Virus record (IMG/VR): IMGVR_UViG_3300017731_002846
Location: 1 to 64,000 of that record
Strand: one strand, 5' to 3'
Origin: a virus
Length of the DNA: 64,000 nt
Shown piece after piece: positions 1 through 64,000 of the stretch (its first letter is position 1; every line of letters starts with the position of its first letter). Under the pieces are notes generated by a model, which was given only the letters and a program-made list of their open reading frames with translations, was not told the DNA's origin and ran no database searches. The position numbers were made by a program, and so were the translations under genes.

Positions 1-52
1 CATTGATAACCAATGCCTTTGTTGGTTTGAAAATATCTTATGCTTGTTACTT

Positions 53-280
53 TCATGCTATTTCCAATCTATAATAACCATTTTCAATTAATTCATCATC
101 CGTTAAAGAATCAAGACCATTATAATCTTCATAGACTTCACGAATATATGAAAGTGGTTTGCCAACATAAAAAGTAAGACTATAATCTTCTTCTTTGTGC
201 AAACCATTTGATCTGTCTACCTCAAGGATATAATCTAACATTTTTTGTGGTTCAATATTCCATGTTTTTTGTGCTTTCAT
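53..280 (-). CDS. hypothetical phage protein
   Basis: ORF track; ATGA overlap with neighbours. Confidence 0.7.
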   Translation of the reverse strand: MKAQKTWNIEPQKMLDYILEVDRSNGLHKEEDYSLTFYVGKPLSYIREVYEDYNGLDSLTDDELIENGYYRLEIA

Positions 281-480
281 TTTATATATTCTCTTTCTCT
301 TAAATATTCTTCAAACTCTACGCGGAAATGATTAAGCCAATTAGGGCAATCTTCAGCAATTTCTGCGACAATCTCCCAAGGATCACCTGTAAAATTGTCG
401 ATGTCAACATCATAATAGAATTTAATTTGTTCTACTAATGGCATATCTTTTATATATTGTTCGTATGTTGGTAATTTCAT
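277..480 (-). CDS. hypothetical phage protein (probably leaderless)
   Basis: TTGACA-17-TAGTTT ends 6 nt before the ATG. Confidence 0.75.
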   Translation of the reverse strand: MKLPTYEQYIKDMPLVEQIKFYYDVDIDNFTGDPWEIVAEIAEDCPNWLNHFRVEFEEYLREREYIK

Positions 481-486
481 TTTTTT

Positions 487-515
487 AAACTAGGCTAATT
501 TGCATGATATGTCAA
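487..515 (-). promoter_or_regulatory. sigma70-type promoter
   Basis: TTGACA(515-510), 17 nt spacer, TAGTTT. Confidence 0.7.
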
Positions 516-590
516 GCATTTTGATGTGTTTTGGGTAAAAAGTTTGTATTTAAGTGTGAAAACTATTATTCTGCATCTTTTATCATGCAA

Positions 591-824
591 TTATTGTAAT
601 CTGCCCCCTGCATCTAATACATTGCGAAGGCAACTAGATTGACCTGCTCGTGCAGTAACTTTCTTGGCATGGGCGAATGCACTAGGATCATTAAATGTTT
701 GCATGACCATAGTCGATTTGTCAAGATAAACGTTAAGACCCTTCTTGGGGATCGAGTTGGCAACCTTGGTTGCATTGGTGATTGATTTTTGTATATCTGC
801 TAAGAATGCTTGTGCGGTATCCAT
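591..824 (-). CDS. hypothetical protein (start revised to MDTAQ)
   Basis: The ORF-track start overlaps a TTGACA-17-TATTGT promoter at 859-887. Confidence 0.65.
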   Translation of the reverse strand: MDTAQAFLADIQKSITNATKVANSIPKKGLNVYLDKSTMVMQTFNDPSAFAHAKKVTARAGQSSCLRNVLDAGGRLQ

Positions 825-889
825 AATTTTTCTTTTGTTAGTGTGATTAATAAGAAAGACAATAAATGAAGTGATTGGTATTGTCAATA

Positions 890-1147
890 CTATTTTACAT
901 ATTTTTTAATTTCACCATTTTTTAAACTCAATTCACTTTCTATATTTTCCGCCATATTTTGACCGACAGATATTTCGTGATCTTTAGACAGGGTATTTAA
1001 TAATTGAGCTAAATTTTTACCTGTTTTAATTCTATAATCTTGTCCTGCAAGAAATAAATTTTCAGTAGTCATCAAAGTAAGATCATCTATCTTAATTAAA
1101 ATGTAATTTACTGAATCTGTGCTACCTCGTACTCCTAGTTTTATCAT
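890..1147 (-). CDS. hypothetical protein
   Basis: ORF track. Confidence 0.65.
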   Translation of the reverse strand: MIKLGVRGSTDSVNYILIKIDDLTLMTTENLFLAGQDYRIKTGKNLAQLLNTLSKDHEISVGQNMAENIESELSLKNGEIKKYVK

Positions 1148-1149
1148 AA

Positions 1150-1295
1150 TTTATTTTAAATATTTGCATGGAGAGTATCCATGACTAACTCCGATATAGT
1201 AGTAATCGAATTACTTGCTAGTCTTTTTTAGTTGATCAGACAGGGTAGTTCCGTAGGAATAGGATCAGAAAGAGGTGAACCCACGATTAAAATCA
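1150..1295 (-). ncRNA. candidate structured leader or small RNA
   Basis: Gap without a convincing ORF, downstream of TTGACA-17-TATAGT, with three hairpins. Confidence 0.3.
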
Positions 1296-1724
1296 ATACC
1301 AACAACTATAATAAACGCGCCACTTATTGTCAAGCTTTTTTCTTGCTTCTTCAACGAACATCAAGTCATTCTTTTTGTACCAATATTCGTTTTCGGGATA
1401 TGGTTCATCATTTTCATCATGCCAAAAATAAGAATCACTACCCCAAAAGAATCCATTTGCTTCGGGGAATTCAAAATTATTGATGGCATATTCAAGTTCA
1501 TCTATATCAGTAGAAGTTAATGGCAATTCAACACAATTAAATGCACTCCCCATTGATTCATCTTCATTGAAATCTTCGGGGTAGTTTGGGCAACCCTTGT
1601 TTTCCCAAAGAGATTGCATCCAACCTTGCAAGCGATTGTGTTTACGCCATTCCATTATTTGAATATCGTCCTCACTATTCCTCTTGCGAGGTGGACGAGC
1701 ATAACCATATTGATCTAATCCCAT
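1293..1724 (-). CDS. conserved phage hypothetical protein (MGLDQY...WRKHN type)
   Basis: Motifs MGLDQY, WRKHNRLQGW, FNCVEL, FFWG, YxCW. Confidence 0.8.
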   Translation of the reverse strand: MGLDQYGYARPPRKRNSEDDIQIMEWRKHNRLQGWMQSLWENKGCPNYPEDFNEDESMGSAFNCVELPLTSTDIDELEYAINNFEFPEANGFFWGSDSYFWHDENDEPYPENEYWYKKNDLMFVEEARKKLDNKWRVYYSCWY

Positions 1725-1736
1725 AATAATTTTCTC

Positions 1737-1940
1737 CTATTTGTATCCTAATTGTTTTAAATTATATGCCATTTGCCCCATTTGTTTAGAAACTTTAAAA
1801 TTAATCTTAGTTTTTTCTTCTTCAATTAATTTATCAAAGTTTTTATATTGCTCTTTAGTCCATTCATTAAAGGCATCTTGCACTACTTTAGGCATTAAGT
1901 CTTTAGGCACTCTATCCATTCTGTTCCATATATAAGTCAT
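1737..1940 (-). CDS. hypothetical protein
   Basis: ORF track; upstream TTGACA-17-TAAAGT. Confidence 0.7.
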   Translation of the reverse strand: MTYIWNRMDRVPKDLMPKVVQDAFNEWTKEQYKNFDKLIEEEKTKINFKVSKQMGQMAYNLKQLGYK

Positions 1941-1952
1941 AATGATTTTACT

Positions 1953-2462
1953 TTAGTGTGTTGATGTTAATTTGTCAAGAACTTTTTTACCATTTCTATA
2001 AATAACAATATTCTTTTTCTCTACGAATAAATTCTGACGACATTTTGGGCAACTATATGTTCTATTATTTCTAATGCGATGTTTTTTGTAAGTAATACCG
2101 CAACAACAAGTATCAACATACTTATAATGATTTTGAGGTTTATTTAAATGTTCTTTACTGCAAGCCTTTGGTACTGCACCAATTTCTCTGCAAACTTTTT
2201 TCCATAGTCTGCCATGACCTGTACCTTTTGAACCATAACGAATATAAGATAAAGCATGAGCAATCTCATGTAAAATAGTATCACGAACAGATATTAAATC
2301 ATTTAATTCAACATACCATTTAGATAACCTAATCTCTTTGTCCCTAAAACTACAAGTGCCTAATGCACCTTTTTTGTTTTGCCAACGAAAAAACCATTCA
2401 TTGGGCAAATCATGCTTTGCCATATACTTGTAAACTAAACTTTCTGCCTCTCTTGTATTCAT
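1953..2462 (-). CDS. SprT-like zinc metalloprotease
   Basis: HEIAH zincin motif, HGRLWK, C-terminal CxxC; start revised to MNTRE from promoter position. Confidence 0.9.
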   Translation of the reverse strand: MNTREAESLVYKYMAKHDLPNEWFFRWQNKKGALGTCSFRDKEIRLSKWYVELNDLISVRDTILHEIAHALSYIRYGSKGTGHGRLWKKVCREIGAVPKACSKEHLNKPQNHYKYVDTCCCGITYKKHRIRNNRTYSCPKCRQNLFVEKKNIVIYRNGKKVLDKLTSTH

Positions 2463-2484
2463 AAGAACCACAATAGAGTAAGAA

Positions 2485-2910
2485 TTAAGTTATGTCAAAC
2501 TTTTTTTTTAAATTGTTTAAATTAAGGTCGGGGTGATGCAATTCATGGTGGCAATTATGACAAAGTAAATCGCATTTACCTAGTTCCTCTATAACTTTGT
2601 ACCAATGTTTTTGTGCAATATTATTTAAGTCTAAATTAAATGATTTTATTTTTGGATCAATATGATGAAATGTTAATACCGCCATATTTTTATCATAACC
2701 ACAAACTTTACAAGCATTATTTTTTAATTGAATTAATTTTAATTTACGTTTAATTCCTCTTTTTCTTTGTCTTTCATACGCACTTTCTTTGGTATGCCAA
2801 TTTCTATCTTTGCATTTACGAGAACAAAATTTTCTTTGTAAATTAATTAATTTCTTACCACAATTTAAACAATTATCATATTTAGGGATTGTATCACCCT
2901 TTTTAGTCAT
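2485..2910 (-). CDS. HNH endonuclease with N-terminal zinc ribbon
   Basis: CKVCGY...FHHIDP...KCDLLCHNCHHELH. Confidence 0.85.
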   Translation of the reverse strand: MTKKGDTIPKYDNCLNCGKKLINLQRKFCSRKCKDRNWHTKESAYERQRKRGIKRKLKLIQLKNNACKVCGYDKNMAVLTFHHIDPKIKSFNLDLNNIAQKHWYKVIEELGKCDLLCHNCHHELHHPDLNLNNLKKKFDIT

Positions 2911-3007
2911 TATCGCTAAACAATAAAATACAAAAGAAAAGAATTGTCAAACCTATCCCTGTAAATACTGAAATTAATTGTAATACTTCTGTTATACTTG
3001 TACTCAT
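2903..3007 (-). CDS. 34-aa single-TM peptide (not in ORF track)
   Basis: Manual translation MSTSITEVLQLISVFTGIGLTILFFCILLFSDND; overlaps both neighbours. Confidence 0.5.
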   Translation of the reverse strand: MSTSITEVLQLISVFTGIGLTILFFCILLFSDND

Positions 3008-3642
3008 ACTAGTTCGGGAATAGATTCCTTTTCAATCATTTCAACCATACCATAATCGTTGACTATGATCTCTTTGTTTTTAAATGGCACAACGCGATCC
3101 ATCAAGAAAGATTTGACTGCATTAGCTATTTGTAAAATTTCTGAGAATAATTCAAAAGACATGGCATTATCTTCACCTTGCCCACCATAAGCAATTCCGT
3201 AACCCTCTTCTAGTGGAGCAGTATTTGGATCGTAATCTCTTACATAATTCCCTTGAGTATCTTTTTTCCATTGCCAATGAGCATGGTTGGATCGAATATA
3301 CATAAGTATATCCATGCGAGTTAATTTGTGACCAACACTATTAGTCTTGGGTCGATAATCTAAAAAATCAATATTAGCATTAGGGAAAGGAGTGTTAAGG
3401 TCTGTGAGTTGCACAAAAACACCAAGTAAACCATCATTTTTATAATAAGTGCTATGACCCATTTGGACAGGTTGACCCCCCGAATTTTTCGCTACTTCGT
3501 AGTTGCGTTTTTGCTTACTAGACCAAGACATAGTATTTTCTTCGGGCAATAATGCTTTAGTAATCTTATTTCTTTTAAAGATAATGTCTTTTGGGCTAAA
3601 GTTGCTCCAATTTACGTGACTTGTTTCAAAATAATTTTTCAT
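3004..3642 (-). CDS. hypothetical protein
   Basis: 212-aa ORF; AAGGA upstream. Confidence 0.8.
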   Translation of the reverse strand: MKNYFETSHVNWSNFSPKDIIFKRNKITKALLPEENTMSWSSKQKRNYEVAKNSGGQPVQMGHSTYYKNDGLLGVFVQLTDLNTPFPNANIDFLDYRPKTNSVGHKLTRMDILMYIRSNHAHWQWKKDTQGNYVRDYDPNTAPLEEGYGIAYGGQGEDNAMSFELFSEILQIANAVKSFLMDRVVPFKNKEIIVNDYGMVEMIEKESIPELV

Positions 3643-3670
3643 GTGATTGTTTTCCTTGTTTAATATTAAT

Positions 3671-3862
3671 TTATACTTCTACATTAACAGATTCTTCTGC
3701 ATTGTCAACAGAAAAGTTAGAAAATTGATGACCATACTCATCATAGAATGATTGCATAAGCTCGATTGCACCCAAAATCTTATCTTGAATACTACCACTC
3801 TCGCCAAGAGCAGATATTTCTGCTTCATTACATACAATGTTAAATGCTTCTTCTAAGTCCAT
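3671..3862 (-). CDS. hypothetical protein (start MDLEE)
   Basis: ORF track, start revised to avoid overlap. Confidence 0.65.
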   Translation of the reverse strand: MDLEEAFNIVCNEAEISALGESGSIQDKILGAIELMQSFYDEYGHQFSNFSVDNAEESVNVEV

Positions 3863-3866
3863 AATT

Positions 3867-4061
3867 TTATTCTCCAAAAAGTTGATTCCATTCATCTTTA
3901 ATTTCAATGGCAGGAATTTCATCCAAACCTTGAACGCCATTTAATAATAACTCTATTATTTGACCCACGTTCATATTCATTGCTTCTGCTTCAGCAAGAT
4001 CATAACGCATATCATCAATAGATGGTTCATTTTCTCTACATTGTCTTTCTGTTGTTCTCAT
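3867..4061 (-). CDS. hypothetical protein
   Basis: ORF track. Confidence 0.7.
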   Translation of the reverse strand: MRTTERQCRENEPSIDDMRYDLAEAEAMNMNVGQIIELLLNGVQGLDEIPAIEIKDEWNQLFGE

Positions 4062-4066
4062 AATTT

Positions 4067-4267
4067 TTATTCTGCTTCAGTTGTTCCAATAACCAACAAC
4101 TTAACATCTTCACCATCTCCTGTCAAGTTGAAAGTTTCACAAATTTCACCAAAAATTTTACCATCTTCGGGACGAATGCTAATCCAAGTGCAGTTGCCAC
4201 TATCGTTGTCCACTACATCCCAATCGTTTTCTTTTAATAATTCTTTTTGCTCTTCAGTTAATTTCAT
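4067..4267 (-). CDS. hypothetical protein
   Basis: ORF track. Confidence 0.7.
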   Translation of the reverse strand: MKLTEEQKELLKENDWDVVDNDSGNCTWISIRPEDGKIFGEICETFNLTGDGEDVKLLVIGTTEAE

Positions 4268-4487
4268 TATCTAACTTTCTATATAATTGATCTAATTTTT
4301 CGTACAAATTATCTATGTGATTTTTAATACTAGCAATATATTTAACCTCATTTGGTTCTCTTGTCAAGAGAAATTCATATTCTCCTTCTAAATCTTTAAT
4401 GTGTTTACGAGTATCTTTTATTTGAGCTTTCATTTCTTCTTCTTCAATTAAGTATTTAAACTTTAAATTTTTCCCACTTATTTCCAT
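4254..4487 (-). CDS. hypothetical coiled-coil protein
   Basis: ORF track. Confidence 0.65.
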   Translation of the reverse strand: MEISGKNLKFKYLIEEEEMKAQIKDTRKHIKDLEGEYEFLLTREPNEVKYIASIKNHIDNLYEKLDQLYRKLDNEIN

Positions 4488-4711
4488 TAGTCGTGTTTGT
4501 TATGCAAATTATTCCAATTAACTTCGTCTGCTTTTATTTTCCATGCGATTTCTCCATTTGTGGGGTCGCAATATTCAATACTAAAATCGGAGTCAAGTAA
4601 AATTTCATCATTATCCATTTCTCTCACAATTAATTCTGCTTCTTCTCGATCTTCTGCCTCGACATAAAAACAATTAATTATTTTAACTCCTACCGCGTAT
4701 TCTTTTTTCAT
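4487..4711 (-). CDS. small DpnD/PcfM-like protein
   Basis: FYVEAEDREEAELIV motif. Confidence 0.6.
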   Translation of the reverse strand: MKKEYAVGVKIINCFYVEAEDREEAELIVREMDNDEILLDSDFSIEYCDPTNGEIAWKIKADEVNWNNLHNKHD

Positions 4712-5118
4712 AAATCTTTATTTAAGTTGTCAAGTCGTGCATCTTCCATAACTTCACTACCCCATTCAAGTGGTGAGTCATCAGTTAAGTCGCAAGCAAT
4801 TTGTATGTTGGTCACATTGTGCCATGCTTGGTCTGCATAAACACTTCCATCAGCATTAAGACTTGGTTGCTTAAACCATTTGCGAGATTTTTTATAAGAA
4901 GCAATATGCCTTTCAATTATCTCTATATCATCAGCAATGCAAGCAAGTCGATGACGAAGCTCAAAGTTTTCTTTCATCAATCTCTCCAAGTTGTCTTTGT
5001 GAATTGTATTTTCAACTTCTTTTAAATAAGTATAAGCATCCTCTTGTTGCTTTTCCGCAAGAGTGGCATTTACTGAATCTTCGTAAGTTGGGTAATCATC
5101 TCCTATTATTTCTTTCAT
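4708..5118 (-). CDS. hypothetical protein (probably leaderless)
   Basis: TTGACA(5153-5148)-17-TAGGGT, 6 nt before ATG. Confidence 0.75.
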   Translation of the reverse strand: MKEIIGDDYPTYEDSVNATLAEKQQEDAYTYLKEVENTIHKDNLERLMKENFELRHRLACIADDIEIIERHIASYKKSRKWFKQPSLNADGSVYADQAWHNVTNIQIACDLTDDSPLEWGSEVMEDARLDNLNKDL

Positions 5119-5162
5119 TCTATAACCCTATATGAATAATTTATTCTTGTCAACTATTTTTT

Positions 5163-5363
5163 TTACATTTCGTAAGTTTGCTCTAAATCTGCTTGAGCGT
5201 AATCTTCGCTTGTCATTTCGCATTGCTCGCCAAAAATACTTAGTCCACCTTCTTCGACTAATATTTCGCGTGCCTCTTCTTCTGTTTCTGCTTGTATTTC
5301 ATAAACGAAAGCAGTTGGCACAGAGAATACAAAGTATTTATCCTTCTTCTTTTTCGAGTTCAT
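5163..5363 (-). CDS. small DpnD/PcfM-like protein
   Basis: YEIQAETEEEAREIL motif. Confidence 0.6.
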   Translation of the reverse strand: MNSKKKKDKYFVFSVPTAFVYEIQAETEEEAREILVEEGGLSIFGEQCEMTSEDYAQADLEQTYEM

Positions 5364-5637
5364 CTAATTTTTCCTTTATTGCGTTTTGACATAGTTCATT
5401 GAATGTTACATTTCGCTCATGAGCAAACTTCATATACTTTAATAAATCTTCGTCATTAATGTCAAGCGAAATAGATTCATATTTAACTTTTGTCAATAAG
5501 AATCCACCGCATTCTTGTTCGGTAAATTTTATTTGATCGCCTTCTGTCCAATCTAACCTTTCAAGTATATCATCGGGGATAGTAAAAAATAATTCACCAT
5601 GAGAGGTTTCTTTAATTTCTAGTTGTGTAGCTTTCAT
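5338..5637 (-). CDS. AbrB/MazE-like DNA-binding protein with a C-terminal ribbon-helix-helix-like region
   Basis: FTIPDDILERLDWTEGDQIKF fits the AbrB pattern; C-terminal AHERNVTFNELC. Confidence 0.65.
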   Translation of the reverse strand: MKATQLEIKETSHGELFFTIPDDILERLDWTEGDQIKFTEQECGGFLLTKVKYESISLDINDEDLLKYMKFAHERNVTFNELCQNAIKEKLDELEKEEG

Positions 5638-5644
5638 AATATTT

Positions 5645-5992
5645 TTAATAAATTAAATTGTTATTCTGCGCGAAATTTTTGGCAATAGAAACAAAGCTAC
5701 CTTCAGTTTTATCACACTCGTAATTGTTTGCATCTTGATACCAAGAATCATAAACACTAATATAGAATCGAAAATCACCTTCGTTAGCAACAGACTCTTG
5801 CAACCAACTTGGCAAACTTGTGTCTCCATGCTCTATGAGTTCCACACTATGATCTCTCCCACGCCATTTCATGTGAGATGTGACTTTTTTACTAGCAAAA
5901 ACTAAACCTTTAAACTCTTCAAGTAATTGTTGATTACTTTTTATAGTTTGTTTAGTTCTTTCAAAACTTACTGACTTTCCTTCTCCACTCAT
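5645..5992 (-). CDS. hypothetical protein
   Basis: ORF track; upstream TTGACA-17-CATAAT. Confidence 0.65.
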   Translation of the reverse strand: MSGEGKSVSFERTKQTIKSNQQLLEEFKGLVFASKKVTSHMKWRGRDHSVELIEHGDTSLPSWLQESVANEGDFRFYISVYDSWYQDANNYECDKTEGSFVSIAKNFAQNNNLIY

Positions 5993-6108
5993 TCTTTTTC
6001 GCAATTAATACAACCATTATGATGGTATGGGCAAACTTTGTCAACACAATTATCTTGTGAACAACTCGACATAAAAATTAATGTAATTAAATATAATTTG
6101 TTCATAAA

Positions 6109-6345
6109 CTATTCTCCTCTAATATATGCTCCAAATTCATCATCACTCATGCTAGATGTTCCACCAAGAGGTTCGCAGGAAGAAACTTCCGCATTTTCTT
6201 TCCATGCTTTACTGATCTCCCAATCAGCATCCATTTGAGAAAAAGCAATGTCTTGAGCTTTGGCAGGTGAATCAGCTTCAACTTCAAAAGTGCGATAAGT
6301 TGTGCTTGCCAATTCTACTTCAAATAATTTTTTTTCTTTTTTCAT
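6109..6345 (-). CDS. small DpnD/PcfM-like protein
   Basis: FEVEADSPAKAQDIA motif; start revised to MKKEK. Confidence 0.6.
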   Translation of the reverse strand: MKKEKKLFEVELASTTYRTFEVEADSPAKAQDIAFSQMDADWEISKAWKENAEVSSCEPLGGTSSMSDDEFGAYIRGE

Positions 6346-6349
6346 TGTG

Positions 6350-6607
6350 TTATTCCTCATACATATAGATTGGAGTGTATTCGCCAACATGAGCGCACTC
6401 AATATTAAAACCAAAATACTCTCGCGCTTCGTCATAGTCCATGCCATCACGATTCACAAGAGTATCAAGGATACTATTGACAGAATAAATAACTCTACCC
6501 TTAGTATCGTAACCAAGGATAGAGTTATCAAACCCATCTGCAAGTTTTGCTTCGGGATTAAATTCTGTAATACTTTCTAATAATTCTGATCTAGTTGTGT
6601 CTTTCAT
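6350..6607 (-). CDS. conserved phage hypothetical protein (DGFD..ILG..RVIY type)
   Basis: Motif shared with the next ORF; leaderless-type promoter. Confidence 0.8.
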   Translation of the reverse strand: MKDTTRSELLESITEFNPEAKLADGFDNSILGYDTKGRVIYSVNSILDTLVNRDGMDYDEAREYFGFNIECAHVGEYTPIYMYEE

Positions 6608-6645
6608 AGTAATCACGATAGACTACCCGAATAAACTTGTCAATA

Positions 6646-6987
6646 TTAAAATTCTGTTTTTTGAAAAATAGGGTCTTTGTTTCCTACATAAACTTCAATA
6701 AAGTCTTTATCAAACACTTCCAACGCATCCAAAAGGTTTAAGCCTTTATCTTCCATAAGAAGATCTATAATAACTGAAGAATCGTAAATAACTCTACCAT
6801 CAGCAGTTAGACCCAAAATAGCATTTTCAAAACCATCAATAAAAACAGCGTTGGGTGCATGATCAATAAAACTTTCTATCATTGTAGCTTTGGTTTTGCG
6901 AGCTTTCCAAAGTGCTTGCTGATATTTGCACTCTTTTTTCCATTCCTCTAAACTGCTAGAAGTTATAGGATATTCTAATTTTTTCAT
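6646..6987 (-). CDS. paralogue of 6350-6607
   Basis: IDGFENAILGLTADGRVIY. Confidence 0.8.
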   Translation of the reverse strand: MKKLEYPITSSSLEEWKKECKYQQALWKARKTKATMIESFIDHAPNAVFIDGFENAILGLTADGRVIYDSSVIIDLLMEDKGLNLLDALEVFDKDFIEVYVGNKDPIFQKTEF

Positions 6988-6989
6988 AA

Positions 6990-7175
6990 TTAACTGTAGA
7001 TTTCGTTGTTTTGCGACTCTTGTTGGTTCAATAGATTATCCATTAAGTCAATAATCCCCCAAGCAACTTCTTCATCAATAGCTTGTGGTGGACATTTGGA
7101 ATCATGCCACACATGAGAGAGCAAATGCTCGCGTTGTTGTCTAATTGTATCAAAATCAATATTTAATTTATTCAT
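6990..7175 (-). CDS. hypothetical protein
   Basis: ORF track. Confidence 0.65.
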   Translation of the reverse strand: MNKLNIDFDTIRQQREHLLSHVWHDSKCPPQAIDEEVAWGIIDLMDNLLNQQESQNNEIYS

Positions 7176-7190
7176 ATTTTATTTTATTTA

Positions 7191-7451
7191 TTAAGAGTAA
7201 TTTTCAATAACCCATTGGATATGGTTTTTTAATTCGTAACCAAATCTAAATTGATTGTCTTGCTCTGCCCAAAAAGCTAATTGATCCATTAATGCAGACA
7301 TTTTTTCGTTTACTTCGTTCAAATCCTTTTCGGTAAAAGAATCGTTTTCCAATATATCTTCATGTAACATTTTGTTGCAATTAACTAGGTTTAATATGTA
7401 TTCGTTCATCTCCATATTAACCCCCACAAACTGCTTGCTCAACAACTTCAA
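7191..7451 (-). CDS. hypothetical protein (start uncertain)
   Basis: ORF track. Confidence 0.6.
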   Translation of the reverse strand: MKLLSKQFVGVNMEMNEYILNLVNCNKMLHEDILENDSFTEKDLNEVNEKMSALMDQLAFWAEQDNQFRFGYELKNHIQWVIENYS

Positions 7452-7608
7452 CTAATTTTGCTTGAAATAAAGGATCGAGCCTTTGAGAGATTTTTTGAGC
7501 AATCATTTCTCGCGCGCTTTCTGATTGAAGGTTGATTTGACAAGTCCCTGTATTGCCACAAGCGACTTGCGACAAAACATCCAATATTATTTCTTTTGTA
7601 TTATTCAT
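7417..7608 (-). CDS. hypothetical protein (start MNNTK)
   Basis: TTGCTA-17-CATACT promoter 8 nt upstream. Confidence 0.65.
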   Translation of the reverse strand: MNNTKEIILDVLSQVACGNTGTCQINLQSESAREMIAQKISQRLDPLFQAKLVEVVEQAVCGG

Positions 7609-7688
7609 TCCCTGTAAGTATGTACCATGTTTGTAAAGATAGCAAGACAAAAAACGTCCCAACACCTAAAAATATTTCTTTAATCTGT

Positions 7689-8123
7689 TTAAATTTGTTT
7701 TTCATTTTCTGCTTGTTGTATTCTTTTTCTTAATTCTGTACTAGAGAAGTTGTGCGGACGTTTATTGTAATAAATTTCTATGCCTTTTGTCAAGCAAATA
7801 TCTTTGCCCGAAAATTCAGTATTTTTATAATCCGCGCCAATAATTCTAACATCGATAGGATAAGTCAACAAAATATCATGCAAATCTTTTTCAAGATTAT
7901 ATGGAATTACTTCGTTAACATATTGTACAGAAGATAATTGAATATAACGCTCAACAACACTTTGTATAGGTTTATTTTTATTTGGTCGCTCAACTTGTGG
8001 ATCAACATGAAGTCCACATATTAAATAATCGCAAACAGATTTAGCTTCAGCCAACATAGCAATATGTCCTGTATGAAGTAAATCAAATGTACTAAATGTA
8101 ATTCCTGTTTTCATTTTATTCAT
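7689..8123 (-). CDS. TagD-like cytidylyltransferase
   Basis: FDLLHTGH (HIGH motif), GADY, FSSTELR. Confidence 0.9.
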   Translation of the reverse strand: MNKMKTGITFSTFDLLHTGHIAMLAEAKSVCDYLICGLHVDPQVERPNKNKPIQSVVERYIQLSSVQYVNEVIPYNLEKDLHDILLTYPIDVRIIGADYKNTEFSGKDICLTKGIEIYYNKRPHNFSSTELRKRIQQAENEKQI

Positions 8124-8834
8124 TTATTTGTAAATACTTTCTTTTCCTGTTCTTTTAGATGCTTTTAAAGCATACGATATAAATTGTGCTTCGGCAGTTG
8201 ATTTACTTACCTTTGAGTCTTGAGCATATGTATTATATAGTAATTCTTTAAACTTGTGTGGTATGATGAGATTTAAACCCGCACATTTGCGAAGAATAAG
8301 CATCGCATGACAATAAACTTCGTGACTTATATGACCCATTTTTTTATGACCTAAAACCATTTGAATGTACTTCTCTGCAAACGCATCACGATGAGCAGTT
8401 GGTGCTGAATCGATTGCCTTATTTATGTGTTGCTTGTGTGATTTTTCACTTTTTTTTTTGGGCTTCTTGAGGTAATTTAATTTTCCACCTTTTACATCAA
8501 AATATAATTTGTCAGTATTTATGAAATTAGGCAAAATATTTTCAAACAACTCAAACCCTACGAAAACTTTCGATTTATTTTCATCCAAGACATAGTAGTA
8601 TTTGCAAGGTTTGCATTTGAAATAACTAATAGCAGTCAAGCTATACTCGTAATATCTACCATTTGGTAGATGTTCATATTTGTGACGAGCAATATCTCTA
8701 GAAAAAAATTGTAGTGGTTTTTTGTCTTTTCTTTTTAAACCTTTTTTGTGCAATAAAGAACTGCGATCACAAAAGTACCAACTACCATATTTATCACCAT
8801 TAAATTTTTGAGTTTTTGTTTTATAGATTTTCAA
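8124..8834 (-). CDS. hypothetical protein
   Basis: 236-aa ORF. Confidence 0.7.
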   Translation of the reverse strand: MKIYKTKTQKFNGDKYGSWYFCDRSSLLHKKGLKRKDKKPLQFFSRDIARHKYEHLPNGRYYEYSLTAISYFKCKPCKYYYVLDENKSKVFVGFELFENILPNFINTDKLYFDVKGGKLNYLKKPKKKSEKSHKQHINKAIDSAPTAHRDAFAEKYIQMVLGHKKMGHISHEVYCHAMLILRKCAGLNLIIPHKFKELLYNTYAQDSKVSKSTAEAQFISYALKASKRTGKESIYK

Positions 8835-9094
8835 AATTTTTTATTATTGTTCCAAAGGTTAAAGATAGATACGGATAAGCAAACTACAAGCACTATACCT
8901 GCAATCACTCCATCCCATCTTAACCCTAAATTAAATAAATATTCAATCATAACCCTTTTAAGAGTTTAGGGTCAACTTCATAACCATCTTTTTTGCCTTC
9001 TGTATCTTCATTATCATTAAATATAGATGGAAAATCCCAAAAGCCAACAAGAAAGTTTTCTTTATACAAGTCCCAAATGCTTTTACCTTCAGTA

Positions 9095-9460
9095 TCAAGA
9101 TTCATTATTAAATAATTTATCCCTAACTAATTTGAAGGCATACTCGTCTTGCATTCTGCAACCATCAATCATTTCATCTAATTGTTCTTTTAATATTTTA
9201 TGGCAATCTTTAATTCCTTGGTCGTACCCTGCATCATGGTCATCCATAATTGTTTTACTCATTTTACGAGCCAAACCTTCTTGAGCATCAGAGTAACCTT
9301 TTTGGTATCCTCTAGTAAAATATACATCTTGTGTTATTTCTTCATTCATTTCTTTTTGTTCCATGCAGTCTTTAAATGATCCACTATAAGAGACTTTTCC
9401 ATCTTTGTCAAGCAATTTATAAGTAGATGGTTTGGTTGAGTGATCCCATTTGCCGTTCAT
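9095..9460 (-). CDS. hypothetical protein
   Basis: ORF track; GYxxG repeats. Confidence 0.7.
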   Translation of the reverse strand: MNGKWDHSTKPSTYKLLDKDGKVSYSGSFKDCMEQKEMNEEITQDVYFTRGYQKGYSDAQEGLARKMSKTIMDDHDAGYDQGIKDCHKILKEQLDEMIDGCRMQDEYAFKLVRDKLFNNES

Positions 9461-9475
9461 CTCTTAAAATTAATC

Positions 9476-9814
9476 TCATGTATTTTTATACATATTATTT
9501 TGAAAGTTTTCGATTTTATTTTTTCTTTCTATTTCGGCTCTTTTTTTTGAATAAGCATCAGATACTTTAAATGGGTCATCTTCATCACAACCCCTACCAA
9601 AAACATCATGACCTTGCATATTTCCTTGGTTTTCTTCATCGGTAAACCATTGATAATCTAAATTAAAAATACTATCAACATTAGATGGATGAAATCCCGC
9701 GCTGACGAGTAATCCTTTGAATTGTTCTGCGAGATCATAAACATTTGAACCATCAAAAGACTCTTCCGATTCAACGCTATAAGTTTTATTATGTAATCTA
9801 AGTGATAGTTTCAT
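9476..9814 (-). CDS. hypothetical protein
   Basis: ORF track. Confidence 0.7.
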   Translation of the reverse strand: MKLSLRLHNKTYSVESEESFDGSNVYDLAEQFKGLLVSAGFHPSNVDSIFNLDYQWFTDEENQGNMQGHDVFGRGCDEDDPFKVSDAYSKKRAEIERKNKIENFQNNMYKNT

Positions 9815-10194
9815 TTTCTTTGGTATCCTTTATCTTTATCTAATTCGTTATGTAGTTCTTTATGGCAATTAGAGCATAATATTTGACATTTGTCAAGTTC
9901 ATTTTCAACTCTTTCGTTGAAAGACCAACTTTTAGCTTTAGAGATTTGAAAGTCTTTTTGACTTGGGTCACGATGATGAAATTCTAATGCTCCTTGAAAT
10001 TTATCATAACCGCAAATTTCGCATTTTCCACCTTTATACTCAATACATTTAGTTTTAAATTTTCTTTGCCTTAATAAGGCTTCTGCATTAGTACAAGGCT
10101 TGCAATAAGAACTAGCACCATCAATACCCCTTTTTTTATAAAAAGAGGATTTAGGCTTATTATCCTTGCAGTATGAACAATACTTTAATTCCAT
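9811..10194 (-). CDS. HNH endonuclease
   Basis: YKGGKCEICGY...ALEFHHRDP...KCQILCSNCHKELH. Confidence 0.9.
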   Translation of the reverse strand: MELKYCSYCKDNKPKSSFYKKRGIDGASSYCKPCTNAEALLRQRKFKTKCIEYKGGKCEICGYDKFQGALEFHHRDPSQKDFQISKAKSWSFNERVENELDKCQILCSNCHKELHNELDKDKGYQRK

Positions 10195-10547
10195 TCAAAG
10201 TCAATATTATAACCTACTGCGCGACGCTTGTCAATGTTTTTTGATGGGCAAGTAACCTCAATACAAATATCACGCCCAAGAGAATCACCATCAATGATTG
10301 GCGCACCTTCCTTGTCCATTTCTTCTACCCAATCTATATTTAGGTCGCTAGATGGAAACAAATCATACTCTGATTCATCATCCAACCACATAATGGGTGC
10401 AGACATTACATCTTCATCATCTTCTTGTCTAATTGTTAGCCAACTATCTATTTGCACACTAGGCATTTCATTTAAACTTGAAATGTGTTGAGATGTCGGG
10501 CGGTTTCTATTATATTGATCCACTAAATATTCAGCATCTTTAATCAT
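10185..10547 (-). CDS. acidic hypothetical protein
   Basis: ORF track; promoter 7 nt upstream. Confidence 0.7.
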   Translation of the reverse strand: MIKDAEYLVDQYNRNRPTSQHISSLNEMPSVQIDSWLTIRQEDDEDVMSAPIMWLDDESEYDLFPSSDLNIDWVEEMDKEGAPIIDGDSLGRDICIEVTCPSKNIDKRRAVGYNIDFEWN

Positions 10548-10572
10548 AGCTATATATATAGCATAGAATTAA

Positions 10573-11598
10573 TCATTTGTCAACTTCAATTTGATCTAAT
10601 TGTTTGCAATTTTTGGGAGCTTTGCGAACTTTATAATGTTTTTTAGGTAAGTTGCCATGTTCATCTAAGCAAGGCTTAACGAGTATCCACTCGCCTTTCT
10701 TGTGAGTAAAACACTCGTCTTGCAAAAACCTCAGATGACCAACTCTGCCATTTTTTAACTTAGAACCTTTACTGCTAGATTTCTTCTGATGCTCTTTTCT
10801 TAGCTTGACCAATAAAGGCAGACTTGAAACGCGAAAAGATGGAGTATCCTTTTTGAAATAATTCCCCGAAATTTTTGAACGAGCTTTCTTTTTCATTTTA
10901 CCGCTCAATTTAGTTGGCTTTAAATACGGAACACTTGTAAATGCTAAAATTTTAAAACAAGTTTCAACAAATGTAAGGCTCTCTTCCCAATCCATAGTAT
11001 CACTCATCTCTTGATCTACATTTTGAATTCTTTCGCAAATTGAAGAAAGAGTGAAATTCGCTGAAAACAATCCACGAGCAACTTTTCCATCTTTAAAAAT
11101 AGAATAAATAAAGAAAGATGTATTTTGTTTTAAAATTTCCTTCCTAGCCACTTGCATATCAATATGATGATCGGGGGGAAAATGCCAAGTATCTATAAAA
11201 TTAAGTATTTCGGCGCGGTTACATTTTTGCAACATTAAAGAAGGATGGCTACTTCTTTCAAAATTAAAATATATTGAGTCGCTCATCATAAATGAAGAAC
11301 TTAAAGTATGATCCTTAACCTCAATAGAAGATAGAGCATCAAATATATTCACATCAACAGAATAAATCGAGCCTTTTTGTTCGTGAAACCATCTAGAAAT
11401 AGTGTCCACCCCATCACTTTTACAATCAAAAATTTCAGCGTCCGTTAACTCCCCTGTTAAATCCAAGCTATTTAATGGGATTGAGCGTTGAAAAGAAACA
11501 TCTACATAATCTCCATGCATTATTGTCTCGACTATATTAGTCTTAACATTTAGGCTATTAGGTAAAATATTATTAATTAATTCATCTGTTACATTCAT
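10573..11598 (-). CDS. hypothetical protein with a basic RVGHLR C-terminus
   Basis: 341-aa ORF; leaderless-type promoter. Confidence 0.8.
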   Translation of the reverse strand: MNVTDELINNILPNSLNVKTNIVETIMHGDYVDVSFQRSIPLNSLDLTGELTDAEIFDCKSDGVDTISRWFHEQKGSIYSVDVNIFDALSSIEVKDHTLSSSFMMSDSIYFNFERSSHPSLMLQKCNRAEILNFIDTWHFPPDHHIDMQVARKEILKQNTSFFIYSIFKDGKVARGLFSANFTLSSICERIQNVDQEMSDTMDWEESLTFVETCFKILAFTSVPYLKPTKLSGKMKKKARSKISGNYFKKDTPSFRVSSLPLLVKLRKEHQKKSSSKGSKLKNGRVGHLRFLQDECFTHKKGEWILVKPCLDEHGNLPKKHYKVRKAPKNCKQLDQIEVDK

Positions 11599-11700
11599 AG
11601 CTACAATATAGAATAAATAATCAACCCTGTCAACACCAAAAGAATAAAATACTCAACCAACAAATACTTATTATAAGCAAGAGTGTCAAGAAATCGGTCA

Positions 11701-11901
11701 TTAATCCAATACCACAACTTCTTCATCATAATCATATTGACCATCAGTACAGATATGGCAAACTCCATGCCCTTGTTGGGGGCAAGTATGCACAACAACC
11801 TCTTCGTCACAATCCATGCACTCGATATGCTTGCAACTCATAAGCACCAAAAACCATATCACTAAAGCAGTTATAATTAAATATTTAATAAACCAACTCA
11901 T
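11701..11901 (-). CDS. small Cys-rich membrane/lipoprotein
   Basis: Hydrophobic N-terminus ending LMSC; CxxC motifs. Confidence 0.55.
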   Translation of the reverse strand: MSWFIKYLIITALVIWFLVLMSCKHIECMDCDEEVVVHTCPQQGHGVCHICTDGQYDYDEEVVVLD

Positions 11902-12256
11902 CTTTATTTACATCGTGATATGTTATTTCTCCATTAATATAATCAAATATAAAAGCATAAGTGTTTGTGTCAATTTGATGATATGGATTGTCCTTTGTTG
12001 GCTCATCAACTGCATAAGCAGAGCAATGCCAATGATTGACGTAACCTTCTTGGTCTGAAGAGAAACCTAAGTCAGATTCATGTACATTGTAATCAATGAA
12101 AGTGCCATCGTCTAGCCCAACACTATTCCAATAATCGTAAGGATCAGCATTGTCTAGTTCCGCGTCGGGATTAGCCTCGATCTTTTTGATATGATCGAGT
12201 GCGAGTTTTACAATTAATTCTGTTGTCTCTTTTGAGAGTTCTAATAATGTAGCCAT
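11885..12256 (-). CDS. hypothetical protein
   Basis: ORF track. Confidence 0.7.
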   Translation of the reverse strand: MATLLELSKETTELIVKLALDHIKKIEANPDAELDNADPYDYWNSVGLDDGTFIDYNVHESDLGFSSDQEGYVNHWHCSAYAVDEPTKDNPYHQIDTNTYAFIFDYINGEITYHDVNKDELVY

Positions 12257-12261
12257 AATGT

Positions 12262-12522
12262 TTATTCTCCTTGTTTTGTTTTCATGTAATTTTGATCAAA
12301 CATATCATCTTCATCGAAGAGTTTATTTTGGCATCGGTAGTTTTGATACTCTACCCACAACTTATCGTACAAAGTTTGATGTAGTTGGCTCATTCCGATC
12401 AACATATTTAATAACTCGTCTTCTGTATATTGACGAGGGGCATCTCCAATCGCATACATGAGAGTATTAATATCCTCGTGAATGTTGGACATATTAGCTA
12501 TTGCTTGTTCTAATTTATTCAT
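12262..12522 (-). CDS. hypothetical protein
   Basis: ORF track. Confidence 0.7.
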   Translation of the reverse strand: MNKLEQAIANMSNIHEDINTLMYAIGDAPRQYTEDELLNMLIGMSQLHQTLYDKLWVEYQNYRCQNKLFDEDDMFDQNYMKTKQGE

Positions 12523-13012
12523 GGTATCTAACTATATATGTTTTGAATGATCTGTCAACTAAAATATCGTGGATCATTGTATTGATGATTCTTTTGCTTC
12601 CACCCGCAAGACCGCAAGAAATGCCGTAGGGTAACCCTAAAACCTTCTCTTCGTCATCGTGCTTACTTTGCCATTCAATATGATCTGCGACATTTTCTAG
12701 GGCAACATAGAATGCCTCGTAATTAACTGCTCGTTTGCCCCCAATTTTATCTTGCGTATACATATTATATATGCCTTTCGTTTGGGTAGCATCAGTCCAT
12801 GCGAAACTAAAGTCTCCCAAAACATTTTCACCTTCCATCATTGCATGACAATCAGCAGAGTATGCTTCGGGGTAAGTGTGTTTAATGTCTCGCGCAATAC
12901 CTGCGCCCATCACATTATGAGTATTACAGGAATGAGCAATGTAATCAAACCCATGAAAGTGCATCTTTAGTAAGTTGCCATCAATAATTTCTATATTTTC
13001 AGTAGCGATCAT
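12515..13012 (-). CDS. macrodomain (ADP-ribose processing) protein
   Basis: IAHSCN...MGAGIA, NMYTQ, PYGISCGLAGG. Confidence 0.85.
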   Translation of the reverse strand: MIATENIEIIDGNLLKMHFHGFDYIAHSCNTHNVMGAGIARDIKHTYPEAYSADCHAMMEGENVLGDFSFAWTDATQTKGIYNMYTQDKIGGKRAVNYEAFYVALENVADHIEWQSKHDDEEKVLGLPYGISCGLAGGSKRIINTMIHDILVDRSFKTYIVRYHE

Positions 13013-13021
13013 GTTAGTACC

Positions 13022-14041
13022 CTAAACTGAACATTCAGATTTGTCAAATATATTTTTGAGCAACAATGCAATAGCTTTGTCTTTACCTTTCACTTCGCAT
13101 TCCCACTTTGCAGGTTTATCGGGTTCAATCGCAATATGTGGTGGAAAACTACCAAGAGCAAAATATTCTGCATGAGCGCGAGGCTTTTCGGGAGTACCTT
13201 CTGACCAATGAAAGACAGGAGCAATAAAATATCCTTCACTATCACCTTGAGCTATCCATGTGTGTGCACAACGTTCTGCTTGAAATCCAATACTGCGATC
13301 TTCTGATGGATTGCAAAAGTCATGTAGATTGTCATAACAAACAGGGATATTAACGCCATGCACCGCAAACAAATACTCGCTAAATTTAATACATTTATCT
13401 ACATTGAAGAAACCTTTGTCTTCGTTCTCGATAGTAAGACGATTGTAGACGCCACTATTGCACATGGAGAGGTTACGAAAGAATCTAGTAGCAACAATTT
13501 CTAAACTTTCATCCATCTTAGGGGTGTAATTAATATGGATGTTCATTGGAGCAGTATGATCTTGAGGCAACCCCATCTTATCAAGTACATAAGCTTGCAT
13601 ATTTAGTTCGCCAATAGTTCTACGAACCGCATCTTGATTCAAGGAAGCTAACACATTGAATTGATCGGGGTGAGAACCCATACTTATGTCGTTCTCCCTA
13701 GCAGTTTTACCTACTTGCTTTAATTCTTCTTTGATTTGCTCAATATCGGGCAACTCTTCAATATCAATACCCAAAGTTTCATCGGTAACGAGAGGAAAAA
13801 GAGCAGAGCTAACACGATAATGCCCGATATTTGACTTAGCACAATGACCGACAATAGATTCAGTAACAACAACATTATGCAAAATTCTATTAGACAACTC
13901 TTTAATTGCTTCATCTCTACCTTCTTTTACACATAGATCGTTAAACCTTTTACGTGTCATTGTGCGAAAGGAATATTCTTTCTTGTCTTTCTCTTTTAGT
14001 ATCTCGCTAATGCAAGTTAAGCCTAGTATTTGATCTGTCAT
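13022..14041 (-). CDS. uvsE: UV damage endonuclease
   Basis: YRVSSALFP, HPDQF, IENED, DNLH, HWSE, RAHA, EVKGKD. Confidence 0.92.
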   Translation of the reverse strand: MTDQILGLTCISEILKEKDKKEYSFRTMTRKRFNDLCVKEGRDEAIKELSNRILHNVVVTESIVGHCAKSNIGHYRVSSALFPLVTDETLGIDIEELPDIEQIKEELKQVGKTARENDISMGSHPDQFNVLASLNQDAVRRTIGELNMQAYVLDKMGLPQDHTAPMNIHINYTPKMDESLEIVATRFFRNLSMCNSGVYNRLTIENEDKGFFNVDKCIKFSEYLFAVHGVNIPVCYDNLHDFCNPSEDRSIGFQAERCAHTWIAQGDSEGYFIAPVFHWSEGTPEKPRAHAEYFALGSFPPHIAIEPDKPAKWECEVKGKDKAIALLLKNIFDKSECSV

Positions 14042-14092
14042 TGTTACAATATGGCGAATATAGAATGGTTTGTCAATAGCAAAATGAAAAAA

Positions 14093-14097
14093 GTGTA
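14093..14097 (+). promoter_or_regulatory. GTGTA upstream motif (candidate late promoter)
   Basis: 9 nt before ATG; recurs at 12 intergenic sites. Confidence 0.55.
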
Positions 14098-14106
14098 CTC
14101 ATATAT

Positions 14107-14292
14107 ATGAACAGATCACAAATTAGAAGAACAAATATAAAGTATTTAGAGAAATTTTTTAGTTCAATTATTTTATTTAAAGATTTCCCTGTCAAAAGAA
14201 CGTTACGTGCTGAATCTTGGGCACAAGATTTTTACGAACAATTAAGTGATGAAGACAAGCAAGCACTTTACGATCAAATAATCAAAGAATGA
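14107..14292 (+). CDS. hypothetical protein
   Basis: ORF track; GTGTA motif upstream. Confidence 0.65.
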   Translation: MNRSQIRRTNIKYLEKFFSSIILFKDFPVKRTLRAESWAQDFYEQLSDEDKQALYDQIIKE

Positions 14293-14531
14293 ATATATCT
14301 GTAACAGAAATAGTATTTGTAACTCTTGGAATCATGCTTTCAGTTGTAGCTTTCTTTTTAAAAAAAGAGAGCATGAAAGTTGACCGATTACAAAAACGAA
14401 TAACTGATATGGAAATCGAATTAGCTAGGAATTCAGCTAGAGATTCAGAAAGATGGCGACAAACAACTAAACTATTAGAAGATAGAAGAATTGATGTTCA
14501 TCAAATATTTGACCAAATAAATAAAAAATGA
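14289..14531 (+). CDS. single-TM coiled-coil protein (holin-like architecture)
   Basis: N-terminal TM followed by coiled coil. Confidence 0.55.
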   Translation: MNISVTEIVFVTLGIMLSVVAFFLKKESMKVDRLQKRITDMEIELARNSARDSERWRQTTKLLEDRRIDVHQIFDQINKK

Positions 14532-14616
14532 ACTTTATTATGGAACTATGGGACTTGCTCCTGTTTCTGGCACTAGCGGGTTCACTAATGTCTGTTATTT
14601 TAAATAAATAAAAAAA

Positions 14617-14973
14617 TTATTCGCGCGAATAATCATCCTCGATGCGAACAATATCATCTTCACCAAAATAAGTACCTGTTTGAACTTCAACAAGCACCAT
14701 ATCTTCGGTTTCGCTTGGATTTGCCATGCGATGCTTGTCTCCCAAGCCAATCAATGCAGTTTCACCAACTTGGTAATCTTTATCAACGCCATTTTGTGTT
14801 ACTCTTGCCACACCTTGAACAATAGTCCATGCTTCTTGCCTGTGATGATGATATTGATAGCTTAATCTTTGTTGAGGCTTAACAACAATACGTTTAACTT
14901 TACAATACTCTGTGTCGAGTAAAATTTCATAATGCCCCCAAGGGCGAATTGATTCGTCTTCTTGTTTATTCAT
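14617..14973 (-). CDS. cupin, mannose-6-phosphate isomerase type II C-terminal domain
   Basis: RPWG, RLSYQYHHHRQEAW, EVQTGTYFGEDDIVRIEDDY. Confidence 0.92.
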   Translation of the reverse strand: MNKQEDESIRPWGHYEILLDTEYCKVKRIVVKPQQRLSYQYHHHRQEAWTIVQGVARVTQNGVDKDYQVGETALIGLGDKHRMANPSETEDMVLVEVQTGTYFGEDDIVRIEDDYSRE

Positions 14974-15098
14974 ACTTAATATTATTATTAATAAATTCTT
15001 CTGCTTTTTCTATTATTTCGGGGTGATTATTTTTAACCCAATCAAGTAAAATTTTATCTTTATAATATTCAATCAAGTCTTGCTTGGTATAGTCTACT

Positions 15099-15509
15099 TT
15101 ATTGGTATTTGTCATTTATAGATATAATATCCCATCTATTGTCATAATTCAAGCGAAAAGTTCCTACGTTGGTTTCACCCCAAGAACATTCATTAGGAGC
15201 AAATAAACTCAAAAAATACTTACTATTATTTTTTATATAAAGATGGTATTCTTTACCAATGACAGGCTTGAACCGCATTTCAGCATTAAATATAACTTCG
15301 TTCCATTCTAACTCTTTACTTAATTGTTGATATTCAGATTTTAATTTGTCAAATCGCTCTTGATAATGTTGGTTGGCTCGATGAACCGCGCCAACTTTCC
15401 ACCCACCCAAACTATAGTTGGGCTTAATAACAGGAGCGCCCAAATCACTAGCATAAGGTAAAGACTGAGGGTTTGGCGCGACATTGTCGGGAACTTGTTT
15501 TTTAGGCAT
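15099..15509 (-). CDS. DUF2452-like protein
   Basis: LPYASDLGAP, FKPVIGKEYHLY, FLSLFAP. Confidence 0.7.
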   Translation of the reverse strand: MPKKQVPDNVAPNPQSLPYASDLGAPVIKPNYSLGGWKVGAVHRANQHYQERFDKLKSEYQQLSKELEWNEVIFNAEMRFKPVIGKEYHLYIKNNSKYFLSLFAPNECSWGETNVGTFRLNYDNRWDIISINDKYQ

Positions 15510-15703
15510 TATTTTTCGTCACCCTGCCTCCAATTCATGCACCATTTATAACTTTGTACATTCACGACTTCTTTTTTATCGTCTTCGTTTAAATAGCTAG
15601 TAGCCGTTCTTAGGTTGGTTTGCAAAGTATCAATTAAAGCGTATAAATCTGCTATTTGTTTATCTTTGTTATGTATTTCTAGTTTGAGTTGTCTTTCGTT
15701 CAT
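15509..15703 (-). CDS. hypothetical protein
   Basis: ORF track; GTGTA upstream. Confidence 0.65.
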   Translation of the reverse strand: MNERQLKLEIHNKDKQIADLYALIDTLQTNLRTATSYLNEDDKKEVVNVQSYKWCMNWRQGDEK

Positions 15704-15726
15704 ATGAACGAATAATTACACTAAAA

Positions 15727-15978
15727 TTAAGCATAAGGCTTTACATCTCCATTCTGTAAAATTTTCCTGTCTTCATACGGAGCAACCGACCTACGATACA
15801 ACTCCATCTTGGCACATTCTAAAGCACCCACTATATCATTGCAAGTTTGATAGTTAAAATCATTTTGCTCAATATAAATTGAAATTAATTGGTGCAAGGC
15901 ATAATTAAATTGCCCTGCATTTACGATTAAATTATCTTGATCTACTTTCTTTTTTTCTGATTTTGGTATGTACGGCAT
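15727..15978 (-). CDS. conserved phage protein (MPYI...YRRxxAPYED type)
   Basis: GALECAKMELYRRSVAPYED...NGDV. Confidence 0.8.
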   Translation of the reverse strand: MPYIPKSEKKKVDQDNLIVNAGQFNYALHQLISIYIEQNDFNYQTCNDIVGALECAKMELYRRSVAPYEDRKILQNGDVKPYA

Positions 15979-16038
15979 AATAGTATATAATATAGTATAT
16001 TGTTAATGAAAAGTCAAGTATATTGTGTAATATAATTT

Positions 16039-16863
16039 GTGAGTAATAAACATTACCCAAATACTGCACCTTTCGCACATGAAAGAAACACTAATGTTAA
16101 TTTCAATTATGTGTGGGATCAGTCTACTGAACATTGGATTCCGCAAACTCAATCAAGCATAAATTTAGATTATATTTTACAAAATGCAAAAGACTTTGTT
16201 CACAAATTTGGAAGTAATCCAAATATAAGCCAAAATGTTTCATTAACCAACCCCGAAGCAATATGGGATGGATCAAGTCCATATCCTTTTCCAAGCGATG
16301 CAGGAGCATCAATAGAAATTGTATCAACAGATAATGGCGATAATCAAGAAATTTTTATACAAGGATTAGATCAAAATTTTGATTTACAAGAAGCAACCGC
16401 CACTTTAAATGGAGTAACCCCTGTATCAGTATCGGGAACATGGACGAGAGTTTTTAGATCATATAATACAGGTAATACAGATATTATAGGTAGTGTCTCT
16501 ATAAGAGATTCAGTAACAACCACACAATCATATGCTCAAATATTAGACGGCAATAATCAAACTTTGATGTCTATTTATACCATACCTGCTGATTGCACAG
16601 GATACTTAATTAAATATAAAGCAAGTGCTTTTAACCCTCAGAGTTCTTCTAATATTGGATATACGTTACAATTAAAAACAAGAGAGTTTGATAAAGTTTT
16701 TAGAGTGCAATCAATTACGTCAGTAGGCACAAATCACGAAAGTGTTCACAATTTTCCATTTCCACTTAAATTAGAGCCAAAAACAGATGTTATATTTAAT
16801 GTAGTTAGCGCTAACGGAAATAATGGTGCAGTAAATGTAGATTTTGATATAGCATTACTTTAA
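16039..16863 (+). CDS. beta-rich hypothetical protein, possibly virion-associated
   Basis: HKFGSN motif; S/T/N-rich; GTGTA 9 nt upstream of GTG start. Confidence 0.7.
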   Translation: MSNKHYPNTAPFAHERNTNVNFNYVWDQSTEHWIPQTQSSINLDYILQNAKDFVHKFGSNPNISQNVSLTNPEAIWDGSSPYPFPSDAGASIEIVSTDNGDNQEIFIQGLDQNFDLQEATATLNGVTPVSVSGTWTRVFRSYNTGNTDIIGSVSIRDSVTTTQSYAQILDGNNQTLMSIYTIPADCTGYLIKYKASAFNPQSSSNIGYTLQLKTREFDKVFRVQSITSVGTNHESVHNFPFPLKLEPKTDVIFNVVSANGNNGAVNVDFDIALL

Positions 16864-17040
16864 TTAAATAGGGTCTTTATTTATTTCATCAATAAATTCT
16901 TTTAATTTAAATTCTAAATGTTTAGTATAATTCGCTAACTCAAGGATGCCATTATAATATCTTTGACGATCTTCTTCGTGATGCAAGGAAGACTCAATCA
17001 AAGTTTGTTTAATAATATATTCAATTTCTTGTGGTTTCAT
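16864..17040 (-). CDS. hypothetical protein
   Basis: ORF track; start MKPQE. Confidence 0.6.
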   Translation of the reverse strand: MKPQEIEYIIKQTLIESSLHHEEDRQRYYNGILELANYTKHLEFKLKEFIDEINKDPI

Positions 17041-17042
17041 AT

Positions 17043-17969
17043 TTATAATGCCTCGCATAATTGACGACCAAACCTAGTAATCTTTCGCTTGCCATCTATT
17101 TCCATTAAGTTTTTGTTCAAAAGATAGAGTTCGTGATCTCTTTGTAATGCGGTCTTACTTAATCCAATCCTTGCGGAAATCCCTGTTAATGTAGCCTCAC
17201 CAACTTTTTTAAGAAACTGCAATATTTGTTTCTCTGTATGTGTTAATCCATGAGGTAAGATGCCAACTTTATCAGATAAGTCTCTGAAGTTCGCAAGACT
17301 AAAACTATAGTCTTCTTCCGCCCCGCAATAAAGGACGATTTCTTTTGCTCTTTTAACCGCGCTACGAGCATTACCCCTAATAGTAGAAGCTACTTCAACT
17401 AAGCAGTCATCGTCAATTTCAACTTCGGGCGCACATAGCTTTACGATTTCGGACAACTCCTCTTCATTGTAAGCCTCAAAATCAATAGTAGTCAACCTAT
17501 CTTTAAGAGGTGGAAAGATTTTATCAGTCTCGGTTGTGGCGAAAATAAAGGTTTGTTGCTTAAAATTAAACTCAAAATTCTGACCATTCCATTCGAAATT
17601 CTTACGACTATTTGCCTCTGCATTAAATATGGTCAAAAATGCCATTGTTAAATCTTTTGGCAGAGCATGGCACTCATCGAACAAAATAGTTACTTCGTTG
17701 TCAGCGATGATTGGCATAAAAATTTGCTCAAAAAATTGCTCGTTGTTTTTAATAGTGGAGCAGTTTAACTCAAGGAATGCTCTTTTGTCACCATCTTTAT
17801 TACAAAGGTTTTGCGCAAATGCTTTTGCGAACTCAGTCTTGCCAAGACCTTTTGCCCCCGCCATAAGTAAAAATGGGGATTGAGAGGTTTTATGAAATGC
17901 ATCTAAATAAAAAGATAATTTTTTCTTAACTGCTTGTTGCCCAATAAGATCGGGGAAATAATTGCTCAT
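17043..17969 (-). CDS. ruvB: RuvB-like Holliday junction branch-migration ATPase
   Basis: LIGQ, GAKGLGKT, FDECH, FATT, PLKDR, RGNAR, winged-helix C-terminus. Confidence 0.85.
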   Translation of the reverse strand: MSNYFPDLIGQQAVKKKLSFYLDAFHKTSQSPFLLMAGAKGLGKTEFAKAFAQNLCNKDGDKRAFLELNCSTIKNNEQFFEQIFMPIIADNEVTILFDECHALPKDLTMAFLTIFNAEANSRKNFEWNGQNFEFNFKQQTFIFATTETDKIFPPLKDRLTTIDFEAYNEEELSEIVKLCAPEVEIDDDCLVEVASTIRGNARSAVKRAKEIVLYCGAEEDYSFSLANFRDLSDKVGILPHGLTHTEKQILQFLKKVGEATLTGISARIGLSKTALQRDHELYLLNKNLMEIDGKRKITRFGRQLCEAL

Positions 17970-17971
17970 AA

Positions 17972-18196
17972 TTAGAATTGTGTTAATGTGTATTCAATTT
18001 TAGGAATCTCTTCCTCACTAATAACTTTTGAGCCACTAGGCTCTTGTTGTATAGGGCTAATATAGTCGTGATCTGTAATGCTGTCAAGCCATTTCTTGCA
18101 GACAACAACTTTGCTTTTTCGCCCGACCCAATCGCCTAGCTCTTCATAACTAATTTCTACATATGGGCTATAGCCCTTTGGTCTTCCTCTACTCAT
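17972..18196 (-). CDS. small protein with AT-hook-like RGRPKG
   Basis: MSRGRPKG. Confidence 0.7.
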   Translation of the reverse strand: MSRGRPKGYSPYVEISYEELGDWVGRKSKVVVCKKWLDSITDHDYISPIQQEPSGSKVISEEEIPKIEYTLTQF

Positions 18197-18243
18197 AATG
18201 ACAATACATTAGCAGAAGACATATGAGTAGTCAAACAAAAACT

Positions 18244-18774
18244 TTAACTTGAGGATTTTTTAATGTCGCAGACAATGATTACATTGTAACCATCACTTGG
18301 CTCGTCCCTAGTATAAATGTATTCTACATGATGACCAAACCTAGAAGTAAGTTCGGATAATTTATTCTTCATGAACTCTAAGCCCATATCCAAGTGCTTG
18401 TGAGCTTTATTCCAAACATGAGGTTGATCTTTATTATATTCCCTATACCTCTGTTCATCAGGAAAGAATAATATTAATCTTCCATTATCTTTTAAAACTC
18501 TAACCATTTCGTTCAAAATGGGAGCGGTATCAACAAAGTCCTCAATTAAATGAGAAGAAAATACAATATCAAATTTACCATCTTCGACAGGTATTCCCTT
18601 TGTGATGTCGGCAGGTATGTCATTTAAGTCTTCACCAACTTTAGTATAAGGTCTAGGAAGATCAGATCCAACCGCATGAGGAACAACTTTACTGCCCCCG
18701 AATCCAATATCAATGATATTATTTGAGTTTAAGTAATTTAAAATATGCTTTTTATGAGCTTGTGTTTCTGACAT
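18244..18774 (-). CDS. class I SAM-dependent methyltransferase
   Basis: IDIGFGG, FDIVFSSHLIEDF, RVLKDNG. Confidence 0.88.
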   Translation of the reverse strand: MSETQAHKKHILNYLNSNNIIDIGFGGSKVVPHAVGSDLPRPYTKVGEDLNDIPADITKGIPVEDGKFDIVFSSHLIEDFVDTAPILNEMVRVLKDNGRLILFFPDEQRYREYNKDQPHVWNKAHKHLDMGLEFMKNKLSELTSRFGHHVEYIYTRDEPSDGYNVIIVCDIKKSSS

Positions 18775-18803
18775 TTTATTTATTTATTTATTTATTTAGG
18801 ATA

Positions 18804-19175
18804 CTATCCTAGTAAATCTTTTATTTCGCTTTGATGCGTTTGCATTTCTTCAATCAATGCGATAGTAATATCTTTAAGTGCTACTAGACTCATTGTGTCA
18901 ATCTCTTTTTCGGGCGGGATGTCATCATAGCTTTCATTTAATTCAATCAAATCATAAATAGCATCCATTTGTTTTTTATACAAAGTCAGCAAAATATTAA
19001 TGCACTTATTTGACTTTTTAAGAAATCGTTTCCTTTGATCTTTTTGAGGGAAATTGCCATTATTTAATAAATTATCAAGAGTTTTTGAGTTATTTAAATG
19101 TTCAGCTTCATAACTCGATATTTCTTCGGTATAAAAGTCAAATGTATCCCAAGCCAAGTTTAATTTATTTATCAT
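18804..19175 (-). CDS. hypothetical protein
   Basis: ORF track. Confidence 0.7.
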   Translation of the reverse strand: MINKLNLAWDTFDFYTEEISSYEAEHLNNSKTLDNLLNNGNFPQKDQRKRFLKKSNKCINILLTLYKKQMDAIYDLIELNESYDDIPPEKEIDTMSLVALKDITIALIEEMQTHQSEIKDLLG

Positions 19176-19417
19176 AAAAATTTATGCAATATTTCAAGCT
19201 CCCTTAAACCCAAATGCTTGGCAAAATAAAAACAAAAATCAGCCACTCGGCTTGCAGACCAAGACTCTTTATTTATAATACTTCCCACTTCGTTGTATTT
19301 ACCGCTATACCAAAGGTCAGTCAGTTTAATGTATTCAGTTTTCATAATTATTCAAAATCTATTAAACCATAATTTATTTAAAATGTCAAGGAGTAAAAAC
19401 AAAGTGTACATAATGTA

Positions 19418-20041
19418 ATGGCAAAAAGATATAAAATATGTTGGTCGTGCATTGGGTTATTTGCCCTAACCATGCTAATACTTTGGAGCACGATATCATG
19501 CAAGAACCCTACTTTTAAAGAATTAAAAGAAATTCCGACAATTCAGCAAAAAGATTATCAAAAATATAAACTTTACAAAAGACAAGATATTGGAAGAAGG
19601 TTCGGGCACCAAATAGGTCATAATTCAATAAAAATAGATGTGCCGACAAATGTATCTATAATGATGCTTGATACGGCATTTAGAGATGTGGATTATTTTT
19701 TCTTCCGCAAGTTTAATAATTGGTTCGAAGATGTTAAGTTTCAAAATGGAATAATGGCAATGAACCAAAAAGAAAACTTAGATTGCGACAATTTTGCAAT
19801 GTTATATAAATCATTAATGAGTGTCGCAAGTTACAAAAGCGGTGCTGACCATGAACCTGCAGTAGCTTTAGTTGTAGTTGAACAAAGATACCCTTTCGGG
19901 GGGATTCCTGAAGGAGCTCTTCATATGTTAAATTTAATATTTACAAGTAAAGCATGGTATATATTTGAACCTCAAACAGGCGAATATATTGAGCTTGAAA
20001 ATTACCCAAACCAAAAGTATATTAGGACAATAATTATTTAA
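19418..20041 (+). CDS. putative lipoprotein with a papain-like (agglutinin C-terminal/MOA-like) Cys-protease domain
   Basis: Signal ending TISC; DCDNFA...HMLN...FEPQ. Confidence 0.65.
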   Translation: MAKRYKICWSCIGLFALTMLILWSTISCKNPTFKELKEIPTIQQKDYQKYKLYKRQDIGRRFGHQIGHNSIKIDVPTNVSIMMLDTAFRDVDYFFFRKFNNWFEDVKFQNGIMAMNQKENLDCDNFAMLYKSLMSVASYKSGADHEPAVALVVVEQRYPFGGIPEGALHMLNLIFTSKAWYIFEPQTGEYIELENYPNQKYIRTIII

Positions 20042-20459
20042 GTTTCCTTTTCGCCCAAGCTATTTTCATAGCTTCGCTCTGCTTATTCTTGTATTTATTT
20101 GAAGAGTGCTTGTTCGAGTTTTTGTTTCCCCGCATGGATTTCGAGATTTTTTTTCTTGTTATTTCGGGCAAACTCTTTCTTTTTTTTGAGTTAGCTAAAG
20201 AGATTTTTCTTTTATGCTCTTCACTTTTAGGTTTACCTTTATTATTTAATCCGCCAATACTAGAAGTTTGAATAAATATTTGCTCTTTACCTATTTGTTT
20301 TAATAAACTTTTCCATGCGACATAATCCTCTATTTTCCCATGATTTAAATATAATTTGCGGTGAGCTTCAGCATGATCCTTGACTGATAAATAAACAAGG
20401 TTGGGGGGTTCATCAGTCCCACCCATGTGCTTTGGTATGATATGATGCTTATGCTTCAT
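20034..20459 (-). CDS. HNH homing endonuclease with NUMOD3-like repeats
   Basis: HHIIPKHMGG..NLV.L...H..AH; KSEEHKRKIS repeats. Confidence 0.88.
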   Translation of the reverse strand: MKHKHHIIPKHMGGTDEPPNLVYLSVKDHAEAHRKLYLNHGKIEDYVAWKSLLKQIGKEQIFIQTSSIGGLNNKGKPKSEEHKRKISLANSKKRKSLPEITRKKISKSMRGNKNSNKHSSNKYKNKQSEAMKIAWAKRKLK

Positions 20460-20472
20460 GTGTGGGAATATA

Positions 20473-20706
20473 TTATTCAGAAACCGTTTTTTTTGAGGCT
20501 TTTAATTTATTCTCATATCTCGCTTTTAAATAAAGCGGCCAAAAAAAATAGTAAGCCAAGTCGTCTTCATGTAGCAATGCATTTGATAATTCGCGAGCAT
20601 AAAGAAATTCCCAATCCTTTTCTTGCTTGAAGATTGTATCAGTAGGGTTTGGTGGGCTTTTATTTGTGCAACCACAAAGAATAACAATCAAAAATAAGAC
20701 CTTCAT
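20473..20706 (-). CDS. small lipoprotein-like protein
   Basis: MKVLFLIVILCGC. Confidence 0.55.
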   Translation of the reverse strand: MKVLFLIVILCGCTNKSPPNPTDTIFKQEKDWEFLYARELSNALLHEDDLAYYFFWPLYLKARYENKLKASKKTVSE

Positions 20707-20707
20707 G

Positions 20708-21139
20708 CTAGTTGAGCCAGAAATCATTTATTTCGGATAAAGTGGAGGCATTTAATGAGTGAACTTGATAAGATGTTAATTTAAAAAAATCAGGTTCCGT
20801 AAAAAACTCAGTCATATACAACCCCTTCACCTCTCCATCTAAATACATATCGTGAATTGTGCAGCTAGTATTTATTGATTTATTAATATAAAAATCAATC
20901 GTAATCGAAGGTATGGACGATATGATATAATCAAAAATCTTTTTATAAAAAGATTGAGGCAAATTTTCATCATGAATAATTTCCATATCACCGGCAATTA
21001 ACCCATTACTAGACTCAGAATGAACAATTGTCGCCCCAATGAATTCAGAGCAAAATTTATCGAACTTATGCAAGAAAACATCTGCAACTTCATCGGGCCC
21101 TGAAGAGAAGTATATATAACGTTCAGTCCCTAACAACAT
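20708..21139 (-). CDS. hypothetical protein
   Basis: ORF track. Confidence 0.7.
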   Translation of the reverse strand: MLLGTERYIYFSSGPDEVADVFLHKFDKFCSEFIGATIVHSESSNGLIAGDMEIIHDENLPQSFYKKIFDYIISSIPSITIDFYINKSINTSCTIHDMYLDGEVKGLYMTEFFTEPDFFKLTSYQVHSLNASTLSEINDFWLN

Positions 21140-21143
21140 CAGT

Positions 21144-21335
21144 TTAAGACTTTTTGCTTTTGATTGAAGCTATGATGCATTTAGCTCCATGCTCGTTAGA
21201 AGTCATTATAACTTCTCCATTTACTAGCAATATTTTAAAAAGCAGTTTATTTAAATGAACGCGCTCTTTAACATATATAACTTGCTTAGGATTAATGTGA
21301 TATTTTTCGTTATTTGAATCTTCTATTTGTATCAT
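21144..21335 (-). CDS. hypothetical protein
   Basis: ORF track. Confidence 0.65.
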   Translation of the reverse strand: MIQIEDSNNEKYHINPKQVIYVKERVHLNKLLFKILLVNGEVIMTSNEHGAKCIIASIKSKKS

Positions 21336-21337
21336 AA

Positions 21338-21874
21338 TTAGTATCTATAAAATTCTTTTTCAGCTTCTATATATGCATTATTAATGCACTTTTTGATATT
21401 TTCTCGAATCCTATACAATGTACCAGAAACTGCACCTATCGGTCTATTTATAGAGCGACTTATATCCTTGATACTCATGTCTTGTTTGAATCTGAGCTCG
21501 GCTATTTCTACCATATGCTTTGGTAGTTTTTTATAACACTTATTTAGCGCATTCCGCTTAATTTCAAGGGTATTATAATCCACTGCTTCAATAGAGAAAA
21601 TATCAGTTAATTCATTAGAGAAGCAGACCTTGCTTCTGGCGACATTAGTCCGATGAGCCATAGCTTGAAATTTAGCTATAGTTAAAGCCCAACTTTTAAA
21701 GGAACCCAACTCTACGTTGAATGTTTTTTGTTTTTTTAATAATATTAAATTGGTTTTCTGCAAAACATCTTCAGCGTCTTGCCTGTGAGATAAGATACTA
21801 AAAATAAAGTAAAACAAATCTGACTGAACATCTTTTAAAGATGAATTGAAGTTATTTGTCGATATAGTGTTCAT
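21338..21874 (-). CDS. ECF-type RNA polymerase sigma factor
   Basis: Region 2 DAEDVLQKT...FKSWALTIAK; region 4 HTH SIKDIS...GAVSGTLYRIR. Confidence 0.92.
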   Translation of the reverse strand: MNTISTNNFNSSLKDVQSDLFYFIFSILSHRQDAEDVLQKTNLILLKKQKTFNVELGSFKSWALTIAKFQAMAHRTNVARSKVCFSNELTDIFSIEAVDYNTLEIKRNALNKCYKKLPKHMVEIAELRFKQDMSIKDISRSINRPIGAVSGTLYRIRENIKKCINNAYIEAEKEFYRY

Positions 21875-22105
21875 TTATTTAATCAAATCAACTGTTAAGT
21901 CTAAGCTATTATTTGGGTTTTTTTCGATTATAATATGTATTGAGTCATTGTCTTGTTTAAATAAAACTTGGTCAACACAATCAATTAATTCAGTAAGGTC
22001 AGAATTTTTATGGAAAGAGCCGGGATAATATTTGGGGTTATTCGCTACAATATCATGAAGTTTTTTGTAGTTAATATCTTCTTGGAATTTATTTATTCTA
22101 TTCAT
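21875..22105 (-). CDS. hypothetical protein
   Basis: ORF track. Confidence 0.6.
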   Translation of the reverse strand: MNRINKFQEDINYKKLHDIVANNPKYYPGSFHKNSDLTELIDCVDQVLFKQDNDSIHIIIEKNPNNSLDLTVDLIK

Positions 22106-22353
22106 GGTAATACTATTCTATCAATGTCGTGCTCTAATTCATAATTGTCCCAATAATCATGGTTATGTTTACTATATTTTATATCTTCAAAAAGAACTAA
22201 TGAGCTTATTGGGCCAGCAAGATCGTGATCTTCTTGTTCATAGCCGATGGCGACCCCTTCGGGAACTCGACCACGACCATCAGTGTATTCAAAACATTCG
22301 TCATGCCCATGCTCGGAATAAATTATATCAGAAGAATTAATTTTCATCGCCAT
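22102..22353 (-). CDS. hypothetical protein
   Basis: ORF track. Confidence 0.65.
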   Translation of the reverse strand: MAMKINSSDIIYSEHGHDECFEYTDGRGRVPEGVAIGYEQEDHDLAGPISSLVLFEDIKYSKHNHDYWDNYELEHDIDRIVLP

Positions 22354-22603
22354 GGTAAAAACATCTTTGTTGTATTATTTGGCTCTCGTCCTCCCATTTT
22401 TGGGAGTAAATATTATATCTTTCAACTGATAAATTTTGAGCGTTCGCATTTTTGCGGTTAAGAGTGTCATTGTGGAAGTCAAGAGCTGATTGGGCATCGT
22501 AAGCCATATAGTAGTGGTAATTATTTAATACAGAATGGTATTCTCCGGCATTATATTTAATCCTAAACTCGGAAATTTTTTCCTCTTTAACTCTCTTCTT
22601 CAT
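22337..22603 (-). CDS. hypothetical protein
   Basis: ORF track. Confidence 0.65.
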   Translation of the reverse strand: MKKRVKEEKISEFRIKYNAGEYHSVLNNYHYYMAYDAQSALDFHNDTLNRKNANAQNLSVERYNIYSQKWEDESQIIQQRCFYHGDEN

Positions 22604-22765
22604 CGCTCAAGCTCCAATAAACATCACCGAATAAAATAAATTCAATTTCATTACCTCTGTCAATTTCAACCCCTACAGGGTTACCCTCTGATACAGGCAA
22701 GTTGTCCTCGCAATAAAAAAATTCTTCAAAATCTGAAGCATATATAAGTTCGCAATTCATAACAA

Positions 22766-23548
22766 TTAATAATTAACAGTTTGGGCGGATACAACAAAAA
22801 ATGGATTTAATAAATTCTCTTTGTTATATAATAGAGACTCTTTAGTGTTAGCGACGACAACTTTAGCCCCGCTTTCTTCAGCGATTATTTGAGGAGCACA
22901 AGTATCCCATTCCATGGTTGGGCCAAATCTAGGGTAAATGTCAGCCTGACCCTCTGCCACCAAGCAAAACTTTAAGGAGCTTCCAACATTTATTGTCTTA
23001 ACTTCATAATTTTCTTTTAATTTATTAATAAAACTTTCAGTCTCTTTATTTGAATGAGACTTACTCGCAACCACATTTATCTTTTTATCTTGAAAGTTGT
23101 GTGAATAATTAGAATAAATCCTGTCGTCATTTTTAAATGAACCAACCCCTTGAATTCCGTAATAATGATCTTGTTTTTTTGGACAAGCGACATAACCAAA
23201 GACAGGCTCGTCACCTTTACAAAGAGCAATATTAATACAAAAATCATCACCACCTTTCACGAATTCTTTTGTGCCATCTATCGGATCAATAAGCCAATAA
23301 TAATCCCAATCTTTTCGATCTTTATAATCTATATGCTTATCCTCTTCAGATATAATATTTGACACTTTCGTGTTAGCAAATAGAAATTCTCTTATCCTTT
23401 CGTTGGAAAGAAGGTCGGCTTCGGTTAATGGGCTTTTATCGTCTTTTTGCAGGGTCTCAAAGCCGCTTGATTGTATCTCTACGACTTCCTTAGAAAGCTC
23501 GGTGCCAAAAGATAATAGCGAGTCGATAAATTTTTTATTTATTTGCAT
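22766..23548 (-). CDS. cysQ: 3'(2'),5'-bisphosphate nucleotidase (PAP phosphatase)
   Basis: KDDKSPLTEAD, ISEE, IDPIDGTKEF, GSSLKFC, YPRFGPTMEWDT. Confidence 0.95.
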   Translation of the reverse strand: MQINKKFIDSLLSFGTELSKEVVEIQSSGFETLQKDDKSPLTEADLLSNERIREFLFANTKVSNIISEEDKHIDYKDRKDWDYYWLIDPIDGTKEFVKGGDDFCINIALCKGDEPVFGYVACPKKQDHYYGIQGVGSFKNDDRIYSNYSHNFQDKKINVVASKSHSNKETESFINKLKENYEVKTINVGSSLKFCLVAEGQADIYPRFGPTMEWDTCAPQIIAEESGAKVVVANTKESLLYNKENLLNPFFVVSAQTVNY

Positions 23549-23551
23549 GAT

Positions 23552-23800
23552 TTACAGTAAGTTCATTTGATCGGGGTGATTAACATGCTCTGATTCTAGC
23601 ATATTTTCAGTAACCTTGTCAATATTTTTTTTGCCCCTCAACCAATTTCTTTGAGCCATGCGAACTACAAAGCGCATAAAAGCAAAAGCATAAACTTTAT
23701 TTAAAGATATAACTGCACCTGTATTATCAATAACTTTAAAAACCTTAGAGTCTTCGTCATACTCAAAGGAGGCATTCTTTAGTTCTTTTTTAATTATCAT
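23552..23800 (-). CDS. hypothetical protein
   Basis: ORF track; TTGACT-17-TATACT 7 nt upstream. Confidence 0.75.
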   Translation of the reverse strand: MIIKKELKNASFEYDEDSKVFKVIDNTGAVISLNKVYAFAFMRFVVRMAQRNWLRGKKNIDKVTENMLESEHVNHPDQMNLL

Positions 23801-23854
23801 CTTTAACAGTATAGAGAATAATTAAATAAAAGTCAATAAAAAAAACCAAACAAC

Positions 23855-23882
23855 AAAAAACCCCTTCGAATGAAGGGGTTTT
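23855..23882 (-). terminator. intrinsic terminator
   Basis: CCCCTTC-4-GAAGGGG stem flanked by A6 and T4. Confidence 0.85.
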
Positions 23883-23918
23883 GAGTTAGGTGAAATTTTT
23901 AACAAACAATCAAGGTTT

Positions 23919-26879
23919 CTAGCATGCCGCCCCCCAATTTGGCAACTCGCTTGACGAAATATTGACGGCATTTGTTGCAAAACCATTTGGTGCAGAAGTA
24001 ACCCCGCTTACACACCATTGACTTAAATCTCCAGGTGAGGCCCCCTCGTAGTTTTGGAACATATTTGCAAAAGCCCAGCCCTCTTGGTGAGCGCCTGAAA
24101 GATCCCAATTGGATATGTCTCCAATAGTCGAAAAGTCGGAAGATTGAAACACTTCTACGAAAGCCTCCGTATCAGATGTGTCCCAATTGGTCAAATCTAT
24201 GCTAGGTAGAGATGAAGATTTTTGACCAACATAAGCAAACATCTTAGCAAAAGAAGAAATCGCACTTAAGTTAGTCCATCCACTACCACTAAGATCTAGG
24301 GTTTCTAAATTTTCTAACCCCCAAAACATATAACTCATATATTTAAGTGATGTAGAAAATGTCCAATCACTCAAATTAATAGATTTTAATGTTGCCTTCA
24401 TTGAATTCCTTCGAGCGGTGTTGGAGGAATTGTGACCAACGTCAAACATCCCCCCAAAACTACTGCAACTAGAAACATCCCAACCACTTAAATTGATAGA
24501 TGAAAACCATCTACAATTTTTAAACATGGAAGCCATGGTTGTAACATTGCTTACGTCCCAATTACTTAAATCAAGATCGATGGTATTGGCGGTTGATCTA
24601 CCATTAAATAACTCCGCCATATTAGTTATAGCACTTACGTTCCACGATCCGATTTCTCCATAAGTTTCATCTGCGGCAGTTTTGTTAGCTACCCATGCAT
24701 CAATCGCCGTAATTAGTTGACTTTTGGATGTAAAGGCATAACTGGATTCATTTGGAAGCTCCTCGGGAGCATCTTGTCCGTCCTCTGATACTAAGTTTTC
24801 TGACTCCCAAGTCGCACGATAACTTTCATAGACATCACTCTTAAGCTCATCCGGCATAGCGCTGTCATCCGTACAAAACATCAAAGGAAACCCTATGGCA
24901 TCTTTAACAGTATCTCCGTAAGTTGTTAATACATTTTTAATTGAGTCAGGGGTAGATACAGATTGAACTGCGGCAGATAGTGAGGTTGTACCGCAAAGAA
25001 AATTGGTGACATTTTCGCATTTCGCGCTTTGGATTATCGTGCCAGGAAACAACTCACTATTAAATTCAGTATTATCCTTAAACATGTTTTTTATAGATAT
25101 CGCATTGCTTACGTCCCAATCCTTAACTGATTGGTTGTATACAGATGACTCAAACATGCCAGTAAAATCTATATTCTTTTCACTTTGAGTGAGGCCTTTA
25201 CCGAAATTACCAGCCCATTTAGGTAATGGTTTGTTAAAAGCGGTGCTCTTTTTAAACATGTTTTTGAACGATTTTGCTTTGCGAATATTCCAGCTATTGC
25301 TAGATTTGCTAAGAGCGCTGCCCTCAAACATGCTTTCGAAACTTTCTACATTAGAAGTGTTCCATCTTTGAGTTCCTGGCTTAGCCCAAACAGCTTGATC
25401 AAATAAAGAAGCATTACAAAACATTCCTTTCATGGTTGTTGCAGAGCTAGTGCTCCATTTACTAACTGATTTATTGAAAGAGCTCGCACCGCGAAACATA
25501 TTCTTAAATGAAACAACATTAGAAACGTTCCAGCCATTAACCCCGCTATTGAGTTTTTTTGCATTATGGAACATTCCCTCCATGTTTTGTGCGCTAGATA
25601 CATCAATTCCACCAAGGAATTGTTCGTAATCCGCATTGTTTTTAAACATGTTCTTGAAATTAGTAACACTAGAAGTGTCCCATTTTTCGGTTATGCCGGG
25701 TTTATTGAAAACAGTACCCTCTAGAAAGCTTTCGAGACTAGTAACTTGACTGACATCCCAATGCTTGAGCTTGCCCGGCTTGTAGGAAGAGTATTCAAGA
25801 CATCCAGTTAAGTCAGTTAAAGTCCCCCCAGTGGCTGCATTTAGCTTAAAAAAATGAACATAAGAAGAACAGCCAGACATAAAGCCAAGCATGTTTGTGA
25901 TTCCATTCAAGTCCATATTTGAAATAACACTACTAAACTTAAGCCTAGTGCATCCTGCAAACATATGGTCAATTGCACCAGAAAAAGACTGAGTGTGGCC
26001 AGTCATATTTTCGATTCGCCGCACACTATAATTTGCAAAATCTCCAACCCCATGAAATCCAAAATCATCGCCCAAATTGATCCTAAATGCTTTACGTTTA
26101 TTCATTGGATTGATACTATCTCCATTAAAGGTGAAAATATCATACGCAGATTCATCGACACTATAACGTTGGGTTAACATGCCGTCCCATTCATTTAGGG
26201 TAGGTGCAATGCTTGTGTCAACAGAATCGACAATTTCAAACTCAGAACTATGCGTAACCCCATCGATGTCATAAAAATATTGCAAAAACCCTGTTTGCGT
26301 CTTTGTGTCTAGCTCTCCGTCAGAGTAAACTGCATCTAAATGAGAATTAGATTCCAGCCGAAAATTAAAATCGTTAGATGAGATGCTGTATTTCTCACCT
26401 TTAACAAGTTTAATTCCATCAGAGCTGCGAAGCCCAATATAATCTCCGTTAAATTTAAATACTAAGTCAGTTTGATCCGTTGACATGCTCAGATCGCCTT
26501 TTTGATTATTCAAGAATACATTCGAGCCGTATCGAGAAACACTTTGCTTCGGTAACGCTAAATACGAATCATTATCATTCAATTCATTTTTCCATCCACC
26601 TGTTATTGAAACTGTTTTATTCCCTGTGGAGCTGTAATACTGAATTGTTTGTGAAGCATTATCTGTGTGGATGAGATTTACTTTTTTGTCCGAAATAACA
26701 ATGCCGTTATTGCTGTTGCTTGAATATGTAATGTTCTGTTGTCCGCCATCGCCCCAATTCACGGTCGCACTAAATACAGGATTACTATTAGTAATCCCAG
26801 GAGTGTCTGCTGCGCCAGCAACTACGAATGATACAATATCTTGTGGTGTGTAATAACCTTTGAATTCTAATTTAGCCAT
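23919..26879 (-). CDS. DUF285/BspA-like repeat surface protein
   Basis: Many WDVSxVTxxxxMF repeats in two blocks; N-terminal VNWGDG. Confidence 0.9.
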   Translation of the reverse strand: MAKLEFKGYYTPQDIVSFVVAGAADTPGITNSNPVFSATVNWGDGGQQNITYSSNSNNGIVISDKKVNLIHTDNASQTIQYYSSTGNKTVSITGGWKNELNDNDSYLALPKQSVSRYGSNVFLNNQKGDLSMSTDQTDLVFKFNGDYIGLRSSDGIKLVKGEKYSISSNDFNFRLESNSHLDAVYSDGELDTKTQTGFLQYFYDIDGVTHSSEFEIVDSVDTSIAPTLNEWDGMLTQRYSVDESAYDIFTFNGDSINPMNKRKAFRINLGDDFGFHGVGDFANYSVRRIENMTGHTQSFSGAIDHMFAGCTRLKFSSVISNMDLNGITNMLGFMSGCSSYVHFFKLNAATGGTLTDLTGCLEYSSYKPGKLKHWDVSQVTSLESFLEGTVFNKPGITEKWDTSSVTNFKNMFKNNADYEQFLGGIDVSSAQNMEGMFHNAKKLNSGVNGWNVSNVVSFKNMFRGASSFNKSVSKWSTSSATTMKGMFCNASLFDQAVWAKPGTQRWNTSNVESFESMFEGSALSKSSNSWNIRKAKSFKNMFKKSTAFNKPLPKWAGNFGKGLTQSEKNIDFTGMFESSVYNQSVKDWDVSNAISIKNMFKDNTEFNSELFPGTIIQSAKCENVTNFLCGTTSLSAAVQSVSTPDSIKNVLTTYGDTVKDAIGFPLMFCTDDSAMPDELKSDVYESYRATWESENLVSEDGQDAPEELPNESSYAFTSKSQLITAIDAWVANKTAADETYGEIGSWNVSAITNMAELFNGRSTANTIDLDLSNWDVSNVTTMASMFKNCRWFSSINLSGWDVSSCSSFGGMFDVGHNSSNTARRNSMKATLKSINLSDWTFSTSLKYMSYMFWGLENLETLDLSGSGWTNLSAISSFAKMFAYVGQKSSSLPSIDLTNWDTSDTEAFVEVFQSSDFSTIGDISNWDLSGAHQEGWAFANMFQNYEGASPGDLSQWCVSGVTSAPNGFATNAVNISSSELPNWGAAC

Positions 26880-27000
26880 AATATTTATTTTGTGTGGTTG
26901 ATAAATTCATGTACACACACTTTTTTAAAAAAAATTTTTTTTTGAGCCAACAGAAATCATCAACCCCGTGAGATGACACAGGGGGTATTTTTTTTAAAAA

Positions 27001-27651
27001 TTAAGCAGGTTTTTCGAATTTATAACCAAACCTGATTATATCTGCGCGGTATTTTTGCGCAACTATTTCCATAGTTTCTTCGTCATAGTATTCGCTATAA
27101 TGTTTATGAGAAGTTCGATTTTTTATTGGAAGGGGTTTCCTGACAATCCCTAGTTTTTGGCACACTAGATCAAAGTCAGCTTGCAAGGTTTCGAACCTGC
27201 CGATGAAATCACAGCCAACTACTTGAGATGTTTGATCTGAAAACCAAACGCCATCTTCAGCAGTATGATTAATTAAATTGATAGACACAAATTCTTTAAA
27301 ATTACTTGGAATGACAAAATTCTCTGAGCATTTTATGCCATCGTGTTGCTGCATATATTTATATATAGACACTACTCGATCAAAAGGATTACGTACAAAT
27401 GCAAACTTAAAAAAAGAATTTATTAATTTTCTATCACCCTCACATGTATTATTCTTTAATACTTCGTAGCTTACATGATTAGGGTCGTCACCGTAATTTT
27501 CATACAAAAATTGAGGTTTTAAAGCATCAAAAACTTTGTTGAACTGGTGTTCTGCACATTCATCAGAGCAATCTAGTAATGAATATAGTATAGATGTAGA
27601 GCCCGTTTTAGGGACTCTAATAAAAACAGATTGTGTATTCCAAAAGATCAT
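27001..27651 (-). CDS. sulfotransferase (Sulfotransfer_2-like)
   Basis: 5'-PSB PKTGSTS; 3'-PB FVRNPFDRVVS; GRFE. Confidence 0.92.
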   Translation of the reverse strand: MIFWNTQSVFIRVPKTGSTSILYSLLDCSDECAEHQFNKVFDALKPQFLYENYGDDPNHVSYEVLKNNTCEGDRKLINSFFKFAFVRNPFDRVVSIYKYMQQHDGIKCSENFVIPSNFKEFVSINLINHTAEDGVWFSDQTSQVVGCDFIGRFETLQADFDLVCQKLGIVRKPLPIKNRTSHKHYSEYYDEETMEIVAQKYRADIIRFGYKFEKPA

Positions 27652-27654
27652 GAT

Positions 27655-28347
27655 TTAGTCTACAAATTTGTATCCAAAATACTCAATGTCTTTTGCATAT
27701 TTTTGAGCAACGATTTTACGTGTTTCATCATCATAATATTCAGTATAATGCCCATGCTTGTGTTTGTTTTTGTGTGGAAGTTGTTGTTTTGGAATTCCGA
27801 TTTTGTCGCAGACAACACCAAAGTCTTGTTGAAGGTTTTCGACTCGACCAACGAAGTCGAGTTTTTTGTGCGGAAACAGAGAGACTAAAGAAGCATAGTG
27901 GGAATTTGTTTTATCATCAGATACATCGCAATTAGCGATAACATTTTTGACAAAACTTTTAAAAGACATTGCTTCATCACCATGTGAGATATATTGTTCA
28001 ACACCGTATGTGCATGTTAATTTATCATAACTATCATGCCGACCAAATTTACTCCACCAGCAAGAATAAAGCCTTTCGTATGGATTCCTAACAAATGAAA
28101 ATTTAAATTGATTGTCACATTTAACATCATACATTTTAATATCCAATTTTTTAACACCATCAATATATTTCTTGGAAAGGGAATTGAGGGATTTATCTCC
28201 ACTGTGATGCTGCACAAAAGGATACGATGTGTCTTCTGTTATTTGGGTATGTTTGACTAACTGACTAAGAATTGTTGTGGTTGCGCACTTGGCAGTACGA
28301 AACCAAGTATAATTATTAATGTTAGATCGTGTGATTTTGTAACCCAT
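27655..28347 (-). CDS. sulfotransferase (Sulfotransfer_2-like)
   Basis: AKCATTT; FVRNPYERLYS. Confidence 0.9.
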   Translation of the reverse strand: MGYKITRSNINNYTWFRTAKCATTTILSQLVKHTQITEDTSYPFVQHHSGDKSLNSLSKKYIDGVKKLDIKMYDVKCDNQFKFSFVRNPYERLYSCWWSKFGRHDSYDKLTCTYGVEQYISHGDEAMSFKSFVKNVIANCDVSDDKTNSHYASLVSLFPHKKLDFVGRVENLQQDFGVVCDKIGIPKQQLPHKNKHKHGHYTEYYDDETRKIVAQKYAKDIEYFGYKFVD

Positions 28348-28350
28348 TTT

Positions 28351-28974
28351 TTATTCTCCAAATTTATAATTAAATCTTTCAATTGATTCTTTATACTTGT
28401 TGTATACAAGGTCAATTGTTTCGTCATCGTAATATTCTGTATAGTGTTTATGTTTAGTAGTATTTTGGATAAGTAAAGGTTTATACTTAATGCCTATCTC
28501 CCTGCATGCATGCATGTAATCATGCGGAAGATTTTCTACTTTACCAACAAAATTAAAATCTTCGGTTAGCCATGTTAGTTGAGACACTTGGTGCGTCCCG
28601 TGAAACCCAGGTTTAATTAAAAAATCTTTAAATGATTGAGTGCCCGCCTTAACCCTTAGGCAGTACTTATAATAATCAGGGGCACATAATTTAATTTTTT
28701 GACTATCAGCACATTTAAGCGCATAAAAATATTGAGAGACAATCCTTGAAAAAGGATTACGAACAAATGCAAACTTATAATATTCATTCCAGGCTAAACC
28801 TTCCTGGTTGAAATATTCCTCAATTTTATTGCCAGTGACATGATGATAAAAATAAGATTTTCGGTCACCAACGGCTTTTACATCAGCCCACTTCCATAAA
28901 CGGTGTCGCATGGCGGTAGTGGCATTTTTTGGTATCGAGATAAAAAGAAATTTTTTTCTGTGAGATAATATCAT
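28351..28974 (-). CDS. sulfotransferase (Sulfotransfer_2-like)
   Basis: PKNATTA; FVRNPFSRIVS. Confidence 0.9.
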   Translation of the reverse strand: MILSHRKKFLFISIPKNATTAMRHRLWKWADVKAVGDRKSYFYHHVTGNKIEEYFNQEGLAWNEYYKFAFVRNPFSRIVSQYFYALKCADSQKIKLCAPDYYKYCLRVKAGTQSFKDFLIKPGFHGTHQVSQLTWLTEDFNFVGKVENLPHDYMHACREIGIKYKPLLIQNTTKHKHYTEYYDDETIDLVYNKYKESIERFNYKFGE

Positions 28975-28995
28975 TTTTATAAAGGATTTTAAAAA

Positions 28996-29625
28996 TTAAG
29001 CAGGTTTTTCGAATTTATAACCAAACCTGATTATATCTGCGCGGTATTTTTGCGCAACTATTTCTATAGTTTCTTCGTCATAGTATTCGCTATAATGTTT
29101 ATGAGAAGTTCGATTTTTTACAAGTAAAGGATTCCGTTTAATTCCAATTTTTTGACACACAAGATCAAAGTCTGCCTGTAAATTTTCGAACCTGCCGATG
29201 AAATCGCAGTCAACGACTTGAGATGCTTGGTCTGCAAGCCATATACCATTGCACTCTTTTTTTGTAAAGTTATATTTAGCAAAATTTTTAAAATTTGAAA
29301 TTTGAGCGCTAGAATCTATTTTTGCTATATATTTAAAAATGGAAACAGCTCGATCAAATGGGTTTCGAACAAATGCGAACTTAAAATAAGAATCTATTAA
29401 ATCCCTATTTTCGGGGGGGGCAGTATTTTTTAATGCCTCGTAAGTAACATGATTGGGGTCATCATGACTTTTTAGGTCCAGAAATTGAGGTTTTAAAGCG
29501 TCAAAAACTTTGTTGAACTCATTTCCAGAGCATTTTTCAGAGCAATCTAGTAATGAATATAGTATAGATGTAGAGCCCGTTTTAGGGACTCTAATAAAAA
29601 CAGATTGTGTATTCCAAAAGATCAT
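28996..29625 (-). CDS. sulfotransferase, close paralogue of 27001-27651
   Basis: PKTGSTS; FVRNPFDRAVS. Confidence 0.92.
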   Translation of the reverse strand: MIFWNTQSVFIRVPKTGSTSILYSLLDCSEKCSGNEFNKVFDALKPQFLDLKSHDDPNHVTYEALKNTAPPENRDLIDSYFKFAFVRNPFDRAVSIFKYIAKIDSSAQISNFKNFAKYNFTKKECNGIWLADQASQVVDCDFIGRFENLQADFDLVCQKIGIKRNPLLVKNRTSHKHYSEYYDEETIEIVAQKYRADIIRFGYKFEKPA

Positions 29626-29628
29626 GAT

Positions 29629-30681
29629 TTATGATAAGAAATTCGATATAGTTTTATACAGTTTTTTGGCTCTTAATTTTATTTCAAAATCCAACTTGTC
29701 GGGCCAATCAGTAAAAAATTCAGAAGCAATAGAATAATTATGATTCAAGATATTTGACACATCTAAAGAATTCACAGAATCTAAGCAAAATTTATTAACT
29801 TCGCATTGATTATTAGGCTCAAGCTCCGCAATGTTAATTCCAAGAAAATCATGACTATTATTTGAGTCGTAAAAAATAGGCACAGAGAGAGAAAACACTG
29901 AATCGAATATCTTCTCTGTAAGATAATTATTCTCGATTGTGTTTTCAAGCGCAAGAAGAAATTTAGCATTTTTAAGGCACCAATCTAGTTTATTTCTATG
30001 AAAAGAATTTCCAGTATAAACAGTTTCTTCTGTCAAAGAGCCAAGTTCTTTGTTTCCTCTTCCGAAAAAATCGCAATTCAACTCTGGTATAGTAACAAGA
30101 TAGTCTGCTAATTTATCTTTTAATTCATTTAAACACAAGCCTGTAGGATTCTTAGAAAAGTCGAATTGATTTGGCTCAGGTGGGGTTTTACGATAATATA
30201 ATCCCGTAACATCATATGTTTTGTTTTTATAAATTTTATTAAAATTAATACGATTTAAAAGATTTAAGTAAAACTGATAATTTTTTAAGTAAACTTGGTC
30301 GGTAGTTAAAAAATAAGGTATATATTTATATTCAAAAATGTTAGTAAATTTATGATTGATAATATGGTAATGAAAATATAAACTATCATCATCTTTATCT
30401 CTGAAAATATAATCATCTTTGTCAGATCGAATAAAATTAGACCAGCTATTGTCCCAAACCGGTTCTTCGCTAACCAATATAGCCGGCTTATCTTGTTTTA
30501 CCGATAAAAATCCAGAACAATCTTTACGAATATCATTGATATAGGAAAACAAAATAAAATCCGCATCATCAGGGCAATCGACTTCACAAAAGAACTTACT
30601 TAATTCCCCTTGGTATGAAGCATAAGAAAATGGGCAAATTTTTGTACTATAGCCGTATTTATAATATTTAATTAAGCTCAT
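29629..30681 (-). CDS. GT10-like (alpha-1,3-fucosyltransferase family) glycosyltransferase
   Basis: KFLLALENT..NYLTEKIFDS...VPIFY; start revised to MSLIK. Confidence 0.75.
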   Translation of the reverse strand: MSLIKYYKYGYSTKICPFSYASYQGELSKFFCEVDCPDDADFILFSYINDIRKDCSGFLSVKQDKPAILVSEEPVWDNSWSNFIRSDKDDYIFRDKDDDSLYFHYHIINHKFTNIFEYKYIPYFLTTDQVYLKNYQFYLNLLNRINFNKIYKNKTYDVTGLYYRKTPPEPNQFDFSKNPTGLCLNELKDKLADYLVTIPELNCDFFGRGNKELGSLTEETVYTGNSFHRNKLDWCLKNAKFLLALENTIENNYLTEKIFDSVFSLSVPIFYDSNNSHDFLGINIAELEPNNQCEVNKFCLDSVNSLDVSNILNHNYSIASEFFTDWPDKLDFEIKLRAKKLYKTISNFLS

Positions 30682-31513
30682 GAATAGTATAAGTGTGCGC
30701 AGAATCCCGAACAATATCCCAAGACTTTCTTTTGGAGTCAAGTTGCCAAGGGTTTAATTCAGACCATATTCTATTCCTCTGTATCTCGTAAAACAAACGA
30801 ATATCAGGGCAATTTTCTGGTGGGCTCATTTTATTTAAATGCTCAACAATTTTCATGGCGTCAAATTTACCCTTGCCAGAAAGAGAAGAAAGGTCAGGAT
30901 TTAATAAGTCATCCAAATCTAATAATGATTGATTGGTATAACGAGCTTCTTGGGTAGACTCTATATGATTAAATAAATCATAATTAAAGTCTAAGCCTTC
31001 CAATTCAAGAGCTGATAAGCGGTTGTACAAATCAGAGTCATCCCAGCCATAAGTTGTGATTCCTTCATGATAGCCATTGACCCGCCAAAAATCTTCAGTC
31101 TTGCAGTAAAGTTGTCCATTTAGATGGAGTTCATTTTCATTTCTGGCAATTTTCCAGTTGCCACGAAAAAAAGAAAATTCAGGCAAAATGTGAAAACTCA
31201 AAAAAGTTGGGTCAAGTAGGATGTCTGCATCTAATTTCAAAAGATGGCCGTATTTAACGAAAGAAATTGCCAGATTAAATGCATGACTTAAAATCCATTT
31301 TGGCTGATTGTTAACTCTCAGTAATTTAATATTTTTTGATGCGCAATTGCGGCATAAATCAGAATATTGAATTGGCACATCAGAAGACCAATCAAGTACA
31401 ATGATTTCACTCACTTCATCTAATTGGCTCCATGACTTGATCGAGAGTAGAAGATTGTCAGTTCGATTCATCGAACAGGTTACAAGAGAACATCCTTTCT
31501 TAAAGTTTTGCAT
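30668..31513 (-). CDS. GT2/GT7-like glycosyltransferase
   Basis: LLKLDAD (DxD); FWRVNGYHE..YGWDDSDL resembles the GT7 C-terminal motif. Confidence 0.85.
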   Translation of the reverse strand: MQNFKKGCSLVTCSMNRTDNLLLSIKSWSQLDEVSEIIVLDWSSDVPIQYSDLCRNCASKNIKLLRVNNQPKWILSHAFNLAISFVKYGHLLKLDADILLDPTFLSFHILPEFSFFRGNWKIARNENELHLNGQLYCKTEDFWRVNGYHEGITTYGWDDSDLYNRLSALELEGLDFNYDLFNHIESTQEARYTNQSLLDLDDLLNPDLSSLSGKGKFDAMKIVEHLNKMSPPENCPDIRLFYEIQRNRIWSELNPWQLDSKRKSWDIVRDSAHTYTIHELN

Positions 31514-31528
31514 AAACTTATATGTACA

Positions 31529-32224
31529 CTAAAATTTAGTGCCGCCCTTTAATAATGCATAGGTTTCATGCATACAACTTGGCGATAAATAGTGGGATGA
31601 AATTTTGCCATTCAACAGCTGTTTTTTTGCAAAATAATCAGATTGATGAGCCCAATTCAAATCTGCATTTCGATCTGCAAACGGAATCCATAAACCTTCG
31701 TTTAACTGAATGTTGTCTATTATTTGAATTTCCGCATCTCTCATAGATGCAGCAACTCCAATATCTTCTCCACCTTCTTTATGTAAATAAAAATCAAGAT
31801 GATTCCAGGCTTTTTGAATTGCAGATCGCGATAAAATGTAACCCGAACCACCTTGAGCATAAGGCAAGCCTTTGAAATTTTTTTTCTTTCCTATGTACAA
31901 GTCATCTTGGGGGTTAAAACTTTTTAGGTACTCTTTGAGAAGTTTGAAATTAACAAAAGTGTCATCATCGCATTTAAATAAAAAGTCCCAATCGTGAGAC
32001 AAGGACTGTTTTAACATTTTGTAAGTTTTTTCAGGAAGCCTACTACGATCCTCGCCCAAATCGGGAGAGCAATCCCGGGTATTTTTCATTGATTTAGACT
32101 GAGCTAAGTCACCATAAAAAAAATATTCATGAGGGCTTTCAATATCTTTTATCCAAGTATTTAAGCAAGCATCGGCCTGCTCTTGTGTTTCGCTGCAAGT
32201 CAATATATAAACTAGTATTTTCAA
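31529..32224 (-). CDS. GT31/Fringe-like glycosyltransferase
   Basis: FLFKCDDDTFVN, YAQGGSGYILSR, EDIGV. Confidence 0.88.
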   Translation of the reverse strand: MKILVYILTCSETQEQADACLNTWIKDIESPHEYFFYGDLAQSKSMKNTRDCSPDLGEDRSRLPEKTYKMLKQSLSHDWDFLFKCDDDTFVNFKLLKEYLKSFNPQDDLYIGKKKNFKGLPYAQGGSGYILSRSAIQKAWNHLDFYLHKEGGEDIGVAASMRDAEIQIIDNIQLNEGLWIPFADRNADLNWAHQSDYFAKKQLLNGKISSHYLSPSCMHETYALLKGGTKF

Positions 32225-32263
32225 TTACCTTTTCCTTATATGTTTTACAAATATTATAAAACT

Positions 32264-32851
32264 TTATCCTCCAAACTTATACCCAAAAATCTCAATATCC
32301 TTTGCATATTTTCGCGCGACAATATCACGAGTTTCGTCATCGTAGTATTCAGTGTAATGTTTGTGTTTTGACACATGTTTTTGTGGAAGTTCTTTATGAG
32401 GAATTCCAATGTTGTCACAGACGATGTTAAAGTCTTCTTGAAGGTTTTCAAAGCGACCTATGTAATTAATTTTATCTAATGGTTCTAAAATATTATATTG
32501 ACTGTAAAGGTGGCACGGATCACCTGGGGACTGGGCCGGGTGTAAAGTTGTGAATTTAATTACAAATGTTTTAAAATCTACACCTCTATAATATTCTCTG
32601 CAATGAGGGAGATTCCATTCATTTAATTGATCTGTAAACCATTTAAACTCTGACACCATTTTGTCATATGGATTTCTAACGAAAGAAAATTTATAATAAT
32701 TTTTATACTTACTATTCTGTAGTAAATTTCGATGGGTTGCGTGATAATGACCTTCAATATGAAATTCAAAATTTTCCAAATATGCCTCTATGCTTGTGCC
32801 AGCGCATTTAGGTACATGTATAAAAACAACTCTATGTTTATTACTTATCAT
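32264..32851 (-). CDS. sulfotransferase (Sulfotransfer_2-like)
   Basis: HVPKCAGTS; FVRNPYDKMVS; start MISNK. Confidence 0.92.
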   Translation of the reverse strand: MISNKHRVVFIHVPKCAGTSIEAYLENFEFHIEGHYHATHRNLLQNSKYKNYYKFSFVRNPYDKMVSEFKWFTDQLNEWNLPHCREYYRGVDFKTFVIKFTTLHPAQSPGDPCHLYSQYNILEPLDKINYIGRFENLQEDFNIVCDNIGIPHKELPQKHVSKHKHYTEYYDDETRDIVARKYAKDIEIFGYKFGG

Positions 32852-33623
32852 ACAGGTCATTGAAGTAGGCTTGTTCTTTTCTACCATGTGGACCTAATCC
32901 ACATTCTATATTTTGCTTGAAATATTTGCAATGATCTATATTAAGAACACTAGTCCACTTTTTTTTAGATAAATCAGCTTTATTATATACATCATGATGC
33001 CCGTGGCAGTGCTCTAAGTGACCGCGCGTTATGATAACTTTCTGCGTAGCGCGCTTCGCTAAACCCTTTGTAATATCAACTGTCTTATTTAACTGCTCAA
33101 AAATATCTACTTGTTTGTTTAAGGTGGCAAGATTTCCATTAGATCCTCCAATTCTATCTCTTAAAACACCTTTACAAAACTGAATTTCGCTGCTCTCTAT
33201 TAATTTTAATTCGGTTGAAGATAGTTCAACAAACTCATCCAGATCAAGTATGAAACACAATTCATTTTCAGTTATATATTGTTTTTTTAAATCGTTCTGT
33301 ATAATCCACAGAGGGCATGTGTTTGGATTAGGAGGAGGGTGCTGATATTCTTTTAACCTTTTGGTATCTTTTAAAGTATTGTGCATGCTCCAGTCACGAT
33401 TTTTGTATTCGTAAAACTTTTCACTACATATAGGGATAAATTTTATATTGTATCTGCTACTGTAGGTTGGTTTGATTGTATTAATTACTTCGTTGTTACC
33501 ATGTAGTATAAATTCTGTAACCCCAATATCATCATAATGCTTTAAGAAATGATGCAGTAAAATATCAGTCACATCAATTTTGATTAATTCTGGATTTGTT
33601 CCTATGTCTGCTATTAATTTCAT
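32841..33623 (-). CDS. putative GT-A fold glycosyltransferase
   Basis: FLKHYDDIGV, ILDLDEFV. Confidence 0.6.
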   Translation of the reverse strand: MKLIADIGTNPELIKIDVTDILLHHFLKHYDDIGVTEFILHGNNEVINTIKPTYSSRYNIKFIPICSEKFYEYKNRDWSMHNTLKDTKRLKEYQHPPPNPNTCPLWIIQNDLKKQYITENELCFILDLDEFVELSSTELKLIESSEIQFCKGVLRDRIGGSNGNLATLNKQVDIFEQLNKTVDITKGLAKRATQKVIITRGHLEHCHGHHDVYNKADLSKKKWTSVLNIDHCKYFKQNIECGLGPHGRKEQAYFNDLYDK

Positions 33624-33624
33624 T

Positions 33625-34383
33625 TTATATTCCTAATAAAATTTTTACTACATCAATTCTTAACTGGCTTGCGCCACACTGTTTATATTGACTGTATTTT
33701 TCTTGTAAAATTCCGATATTTTCATGCGACACATGAAGCACACCATATTTTTCGTTTTCAATATAGCTGATACTAGGACCTGCTAATATTTTGTTTTTCA
33801 CGGGATCGATATATCCACCAAATTCATACCTATTCCTTGTCATTAAAATATTATATTGGTTTCTTAGTTGCATATACGAATCATTGTATTTTGGCACAAA
33901 ATTATATGTAAAAAATTCCTGGTCATGGTAATGATCAGCTTGCTGTTTTAAAATTTCGATTCGCTCGTTGCTTACATTTACAAATGCTTTGCACAAATTT
34001 TCAAATTGCTTTCGTGTTCCGCTTGCAAGAAAAGGACAATCAGCATCCATCAAATGAAGCTTGTCACCCGGTTCTGTAATCGGAAAATTAAGATTAATTG
34101 CATCATAATCCGAAACATAAAATTTTTCTTCTGCTTGAGTTGCATATGCCAGCCAACGAAACCAACAACTCATGCCGTATTCTGTAATTTGTTTACTCGT
34201 TATCTCATTGAAAATTCTACGCATTTCTGAGTTTAAAGTTGCAAAATACGGATGCTTTTTTGCATCTTCTAAGTTCAAGACAATAGGTTGGTATCCGTGT
34301 CGTAACCAGCTAATTTTCCACAAGTCAATAAGTTCGTTTTGGGAAGAGTGGTTGATATTCTGGTAGTATGTGTAGATTTTCAT
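33625..34383 (-). CDS. putative glycosyltransferase
   Basis: WKISW, CWFRWLAY, VSDYD (DxD); genomic context. Confidence 0.5.
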   Translation of the reverse strand: MKIYTYYQNINHSSQNELIDLWKISWLRHGYQPIVLNLEDAKKHPYFATLNSEMRRIFNEITSKQITEYGMSCWFRWLAYATQAEEKFYVSDYDAINLNFPITEPGDKLHLMDADCPFLASGTRKQFENLCKAFVNVSNERIEILKQQADHYHDQEFFTYNFVPKYNDSYMQLRNQYNILMTRNRYEFGGYIDPVKNKILAGPSISYIENEKYGVLHVSHENIGILQEKYSQYKQCGASQLRIDVVKILLGI

Positions 34384-34991
34384 GCTGAATTTACCCCGTG
34401 CGGAAATCCTACTTTTAAAAACATATCATGATCTTCTTTTGAAAAATATTCCCAGTCAAAATGCTCGCAAATTAACTCGAGCAATTTCAAGAAATAATTA
34501 GATGGTGGGTGGTTAGGTTCGCCTTTTCTTAAAGGCAGCATATCGTTTTTATTGTGTTGGTTTATGATTTGATCGATTTTGATTTTTATATTTTCCTCTT
34601 TGTCTTTATGCTGTGTTCTCTTGAGAGTTTTATCATAATTATTAATATCAATGTAATAGTTTGTCACTGTTAATAGCTTACAATGCTCATTTACGATCAA
34701 CTTGATTTTATCGATAGAGTATTCAGGTGAAGCATCAGGATGCATGTCTAGGCATATTATATAGTCACAAGAATTTATATAGTCTTTATCGTCGTGAGGA
34801 CACCTTACATTATCTATAAAGTCTTTGGTGAATAATTCGAGGTTTACTTCATTCAATTTTCCTTTGAAATCATATCCTCCATATCTTTCGTTATTAAAAG
34901 ATATCCACCAACATTCATCATTTGGCGATAAATATTTAATATACCAGCAAAGCGACTCTAGTTGACAATTTCCTATGCAAGCAATTTTCAT
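34380..34991 (-). CDS. hypothetical polysaccharide-related protein (WcbI-like)
   Basis: GNCQ at the N-terminus and NHP near the C-terminus. Confidence 0.45.
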   Translation of the reverse strand: MKIACIGNCQLESLCWYIKYLSPNDECWWISFNNERYGGYDFKGKLNEVNLELFTKDFIDNVRCPHDDKDYINSCDYIICLDMHPDASPEYSIDKIKLIVNEHCKLLTVTNYYIDINNYDKTLKRTQHKDKEENIKIKIDQIINQHNKNDMLPLRKGEPNHPPSNYFLKLLELICEHFDWEYFSKEDHDMFLKVGFPHGVNSA

Positions 34992-34997
34992 AGTTAG

Positions 34998-35090
34998 TTA
35001 TGTATATTCTTTTAGCATTTTTTCTCTAAACCCTGATCCAGTTTTTGGCGGATTTAGGCATACGAATTTATATTTGTGCGATAATATCAT
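34998..35090 (-). pseudogene. 30-aa sulfotransferase N-terminal fragment
   Basis: Manual translation MILSHKYKFVCLNPPKTGSGFREKMLKEYT*. Confidence 0.75.
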
Positions 35091-35105
35091 TTAATCAAGT
35101 AATTT

Positions 35106-35753
35106 TCATATAGTATAACCTTTTAACTCTATTACATGCTTTTCTTTTTGCGCTACAAGATCAATTAGTTGTTGATTGTAAATTTCATGCATATTTTGCA
35201 AGTTTAGGCTTTTGTTCCCGTGCTCCAAGGCCGGGGGGGTTATGTCAACTTGATCACATAATAAAGTGAATTCATTCTGAAGATTTTCAAACTCGGCGAT
35301 ATGATTAATTACAGCCTCATTGTTAATAATATAATATTCGTGTTGAGGTTTGTTGTTTTTGATTAAATTTCTCATTATTGTTTTTTTATCTTGATTTTCA
35401 AACATTTTAAGGCACATTTTACCTTGATTTATTTCAGGAGCATTCCATTTTATACTTGCGTCTTTGTTTTTGTATTTTTCCGCATATTCTTTAAAATATT
35501 TGAAGAAACTATAATAACGATCCCACGGATTACGAACAATAGTGAATGAAAAATACTCTGAGAAGTTTTTGTTTAGTTTCTGCAACGAATCACGACATTG
35601 TCTTGCAGTTCCGTGTTGATAAAAATCAGCATTTAAGTTTGGTTCACCAACAATATCAATAACACCCAATGGCAACAAGCTTTCACGAAATGATCTTGTT
35701 CCAGTTTTTGGAATGTCAATTGTTATAAATTTATGTTTATGTGATATTAGCAT
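35106..35753 (-). CDS. sulfotransferase (Sulfotransfer_2-like)
   Basis: PKTGTRS; IVRNPWDRYYS. Confidence 0.9.
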   Translation of the reverse strand: MLISHKHKFITIDIPKTGTRSFRESLLPLGVIDIVGEPNLNADFYQHGTARQCRDSLQKLNKNFSEYFSFTIVRNPWDRYYSFFKYFKEYAEKYKNKDASIKWNAPEINQGKMCLKMFENQDKKTIMRNLIKNNKPQHEYYIINNEAVINHIAEFENLQNEFTLLCDQVDITPPALEHGNKSLNLQNMHEIYNQQLIDLVAQKEKHVIELKGYTI

Positions 35754-36651
35754 TTTTACAATATCTCTCCCATAATTTTCTATCCCAATATGTACGATCT
35801 AGAAATTTTTGTTGAATAGTTAGGTCTAAGTCAGAAAGTTTGCGCTTCAATTTTTTGCTAGTTTGGTTCTTGTTAATGTGAGTAGCTACAACCTCGGGCT
35901 CAATATCTGACTGAAGAATACCATAAGCACCGTGAAATACATTATTAATTAATCCATCTACTTCGCTCATATCAGATATTCTGAAATACTGAAGGTATTC
36001 ATTTGCTAATGTAAAATGCCTGGGCTCAATCACTTGAGAGTCTTGCATGTCAAGCAAATGCCTTATTAGCCAACTATCTTCTAATTCGCTAGATTGAATA
36101 TACTCAAGAAAATTATCAGAACTAATCGAATTGTGAGTCGGTTCATGCTTGCTTTTGTCGCTCTTTATATAATGATATATCGAGATAGATCTTGCAAAAG
36201 GATCCCGTAAAACTGTAAAGTTCAATACATGATTTCTTTTTGAGGCATGTTTAATCTTTTCTACAGCATCTCTTTGTATTGATGCTCCGGGAACAGTAGG
36301 ATCGACACTAATCGAAAAAACTTCAACATCTCCATTATTAATAGAATCAATAAAAGGTTCTAAATCAACATAATCCGTTACTTCATCGCTAAATTTATCT
36401 TTTTTGAAATTATTATTTATTGTTGCAACATCTGTTGGAGTATGAATACAGCAGGTCAGTTGTTTTCCTTCTTTTAATAAAACAATAGATCTCCTTATCC
36501 TCTTAGAGGTCCACCCTGGTATTTGATGATTGTCTAAATACAGATTGTATTTTCTGCACAACATCATCATCCAGCTTAAAACATAAGTCCCTGCATTCTT
36601 AGCTATATGATAAAAAACAGGAATATGTTCAGGCTCTTTAATAATACTCAT
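35737..36651 (-). CDS. divergent sulfotransferase
   Basis: FYHIAKNAGT; LRDPFARSISIYHY; WDRKLW. Confidence 0.8.
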   Translation of the reverse strand: MSIIKEPEHIPVFYHIAKNAGTYVLSWMMMLCRKYNLYLDNHQIPGWTSKRIRRSIVLLKEGKQLTCCIHTPTDVATINNNFKKDKFSDEVTDYVDLEPFIDSINNGDVEVFSISVDPTVPGASIQRDAVEKIKHASKRNHVLNFTVLRDPFARSISIYHYIKSDKSKHEPTHNSISSDNFLEYIQSSELEDSWLIRHLLDMQDSQVIEPRHFTLANEYLQYFRISDMSEVDGLINNVFHGAYGILQSDIEPEVVATHINKNQTSKKLKRKLSDLDLTIQQKFLDRTYWDRKLWERYCKNANIT

Positions 36652-36688
36652 TGCCTTACTAATTACACTTTATTAAAATGAATCCTAC

Positions 36689-37522
36689 TTAAGATGAGAA
36701 TCTATTTTTTTGATGTAAAATTACTAAATCTCTATTTTTTTGGCAAATATAACTTTCTTTTAGCTTGCTATCTACACCCATAGACATATTAGAAATTAAT
36801 TTTATATCTTTATAACCAGGTTTATATTTATTTATGTTTTCTTCTGAGGATTCGATGGTATAATAGATACCAATGTCGTAATTAACGAAATGGTCATGAA
36901 CACCTTCTTTAACCAGCCGTTTTACTTTAGACAGAGATTCGTTAAGTAATTCTTTGGATAAATCACAGTTTTTATAAATAGCCACCCCATTTAAATGATC
37001 TTTCCATTCGCAATTTTCTGGAAGCTCAACGATGCCTTCATAGCAACTTCCAGCTATCAAAAAATCTTCTTGCTCACAATACTTATACAAACGATCAAAC
37101 CAGTGATATTTGACGGGTCTAGTGTCAGACTCTAAGATCAAAAAGTTTTCATAATCATTCTGAAAAAGAAAGTCTAAGCCTTGAAAAAAAGAATTATTGG
37201 GCCCAGAAGATAGCCCCAAAATAGGAAATCCATGCTCTTCGTATAATTCATAAGAATGGTCAGCTCGAAAATAAAGATTTTCTTGCTCGCTAAGATCTAA
37301 AGAATGTATGTAGATTTTATTTATATATTTTAAAGATTCATATTTTAATAAATCTTCATATCCTGTAGGATCACCTTGATCAAAAACAAAAAATAAATCA
37401 AATTTATATTTTGCCGAAGCTCCTAGCCCAATATAACCCTTTAAACAATTATGGATATATCCTTCTTGGTATTCTTTTTGGGAAGATAGGAATGCTATAG
37501 CTAATTTATTTGTATACTGCAT
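36689..37522 (-). CDS. putative glycosyltransferase
   Basis: SGPNNSF, ILESD, HLNGVAIY; genomic context. Confidence 0.5.
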   Translation of the reverse strand: MQYTNKLAIAFLSSQKEYQEGYIHNCLKGYIGLGASAKYKFDLFFVFDQGDPTGYEDLLKYESLKYINKIYIHSLDLSEQENLYFRADHSYELYEEHGFPILGLSSGPNNSFFQGLDFLFQNDYENFLILESDTRPVKYHWFDRLYKYCEQEDFLIAGSCYEGIVELPENCEWKDHLNGVAIYKNCDLSKELLNESLSKVKRLVKEGVHDHFVNYDIGIYYTIESSEENINKYKPGYKDIKLISNMSMGVDSKLKESYICQKNRDLVILHQKNRFSS

Positions 37523-37656
37523 ATCGTAAAATTATTTACCTTTAAATAATTCTAATATTATAATATATATATAGAGTTTAATCTATATTAATTACCACTT
37601 GTATTTTTCCCAAATACAAAAAGTATATAAAACGGTCAATATAGCTATAGTTATCA

Positions 37657-38160
37657 TTAAACAAGTCTGTCGGTTATAATTTGATGGGCAAATTTTTTAT
37701 CATGCCAATCATGGACTTGAACTTTGTCGCCTGACATAGATAAGTCTTTATAATGGGCAAAGAAATTTTTTGAAATCTGAAGGAAACTCTCTTCTAGGTC
37801 TTTTAAATTAGAATATTTTCTTGTATAAAAGCTTGGGACACCTACCAATTTATAATCTTTTTCTCCCTCGTCATCCATGTCTAATACCCCTAAAATTTTG
37901 GCCTCTACAACAGTAGCTCTTTTGATTGGCTCGGGGCTGATAACTAAAATATCAAGAGGATCTCCATCTTCGCATAAAGTACCAGGAACGAAGCCGTAAC
38001 TTGCTGGGTAAACCATTGCGGAGTTTAGGCACCTATCATACATGAAAACCCCAAGTTCTCCATCGTACTCATACTTATTTTTTGAGCCTTCCTCAATCTC
38101 AATAACAGCATTAACTATTTGGGGCGATTTTTTGTGTGTTGGTAATTTATATAAGTTCAT
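37657..38160 (-). CDS. ppa: family I inorganic pyrophosphatase
   Basis: KNKYEYD, YGFVPGT, DGDPLD, GEKDYK. Confidence 0.95.
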   Translation of the reverse strand: MNLYKLPTHKKSPQIVNAVIEIEEGSKNKYEYDGELGVFMYDRCLNSAMVYPASYGFVPGTLCEDGDPLDILVISPEPIKRATVVEAKILGVLDMDDEGEKDYKLVGVPSFYTRKYSNLKDLEESFLQISKNFFAHYKDLSMSGDKVQVHDWHDKKFAHQIITDRLV

Positions 38161-38555
38161 TTTATTCCAGTTAAATCAGATGAAGAGCGAATTTTGTCGC
38201 CAAGCCCGTCAATAACTTGCGTTCCGTTTTCTTTGCAAATTTTGTATTCAGGTATTTCTCCGTTACTACGGTCACCACCATTGGCGAAAATATCGGGTTT
38301 AAGTAAATCAAGGGTCTTGCATACAGTTTTGTCGTCGTCAATAGACATAACAGCTTCATCAACGCCTTTAATTTGAGAGACAATCATTAAACGATCATCT
38401 TCGCACATAAAAGACCTTCCCTTTTTTAGGGCGGCCTGCCTGTCATTATTTACAATAACAATTAAATAATCGCCAAGCTCTCTCGCCATTTTAATATATT
38501 CCAAATGCCCGATATGTATCGGGTCAAAGTACCCACTAATTGCAATTTTTTTCAT
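38157..38555 (-). CDS. cytidylyltransferase (HIGH family)
   Basis: SGYFDPIHIGH, FANGGDR, KIRSSS. Confidence 0.92.
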   Translation of the reverse strand: MKKIAISGYFDPIHIGHLEYIKMARELGDYLIVIVNNDRQAALKKGRSFMCEDDRLMIVSQIKGVDEAVMSIDDDKTVCKTLDLLKPDIFANGGDRSNGEIPEYKICKENGTQVIDGLGDKIRSSSDLTGIK

Positions 38556-38929
38556 ATAATGCTTTTTTGAATTTGTCTAAATATATAAGCCATGCATTCA
38601 CTATCCGTCATCTTTAATGCCCTGTAAATTTCTAAATCTATAACTTGCTCGACATCCAATTCATTGAAAGAGATTAACTCATCTTTTTTATCTTCATACA
38701 GACATACATGAATGATCTCGTTTGTTCCAGCAGGTTGAGTTACATAAATTTTATATATATCCATGTAACTTTTAGGGAATTTTAATAGTTTTTTATATAA
38801 TTTACCATGAGCAATAGTTAATTCAATAACTTCAGACTCTGTAAGCCCTTCATCTTTATAGTAGTTTTTATACAAATGATTAAACATTGATTTAAATGTA
38901 ACTTTCTGAACTAGATCTCTTAATGTCAT
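38552..38929 (-). CDS. hypothetical protein
   Basis: ORF track. Confidence 0.7.
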   Translation of the reverse strand: MTLRDLVQKVTFKSMFNHLYKNYYKDEGLTESEVIELTIAHGKLYKKLLKFPKSYMDIYKIYVTQPAGTNEIIHVCLYEDKKDELISFNELDVEQVIDLEIYRALKMTDSECMAYIFRQIQKSII

Positions 38930-38935
38930 AACTTT

Positions 38936-39154
38936 TTATAGGAAATTCGGGCGAATTGGTCGGTGTTTCCCGTAGCTCATAGAGTGAATCCGTGTTGCCT
39001 GTATATCAATCAATAATTTCTGCTTCAGGATAGCTTCGTGTTGAATATCGAGGGTCTCGTAAAGAGAATCAAGCCTCTGCTTCTGATTATAAGCAATAAA
39101 GGATAATGCTATTATCAGTAAAACGAGAATTACTTCTATGAAAGAAAACTTCAT
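38936..39154 (-). CDS. single-TM coiled-coil protein
   Basis: N-terminal TM; GTGTA 9 nt upstream. Confidence 0.65.
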   Translation of the reverse strand: MKFSFIEVILVLLIIALSFIAYNQKQRLDSLYETLDIQHEAILKQKLLIDIQATRIHSMSYGKHRPIRPNFL

Positions 39155-39201
39155 AAGAATGATTACACAAGACTATATTAACTTGCAAAAAAAAAGAATA
39201 G

Positions 39202-39345
39202 CTATTTTTTCTTTTTAGTCCAATTAATTTGGTCGTAATTCTTTTTGAATTTCTTTGAATGATTATTTCTTGGCGCATCCCCTTTGCCATTGCCAGAAGA
39301 TTTATTAATATTACATTTTCCTGTTTTGCAATTCTTTTTATTCAT
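39202..39345 (-). CDS. small basic protein (GKGDxPRN type; not in ORF track)
   Basis: Manual translation ...GKGDAPRNNHSKKFKKNYDQINW... Confidence 0.6.
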   Translation of the reverse strand: MNKKNCKTGKCNINKSSGNGKGDAPRNNHSKKFKKNYDQINWTKKKK

Positions 39346-39527
39346 TTCCATTTACAATAATTTGGGTTTTCAGATCTTTTCCTGCGCATATATTCTTTTT
39401 TTTGCTCTCTGCGCTTATCTAAATTTTCATTATCATATTTTTCTTGAGCTTTTTTTTGTGCAGCCTTGCCCTTTTCTGATTTCCTGTATTTTGACTGAGA
39501 GTCCATAATGTATATAGTCCACTGCGG

Positions 39528-40118
39528 TCAAGCTGTCGCATGTAAATTTTTTTTAATTTGAAGATTTTCGACCAAACCAGAATTTAATATACAATCATTG
39601 CAATGGTCAAGATAATTTTCTTGGAATGTAGGCCAAGAAATTTTGTGATCAATTAAATGTTTAAGCAGTTCGTATTGCTCTTTCTCATCTTTATTGGCAG
39701 GGCCGACACCTTCTCGGTTGACATTAATTAATATGCCCCCCTTGTTCTTGATCCATTTAGCCTCGTTAAGAAAGCGAACATCCGTAATGAAGACATGTTT
39801 ATTAAGACCCAAGTCAAGATCTATGCCGTCAGAAATTTTTTCGATCCAGCAGTTTTCATTTAACTTGCGCCTAACATCAGTGCCGTAAGTGACTAGTAAT
39901 GGGCGAACAATTTCTTTCTCTTGATTGTTTTCGGTAAAAGCAGAAATGCCAGTATATTTAACAAGCAATTCATCAAGCTCGTTTTTTAATGCATCTGCGA
40001 AAGAGTAGCGCTTTGACTCTTCGCCAACTGAAGACAAGATTTGCTTGCAGCGTTCATAGAAAGTATCTTTGCCTGAACGGGCAAAGCCGGATATTCCAAT
40101 TAATTTATTATTCATCAT
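39528..40118 (-). CDS. deoxynucleoside monophosphate kinase
   Basis: GFARSGKDT, FADALK, ITDVRFLNE. Confidence 0.88.
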   Translation of the reverse strand: MMNNKLIGISGFARSGKDTFYERCKQILSSVGEESKRYSFADALKNELDELLVKYTGISAFTENNQEKEIVRPLLVTYGTDVRRKLNENCWIEKISDGIDLDLGLNKHVFITDVRFLNEAKWIKNKGGILINVNREGVGPANKDEKEQYELLKHLIDHKISWPTFQENYLDHCNDCILNSGLVENLQIKKNLHATA

Positions 40119-40348
40119 CTAAAAGAATGTCGTCAGATTCAAAATTACCATCATTAGTTAATTCTATAATCTTCTCTTGTAAAGCCCCTATCATGGTTAT
40201 TGTGTTGATATCAAATTCATGTAAGTATCTCTCGACTAAATTGTCGATATCAAATCTAAATGCATCTGTTTGTTCGTCGTAATCCATGACCTTGTTATAT
40301 TATAATATATAGTCCACTATAATTCAATTGATCTGTTGGAAAATTTTT

Positions 40349-41119
40349 TCAATTCACAACTTTGCTATACTGTATATACTCAAAAGAGCTTTGTAGGTTT
40401 GTTTTATTTAATTCAAAAGCAGGGAGATTGTCCCAATTTTTAAATTCTGTACCGCCAACCTTTTGATATCTACTGAATGCTTTAATTTCTTCGACAGGGT
40501 TAATGTCAAGCCTGCCTGCATACTCATAAGCATGGTATAAATAATATTTCATATGGTTCGGGCAAAGAATAAATAAAAACATTTCCTCTTCAAGAATGCG
40601 ATCCCATTTGCCATACCTTAGATGAAATACATCTCGTTCCAGAGAGTAGCCTAAGTTGTCTACTGCAAGCTCAATAGAAGCATTACCAAGGGTGAAGTCG
40701 GCCCCAGAGTTAATAGACTTGCCCTTCTCTAACATATAATCATAGTCACATCCAGATTTCTCAAGCCCGAAATTTTTAAAAATAATTAATTCAAATATCC
40801 ATCCAATAATTAAATCAAAAGCAAAATCTTGCTTGTTTCTTCCTTGTAGATTTCTGTTATGATTGAATAAATTGTCTATATATTGCTGGCTTTTTTTTGT
40901 GTGACATTTAAAGAAGATAGAGGCGAAAAGATAAGGGACAAATTTGCAATCCCCTTCTCTGCATAAAAATATCTTTAGGTCTTGTTCAAAATTAAATGCA
41001 TCAACCAAAGCCCAAACTGACCTGAATTTTTTAATACTTGAGTGGTTTGTAAGCCGAGAACTACGAGTGGAAAATAACTCGCCCAGAGTATTCTTTAAAT
41101 TAACTTCGTCAATTATCAT
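40349..41119 (-). CDS. putative PD-(D/E)XK-like restriction endonuclease
   Basis: ATGA-coupled to the MTase; GWIFE...ADF...IEL pattern. Confidence 0.5.
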   Translation of the reverse strand: MIIDEVNLKNTLGELFSTRSSRLTNHSSIKKFRSVWALVDAFNFEQDLKIFLCREGDCKFVPYLFASIFFKCHTKKSQQYIDNLFNHNRNLQGRNKQDFAFDLIIGWIFELIIFKNFGLEKSGCDYDYMLEKGKSINSGADFTLGNASIELAVDNLGYSLERDVFHLRYGKWDRILEEEMFLFILCPNHMKYYLYHAYEYAGRLDINPVEEIKAFSRYQKVGGTEFKNWDNLPAFELNKTNLQSSFEYIQYSKVVN

Positions 41120-42264
41120 AAGAAGTGAAATTCAAGCTGAGAATTATCTAAAGAAGGAGAAGGTTGCAAAGGAATTGACATTACCATGGCCAAAGCCATC
41201 TTTGGCAAGAACAGTTCGCCAAGAACCTTTCGTATAAAATTAGGAGAGTATTTATAACTAAATGTTCCGTCAGAATTTATACTGCAAAATTTATCAAGGC
41301 AATCGGTTGGTAGCCCGCAAAGAGCTAGTATTTCTCGAACCGAAAGCACTCGAGCGTCAGACTGAGTACCATCCGAAAGCTTGTGGCCGGGATGCACATT
41401 GTTTTGACTTGAGATAGACCCATTGGTCATAGTAACTGTTGGAGCAGGGTCATTCCAACTCATTCTTTTATAGGTGGTTTTAAAGCCAGATATAACTCTT
41501 TTTTGCCCATCCTCTACAACATGCGGGAAATGTACTGGATTGTTAAATGCAGTTTCGCCTTCTGACGTATGCTTCATCCAATCAATATGATTTTTATTAT
41601 GCTTGGATGCAAAATGCCAAGGCATGTTAGAATGCTGACCACTCTCTAAACTTGGAAATTCTGATGAGTCACCTATAACGTCTTTAAGCGTTAATAGATC
41701 GTCTTCTGCCCCTGGGTGCTCCCATTCTCCGTTTTCGGAGATTAAGCATATAGATCTACTACGAGATTGAGCCGTGCCAAAATGCTTGCCGTTCAAAACT
41801 TTTGATTTGCACTTGTGATTATTTGGAATCTTTGAATTTATAAAATCAATAATTCTTACAGGCTCATCTTCGTAATTAATATATGTATTAAGCATTGCAG
41901 GAACATTCTCAATCATCATATATTTAGGCTTGAGGGACTCATAGATTTCCATAGCATAAACAATAAGTTTATTTCTGATGTCATCTGATGACCTCTGTGC
42001 ATTTGCTATGCTCATGCCTTGACAAGGGGGAGTGGCAATAATTAAATCTATTGGCCCGGCTTCTTCGCATGCTTGAATAATCGATGCCCTAGTCGATGCC
42101 TTGCATATATCCCCGCAAATAACATGAGAAGTATCAGGGTATAATTCTTTATAAAAATCAACACGATCTTGTAGTAGTTCATTCGCAACCACTACATTAA
42201 ATCCGTGCTCTTTTAAATAGAACTCACCGAAACCTACATTAGCAAATAAAGATAAAACTTTCAT
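41116..42264 (-). CDS. DNA (cytosine-5)-methyltransferase
   Basis: LSLFANVG, TPPCQG, ENV, QSRSR; start revised to MKVLS. Confidence 0.93.
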   Translation of the reverse strand: MKVLSLFANVGFGEFYLKEHGFNVVVANELLQDRVDFYKELYPDTSHVICGDICKASTRASIIQACEEAGPIDLIIATPPCQGMSIANAQRSSDDIRNKLIVYAMEIYESLKPKYMMIENVPAMLNTYINYEDEPVRIIDFINSKIPNNHKCKSKVLNGKHFGTAQSRSRSICLISENGEWEHPGAEDDLLTLKDVIGDSSEFPSLESGQHSNMPWHFASKHNKNHIDWMKHTSEGETAFNNPVHFPHVVEDGQKRVISGFKTTYKRMSWNDPAPTVTMTNGSISSQNNVHPGHKLSDGTQSDARVLSVREILALCGLPTDCLDKFCSINSDGTFSYKYSPNFIRKVLGELFLPKMALAMVMSIPLQPSPSLDNSQLEFHFL

Positions 42265-42270
42265 ATAAAT

Positions 42271-42318
42271 AAAAAAAAGAGGATCAGCCATTATAGCTGA
42301 TCCTCTTAGAGAAGTCAA
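42271..42318 (-). terminator. intrinsic terminator overlapping a sigma70 promoter
   Basis: 12-bp stem 42277-42288/42296-42307 plus T-run; TTGACT-17-TATAAT with the -10 in the loop. Confidence 0.8.
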
Positions 42319-42331
42319 GAGTAAATATTAT

Positions 42332-42592
42332 TTATTTACTCTTTGAGCATTGCCCTTCGGTGCAGCTAAGTTTGCTAACCAAGGCAACTACAAGGATTAA
42401 GGTCACAAAAGAAGTGAACCCAGCTCCAGCTCCCACGAAACCGCCAAGCAAAGCTTCGAGATTACCGATAACATTAACAGGAGCAGCAGCTCCGAATACA
42501 GCTTGAACTACAATCAAGAGCCCAAGAACACTAAGAAGTGTTGCGGCAATTCCTTTTACCGCACATGTGATATTACTTAATACGTCTTTCAT
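42332..42592 (-). CDS. small two-TM membrane protein
   Basis: Two hydrophobic segments. Confidence 0.8.
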   Translation of the reverse strand: MKDVLSNITCAVKGIAATLLSVLGLLIVVQAVFGAAAPVNVIGNLEALLGGFVGAGAGFTSFVTLILVVALVSKLSCTEGQCSKSK

Positions 42593-42618
42593 ATTTTTAT
42601 TTTTATTTTAGGGTTAAA

Positions 42619-43266
42619 TTAGAATTGAAATGTAAGTGCGCCAGCAAATACAAACTCACGATCAATGTCGTCGGAATCAACCAGGTCGACACCTAAAGAT
42701 GCGACAGCAGAACCAATCGAGCGAGATAGTTCAGCTCCTACAGAATAGTAGTCACGAGAATTAGACTCTGTCACTTCGGTATTACCAATGCTTGCATCAA
42801 GGCCTAGATCAGCAATCTTTAAATCAATGTCGTGAGAGACCGAACCTTCAAATGTATAAAGCTCGTCATCAATATTGCGGAAAACAGCCAAAGATGGATC
42901 GAGCAAAGAATCAACAGAGATCTTTACTGCCACTTCAGACAAGGCAGATCCTGGAACATCTTCAAAGTGATTGAATCCTACATAGGTAGATAGGAGTCCA
43001 TCGAGAACACTTGTTCCAAGTCCGGCAGCTAATCCATAACTGTCGACACCAGAATCAACCGATTGGTTGGTGCATGCATGAATCGATGCATCTAGACCTG
43101 CGACTTGTGCCCCGACATCAATCGATGATTGAAAGGACTCAAGGGCTTTTTGCTCTCCACGATAGAAGAAGTCAGAGGCATACCCAACCTTTGCAGAATT
43201 GCCAAGAACGGCGACGTTAGTAAGAAGCCCGAGGGCTGTGAACAATGATACGATTTTAATTTTCAT
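42619..43266 (-). CDS. outer-membrane beta-barrel (TorF-like putative porin)
   Basis: Signal peptide, ASDFFYRG, C-terminal LTFQF. Confidence 0.8.
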   Translation of the reverse strand: MKIKIVSLFTALGLLTNVAVLGNSAKVGYASDFFYRGEQKALESFQSSIDVGAQVAGLDASIHACTNQSVDSGVDSYGLAAGLGTSVLDGLLSTYVGFNHFEDVPGSALSEVAVKISVDSLLDPSLAVFRNIDDELYTFEGSVSHDIDLKIADLGLDASIGNTEVTESNSRDYYSVGAELSRSIGSAVASLGVDLVDSDDIDREFVFAGALTFQF

Positions 43267-43283
43267 ATATTTTAGGGTTAAAT

Positions 43284-43874
43284 TTATTTTATTCTAACTT
43301 CTTTCCAAGCGATTAGTTTGCCTTTTACAAGATCCCTAATATGCCTTTGCTTTTTATTAAGCTGGCTATTACCACTTTTAATTTCGATGAATGTGATTTC
43401 ATCATCTCCGAATGATATATAATCAATCGGCTTGCCAAGGAATGTACAGTTTTCGGGGTCAAAATCAAATTGATCTAGGAATGGAGCCAGCGTTTCAGCT
43501 ATGTGGCCTAATCGAACTTCACTGCTTTTCTTTTGAGAAGTAACTTTGCGGCGAGCCTCAGTTTCTTCTGACAGTTGTTTCTCTAGATCAGAAAATTCTT
43601 GTAAAAGTTTTTGTTCTTTTAATTGTATTTCAAGCTTGCGTTCTTTGATTGACTCCTGTTCTTTATCGAAACTAGATTGTAAATTTTGTATAGTTTGATT
43701 AAGTTGAGATTCGCGCTCTTGAAATTCAGAATGATTTTGGGTTAATTGATTCTTTAAAAATTCGTTTTCTCGATTTAAAGATTCAGCATTAAATTGTTTT
43801 TGTTTTAAATAATATATTTTATAACTTGTAAATATTATACAACCTACGAGGAAGATTTCTATAAAAAAATTCAA
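43284..43874 (-). CDS. TM/coiled-coil protein with a Holliday junction resolvase-like (Endonuc_Holl) domain
   Basis: LGHIAETLAPFL, FLGKPIDYISF, FIEIKSG. Confidence 0.8.
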   Translation of the reverse strand: MNFFIEIFLVGCIIFTSYKIYYLKQKQFNAESLNRENEFLKNQLTQNHSEFQERESQLNQTIQNLQSSFDKEQESIKERKLEIQLKEQKLLQEFSDLEKQLSEETEARRKVTSQKKSSEVRLGHIAETLAPFLDQFDFDPENCTFLGKPIDYISFGDDEITFIEIKSGNSQLNKKQRHIRDLVKGKLIAWKEVRIK

Positions 43875-43877
43875 AAC

Positions 43878-44123
43878 TCACTTTTTAGCCAAAGAAATAA
43901 TTCTGTCATGCCTAAATGATCTAACAGATTTTCTGGCAAAACAATAAGCCCTAAAGCCTGCATTGTCTCTTTGTTCTCCCTTATTACCGAAGGATTTGTA
44001 TAAATTAATATCACCTATTAAATAAGTTTTAATTTTATCATTATGGTTTCTGTATACTACATAGTATTTGTCACCAATAAGACTGCTTTTAATTTTTTTT
44101 AATTTATTAAGAAATGTTCTCAT
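43878..44123 (-). CDS. stand-alone WYL-like protein
   Basis: AYCFARKSVRSFRHDRI. Confidence 0.65.
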   Translation of the reverse strand: MRTFLNKLKKIKSSLIGDKYYVVYRNHNDKIKTYLIGDINLYKSFGNKGEQRDNAGFRAYCFARKSVRSFRHDRIISLAKK

Positions 44124-44323
44124 TATTTTAATTTAATATTGTTGTTTTCACAAAAAGATACCGCATAACCAGTTTTAAAAGAGAACTTATCAATAAAAAT
44201 ACAAGCTCCAATGATTAACGTTGACCTGAGGATATCTAAATTAGACTCATAGAATAATAAAAAAAATATTATTATGTATGGGCAAAATTTATTTAAGGAG
44301 TAATTCACTATTATATTATTCAT
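44123..44323 (-). CDS. small membrane protein
   Basis: ORF track. Confidence 0.6.
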   Translation of the reverse strand: MNNIIVNYSLNKFCPYIIIFFLLFYESNLDILRSTLIIGACIFIDKFSFKTGYAVSFCENNNIKLK

Positions 44324-44751
44324 TATCTTCCTGAACTACCAAAGCCACCTTGGCCACGAGTGCTAAAACTTAATACATCAGTTTCGATTAATTGAACCGC
44401 CGGCATGCGGATGAAGACAATTTGACCAACCCTGTCCCCTATTTTATAACAAGTATTGCTCTCGTCTAAAGAAAAACGTAACTTAAGTTCTCCCCTATAA
44501 CCGCAATCTATAACACCAACAGAGTTTCTTAAGAAGTGTTTTGTTCCACTAATACTAGAGCGTGGAAAAATAAATCCGGCATATCCTTTGGGTATTTCCA
44601 ATGAAATACCTGTGCAGATTTCCACGAACACACCAGCAGACCCAGAAGGGTGAGTAACCGCAGTTGCATATAAGTCAAAGCCAGCGTCCTTAGGGTTGGC
44701 TTGAGTAGGAACCTTAGCCGCAGGGTTTAATCTTTGAAATTTTACTTTCAT
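44323..44751 (-). CDS. dut: dUTPase
   Basis: AGFDL, PRSS, GVIDCGYRGE, RGQGGFGSSG. Confidence 0.96.
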   Translation of the reverse strand: MKVKFQRLNPAAKVPTQANPKDAGFDLYATAVTHPSGSAGVFVEICTGISLEIPKGYAGFIFPRSSISGTKHFLRNSVGVIDCGYRGELKLRFSLDESNTCYKIGDRVGQIVFIRMPAVQLIETDVLSFSTRGQGGFGSSGR

Positions 44752-44963
44752 TAATAAACTTTATGTGGGGAGTTGGTCTGGATTATTGCGACTTTATTAA
44801 GAGTGGTCTTGTCCCACCTCTTTAACATGTCGCAAAGCCTCAAAGCACGGCTTTCTGCCTCTGATTTAACACGATAATTAGTGTCTTCAATTCTGCGACC
44901 ATCTCTGGTTACAACATAAAAGCTATCACTATCTTTTGATACATTTCTTCGGATTAATTTCAT
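44751..44963 (-). CDS. hypothetical protein
   Basis: ORF track; TTGACA-17-TAAACT upstream. Confidence 0.7.
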   Translation of the reverse strand: MKLIRRNVSKDSDSFYVVTRDGRRIEDTNYRVKSEAESRALRLCDMLKRWDKTTLNKVAIIQTNSPHKVY

Positions 44964-45053
44964 ATGGAGAACAGTTTACCAGAAAAACTAAGAACTGTCA
45001 AGTTTTTAAAAAAAAAAATTCGATTTATAGGATAAATACTGTAATATAAAAAT

Positions 45054-45860
45054 ATGACAAAGAGAAAAATTCTTATTATGGGCTTACCAGGATCAGGCAA
45101 AACTACTTTAGCTGAAATCTTAGTAAGAAAATTAAATGCCGCATGGTTTAATGCAGATGCAGTAAGACAAGAGATCCACAAGGACTTAGGTTTCACTGCA
45201 GAAGACAGGCTCGAGCATTCAACTCGCATGGGCAAACTATGTGATTGGGCAAAACTCGGGGGGTCTTATGTAATCGCAGACTTTGTATGCCCAACTAAAG
45301 AAGCAAGGGAAGCTTTTAATCCTGACTTCGTCATCTGGGTAGATAGAATTCAAGAAGGTAGATATGCAGATACAAACAAAATGTTTGAAAAACCAGAAAA
45401 TGCTGACGTTATATTAAAAGAAGGAACTCCTGACGAATGGGCAGAGCAAGCACTCGAAGGTTTATATAAAACAGAAGCATGGGACGATCAAGCCCCAACC
45501 GCATTACTCATAGGCCGGTATCAACCTTTTCATATCGGACACAAAACATTAGTAGCAGAGTCTGTTAAAAGAACAGGTCAATGCTGTATAGCTCTAAGAA
45601 ACGTGGCAGGTATAGATGAGAAAAATCCATACAATTTCGAGCAAGTTAAAAAAGAAATCGAAGCCGCTTGTGTTGAGTTTGGAGATAAAATAAAAATCGT
45701 TGAACTGCCAAACATTACAGATATATTTTATGGACGCGGAGTTGGTTACAATATCGAGCAACTTGAATTAAGCAAAGAACTGCAAGCAGTTTCGGCAACT
45801 AAAATCCGTGCAGGAGAAATCGGACAAGATGGTAAACCATTAGGCAAGAGGCCCGAATAA
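45054..45860 (+). CDS. cysC: adenylyl-sulfate kinase-like domain fused to a HIGH-family nucleotidyltransferase
   Basis: GLPGSGKTT, NADAVR, LGFTAEDR; C-terminal GRYQPFHIGH...SATKIR. Confidence 0.82.
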   Translation: MTKRKILIMGLPGSGKTTLAEILVRKLNAAWFNADAVRQEIHKDLGFTAEDRLEHSTRMGKLCDWAKLGGSYVIADFVCPTKEAREAFNPDFVIWVDRIQEGRYADTNKMFEKPENADVILKEGTPDEWAEQALEGLYKTEAWDDQAPTALLIGRYQPFHIGHKTLVAESVKRTGQCCIALRNVAGIDEKNPYNFEQVKKEIEAACVEFGDKIKIVELPNITDIFYGRGVGYNIEQLELSKELQAVSATKIRAGEIGQDGKPLGKRPE

Positions 45861-46162
45861 TGGCATACGTAGTAACTGAAAAATGCGTGGACTGTAAGTT
45901 TACTAGCTGCGTTTCGGTATGCCCTGTAGATGCTTTTCACGAAACCCCAGATCGTTTATACATCAATCCAGAGTCCTGCATTGACTGCAATGCCTGTATG
46001 GATGAATGCCCTGTCGAAGCCATATACCCAGACATGGATGTGCCTGAGGAATTACAAGATTGGATCGAGCTAAACGAGCAAGCAGAGGAATACCCTCAAT
46101 TGTTTGGGGAGAAAGAGCCTCTCAAGGGCCCTAAATGCGTTGACCCACAAGCGGACGAATAA
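45860..46162 (+). CDS. dicluster (FdxA-like) ferredoxin
   Basis: CVDC...CVSVCPVD; CIDCNACMDECPVEAI. Confidence 0.93.
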   Translation: MAYVVTEKCVDCKFTSCVSVCPVDAFHETPDRLYINPESCIDCNACMDECPVEAIYPDMDVPEELQDWIELNEQAEEYPQLFGEKEPLKGPKCVDPQADE

Positions 46163-46198
46163 ATTATTACCCGTTAGCAAAAGCTAACTCTTCAAGAG

Positions 46199-46227
46199 AA
46201 AAAGCCCCCTAGCAATAGGGGGCTTTA
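46199..46227. terminator. bidirectional intrinsic terminator
   Basis: AAAGCCCCCTA-GCAA-TAGGGGGCTTT between convergent genes. Confidence 0.88.
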
Positions 46228-46380
46228 TTATTTAGATTTTTTCTTAGTCTTTTTAGACTGCATACAGACAGCGATCCTCTGCTTTACATCAGGATACTCT
46301 TTTCGCATGACCTTGTCAGCAATACATCTTGACATAAATCCAGAATCTGTTTCTGTTTTTGTTTTCTTTGGGATAGGCAT
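46228..46380 (-). CDS. 50-aa basic phage protein (not in ORF track)
   Basis: MPIPKK...FMSRCIAD...EYPDVKQRIAVC. Confidence 0.7.
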   Translation of the reverse strand: MPIPKKTKTETDSGFMSRCIADKVMRKEYPDVKQRIAVCMQSKKTKKKSK

Positions 46381-46392
46381 AATAAATTAAAA

Positions 46393-46756
46393 TGGTGGAC
46401 GTGGCGGTAGTCGAAACCGCGTCTTTAAATCTTCAAGAAATATACATCTACAAGTTTAGTTTATTTTTTTTATAGTTATGATATAAACATCTAACTACTC
46501 GTTTCAGTTATTTACAGTTTGTGGAACAAGTAAACTTTTTCTGTTTTGCAGATACATAACCCCGCAATCTCAATATCTGCGTCAAGAGTTACGAGGTAGC
46601 GGATACTAGGCCGCTAAAGCAAGCTCTTCGCTTTTAGGCGAGTAAGCTTTGATACGTGACTTATTGCCATGTAAACTTTTGTGCCTTTTTAAGGAGCCAG
46701 ACACACTCCTACTTGCAGTATACCAATTCAATTTAAATCAAATCCAGTACACGCCC
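46393..46756 (-). ncRNA. ssrA: tmRNA
   Basis: 5' GGGCGTG pairs with CACGTCC-A-CCA (G3:U pair), T-arm GCGGT-TTCGACT-ACCGC, internal tag ORF GNKSRIKAYSPKSEELALAA* at 46668-46606. Confidence 0.93.
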
Positions 46757-46792
46757 ATAAAATATTAAAGAACTAAATAATAATTACACTAG

Positions 46793-47917
46793 CTATTGCC
46801 CCTTAGTAATTTCTTGTTCGCCATCTTGGCTCACAATACTTGTTTGAGATCTAGCGGCTTCATATAATGCATTATAGTTTTTTGTAACCTTCTTGTATCT
46901 CCCGCGAGTGATTTCACGAAGAGATTCTTCAGTGATCCTACTAGGGCCTTCATCCTCAAACAACTTAAGTATTGCAAGATCTTTAAGAGTTACATCAACT
47001 TCCCATTTAATTTGATACCCAAAATCAGGAATAGCCTGAGAGAGTTCGGGGGCAAATGCCCTTGGCTGATCTGCACTTTTAGACTCTGTCCAAGTAAATA
47101 CAGGTACAACCCCATGCCAAGTTTCATGAAAAGCTCCAATATTAATTTTTTGCTCGACTATAGAGCCGTCAATCTTAGATGGATTGAGAGCATCAAATAA
47201 ATTATTATAAGCCAATGGAAAACCAAAGTCATGTTCTTCGTAACAATAAATATGCAAGTATTTAAACAAATTAAATGCTGACCAAGAACCATGATCTGCA
47301 TTTTTTAATACAAGCCTCCTTTGAGCCGAAGGGTCAAGCTCTTTAAAGTTACCATAAAAACGATCAGTAAAATCGCAATAAGCATCGTGATCCTCTTTGC
47401 TAGGTTGGGAATTTAAATGCAAAGATATTGGCGCGGAAATATTTTCTTGAGCGCCTATTTCATCAAGGAACCAGGAATAAAAATTAATCTCTTTGATCGA
47501 TTTTTCAACCACCGAGTCGTCGTCGTCAATTAATTTACAGAATTTATCAGGCTGAATAGACAAAGAAACCCCTTTGGTTACAGCCGTCCTGCCGATCTCT
47601 TTAATTGCATTTAAAAGTTCACCATGTTCTGGCAAATCTGTGATAGATAAATCAGATGAAGGATCAGAAAGAATACCAAATACGGATGTATTTAATCGAT
47701 AATGATCGATTCCACTATCTCGGCAGAAATCAATAATCTTAACAGTAAGATTTAAATTACTTAAAATCTCGTCTTTTAATTTCTTGAGGGCAGCTTGATC
47801 ACCCTGCTGCGAAGACAGCTCGGTGTAAGCTTTGCGGGTCATGCCCACAAAAGTGTTTGCCGGATCCTCTTGCTCGAGGATTTTTGAAGTGCAGACTAGT
47901 CCGTATTTGGTATTCAT
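46793..47917 (-). CDS. UvsE-fold protein with degenerate metal ligands (probable pseudo-enzyme)
   Basis: Colinear with uvsE 13022-14041 but most active-site residues are substituted. Confidence 0.8.
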   Translation of the reverse strand: MNTKYGLVCTSKILEQEDPANTFVGMTRKAYTELSSQQGDQAALKKLKDEILSNLNLTVKIIDFCRDSGIDHYRLNTSVFGILSDPSSDLSITDLPEHGELLNAIKEIGRTAVTKGVSLSIQPDKFCKLIDDDDSVVEKSIKEINFYSWFLDEIGAQENISAPISLHLNSQPSKEDHDAYCDFTDRFYGNFKELDPSAQRRLVLKNADHGSWSAFNLFKYLHIYCYEEHDFGFPLAYNNLFDALNPSKIDGSIVEQKINIGAFHETWHGVVPVFTWTESKSADQPRAFAPELSQAIPDFGYQIKWEVDVTLKDLAILKLFEDEGPSRITEESLREITRGRYKKVTKNYNALYEAARSQTSIVSQDGEQEITKGQ

Positions 47918-47931
47918 TAAATCCTTATATA

Positions 47932-48201
47932 TTAGATAAGATCAACTTCTTCGACTTCTTCAACTTCTTCAGCAACCTTGCCAGAAGACTTAGATCCACC
48001 TTGATCCTGATCTTTTTGCTTATAGATCCGAAAGTCAGGAGCCTTAGGATTATCATCCTTAAACTTATTCTTAAAAAGAATAACTTTCTCTCCATTAACT
48101 TGACCGGTCAGGTACTTCTCATTGGAACCCTGCTTGACGTTTACCCAAAGTGCACCCATTTCTCGGTTGCTCCACTCTTTATTTTCAGTATTTTCACTCA
48201 T
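47932..48201 (-). CDS. small DUF736-like putative ssDNA-binding protein
   Basis: GALW...YLTG...LFKN...APDFRIY; acidic tail. Confidence 0.6.
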   Translation of the reverse strand: MSENTENKEWSNREMGALWVNVKQGSNEKYLTGQVNGEKVILFKNKFKDDNPKAPDFRIYKQKDQDQGGSKSSGKVAEEVEEVEEVDLI

Positions 48202-48316
48202 AATTTATTATATAGTATATTAATATTTAATTTAAAATTTTCTAAGTTCACCAGTATTTTTACAAAGTATATATGCCGCAAATAGCATAATTATTATTTT
48301 GATTATTATCATGTCT

Positions 48317-48853
48317 TTATCTGTATTGTTTTCTTAGTAGTCGCCAGCGATCAGAATCTATAGGTTTGCTGCCATTATCTATAGCATACAACATATCTAT
48401 GATTTCGTCAAGCGAATTATAAATATATTTATGTGGCATCATACCAAGCATCCATAGTGGGGTCTTTGCTTTGCCGCCTTCCATGCTAATAAAGATTGGC
48501 TTTTTCATGCGTACTGCCGTTACAATTTCTTCACCGCTACCCCAACTTGCAACCTCTGGAACAAGATGAGCAATAATAAAGTCACTGCGATCAACAAGGT
48601 TCAAATCATATGAACGAACGGTCTTCATTTTCTCCGCAACACGATCATATTGCTTGGTCTTCATCCAAGTTTCCATCTCGATGCGAGAAGCTTCATCCTC
48701 TTCTACATCCTTAATAAAAGGTTTTTCGTAGGGATTAAAGCAAGTAATATTAAGGTCCGAAAGTTTTTCGGTTACTTCTTGCCGCCAATCTCGGCCACTC
48801 AAATACTGCATGTGGCCAACTAAATATGTTTTTGTTTTATATAAGAGATTCAT
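48317..48853 (-). CDS. nucleoside 2-deoxyribosyltransferase-like protein
   Basis: YLVGHM, WR, FNP, DLNLVDRSD, GSGEE. Confidence 0.75.
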   Translation of the reverse strand: MNLLYKTKTYLVGHMQYLSGRDWRQEVTEKLSDLNITCFNPYEKPFIKDVEEDEASRIEMETWMKTKQYDRVAEKMKTVRSYDLNLVDRSDFIIAHLVPEVASWGSGEEIVTAVRMKKPIFISMEGGKAKTPLWMLGMMPHKYIYNSLDEIIDMLYAIDNGSKPIDSDRWRLLRKQYR

Positions 48854-48895
48854 CTTGCCATATAATATAGCAAAAATGAATTAAGTTGTCAAGTA

Positions 48896-49141
48896 TTAAT
48901 TATTATTTAAACTTTCTAATATAACTTTTAAATCATCTGCATCAGAGCAAGCATCAATGTCCTCTTGGATTTTATTATATTTAACACGAATTTCTGCACG
49001 AGATTTTTCCGCTTCAGCCGCATCATTCCCGGGAATTTGCTTCATAATGATAGCATCATATGGTTCGAATTCTTTTTCCCTTTCCACACGTCGAGAAGAG
49101 TGAACAATTTCTTTCGCTTTGTTTAAATTAATTTTTATCAT
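48896..49141 (-). CDS. tail-fibre-associated small protein
   Basis: MIKINLNKAKEIVH..RR; position next to the fibre gene. Confidence 0.65.
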   Translation of the reverse strand: MIKINLNKAKEIVHSSRRVEREKEFEPYDAIIMKQIPGNDAAEAEKSRAEIRVKYNKIQEDIDACSDADDLKVILESLNNN

Positions 49142-49949
49142 CGGTAACCTCCTCAGTTTCTGCCACAACATGTCCCCTTCGGCTTTCTGGGGGTAATTTA
49201 TTAAATAATTGAAGTAATTTTTGCTGGTGTGTGCTGACCGCAGCCTGTGATTCAGCAACTAAAGAATTTGCATCAACAATAGAAAATTTAACTTGATTTA
49301 TTTTATTATTCTGATTGTTTAATTTTTCAACGAATTGATCGGATTCTAACCTGGCATTTGCTGCCTCTGTTTTATTATTAAATAATTTATCTTGGGCTTT
49401 GAATGCATTTTTTGAGATCTTTCGAAGGTCAACGGCGGATTGTTTTTCCTCTTCGCTAGCTTCCTCTCCTTTATCTGCTACAATTTTCTCTGCATTTTCG
49501 GCGGCCAACTTTTTCTCTTTCCAATCAGACTTAGCAGCAAAAGCAGAATCCTTGGTGCCTGCCCATACTTTTTCTTTTTCGGTGGCTAAATTATTTAAGC
49601 TGGCATGTTCAGCAGAAAGCTCTTCTAGTTCTGTCTCTAAGGCTTTTAAATTATTTTCAAAAGATTCTAATTGTTCTTGGCGGCTAGATAAAAGTTGTTT
49701 ACTATTAGATAGTAATTGTTTTGCGTTCGTTTCTCCACCGATGCCGTCATTTAAGTCGGATTCTTCAATGTCCCAAGCCGCACGGAATACACGATCCTGC
49801 GGAAGCTCCTCGGTTGTACCGACCCTGTATAGCACACCAAATGGCAACATTTTTTGAGCTTGTTCATGCACCCCTTCAACATCCAAAGAATCAACAAAAT
49901 GAGTGATATGTAAATTGCCTTCTTGTTTATATATTAAAATGTTTTTCAT
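49128..49949 (-). CDS. tail-fibre-assembly-like domain plus long coiled coil
   Basis: LPQDRVFRAAW followed by about 190 aa of heptad-like sequence. Confidence 0.6.
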   Translation of the reverse strand: MKNILIYKQEGNLHITHFVDSLDVEGVHEQAQKMLPFGVLYRVGTTEELPQDRVFRAAWDIEESDLNDGIGGETNAKQLLSNSKQLLSSRQEQLESFENNLKALETELEELSAEHASLNNLATEKEKVWAGTKDSAFAAKSDWKEKKLAAENAEKIVADKGEEASEEEKQSAVDLRKISKNAFKAQDKLFNNKTEAANARLESDQFVEKLNNQNNKINQVKFSIVDANSLVAESQAAVSTHQQKLLQLFNKLPPESRRGHVVAETEEVTDDKN

Positions 49950-49961
49950 GACTCTTGAGCG

Positions 49962-52900
49962 TTAATGAATGACTACAGAAACTTTCTGATCAGCTGCTTG
50001 ATTCGGGAACGTTCCGGCATCTCTACCCACTAGTATATCAACCTTTGTGGATGTGGCATTTCTATAACATGGATCGAACGGGGCAGTGGCCAATTCAATA
50101 CCAATAGTTACCACAGGGTTTGGGGTTGAGTTCGTATAGTTGACAGTATAATCGCCTGTGCCATTATCCGTTATACTTGCTACATTATAACTATTTGTTA
50201 TGCTTGCAGTTAAATCTGCGCTGGCTCCATCAAATGCCACATAGGCACGTGGCCCGCCGCCAGTGCTATCGAAGTACCCATCTAGCCGGACCGCAGCCAC
50301 GTTATTAAAGCTCAAGTATATCCCTCTATCGCCAGCATTATTTGTAAATACCGGAGCAATTAATTGTTTAGAATTTGGATGACGAGGGCGGTTATATGTA
50401 GTTGAAGCTTGGTCCTCGACTAATTGAAGGGAGCCTAGATATGAACCGTCTAACTCTTGTTTTTGTGATGCATAAAGAGATGCAGTGGTCCAGGAATCGT
50501 TGGTTCTAGCCCAAAAGACCACCGACGATGCAGTGTCAGGTATACCCATGGCGGTCGTGGTGGTAAACCCGGAGCTAAGTGTTACCTGACTATCTAGGAA
50601 AATTGGCCCGCCGCCGGAACCTCCTCCGCCATTTGTTTGCACCCAACCAGTTCCATCTATATAAACATAAAGCTTGCCGACCGATTCATTGAACCACAAA
50701 TCTCCATCTGATGGGTTAGTTGGAGCCACCGTACCTGTTGAGACATTTGTGCCGCCGCTACCGCCGCTGACAGCTTTCATATGACCGATAATTCTTAACC
50801 AATTTTTATTGAGTGTTGAAATAAATATACCTCTCGTTCCAGCGCCTGTTTCTTGCACCGGAACCAGATATTCTGAAGTCTCATATACATTGCCACCCCC
50901 GTCGCCAGCACCTCTTCCAGAATAATGAACCAATTGATCAGTCCAACCAGTTGCCGTATCTGAACCTGTATGTGTTTTGTGTGTTTTAAAATGTGCATAT
51001 TCCTGCCAGCCCAAAGAAAGATGCTGAAAAGATATATGCAAATATTCAATGTCTGAATCCGTTACTTCGTAAAATCCATCTGCTAAATCTTCATGAGGCC
51101 AGACTTGCGTTAATTCAGTGCCGCCGCCAGTGCCGCCGCCAGTGCCGCCGCCATTGGTTTGAACCCATCCAGTGCCACTTATATAAACATAGAGCTCACC
51201 TGTTGTTTCATTGAACCATAAATCGCCCTCCGATGCCCCAGTTGGAGCAGGCTCTGTTGAGACTATTACACTTGAGCCGCCACCTGGAACAGGCGCCCAG
51301 TTTCCGTCGGCACGTAAATATTCGCCGCCAGAAACTTCAAGAGCAGTTGGGCCAGGAACCAATCCTTTTGTGTCTTGAGAAAAAACCTCAGTCTTTACTT
51401 TAATGGCCAGCTCATTAATTTTATTGCGAATATCCTCTAATGTGATTTCAAGACCCGGGCCTGGAATAGTACCAACTCCGCCAGGAGAAGCAGGAGAGCC
51501 ATCATCAACATCCTCGCCAAAAACAATTATAGAGCCAGTCATCGCATTTGGATGATTGTCGCATTGATATGTATAGTTGCCAGCACCAACACCAGCCAGT
51601 TTGATGATATGCCGACCCTCTCCTCGTCCGTGGTTTAGGTAATGGTCTGCTCCCCATACACCTTTTGTGTCGGTTCCTCCGCCGCTAAGATAAGCTGCAT
51701 AAGCAGCAGTTAAATCTGCATGATTATCGACATATGAATCATAATTATCCGAACGTAATACTGCAGTAAATAAATCGTTGTCATTATAAATATAAATCGG
51801 ATGATTAATGATCGAGTCCGTATGATTGATGTATTCTGCAGTGCCATCAACAAAATCAGCAACATCATTCATTGTAGGATATGTCCCTGGATCGTTTAAG
51901 AAAAAGTCTTCTTGGCCAGTAGTTGCGCCACGTAGAAGCAAAACTCCATAAAGTTCCTGAATTTTAGAAGCATCAGGAGTGGATGCTAAAAATGTACTAG
52001 TAAAAGCTGCCTTGCTTCGATAATCAGCTATATAAAAATCATCGCCTGTGCGAAGATAAAGAGTCGAGTCGCTTGCAGCTGAAGGGCTATCTACTTCAGT
52101 CAGCAACTTCGACCAATCGTTTGGATCAAGCGTCACATCTTTATACCATAAATAGGCACCAAAAGAAGGGTCGTTGGTAATCAAATAAGCACCTTCAGTA
52201 TCATGAGAAGAAATAGAAAGACCTTCATCCCTCCATGCAGGAGCCCCAGCACCATCAGTCTTCCATACCTTGTTAAGATTACCAGCACCAGCCGCTACCA
52301 CCCCATGTTTGTCGACTGAATTTGGAAAACTAGAGAGAGGGTAAAAATTGTTGTCGGCCGCTAACAGTTCAAGGTCGGTAATTTCTTGCGAATCAGGAGC
52401 ACGAACGAGGCCAGATACTCCTACTGAGAATAAATTAGCACCGCCGGGTAAAACTGCCCAGTTGCCGTCTGCAGCAAGATATCGATCATCCGCTGTGGTG
52501 GAGGCTGGTACAAGACCAGAAGCTGTAGTGCTAAATAGATCGTATGTCGCATTTTCATCATCTCTCCATGCAGGAGCCCCAGCACCATCAGTCTTCCATA
52601 CCTTGTTAAGATTACCAGCACCAGCCGCTACCACCCCATGTTTATCGACTGAATTTGGAAAACTGGAGAGAGGGTAAAAATTGTTGTCGGCCGCTAACAG
52701 TTCAAGGCCGGTACTTTCTTGCGAATCAGGAGCACGAACGAGGCCAGATACTCCTACTGAGAATAAATTATTTACTGTATCTTCATCTTCTCTCCAGCCG
52801 GGTACTCCAGCATTATCAGTCTTCCATACTTTATTAACTTGTCCAGCGCTAGAGGGTACAATGCCTGAGACAGTATCAGTGTTAACTGGCAATAAATCAA

Positions 52901-53027
52901 ACAAATTAGAAATACTAAACCTATATGTGTCCCCACCATCAAAATCGCAAACAGCTAACACATCGTTTGTTGTTATTGTGCTTATAGGATCTGGAAGATC
53001 TATCTCTCTAATTGTTTTAAATGACAT
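49962..53027 (-). CDS. modular tail fibre / receptor-binding protein
   Basis: Gly-rich linkers, GDLWFN repeats, C-terminal AYVAFDG..SITDNGTGDYTVN. Confidence 0.85.
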   Translation of the reverse strand: MSFKTIREIDLPDPISTITTNDVLAVCDFDGGDTYRFSISNLFDLLPVNTDTVSGIVPSSAGQVNKVWKTDNAGVPGWREDEDTVNNLFSVGVSGLVRAPDSQESTGLELLAADNNFYPLSSFPNSVDKHGVVAAGAGNLNKVWKTDGAGAPAWRDDENATYDLFSTTASGLVPASTTADDRYLAADGNWAVLPGGANLFSVGVSGLVRAPDSQEITDLELLAADNNFYPLSSFPNSVDKHGVVAAGAGNLNKVWKTDGAGAPAWRDEGLSISSHDTEGAYLITNDPSFGAYLWYKDVTLDPNDWSKLLTEVDSPSAASDSTLYLRTGDDFYIADYRSKAAFTSTFLASTPDASKIQELYGVLLLRGATTGQEDFFLNDPGTYPTMNDVADFVDGTAEYINHTDSIINHPIYIYNDNDLFTAVLRSDNYDSYVDNHADLTAAYAAYLSGGGTDTKGVWGADHYLNHGRGEGRHIIKLAGVGAGNYTYQCDNHPNAMTGSIIVFGEDVDDGSPASPGGVGTIPGPGLEITLEDIRNKINELAIKVKTEVFSQDTKGLVPGPTALEVSGGEYLRADGNWAPVPGGGSSVIVSTEPAPTGASEGDLWFNETTGELYVYISGTGWVQTNGGGTGGGTGGGTELTQVWPHEDLADGFYEVTDSDIEYLHISFQHLSLGWQEYAHFKTHKTHTGSDTATGWTDQLVHYSGRGAGDGGGNVYETSEYLVPVQETGAGTRGIFISTLNKNWLRIIGHMKAVSGGSGGTNVSTGTVAPTNPSDGDLWFNESVGKLYVYIDGTGWVQTNGGGGSGGGPIFLDSQVTLSSGFTTTTAMGIPDTASSVVFWARTNDSWTTASLYASQKQELDGSYLGSLQLVEDQASTTYNRPRHPNSKQLIAPVFTNNAGDRGIYLSFNNVAAVRLDGYFDSTGGGPRAYVAFDGASADLTASITNSYNVASITDNGTGDYTVNYTNSTPNPVVTIGIELATAPFDPCYRNATSTKVDILVGRDAGTFPNQAADQKVSVVIH
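52231..52770. repeat. 207-nt direct repeat, 333-nt period
   Basis: 52231-52437 vs 52564-52770, 4 mismatches by eye. Confidence 0.92.
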
Positions 53028-53069
53028 TATGTTTATTGTTCTTCGGTATATTTATATACACATGAATAG

Positions 53070-53846
53070 TTACAGTTCATAGATTAAAATAGTTACTATA
53101 CCTGTGTCGACATTGGTTCCATCTGTTAGTTTAATATTTAAGTCCAACTTATTGGCTGATTTTGTTATATGTAGATTTGCGAAATCACTAGTATTACAAA
53201 TAGATGCAATAACCTGATAGTCATTAATTGAAGCGAAAGCGCTGAAATTAAATCCTACTCTATAAAAACCGCTACTGATCTTATTTACAGCGAAACCCGA
53301 GCTACCCCTTACAGTAGGTGATGCAGATAAGGTAAAATCTATTCCATACTTTGGGGATAAAGAATTACTAATTTGTCCATCTATATTTACATCTCCATGG
53401 ATATCGACCACTCCGTTATCCATCTCAACAAAAGTGTCGTTTTGCAGTTCACCAACAATCAGTTCATCTGTTAAGTGGCCAGATATTCCATCAATATCTT
53501 GATAGTATCCACTAACACCGCTAACCAGTTGTTGATTATAATCATAAATAAAATTTTCAGAACCAACAAGAGATGAACCGCTGACGAACTGAATATATTG
53601 ATCCCCAACAAGATTAGATGCCGCCCCTCCACGAGGCTCACCAAGTTCAGCTATTTTAGACCAATCAGTGTTGTTATTCTCTCCGGTTTTTTCGTATAAA
53701 AAATTAGTAGAAAGATCTAAAAACTTAGAACCCCGCATGCCGGCCGCTTTTAAACTCTTACCTTGACCAGTAGGCGGAGCAAAGTCAGAAATAAAAGGTT
53801 GACGTATACCTAAATTTGAGTTTACAAAATCTTCAAAAGCTCCCAT
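53070..53846 (-). CDS. putative virion/tail protein
   Basis: Context; beta-rich; SG motifs. Confidence 0.7.
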   Translation of the reverse strand: MGAFEDFVNSNLGIRQPFISDFAPPTGQGKSLKAAGMRGSKFLDLSTNFLYEKTGENNNTDWSKIAELGEPRGGAASNLVGDQYIQFVSGSSLVGSENFIYDYNQQLVSGVSGYYQDIDGISGHLTDELIVGELQNDTFVEMDNGVVDIHGDVNIDGQISNSLSPKYGIDFTLSASPTVRGSSGFAVNKISSGFYRVGFNFSAFASINDYQVIASICNTSDFANLHITKSANKLDLNIKLTDGTNVDTGIVTILIYEL

Positions 53847-53848
53847 AA

Positions 53849-56545
53849 TTAATCCTCTTTTATGATATATTTAGCTGGATTGTTTACATCAGCATTGGCT
53901 GCTCTAGATAATGCATCTAAATTAAATACATGGTCTCCATCATTGTCAACTACTCCACTACTGTTACAAATACAAAATTTATTGTCATGGTTGAATGAAA
54001 AATCTAATTGAACCCCTTCCGACAACTGCAAGAAACTGTATATAGTACCGCCATTAGGACCAGAGCCGCCTTCACTGACGTTCTCAAAGAAAACATTACT
54101 AGGGTTTGTAACTGTCGTGCCGATAGATGCTAATCCAGCGGCGAGACTATTAGGTGAGGCCAGGATTTCTCTTTGATTAAACCCAGATATTAAATAATTG
54201 GGATTAGTGAAAACAGTATTTGTTTCAATATTCGCTAAATTAAATGCAGAAACTTCCCAAAGAAACTGTCCTTTTTGGTCAATATCTTTCACGGTAATTC
54301 TAAAAGAATTTGAGCTCAATCCAGTGCCGCTATTTGTTTGAACCAATTGAGAAGCTGGGTTTTGAGATGAGTCGGTAGACAGTAAAGGTAATGCATTATA
54401 CGATTGATCGCTCACTAAGTTGAACAAATCAGAAAGACCCGCACTTGAACTAGACAGGCTCGAGGCAAGGTTGGTTATCGACAATTTTAACGGCTCGTTC
54501 GCTATTTTAATAACCGTCGATGTGCTAACTTTTAATCCATTACTATCTTTTATAGCAACTATTTTAAAATTATCACTATTAATATTGTAAGTGCCACTAT
54601 TATAATTGCATGTTTTAACTGCTTCAAATGTTGATGGGCTATTAATAGAAATTTCTTTTGTGCCTAATGTCGGGTCGATGTACGAAATGGAATCGTAATT
54701 GGATGCGGTGTGATTAACTGTGGCAGATTCGTTAAGTTTAATAGCTTGCTGGCCGGACGGGTAAGACACTGAAGATATGTTAACTGACGGTCCGATGTTA
54801 TTATTTAAAACAGTGTTCGATAAAGCTTCGTTGCCATCAATAGAGTATTGATTTTGAGCCTGTAATTTTACAGAAAGATTACCGTTCCTTGAACTGGTGA
54901 CAACTACCGGTACAGTGTAGCTATAAATGTCCCCATTAACCAAAGTGGAGTTGTAGCTAGCAAAAGAGGTTTGGGAACCATCTGCGAGTCCCTCGTTAAA
55001 GACTTTGATTTTAATTGAATTGTTGGTTTCACCTTGGGTATCAATTAAAGCAGTAACATTAACGGTGTCACCTCCTTTTAATTCAGACAAACCAATGTTA
55101 TGCCCGGAAGCAGAAGAAATAGCAGGAGTTGCGACAGACACACTATTAATAATAGGGGCGTTGGCCACTTTAATTGTCAAATCTTTTGAATCTGTAGCTC
55201 CATTTGCGCCACGAACTACTTTTATGTTTAAATTATCTTGATCCGCATGCACCCCATTGACATAAGAAACAGTTTTAGAGCTTTCGAAAACAGAAGGCAA
55301 GTTGATAGATATAGTCGAATTATTAACTACAGAAGCGGTATAAGAAATAACGTCAATAGAGTCATCAAAATTAGATACAGTATTATTAAAATTGGTTGAC
55401 TCCGTTTCCCTCAAGCCATCAGTCCTGCCATTATAGGAAGACGGAGAAGATGCAGAGATAATGGGGTAATCTTGATCTAGTAACCTAGAGTCATTGCTTC
55501 CTGCGAAATCTATATCAGATGTTTGATATATCCCAGTAGAACCCATATTGTTTGTAGCCCTTAATTTTATTCCTTGTTCGCCAACTCTATCAGAAACTGT
55601 AATTGGGATAGTTGCTCTTTTAATGGAGCCTCCTACATCAATAAAACTATAACTTGAAAAGGGTATAGCATTTGAAATCCCATAATCATCAACTGCGATT
55701 TGACTAGGGCTAGTCAATTCAGTATCAAATAAACTAGAGTCATAATCAATAAAAATATTTATAGAATCCCCAGCTTTTAATGCTGAAGATCCTAATTCTT
55801 CACCGTTTTTTGGTGTTGCATTATTAATAGTATCTATAGATATATTAGAAGCTGATGGCCCTGAACCTATTGTGATTAAATCAACAAGCCCAGTAAAGCC
55901 ATTAACAACTCCAGTAAGTTGAGTTGAGTCCTGAGCATTAAAATTATCTATATAACCTTCGAACCTTCTTGTTCCGGGCCCTAATTCCTGTATATTTGAT
56001 TTAGGTATTTCAATATTGTTAATATATCCAGTACCCATATAATCGTTATTCGGGCCATCCCAGCGAAGAGAAACCCTTAAATTGCTTGAAGATTCAACGA
56101 AAGAACCAGAAAGATGAGTACTTGGGGTCGGGGTATCGTAATATGTGGATATTTCTGCCCCATTATTATTAATAATAGAATTAAAAAAAACAAAAGAGCT
56201 GTCCGTATTACCACCAATAATGTTGATATTATTTATACTTTGTTCGAAGTAACCGCTCACATCGTTTAATTGATCAGCGAGGTCTGCGCCATCAATGTCG
56301 TCGATTTCTCCTTGAAGGTGACCGCTGATATCATTTAATTGATCAGCGAGGCCTGCGCCATCAATGCCGTCAATTTGATCCTGGAAATAACCGCTGAAGC
56401 CATCAAGGTTAAGGTCAGCCGTAATGGCATTTGATAAATCAGGAAAAGTTACTCTATAATTCTCGTCTAATGTGGCTACTAAAAAATTGTACCCTTCTTT
56501 AGGGGAAACCTTTTCCAAGTCAGTAATTTTCTTGCTCTGGGCCAT
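53849..56545 (-). CDS. large putative virion protein with Ig-like beta repeats
   Basis: KKITDL N-terminus; S/T/N-rich; 23-aa repeats. Confidence 0.75.
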   Translation of the reverse strand: MAQSKKITDLEKVSPKEGYNFLVATLDENYRVTFPDLSNAITADLNLDGFSGYFQDQIDGIDGAGLADQLNDISGHLQGEIDDIDGADLADQLNDVSGYFEQSINNINIIGGNTDSSFVFFNSIINNNGAEISTYYDTPTPSTHLSGSFVESSSNLRVSLRWDGPNNDYMGTGYINNIEIPKSNIQELGPGTRRFEGYIDNFNAQDSTQLTGVVNGFTGLVDLITIGSGPSASNISIDTINNATPKNGEELGSSALKAGDSINIFIDYDSSLFDTELTSPSQIAVDDYGISNAIPFSSYSFIDVGGSIKRATIPITVSDRVGEQGIKLRATNNMGSTGIYQTSDIDFAGSNDSRLLDQDYPIISASSPSSYNGRTDGLRETESTNFNNTVSNFDDSIDVISYTASVVNNSTISINLPSVFESSKTVSYVNGVHADQDNLNIKVVRGANGATDSKDLTIKVANAPIINSVSVATPAISSASGHNIGLSELKGGDTVNVTALIDTQGETNNSIKIKVFNEGLADGSQTSFASYNSTLVNGDIYSYTVPVVVTSSRNGNLSVKLQAQNQYSIDGNEALSNTVLNNNIGPSVNISSVSYPSGQQAIKLNESATVNHTASNYDSISYIDPTLGTKEISINSPSTFEAVKTCNYNSGTYNINSDNFKIVAIKDSNGLKVSTSTVIKIANEPLKLSITNLASSLSSSSAGLSDLFNLVSDQSYNALPLLSTDSSQNPASQLVQTNSGTGLSSNSFRITVKDIDQKGQFLWEVSAFNLANIETNTVFTNPNYLISGFNQREILASPNSLAAGLASIGTTVTNPSNVFFENVSEGGSGPNGGTIYSFLQLSEGVQLDFSFNHDNKFCICNSSGVVDNDGDHVFNLDALSRAANADVNNPAKYIIKED
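56252..56395. repeat. 69-nt (23-aa) tandem repeat
   Basis: ACCGCT at 56252, 56321 and 56390; unit SGYFQDQIDGIDGAGLADQLNDI. Confidence 0.85.
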
Positions 56546-56554
56546 AAGGCGAAA

Positions 56555-58039
56555 TTACTGTTCAGACTCTAATCGGTCCATGCGAGATTTTAGCGACTTG
56601 TTTTCTTGAGATAATTCTTTTATCGATTCAATCAATACGGGTATCATTTTATGGTAATAAACCGCAAGGTTTCCGGCCGCATTTTCTGCAACTATTTCAG
56701 GCAAGACAGCTTGAACTTCTTGGGCTATAACACCAACATCTTTTTTGCCAACAAGAGAAGCATGTGCGGACTTATTCCAGGTAAAATAAATACCATTAAT
56801 TTGATTTAATTTTTCAGTGGCAGAATCAATTTTTATTTTGTCATCTTTTAAATTAATATCAGAGACCCAGAGAGCCGCCTCCGTAGCGGAAGACCAATCT
56901 GCTATTTTTAAATAGCCATTATCCATAATTAGGCCGCCATAGTTTGTCGTATCGATATCTAGAGCTATCTTAACTCCGCCAGATACAACGTCACTGGCAG
57001 CATTTATACCTTCAAGGAAAAAACCTTCACCGTAAACATGAAAATTTGTATTAATTGTCCATGCATCACAAGGTTTTAGCCATGAAATATTTTTGTTGAA
57101 ACCATCTTGGCCTTGGCCGTTTTCCAAAAACTTTCTGTAACAAGTATCAGCCAAGGGAGTATTGCGATCAGAGGCAACCGCGCTCACCAAGTGTCCGGCA
57201 TGGCAATTCAATAAGTCTGCAAAATCCCCTTGAGTTTTTTCTGATATTTCAGAATCGACTCCAAACATAATTGATATGTCTGTACGCTCCCACTTAGAAT
57301 CTCCATGTAAATTATTGGGGTCGGTAAGTATTACACCGTCTTCCAGAGAAAGCCCTGGCAAGGTAAGCATTGTTATCGATATATTATTGCCAAATGTACC
57401 GGCAACTTGAGAAGTGATAGTTACCCCCTCAATGACAACCGATGCAAAAGAATCATTATCATGAGTTTTTAAAGTAATACCGCCAAAGTTTGCTGTATCT
57501 TCTGTGGTTAATTCTTTATGGTCACCTATTTCAATATTGCTATCTTCAACAACCAGCCTCTCGGTGTCTACGGTTGTGGTATTGCCAAGAACAGTAAGGT
57601 CTCCGCTGATAGTCGTATCATGTTTAACAAAAGCATTTCCATGAACATAAAGATCAATGAAATCAGCATTTCCAGATGCACTAACGTCTCCAGTGATTGA
57701 CACATTTTGATCAAAAAAAGCATTACCGTTAACGTGCAAGTCGCTTTCAGTATATAAATCACCAAGAACATATACATCGTCTTGAAGCTCAACAGGTCGA
57801 TCATCTCCGGGCTCAATGGATCCGATTCTTATTTTTAACCCATTTGCATCTATAACACTAGCACCCCCTCCAAAATCCTTAAGAATATCAGAAGATAGAC
57901 CTGTAAAAGGAACTCTATAATTTGCAGCGTCTCTTGTTTCTGATGCTAGGCCACTAGCTACAACATAATAAACATCTGAATTTTGAGAAACTTCATGGTG
58001 CGGAAAGATTGGGAGTTCCGATATTTTACGATCTGCCAT
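56555..58039 (-). CDS. tail fibre with C-terminal intramolecular chaperone (peptidase S74)
   Basis: SDINLKD...GIYFTWN...GVIAQEV...LIESIKEL. Confidence 0.9.
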   Translation of the reverse strand: MADRKISELPIFPHHEVSQNSDVYYVVASGLASETRDAANYRVPFTGLSSDILKDFGGGASVIDANGLKIRIGSIEPGDDRPVELQDDVYVLGDLYTESDLHVNGNAFFDQNVSITGDVSASGNADFIDLYVHGNAFVKHDTTISGDLTVLGNTTTVDTERLVVEDSNIEIGDHKELTTEDTANFGGITLKTHDNDSFASVVIEGVTITSQVAGTFGNNISITMLTLPGLSLEDGVILTDPNNLHGDSKWERTDISIMFGVDSEISEKTQGDFADLLNCHAGHLVSAVASDRNTPLADTCYRKFLENGQGQDGFNKNISWLKPCDAWTINTNFHVYGEGFFLEGINAASDVVSGGVKIALDIDTTNYGGLIMDNGYLKIADWSSATEAALWVSDINLKDDKIKIDSATEKLNQINGIYFTWNKSAHASLVGKKDVGVIAQEVQAVLPEIVAENAAGNLAVYYHKMIPVLIESIKELSQENKSLKSRMDRLESEQ

Positions 58040-58077
58040 AATATGTTTATACACATATAACAGATGAAATAATTAAT

Positions 58078-60486
58078 TTATTCTAATAATTCGAACTCTA
58101 TATCACCTTTTAATACATAGAAATTAAAATTTAACCCTTTTTGAATCTCTGCATTAAAATAATGATCAACTATTACATCTTCAATATACTGCTTAATTAA
58201 TCTTTTTAGGGGCCTCGCTCCCATTTTTTGCTCTGCAGCTAGACCACATACATGTTTAACTACATCTTGGGAGTAATTAATTTTAATCTTTTTCTTGCGG
58301 AGTTTCTTTTGCATGGATTGCAGCTCTTTTTTGAATATTTTATGAAGATCCTTATCTTTCAGGTGGCTAAAGACAACTATGTCGTCCAGCCTATTAATTA
58401 ATTCAGGACTAAGAACTTTCTTGGCAGAAGATATAATCTTTGGGCCATTATCTACGGGCTCAGGAGAAAAACCAAGAGTACTTTTCGTGGTAAGGTCGGC
58501 TCCGATATTGCTGGTCAAGATAATAATTGCGTCACTAAAATAAGACATTACCCCATTATTGTCCTTTAGCGACCCCTCATCCATTACTTGCAGTAATATT
58601 TGCTGAACAGATGGGTCAGCTTTTTCAATTTCATCAAAAAGCACAACAGAGTGAGGGTCTCGCTTTATCTTTTCGGTCAAAAGCCCTCCTTCTTCATAAC
58701 CCACATACCCTGGAGATGAGCCAATTAATTTATTCGCAGAAATCTTATCAGAGTATTCAGACATGTCAAACCTGATAATCTTCTTTTCGGAACCAAAATA
58801 ATGTTTGGCAAGCATTTTAGCCGTCCATGTCTTTCCGACGCCAGAAGCTCCCAGAAATAGAAATGAACCAATAGGCTTGTCAGCATCTTTAAGACCTATT
58901 TGCGACCTTAATATTGATTTACTGATAGCAGATGTAGCATCCGTTTGATTAACGACGTCTCGAGTTAAAAGTTTTAAAAGGCGGGATGCCCTGTCGCTCT
59001 CTTCATCAATTAAGTTATCAATAGGAATCTTAGATTTTCGAGAAATAATAGTCAATATATCATCTTTAGAAACATTCCTAATAGGAGCCTTTTTCCAATC
59101 ATTAGATAATTTTTCGTAACGTTTTAAAAGCATTTCCTCTTCGTTGGCAGAGCAAGTATTTAAACTAAAACAATCATACAGCTTATTCTCCAGATCTTTT
59201 ATCTCATCAGGAGCAGTAGAGTTTGCAATCTTAACCATCGCGCCGCATTCGTCAAGGACATCTATAGCTTTATCCGGAAACTTTTGAGCTGGCAAGTACA
59301 GGTCGCAAAGATTAACGATGTTTTTTAAGATTTTTTGATTGTATTTTGTTCCATGAAAATCCTCATAGTGACCTTTTATACCTTTCAGTATATCAAAACA
59401 TTCCAATGGTGTCGGCTCGCTAACAGCTATAGACTCAAACCTACGAACCAAGGCCGAATCTTTTTCAAAATTTTTCTTATACTCAGAAAAGGTAGTGGCT
59501 GCGATTAATTTAATTTTACCACGAGCCAATGCTGGCTTTAAGATGTTAGCAGCATCCATAGCTCCTTCAGCACTGCCAGCTCCAACCAAGGTGTGAGCTT
59601 CGTCTATAAATAAAATAACATTAGGCTTTTCTTTACACTCCTTTATTAAGGATTTAACTCTTTGCTCAAACTGACCACGGTATTTAGTTCCAGCTATCAT
59701 TGATGCTAAATCAATGGAATAAATTTCCTTATTAATTAAAAAATCAGGAACATCAGCTTTTGTTATTTTATAAGCAAGCCCTTCAACGATGGCAGTCTTA
59801 CCAACACCAGGATCTCCTAGTAATATAGGGTTGTTTTTATTTTTTCTGGCTAAAACCTCACAAATTCTTGAAATTTCAAAATGTTTACCAATGATCGGGT
59901 TGATTTTTTTATCACGACATTCAGTATTTAAATTAGTAGCAAATGAATCCAGGATACTTTCAGTAGTTTTGGTGGACGCAGGGCCTTGGGATTTAGAACC
60001 AAAAGGAAAGTCTGGGGACTCATTTTTATCATAAAGGTCGCCAGACTTCATCCTAACCAAGTATTCTTCAGCAGCTTTACGGGCATCTACCCCTTCGGAA
60101 GTAAAGAAATGATATATAGGGCCATTTTTAGAATTTAGAAAACAAAAGAATATGTGATCGATACTAACATAATCGTTACCTATTTGGGATGCTAATTGAT
60201 GCACCGCAGCAAGGAACTGTACGAGATCATCAGAATAAGAGCAATCCTCAAACTCATCAGGGTCCTGTTTTTCGAGAGAGAAAAAAGAATTAATAAACAA
60301 AACTAACGAATCAAGATCGATACCTAAGTCGGCCAAGAAATTATCTATATTAAAATCATTAGACTTTAACAAAATAAGTAAAACATGGCAAGGCTCTACC
60401 TCCTGATAGTTTAGCGCTTTAGCTAAAGTTTTAGCCTGTCGGATTATTTTTTGAGCTTGAGGTGTGAAATTAGGAGAGATTTCCAT
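58078..60486 (-). CDS. clpC: ClpC/ClpA-type Hsp100 ATPase
   Basis: Clp N-domain, GDPGVGKT, FIDEAH, GASGVGKT, FDEIEKA, LGF loop, GARPL. Confidence 0.92.
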   Translation of the reverse strand: MEISPNFTPQAQKIIRQAKTLAKALNYQEVEPCHVLLILLKSNDFNIDNFLADLGIDLDSLVLFINSFFSLEKQDPDEFEDCSYSDDLVQFLAAVHQLASQIGNDYVSIDHIFFCFLNSKNGPIYHFFTSEGVDARKAAEEYLVRMKSGDLYDKNESPDFPFGSKSQGPASTKTTESILDSFATNLNTECRDKKINPIIGKHFEISRICEVLARKNKNNPILLGDPGVGKTAIVEGLAYKITKADVPDFLINKEIYSIDLASMIAGTKYRGQFEQRVKSLIKECKEKPNVILFIDEAHTLVGAGSAEGAMDAANILKPALARGKIKLIAATTFSEYKKNFEKDSALVRRFESIAVSEPTPLECFDILKGIKGHYEDFHGTKYNQKILKNIVNLCDLYLPAQKFPDKAIDVLDECGAMVKIANSTAPDEIKDLENKLYDCFSLNTCSANEEEMLLKRYEKLSNDWKKAPIRNVSKDDILTIISRKSKIPIDNLIDEESDRASRLLKLLTRDVVNQTDATSAISKSILRSQIGLKDADKPIGSFLFLGASGVGKTWTAKMLAKHYFGSEKKIIRFDMSEYSDKISANKLIGSSPGYVGYEEGGLLTEKIKRDPHSVVLFDEIEKADPSVQQILLQVMDEGSLKDNNGVMSYFSDAIIILTSNIGADLTTKSTLGFSPEPVDNGPKIISSAKKVLSPELINRLDDIVVFSHLKDKDLHKIFKKELQSMQKKLRKKKIKINYSQDVVKHVCGLAAEQKMGARPLKRLIKQYIEDVIVDHYFNAEIQKGLNFNFYVLKGDIEFELLE

Positions 60487-60508
60487 ATGTATATTATATA
60501 TATTACAC

Positions 60509-63088
60509 TTAAGATTTTATATCTTTTAACTTCATGTAAATCATTTCGTCAATTATTTTCATGTTATTAACAAATATTGCATCTCCATCTCTAGTTTTTT
60601 CTCCGTTTATAGTTATAATACTTCCCTCTTTGGGGACAGGGTTCTTTTTTAAAAAGTTTGTGCACTTTCTTTCTCTAGCGGTATCGCAAAGAATTGCATC
60701 TACCGTACCAAACTCATCTTCCAACTCTAGCTTGATGTAGGTGTTGCCATTCCGGGACTTATCTTTCTTTGAAAATGCGACGCTAAATATATATTTAGCA
60801 GTAGAGCGAGGTTCCAGTGAATTAAAGTATATAGAGTTTTGAGGCGGATGATCTACATTGTGGAAAACTTTACACAACTCAGATGAATAACTAAAGCCTA
60901 ATAGCTGTTTTTCAAAATACCAATTAGCAAATTTTTGACTCTTACTATTTTTATAATATATCTTTTTATATGGATCGTATTTTTTCTTTAAAGTTTGGTA
61001 GCGAGATTCCTTTATCAAAGGCTTATTGTCATCCCCGACCGCTTTAAATTCAGAATCTGTTACATTTTTAAAAATAGTAAATAGGTCTTTACCTTCTTTT
61101 TCCGAGATAGATATGAAGTTTCTTTTTTCCCTATCAGTTAGGATATTAAATAATTGAGCCTCAAGTACAAGCTTGGATCGATCTTCGCTTGGATCGTCAC
61201 TGAGAGCCCCCGCCTGAATCAAAGCACTTAAGACCCCGATGTTTAATCCAGCCTGCTTTGCAGCTAAAAACAATTCAAACTTTGTGCTACTCTGCTCGTC
61301 TCTGAATTTACGAAGAGAATCAAGAGATTTCTCACTGATACCTTTAATACTGCTAAGGCCATAACGAATATTGTTGCCCTCAATTGAAAAATTCATTTTG
61401 GATTTCAATAAGCTCGGAGGTAATAATTTAATACCAAAAAATGGCAGCTCTTGACTAATCCTTGCAACTTCTGCCTGAGGTGTTGGCTCGAACTGGGTCA
61501 TCTTGAGTAGGGACAAAAAGAACTGCTTAGGGTGATTGAACTTTAGATATGTGGTCCATGCAGCCAAGGTGCTATAAGCGATAGAGTGAGATTTATTAAA
61601 AGAATAGTTAGCACTATCCTCGGCGACACTCCAAAGTACATCAGCAGCTTCAATCGGGAGTTGGTTTTCTATGATTTGTTTCTCAATTTTAGCTTTCCAT
61701 TTAGGCATTTGGTCTATCTTTTTCTTGCCAACAATTCTACGAAGTTGCTCGGCCTCATCCAGGGTGAACCCTACTTGAACCGCCATCTTCATAAGTTGCT
61801 CCTGATACAGCGGAATCCCGCCAGTATAAGATAGTACTTCGTCGTACAATTCATGCTGACTTTGAAAATCACCAGTGCGGACATAGTCTGCATATTGATC
61901 GGTAAAATCAAGTGCCCCGGGCCTTGCAATAGCAACAACCGCGCTTAATTGTTCTAAGTTTTTGGGTTTAATCTTTTTGCAAACACTAAAATTAGTATGA
62001 GCCTCAATCTGAAACAATCCGTGGGCATGCTCAAGCTCCTGAAGGGGTAGGTATGTTTTCTCGTCATCTAAGGGTATGGACATCGGGTCAATCTTAATAG
62101 CTTGACAGGCATCATGAATGACGCTTAGAGTCCTTAGACCTAAGATATCAAACTTAACCATGAGCTCAGCCACCCAGTTCATGTCGTATGCAGTTACTAA
62201 TGCCCCTTCATTTGTAGCCTGCAGGGGACAGATACTAGATATCTCATGGTGAGAAATTGCAATCCCAGAAGGATGCACCCCGCTGTTTTTATTTAGGCCT
62301 TCTATCTTTTGGGCAATACGAAAAACTTCTTGGTTTGTATCTACCCACTCTTTGAATTTTTCGCTATCATCTGCCGCATCACAAAGACCAACAACCTTCC
62401 CGAAGTTTTTCGGGATTAAAGCTGTCACCGCATTAATATCTGATTCATTATAACCCCCGACGATTTTACCGCACTCACGAATACAAAGCTTACTACTCAA
62501 TGTATTAAGGGTTAAGATCTTAGCGGTTCTTCCGGGGTACTTGTTCTCGATATACTCAATAACTTTATGGCGATGTTCGTAAGAAATATCGTTATCGACG
62601 TCTGCTAAAAGGCTCCCATCTAAATATGTAATACCATCTTTTTCGGTTTTCTTAGCCCTGCTCTTACTCACGAACCTTTCAAAGAACAAATCATACTTAA
62701 TTGGGTCAATTTTTGTGACATCAATTAAATAAAGAACCAAAGACCCAGCGGCACTACCGCGCCCCGGACCCGTGGGTATATCGTTTTCGTGACAAAAATT
62801 TAGGATATCCCAATTCAGCAATATATAATCAATGAACCCAAGCTCTTTTAATATAGTTAACTCTTCTTTTACTCTGTCGTAATATTCCTGCTTATTTTTT
62901 TGCTTATCAATTTTTTTATCCTTTACCCCACGAAGGCAAAGTTCACGCAGGAAATCATAGTTTGAAGTATCTGGAGATTTATTTAAGTCAGAATATTGTT
63001 CCGAGCTAATTTCAATCTCTGGAAGCTGCACCCCCGGGGGGACACAGTCTTCATAGGCAGTAAATTGTTCGATGAAACTTGTTGTCAT
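60509..63088 (-). CDS. dnaE: DNA polymerase III alpha subunit lacking the PHP domain
   Basis: GPGRGSAAGS, DVDND, KFDILGL, YSFNKSH, C-terminal OB fold. Confidence 0.95.
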   Translation of the reverse strand: MTTSFIEQFTAYEDCVPPGVQLPEIEISSEQYSDLNKSPDTSNYDFLRELCLRGVKDKKIDKQKNKQEYYDRVKEELTILKELGFIDYILLNWDILNFCHENDIPTGPGRGSAAGSLVLYLIDVTKIDPIKYDLFFERFVSKSRAKKTEKDGITYLDGSLLADVDNDISYEHRHKVIEYIENKYPGRTAKILTLNTLSSKLCIRECGKIVGGYNESDINAVTALIPKNFGKVVGLCDAADDSEKFKEWVDTNQEVFRIAQKIEGLNKNSGVHPSGIAISHHEISSICPLQATNEGALVTAYDMNWVAELMVKFDILGLRTLSVIHDACQAIKIDPMSIPLDDEKTYLPLQELEHAHGLFQIEAHTNFSVCKKIKPKNLEQLSAVVAIARPGALDFTDQYADYVRTGDFQSQHELYDEVLSYTGGIPLYQEQLMKMAVQVGFTLDEAEQLRRIVGKKKIDQMPKWKAKIEKQIIENQLPIEAADVLWSVAEDSANYSFNKSHSIAYSTLAAWTTYLKFNHPKQFFLSLLKMTQFEPTPQAEVARISQELPFFGIKLLPPSLLKSKMNFSIEGNNIRYGLSSIKGISEKSLDSLRKFRDEQSSTKFELFLAAKQAGLNIGVLSALIQAGALSDDPSEDRSKLVLEAQLFNILTDREKRNFISISEKEGKDLFTIFKNVTDSEFKAVGDDNKPLIKESRYQTLKKKYDPYKKIYYKNSKSQKFANWYFEKQLLGFSYSSELCKVFHNVDHPPQNSIYFNSLEPRSTAKYIFSVAFSKKDKSRNGNTYIKLELEDEFGTVDAILCDTARERKCTNFLKKNPVPKEGSIITINGEKTRDGDAIFVNNMKIIDEMIYMKLKDIKS

Positions 63089-63312
63089 AAATTTTTAATG
63101 GAATCATTTTTGCACTGTTCCAGTGCATTTTTGCTCGATTCAATTGAGTTAATTTGATCAACTATAGAATTAAACTCAGATCTATTCTTAAACCAATAAT
63201 CATTAGGTTTGGATGTAATTGTATTATACAAGCAGTGAGCCTCATCTATCAGGATTGATAACTCATTAGTATATAAATCAAGGTGCATATTAATTTTATC
63301 TTTTAATTTCAT
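63085..63312 (-). CDS. hypothetical protein
   Basis: ORF track; ATGA overlaps. Confidence 0.6.
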   Translation of the reverse strand: MKLKDKINMHLDLYTNELSILIDEAHCLYNTITSKPNDYWFKNRSEFNSIVDQINSIESSKNALEQCKNDSIKNL

Positions 63313-63950
63313 ATTTTTATTGTCCACATCATTTTTTTAAATACTTCATAGTTTTTTTGAATGTCATATAATGCATCATGCAGCTTTTCAGGGTCAAATT
63401 CAACATCATATGTTTTGCAGCATGCCCCCAAGTTTAATCTCATACCCCTTTCATATACCGAGTTCAACTTAAACTGCCAAGAAAGGAAATCAATTTCTTT
63501 GTCATATTCTATATCTTTATGAATCGCTTTAGCTATAGAGAGTGTGTCGATAGATTGTTTTAAATAAGAATAGTCAGTAGGGCGACCTAAAAGTTTTCGG
63601 AATATATTATGTATATAAATATCAAAACCAAGAATATTATGCCCTAAATTAATATAATCTTCATTATATAGGAATTTCTCAAAATGATCAAGAACTTTTT
63701 CCGCTGGTTGCGATAATTTTTTATACTTAGCATCATTGAACCCGGTAACCTTTCGAGCCCCGTCAGACATTCTAAGGTCATCCCAATGAATATGATAATC
63801 ATTAGACTCCACCAACTTGTCACCATGGTAAATCAAAAATGCAAGCTGCCAGGGCTTGTTATGCTCTGAGACTAAATTCAAATTGCAAGTTTCAAAGTCA
63901 AAAACAATATACTTTTGATTTTTTTTAAATCTTAATAAGTCTTCTATCAT
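63309..63950 (-). CDS. DEDDh 3'-5' exonuclease (DnaQ-like)
   Basis: FDFET, GHNILGFD, HDALYD. Confidence 0.9.
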   Translation of the reverse strand: MIEDLLRFKKNQKYIVFDFETCNLNLVSEHNKPWQLAFLIYHGDKLVESNDYHIHWDDLRMSDGARKVTGFNDAKYKKLSQPAEKVLDHFEKFLYNEDYINLGHNILGFDIYIHNIFRKLLGRPTDYSYLKQSIDTLSIAKAIHKDIEYDKEIDFLSWQFKLNSVYERGMRLNLGACCKTYDVEFDPEKLHDALYDIQKNYEVFKKMMWTIKI

Positions 63951-63953
63951 AAT

Positions 63954-64000
63954 TTATGAACTTTTATTTTTTTCCAAGTAACTTTCCCAACAAAATTGAT
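63954..64000 (-). CDS. 3' end of an upstream gene (partial)
   Basis: ...QFCWESYLEKNKSS*. Confidence 0.5.
   Translation of the reverse strand, partial: QFCWESYLEKNKSS

What the first reader, a model, noticed from the sequence alone, without database searches (positions are those of the whole stretch)
22766..46162. Phage-encoded PAPS-dependent sulfated-glycan pathway
Seen: within about 11.5 kb (27001-38555) there are 7 full sulfotransferases with intact PAPS-binding motifs and 1 fragment, GT10-, GT7- and GT31-like plus 3 further GT-like ORFs, ppa and a cytidylyltransferase. Elsewhere in the window are CysQ, a CysC-nucleotidyltransferase fusion, a PMI cupin, a TagD-like enzyme and a SAM methyltransferase. 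Established: sulfotransferases use PAPS, CysC makes PAPS from APS, pyrophosphatase pulls APS and nucleotide-sugar synthesis forward, and CysQ removes the inhibitory product PAP. Inference: the phage carries donor supply, transfer and by-product removal for a multiply sulfated, possibly fucosylated glycan, rather than isolated sulfur AMGs. No flippase, polymerase or export gene is visible, which favours cytoplasmic acceptors such as virion proteins. If the host is a marine Verrucomicrobium (some are known degraders of sulfated polysaccharides), a sulfated coat might mimic host food or shield the virion.
Basis: partly seen in the sequence, partly recalled or inferred. Interest (0 to 1): 0.88.

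Follow-up and report, generated by a model that had tools for sequence, protein, structure and literature searches.

The report
Phage sulfated-glycan gene islands
An uncultured marine tailed phage gives about a third of this 106-kb contig to soluble enzymes that should build a fucose-containing, methylated and heavily sulfated sugar chain, along with enzymes that supply and recycle the sulfate donor PAPS; this makes it an unusually elaborate virus-encoded glycan system, but no activity or target has been shown.

Summary
Window 27001-38555 holds seven Sulfotransfer_2 genes with both PAPS-binding motifs and a 30-codon remnant. It also holds GT10-, GT7C/GT2- and Fringe/GT31-like genes, a newly shown GT-A-fold gene, ppa and a small cytidylyltransferase. 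CysQ, an APS-kinase/NMNAT-like fusion, a PMI cupin, a TagD/RfaE-like enzyme and a SAM methyltransferase lie elsewhere in the window.

The window is the first 64 kb of a 105.9-kb IMG/VR phage contig. Outside it lies a second, 20-kb island with four more sulfotransferases, at least seven glycosyltransferases and two methyltransferases. GDP-fucose synthase and a sugar dehydrogenase lie at the contig end.

Across 21 related phage records:
- Sulfotransferases, ppa and GDP-fucose synthase travel together.
- CysQ occurs only in records with 5-11 sulfotransferases.
- None encodes ATP sulfurylase, CysD/CysH, a priming transferase, Wzx or a ThyA-type enzyme.

The pathway reading is therefore well supported. 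The acceptor and the biological role are not established. I favour virion proteins over host envelope glycan.

A DUF1501 gene points weakly to a PVC (Verrucomicrobiota-like) host. This scan has already noted the same kind of system in at least ten other genomes. I found no paper that describes it.

The parts
22766..23548 (-). CysQ-type 3'(2'),5'-bisphosphate nucleotidase, which removes PAP
   Evidence: Inositol_P E 4e-50. TIGR01331 scores 228.3 bits against a cut-off of 228.8.
23919..26879 (-). 986-aa DUF285 repeat protein directly downstream of the sulfotransferase array; a neighbour, not shown to belong
   Evidence: PF03382, six stretches, E 5e-89. Among relatives it is clearly present only in the nearest one, so it is not linked to sulfotransferase content.
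27001..27651 (-). Sulfotransferase ST1
   Evidence: PF03567 65.9 bits. Motifs PKTGSTS and RNPFDRVVS. 75% identical to ST4.
27655..28347 (-). Sulfotransferase ST2
   Evidence: PF03567 61.7 bits. Motifs AKCATT (Lys kept) and RNPYERLYS.
28351..28974 (-). Sulfotransferase ST3
   Evidence: PF03567 48.3 bits. Both motifs present.
28996..29625 (-). Sulfotransferase ST4, a recent duplicate of ST1
   Evidence: PF03567 64.2 bits. phmmer E 4e-101 to ST1.
29629..30741 (-). GT10-like (fucosyltransferase family) glycosyltransferase
   Evidence: PF00852 29.4 bits against a cut-off of 23.9.
30668..31513 (-). GT-A glycosyltransferase with a Glyco_transf_7C motif
   Evidence: PF02709 31.1 bits against a cut-off of 23. 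Paralogue of the GT2 gene at contig 82664-83473.
31529..32224 (-). Fringe/GT31-like glycosyltransferase
   Evidence: PF02434 41.3 bits and PF01762 23.3 bits.
32264..32887 (-). Sulfotransferase ST5
   Evidence: PF03567 67.8 bits. Both motifs present.
32841..33623 (-). Unassigned 260-aa ORF inside the island
   Evidence: No Pfam, PHROG or PDB-sequence match.
33625..34383 (-). Unassigned 252-aa ORF with a weak GT32 lead
   Evidence: No Pfam match. The nearest named Atlas cluster is Gb3_synth, score 0.93, which is a lead only.
34380..34991 (-). Unassigned 203-aa ORF
   Evidence: No Pfam, PHROG or PDB-sequence match.
35001..35090 (-). Sulfotransferase remnant: 30 codons with the PKTGS motif, then a stop
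   Evidence: Matches positions 1-26 of the sulfotransferase HMM, E 0.007. Translation.
35106..35753 (-). Sulfotransferase ST6
   Evidence: PF03567 34.5 bits. Both motifs present.
35737..36651 (-). Divergent sulfotransferase ST7 with a roughly 70-residue insert
   Evidence: PF03567 23.7 bits against a cut-off of 22. Motifs AKNAGT and RDPFARSIS.
36689..37522 (-). GT-A-fold glycosyltransferase, like GT8-type retaining enzymes, with a conserved ExD motif
   Evidence: AlphaFold2 model, pLDDT 95.3. Foldseek matches glycogenin, XXYLT1 and LARGE1 at E about 1e-7. VIA Z 16.6 to LARGE1 (226 residues aligned, rmsd 3.7), Z 14.5 to GlyE and Z 13.8 to LgtC. E131 and D133 are invariant.
37657..38160 (-). Inorganic pyrophosphatase (Ppa)
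   Evidence: PF00719 E 4e-47. NF002317 156 bits.
38157..38555 (-). Small HxGH nucleotidyltransferase, RfaE-II/TagD-like
   Evidence: PF01467 62.9 bits. TIGR02199 76 bits and TIGR01518 45 bits, both below their cut-offs.
38552..38929 (-). 125-aa ORF resembling the N-terminus of the NodZ-like gene at contig 84645-85508
   Evidence: phmmer E 3e-4. No family match above its cut-off.
45054..45860 (+). Fusion of a lid-less APS-kinase domain (residues 1-145) and an NMNAT-like HxGH nucleotidyltransferase (residues 150-268)
   Evidence: PF01583 51.2 bits. The top 23 PDB sequence hits are all APS kinases. Foldseek and VIA place APS kinases first, Z 17-18 against 15.6 for gluconate kinase. The C-terminal domain matches NadM-type NMNAT at E 2e-7.
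45860..46162 (+). 2x[4Fe-4S] ferredoxin coupled to the fusion gene; its role is unexplained
   Evidence: Fer4 families. Absent after the fusion gene in the nearest relative.
14617..14973 (-). Stand-alone mannose-6-phosphate-isomerase-type cupin
   Evidence: PF01050 110 bits. Matches the C-terminal part of TIGR01479.
7689..8123 (-). Second small cytidylyl/adenylyl-transferase (TagD/RfaE-II-like)
   Evidence: PF01467 56 bits. TIGR02199 71.7 bits and TIGR01518 63.7 bits, both below their cut-offs.
18244..18774 (-). Class I SAM methyltransferase; substrate unknown
   Evidence: Methyltransf_11 E 4.5e-10.

Best explanation
The window carries one of two gene islands with which an uncultured marine myovirus builds a multiply sulfated, fucose-containing, partly methylated heteroglycan in the cytoplasm of the infected cell. 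The phage has a DnaE-type polymerase, and its relatives are 150-220 kb.

Proposed steps:
1. APS comes from the host's ATP sulfurylase, or possibly from the NMNAT-like domain fused to the phage kinase.
2. The phage APS-kinase domain turns APS into PAPS.
3. Soluble phage glycosyltransferases assemble the chain. These are GT10-, GT7C/GT2-, GT31- and GT8-like here, and GT17, GT77, NodZ, GT2 and GT92-like in island 2. They draw on GDP-fucose and other nucleotide sugars made partly by phage enzymes: Fcl, a GME-like epimerase, a sugar dehydrogenase, the PMI cupin and two small nucleotidyltransferases.
4. Eleven anciently diverged sulfotransferases add sulfate at different positions.
5. CysQ hydrolyses the inhibitory product PAP.
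6. Ppa removes the pyrophosphate released by the sulfate and sugar activation steps.

Shown here: the family assignments, the motifs, the gene linkage, and the co-occurrence across relatives.

Inferred: every enzymatic step, the product and the acceptor.

My odds: about 0.8 that the genes serve PAPS-dependent sulfation of a phage-made glycan. Given that, about 0.45 for phage virion proteins as acceptor, 0.35 for a host envelope glycan built on host lipid carriers, and 0.2 for something else.
For: Sulfotransferases:
- The contig has 11 PF03567 genes, seven of them in the window. All carry both PAPS-binding motifs.
- On a tree they scatter among the sulfotransferases of related phages instead of clustering by genome, except the ST1/ST4 pair. 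They are therefore old, distinct paralogues.

Glycosyltransferases and sugar supply:
- At least 11 glycosyltransferase genes score above Pfam cut-offs or have a GT-A fold.
- GDP-fucose synthase scores 440 bits; there are also a sugar dehydrogenase and epimerases and two Methyltransf_24 genes.

Kinase domain:
- It is closest to solved APS kinases by sequence and by fold.

Co-occurrence over 21 related records:
- 17 of 18 close relatives have 1-11 PF03567 genes.
- Of the four records without a clear PF03567 gene, G016 and G021 carry Sulfotransfer_1/3 genes above cut-off, G020 has only a sub-threshold hit and G019 has none.
- ppa is in 14 of 17 sulfotransferase-positive records and in 0 of 4 others.
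- Fcl is in 14 of 17 and in 0 of 4.
- CysQ is in six records, all with 5-11 sulfotransferases.
- CysQ and ppa lie less than 1 kb apart in G002, G003 and G005. In G000, G004 and G017 the island sits between them.

Cultured and deposited phages:
- Only five records of 50,697 match ST5, and four of those five also match the kinase, which hits 16 records in all.
- Ralstonia phage phiRSL1 has an APS kinase, glycosyltransferases, an NDP-sugar pyrophosphorylase and a sulfotransferase as one cluster.

Absent families:
- No PF01747 or PF01507 in 19 records.
- No Bac_transf, Wzx or Glycos_transf_4 in 16 records.
- No polytopic membrane protein in the islands.
Against: - No biochemical or structural datum exists for any of these proteins.
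- The kinase domain lacks the canonical lid, has NAD in place of the DGD motif, and falls far below the TIGR00455 cut-off (46.6 against 138.7 bits).
- The kinase fusion occurs without a confident sulfotransferase in Salvovirus phages and in RsoM2USA.
- Two complete relatives with 9-10 sulfotransferases lack CysQ.
- The co-occurrence counts are not corrected for shared ancestry, and the CysQ-positive records are the nearest relatives.
- Several glycosyltransferase assignments rest on scores just above cut-off.
- Three island ORFs remain unassigned.
- Nothing in the sequence identifies an acceptor. The contig is only about 68% complete.
Confidence: 0.6

Rival explanations
1. The same enzymes decorate a host envelope glycan (LPS O-chain, capsule or exopolysaccharide) while it is assembled on the host's own lipid carrier at the cytoplasmic face, and the host's own transporter exports it. 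The changed surface would block superinfection or stop progeny from re-adsorbing to debris. Seroconverting phages and the hyaluronan made by chloroviruses work in a comparable way.
For: - Soluble glycosyltransferases and sulfotransferases can act on lipid-linked intermediates.
- The closest cellular sulfotransferase homologues sit in many bacterial phyla.
- The phage would need no exporter of its own, so the absence of one does not exclude this reading.
- Slow-growing marine hosts have long latent periods (my own knowledge).
Against: - No priming transferase, flippase, polymerase or membrane-bound enzyme is encoded in 12 near-complete relatives.
- About 30 kb of a lytic-looking genome is a large investment for a transient surface change.
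- Island content varies strongly between close relatives, which would require matching host pathways each time.
Confidence: 0.25
2. cysC, cysQ and ppa are ordinary sulfur-assimilation auxiliary genes that boost host cysteine synthesis. This is how viral cysC has been read (bioRxiv 10.1101/2021.01.05.425418). On this view they are unrelated to the sulfotransferases.
For: The cited study lists cysC and cysQ among viral organosulfur genes, finds cysC mostly in marine and freshwater viruses, and reports expression of cysC by a 210-kb lake virus.
Against: - No relative encodes CysH, CysD or ATP sulfurylase.
- The kinase gene co-occurs with sulfotransferases in this clade and in unrelated phages.
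- CysQ is confined to sulfotransferase-rich genomes and flanks the island.
- That paper does not mention sulfotransferases.
Confidence: 0.05
3. The sulfotransferases act on small molecules, lipids or host signalling compounds, for example to disarm a defence signal or to make sulfolipids. The glycosyltransferases would serve an unrelated purpose.
For: Sulfotransfer_2 members have varied acceptors, and nothing here fixes the acceptor. A paper on OM43 phages states that the function of phage sulfotransferases is unclear (PMC10580990).
Against: - Sulfotransferases and glycosyltransferases are interleaved with overlapping or near-abutting reading frames in both islands.
- Sulfotransferase count tracks the presence of GDP-fucose synthase.
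- Eleven distinct paralogues fit a multi-site polymer better than a single small target.
Confidence: 0.07
4. The glycosyltransferases hypermodify phage DNA with glycans, as in T4-like and other phages, and the sulfotransferases extend that modification.
For: - Virus-encoded glycosyltransferases that hypermodify DNA are known (Pyle et al. 2024, as cited in PMC12619734).
- A dNMP kinase, a dUTPase and a C5 DNA methylase lie near island 1.
- In phiRSL1 the cluster abuts a thymidylate-synthase-family gene.
Against: - No ThyA-family hydroxymethylase in 18 records, 14 of them at least 90% complete.
- The glycosyltransferase families present (GT10, GT17, GT31, GT77, GT92, NodZ) are glycan-elongating types.
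- A fucose pathway and two O-methyltransferases fit a glycan, not a base modification.
Confidence: 0.03

Closest known systems
Virus-encoded virion glycosylation: chlorovirus PBCV-1 capsid glycans and Mimivirus fibril glycans (my own knowledge), and mycobacteriophage capsid and tail-tube glycosylation (Freeman et al. 2023, as cited in PMC12619734)
   Same: The virus carries its own soluble glycosyltransferases and sugar-nucleotide enzymes. It has no lipid-carrier or export machinery. The gene content varies between relatives.
   Different: None of those systems is known to me to include sulfotransferases or a PAPS supply and recycling set. Phage examples use one or two glycosyltransferases, against at least 11 glycosyltransferases and 11 sulfotransferases here. 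Virion attachment is not shown here.
Ralstonia phage phiRSL1 ORF232-238 cluster (NC_010811.2)
   Same: One cluster holds an APS-kinase homologue, three glycosyltransferases, an NDP-sugar pyrophosphorylase, a nucleotidyltransferase and a Sulfotransfer_2 gene.
   Different: It has a single sulfotransferase. The kinase match covers only the N-terminal domain. It belongs to an unrelated jumbo-phage lineage. It is annotated only, and I found no functional study.
Rhizobial Nod-factor decoration: NodPQ PAPS synthesis with the NodH/NoeE sulfotransferases, NodZ fucosyltransferase and NoeI methyltransferase (my own knowledge)
   Same: A dedicated PAPS supply is coupled to sulfotransferases acting on a glycoconjugate. 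NodZ-type fucosylation, sulfation and O-methylation are combined.
   Different: NodPQ is a CysDN/CysC-type enzyme, whereas the fusion here has an NMNAT-like domain. The acceptor there is a lipo-chitooligosaccharide. That system is bacterial, not viral, and has one or two sulfotransferases.
Viral cysC/cysQ 'organosulfur' auxiliary metabolic genes (bioRxiv 10.1101/2021.01.05.425418)
   Same: The same gene families occur on large marine and freshwater phages.
   Different: They are read there as assimilatory sulfate reduction. Here no CysH, CysD or Sat accompanies them, and they track sulfotransferase arrays.
Metazoan bifunctional PAPS synthase (PAPSS1/2; PDB 1x6v, 2ofx)
   Same: The domain order is kinase, then nucleotidyltransferase-superfamily domain. 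The kinase domain of the phage protein is its nearest solved relative.
   Different: The phage C-terminal domain is about 115 residues and carries NMNAT-type GRYQPFHxGH and ISAT motifs. It has no PF01747 match. Sulfurylase activity is untested.

Membership tests
Sulfotransfer_2 (PF03567) PAPS-dependent sulfotransferases | Match to the family profile above the curated cut-off | tested here: met
   Seven window genes score 23.7-67.8 bits against a cut-off of 22. Four more lie outside the window, one of them marginal at 22.1 bits.
Sulfotransfer_2 (PF03567) PAPS-dependent sulfotransferases | 5'-phosphosulfate-binding loop with a catalytic Lys (PKxGxT/S) and the 3'-phosphate-binding motif RxPxxRxxS | tested here: met
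   Alignment of all 11 copies. The Lys is present in every copy; Pro is replaced by Ala in ST2 and ST7 and by Asn in ST9. RNP/RDP/RHP-xx-R/K-xx-S is present in every copy.
Sulfotransfer_2 (PF03567) PAPS-dependent sulfotransferases | Sulfuryl transfer from PAPS to an acceptor | not testable with these tools
   Needs an enzyme assay. No solved structure is close enough by sequence.
CysQ 3'(2'),5'-bisphosphate nucleotidase (TIGR01331) | Equivalog-level profile score | tested here: inconclusive
   228.3 bits against a cut-off of 228.8. The Inositol_P superfamily is clearly met at E 4e-50. CysQ models are the best-scoring by far.
APS kinase (CysC; PF01583, TIGR00455) | P-loop plus the APS-binding segment (DLGFS..DR..E and F-I/V-S/C-P) and an APS-kinase fold | tested here: met
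   GLPGSGKT, DLGFTAEDRLE and DFVCP are conserved. PF01583 scores 51.2 bits against 21.1. The top PDB hits are all APS kinases, with VIA Z 17-18 at 28-30% identity.
APS kinase (CysC; PF01583, TIGR00455) | Full-length equivalog score, the canonical DGD motif and the lid region | tested here: not met
   TIGR00455 scores 46.6 bits against 138.7, and the match covers residues 6-87 only. DGD is replaced by an invariant NAD, and the lid is shortened. It is therefore an APS-kinase relative, not a proven CysC.
ATP sulfurylase (Sat; PF01747), for the fused C-terminal domain | Profile match and the QxRNPxHxxH / GRD motifs | tested here: not met
   No PF01747 match in the contig or in 18 relatives. The motifs are of the NMNAT type: GRYQPFHxGH and ISAT. 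This lowers membership. It does not rule out that the domain adenylylates sulfate.
Wzx/Wzy- or ABC-dependent bacterial polysaccharide gene cluster | Initiating phosphoglycosyl transferase (Bac_transf or Glycos_transf_4) and a Wzx flippase | tested here: not met
   0 of 16 records, 12 of them at least 90% complete. No polytopic membrane ORF in the islands.
GT-A fold glycosyltransferase (GT8-like), for 36689-37522 | GT-A fold over the whole length with a conserved acidic D/ExD metal and donor motif | tested here: met
   pLDDT 95.3. Foldseek E about 1e-7 to glycogenin, XXYLT1 and LARGE1. VIA Z 16.6, 14.5 and 13.8 over residues 1-277. E131 and D133 are invariant in 36 homologues. No CAZy family assignment by sequence.
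Virus-encoded virion glycosylation system | Glycan covalently attached to structural proteins by viral enzymes | not testable with these tools
   Needs virions. Only indirect support: soluble enzymes and no export genes.

The most novel reading that the evidence does not exclude
The phage is self-sufficient for activated sulfate. The roughly 115-residue NMNAT-like domain fused to the APS kinase would be an undescribed, minimal ATP sulfurylase, making the 268-residue protein a miniature PAPS synthase. The sulfotransferase and glycosyltransferase islands would then coat the virion with a fucoidan-like sulfated glycan, which either baits the polysaccharide-capture machinery of a Verrucomicrobiota-type host or shields the particle.
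Probability: 0.2. Interest if true: 0.92.

Novelty: new variant of a known kind. Interest (0 to 1): 0.72.

Why it matters
If the reading holds, it would matter in four ways:
- A widespread group of large marine phages would make sulfated glycans, a chemistry not documented for any phage in the papers I could search. One paper states that the role of phage sulfotransferases is unclear (PMC10580990).
- The abundant viral cysC genes of marine and freshwater viromes would need re-reading as sulfation-donor supply instead of sulfur assimilation.
- It would add a virus-driven source of sulfated, fucosylated polymer to marine carbon and sulfur cycling.
- It would offer a large set of small, soluble, diverse sulfotransferases and glycosyltransferases for glyco-engineering.

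The fused kinase-nucleotidyltransferase could also reveal a new way of activating sulfate.

Tried and rejected
- **Near-identity search.** Megablast of island 1 against INPHARED phages found nothing. There is no close cultured relative. The DnaE-type polymerase is only about 30% identical to any deposited phage.
- **tRNAs for host prediction.** ARAGORN found none, and it also missed the tmRNA that Rfam finds.
- **Host from the tmRNA.** The phage tmRNA is unlike the chromosomal tmRNA of the MAG that holds a related phage contig.
- **Host or donor from sulfotransferase homologues.** The best cellular matches are 28-38% identical and scattered over many phyla. The sulfotransferase tree is poorly resolved, and phage and cellular sequences intermix, so I claim no origin.
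- **DUF285 protein as acceptor by co-variation.** It is present clearly only in the nearest relative, so I rejected it as a clade-wide partner.
- **Unassigned ORFs.** PDB sequence searches for the sulfotransferase profile and for three unassigned ORFs gave nothing. PHROGs gave nothing for five island-1 ORFs and one weak glycosyltransferase hit among five island-2 ORFs.
- **Literature.** Searches for phage or virus-encoded sulfotransferases found no functional study. The 'moraphage' paper (PMC12619734) describes a different lineage with a family B polymerase and does not mention sulfotransferases.
- **Transcription.** One marine metatranscriptome run held only short contigs, 90-95% alike, over some island genes. 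These probably come from relatives, and DNA carry-over cannot be excluded. I do not count this as evidence of transcription.
- **GTGTA promoter motif** noted by other readers. I saw it upstream of the DUF285 gene, ST7, a fibre gene and the RNR gene, but I ran no statistical test.
- **Ferredoxin beside the fusion gene.** It is absent from the nearest relative, so it is not a conserved partner.

Full report
**What the window is.**
The window is bases 1-64000 of a 105,904-bp linear IMG/VR virus contig that CheckV rates about 68% complete. It is a tailed phage. It encodes:
- a tail sheath (53849-56545) and a fibre protein with T4-like distal-fibre C-termini (56555-58054);
- a ClpB/ClpC-like ATPase and a DnaE-type DNA polymerase with a separate exonuclease;
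- further along the contig, a DnaB helicase, a primase, a RecA-like protein and both RNR subunits.

G+C is 31-39% through most of the window, and almost all genes are on the minus strand. No cultured phage is close: megablast found nothing, and the polymerase is about 30% identical to its best deposited match. The island sequence recurs nearly unchanged in seawater, marine and viral-fraction metagenomes from several studies. Long contigs from three of those studies match with no differences. The phage is therefore marine and the assembly is sound.

- Seven genes between 27001 and 36651 match Sulfotransfer_2 above the Pfam cut-off.
- An alignment of these with four further copies outside the window shows the 5'-phosphosulfate loop Lys and the RNPxxRxxS 3'-phosphate motif in every copy.
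- A 30-codon remnant with PKTGS followed by a stop lies at 35001-35090.
- GT10-like, Glyco_transf_7C/GT2-like and Fringe/GT31-like genes lie between the sulfotransferases.
- ppa and a small HxGH nucleotidyltransferase close the island.
- Four island ORFs had no family match. I modelled 36689-37522 from 36 homologues (pLDDT 95.3). It has a GT-A fold over its whole length. The nearest solved structures are retaining enzymes of the GT8 type: Foldseek E about 1e-7 to glycogenin, XXYLT1 and LARGE1, and VIA Z 16.6 to LARGE1, 14.5 to GlyE and 13.8 to LgtC. It has an invariant ExD motif.
- A few of its 259 homologues are fused to GT10, GT7C or GT2 domains.
- 33625-34383 has only a language-model lead to GT32. 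32841-33623 and 34380-34991 remain unassigned.
- CysQ scores 228.3 bits against a TIGR01331 cut-off of 228.8.
- The PMI cupin, the TagD/RfaE-II-like enzyme and a class I SAM methyltransferase are all present.
- The methyltransferase at 41116-42318 is a C5 DNA methylase and does not belong to the pathway.

**The system is larger than the finding.**
Contig positions 75830-96348 form a second island. It holds:
- a GDP-mannose-epimerase/Fcl-like enzyme and two Methyltransf_24 genes;
- four more sulfotransferases;
- GT17, two clear GT77 (Nucleotid_trans), two NodZ-like, GT2 and GT92-like genes, plus weaker candidates.

At the contig end lie a nucleotide-sugar dehydrogenase, an epimerase/dehydratase and a GDP-L-fucose synthase that scores 440 bits. 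Together these genes take roughly 37 kb of the 106-kb contig. That figure is my own sum of the coordinates.

**The donor-supply gene.**
The 268-residue product of 45054-45860 has two domains.
- *N-terminal domain.* It matches APS kinases first, both by sequence (the top 23 PDB hits, E about 1e-12) and by fold (Foldseek; VIA Z 17-18 at 28-30% identity, against 15.6 for gluconate kinase and 12-13 for shikimate kinases). It keeps the P-loop and the DLGF(S/T)xxDR and DF(V)CP segments. It has NAD in place of DGD and a shortened lid, and it fails the TIGR00455 equivalog cut-off.
- *C-terminal domain.* It carries NMNAT-type GRYQPFHxGH and ISAT motifs (E 2e-7 to NadM-type enzymes). It has no ATP-sulfurylase profile match.

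More than 5,700 homologues exist in metagenomes, many on contigs of 150-200 kb. Whether the small domain adenylylates sulfate is an open and attractive question that I could not test.

I took 21 IMG/VR records of at least 100 kb that carry the fusion gene and searched them whole.
- *PF03567.* It is present in 17 of the 18 close relatives, with 1-11 copies.
- *Records without a clear PF03567 gene.* There are four. G016 and G021 carry Sulfotransfer_1/3 genes above cut-off. G020 has only a sub-threshold hit. G019 has none beyond a sub-threshold PF03567 hit.
- *ppa.* It is in 14 of 17 PF03567-positive records and in none of the four others.
- *Fcl.* A strong match is in 14 of 17 and in none of the four others.
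- *CysQ.* It is in six records, all with 5-11 sulfotransferases.
- *Hand arithmetic.* The chance that all 14 ppa-positive records fall among the 17 is about 0.006. The chance that all six CysQ-positive records fall among the ten richest is about 0.004. These figures ignore shared ancestry, and the CysQ-positive records are the nearest relatives.
- *Gene order.* CysQ and ppa lie less than 1 kb apart in G002, G003 and G005. In this phage, G004 and G017, an 11-14 kb sulfotransferase/glycosyltransferase island lies between them (coordinates). That spot therefore acts as an insertion point for such cassettes.

Evidence from unrelated lineages is cleaner.
- Only five of 50,697 deposited phage records match ST5. 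Four of those five are also among the 16 records that match the kinase.
- In phiRSL1 the kinase, three glycosyltransferases, two sugar-nucleotide enzymes and the sulfotransferase form one cluster.
- The exceptions are the Salvovirus phages and RsoM2USA, which have the kinase but no confident sulfotransferase.

**What the relatives lack.**
- No ATP sulfurylase (PF01747) and no PAPS-reductase/CysD family (PF01507) in 19 records, 15 of them at least 90% complete. This argues against the published assimilatory reading of viral cysC, because the only phage-encoded PAPS users are the sulfotransferases.
- No Bac_transf, Glycos_transf_4 or Wzx in 16 records, and no polytopic membrane protein in the islands. 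The glycan is therefore built by soluble enzymes, either on a cytoplasmic acceptor or on a host lipid carrier.
- No ThyA-family enzyme in 18 records. This weakens the DNA-hypermodification rival.

**Nature of the sulfotransferase array.**
On a FastTree of 137 sequences, this phage's ten alignable sulfotransferases are scattered: nine label changes, the same as for shuffled labels. Each lies nearer to a sulfotransferase of a related phage than to its own paralogues. The exception is ST1 and ST4, which are 75% identical. One metagenome contig joins 27562 to 29537 through that repeat, which indicates copy-number variation in the population. The array is thus a set of old, distinct enzymes, as expected for sulfation at several positions, with some ongoing turnover. 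The remnant at 35001-35090 fits the same picture.

**Host.**
The evidence is thin.
- A DUF1501 gene (contig 66243-67550, E 2e-106) has no counterpart in 150 sampled genomes of one gammaproteobacterial class. The single match was on a phage contig.
- The same gene has 62 matches in a Verrucomicrobiales MAG (best 50% identity over the full length), 100 in a Planctomycetaceae MAG and 19 in an Opitutae MAG. It has none in a Flavobacteriaceae genome or a Lentisphaerae genome. This points to the PVC group as donor and perhaps as host.
- Against this, a 210-kb contig in a 'Cellvibrionales' MAG is a phage of this clade: its fusion gene is 73-85% identical, it has five sulfotransferases, and it carries its own tmRNA. 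It was binned with a 1.3-Mb contig of similar G+C. The tmRNAs of that phage contig and that chromosome are unalike.

**How it most likely works.**
- Host, or possibly phage, sulfate adenylylation gives APS.
- The phage kinase gives PAPS.
- Phage glycosyltransferases build a fucose-containing chain from nucleotide sugars that are partly phage-made.
- Eleven sulfotransferases and two O-methyltransferases decorate the chain.
- CysQ clears PAP, and Ppa pulls the pyrophosphate-releasing steps.

All enzymatic steps are inferred from family membership. I put about 0.8 on PAPS-dependent sulfation of a phage-made glycan. Given that, I put about 0.45 on virion proteins as acceptor, 0.35 on host envelope glycan and 0.2 on something else.

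**Comparison with what is known.**
- Virus-encoded glycosylation of virions is established for chloroviruses, mimiviruses and mycobacteriophages. This system works like those in using soluble viral enzymes without export genes. It adds a sulfation layer and a donor cycle, and it is far larger than any phage example I found.
- The logic of a dedicated PAPS supply plus a sulfotransferase, a NodZ fucosyltransferase and a methyltransferase recalls rhizobial Nod-factor decoration (my own knowledge).
- phiRSL1 carries a one-sulfotransferase miniature of the same module.
- I found no paper on the function of phage sulfotransferases. One paper says the function is unclear.
- This scan has already flagged the same kind of system in at least ten other genomes, with similar follow-up readings. 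Those are unchecked notes and I did not use them as evidence.

**Verdict.**
The pathway-level interpretation is well supported by comparative genomics. The acceptor, the product and the ecological role are open. I class it as a new variant of a known kind, with interest 0.72.

Noticed in passing
window 46393-46756 (-): A full-length phage-encoded tmRNA (Rfam RF00023, 114.9 bits) that ARAGORN missed. A related phage contig carries a similar one. Both are unlike the chromosomal tmRNA of the MAG they were binned with.
   Followed up: partly
L001:3243-4550 (contig 66243-67550, -): A DUF1501 gene (E 2e-106). The family is hugely expanded in Verrucomicrobiales and Planctomycetaceae MAGs (best match 50% identity). 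It was not found in 150 genomes of a gammaproteobacterial class. It is conserved at 64% identity in a related phage. This is a possible host or donor clue, and a sulfatase-superfamily enzyme in a sulfation-rich phage.
   Followed up: partly
window 21338-21874 (-): A phage-encoded sigma-70-family protein (Sigma70_r2, E 1.6e-10). It may read a phage-specific promoter class such as the GTGTA motif that other readers noted.
   Followed up: no
window 27001-27651 and 28996-29625: ST1 and ST4 are 75% identical duplicates. One metagenome contig joins 27562 to 29537 through them, which points to copy-number variants of the array in natural populations.
   Followed up: partly
L086/L089 (JAYQMT010000004.1, 210,818 bp, labelled Cellvibrionales MAG): This contig of a bacterial MAG is a phage of the same clade: fusion gene 73-85% identical with frameshifts, five sulfotransferases, DUF1501 and its own tmRNA. 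It is either mis-binned or a host association.
   Followed up: partly
window 45860-46162 (+): A 2x[4Fe-4S] ferredoxin immediately follows the kinase fusion on the only plus-strand cassette. It is missing from that position in the nearest relative (L043). Its role is unexplained.
   Followed up: partly
window 13022-14041 and 46793-47917 (-): Two UvdE-like UV-damage endonuclease paralogues (phmmer E 6e-46 to each other).
   Followed up: no
L084 (Xylella phage Bacata, NC_052973.1): In Salvovirus phages the kinase fusion sits beside COG3236/NADAR-like, MazG-like and cysteine-dioxygenase-annotated genes. Only a marginal (13.6-bit) sulfotransferase-like ORF lies at the genome end. The fusion may therefore have another role there.
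   Followed up: partly
L003:3175-4488 (contig 99175-100488, -): A subtilase (Peptidase_S8, E 1.5e-56) with a Pro/Glu-rich repeat tail.
   Followed up: no
L002:5131-5961 (contig 87131-87961, -): A GHKL-type ATPase domain gene (HATPase_c_3) sits in the middle of glycan island 2.
   Followed up: no
L001:1773-2936 (contig 64773-65936, -): The only ORF on the contig with several predicted membrane segments (about four). It has no family match and lies outside the islands.
   Followed up: no
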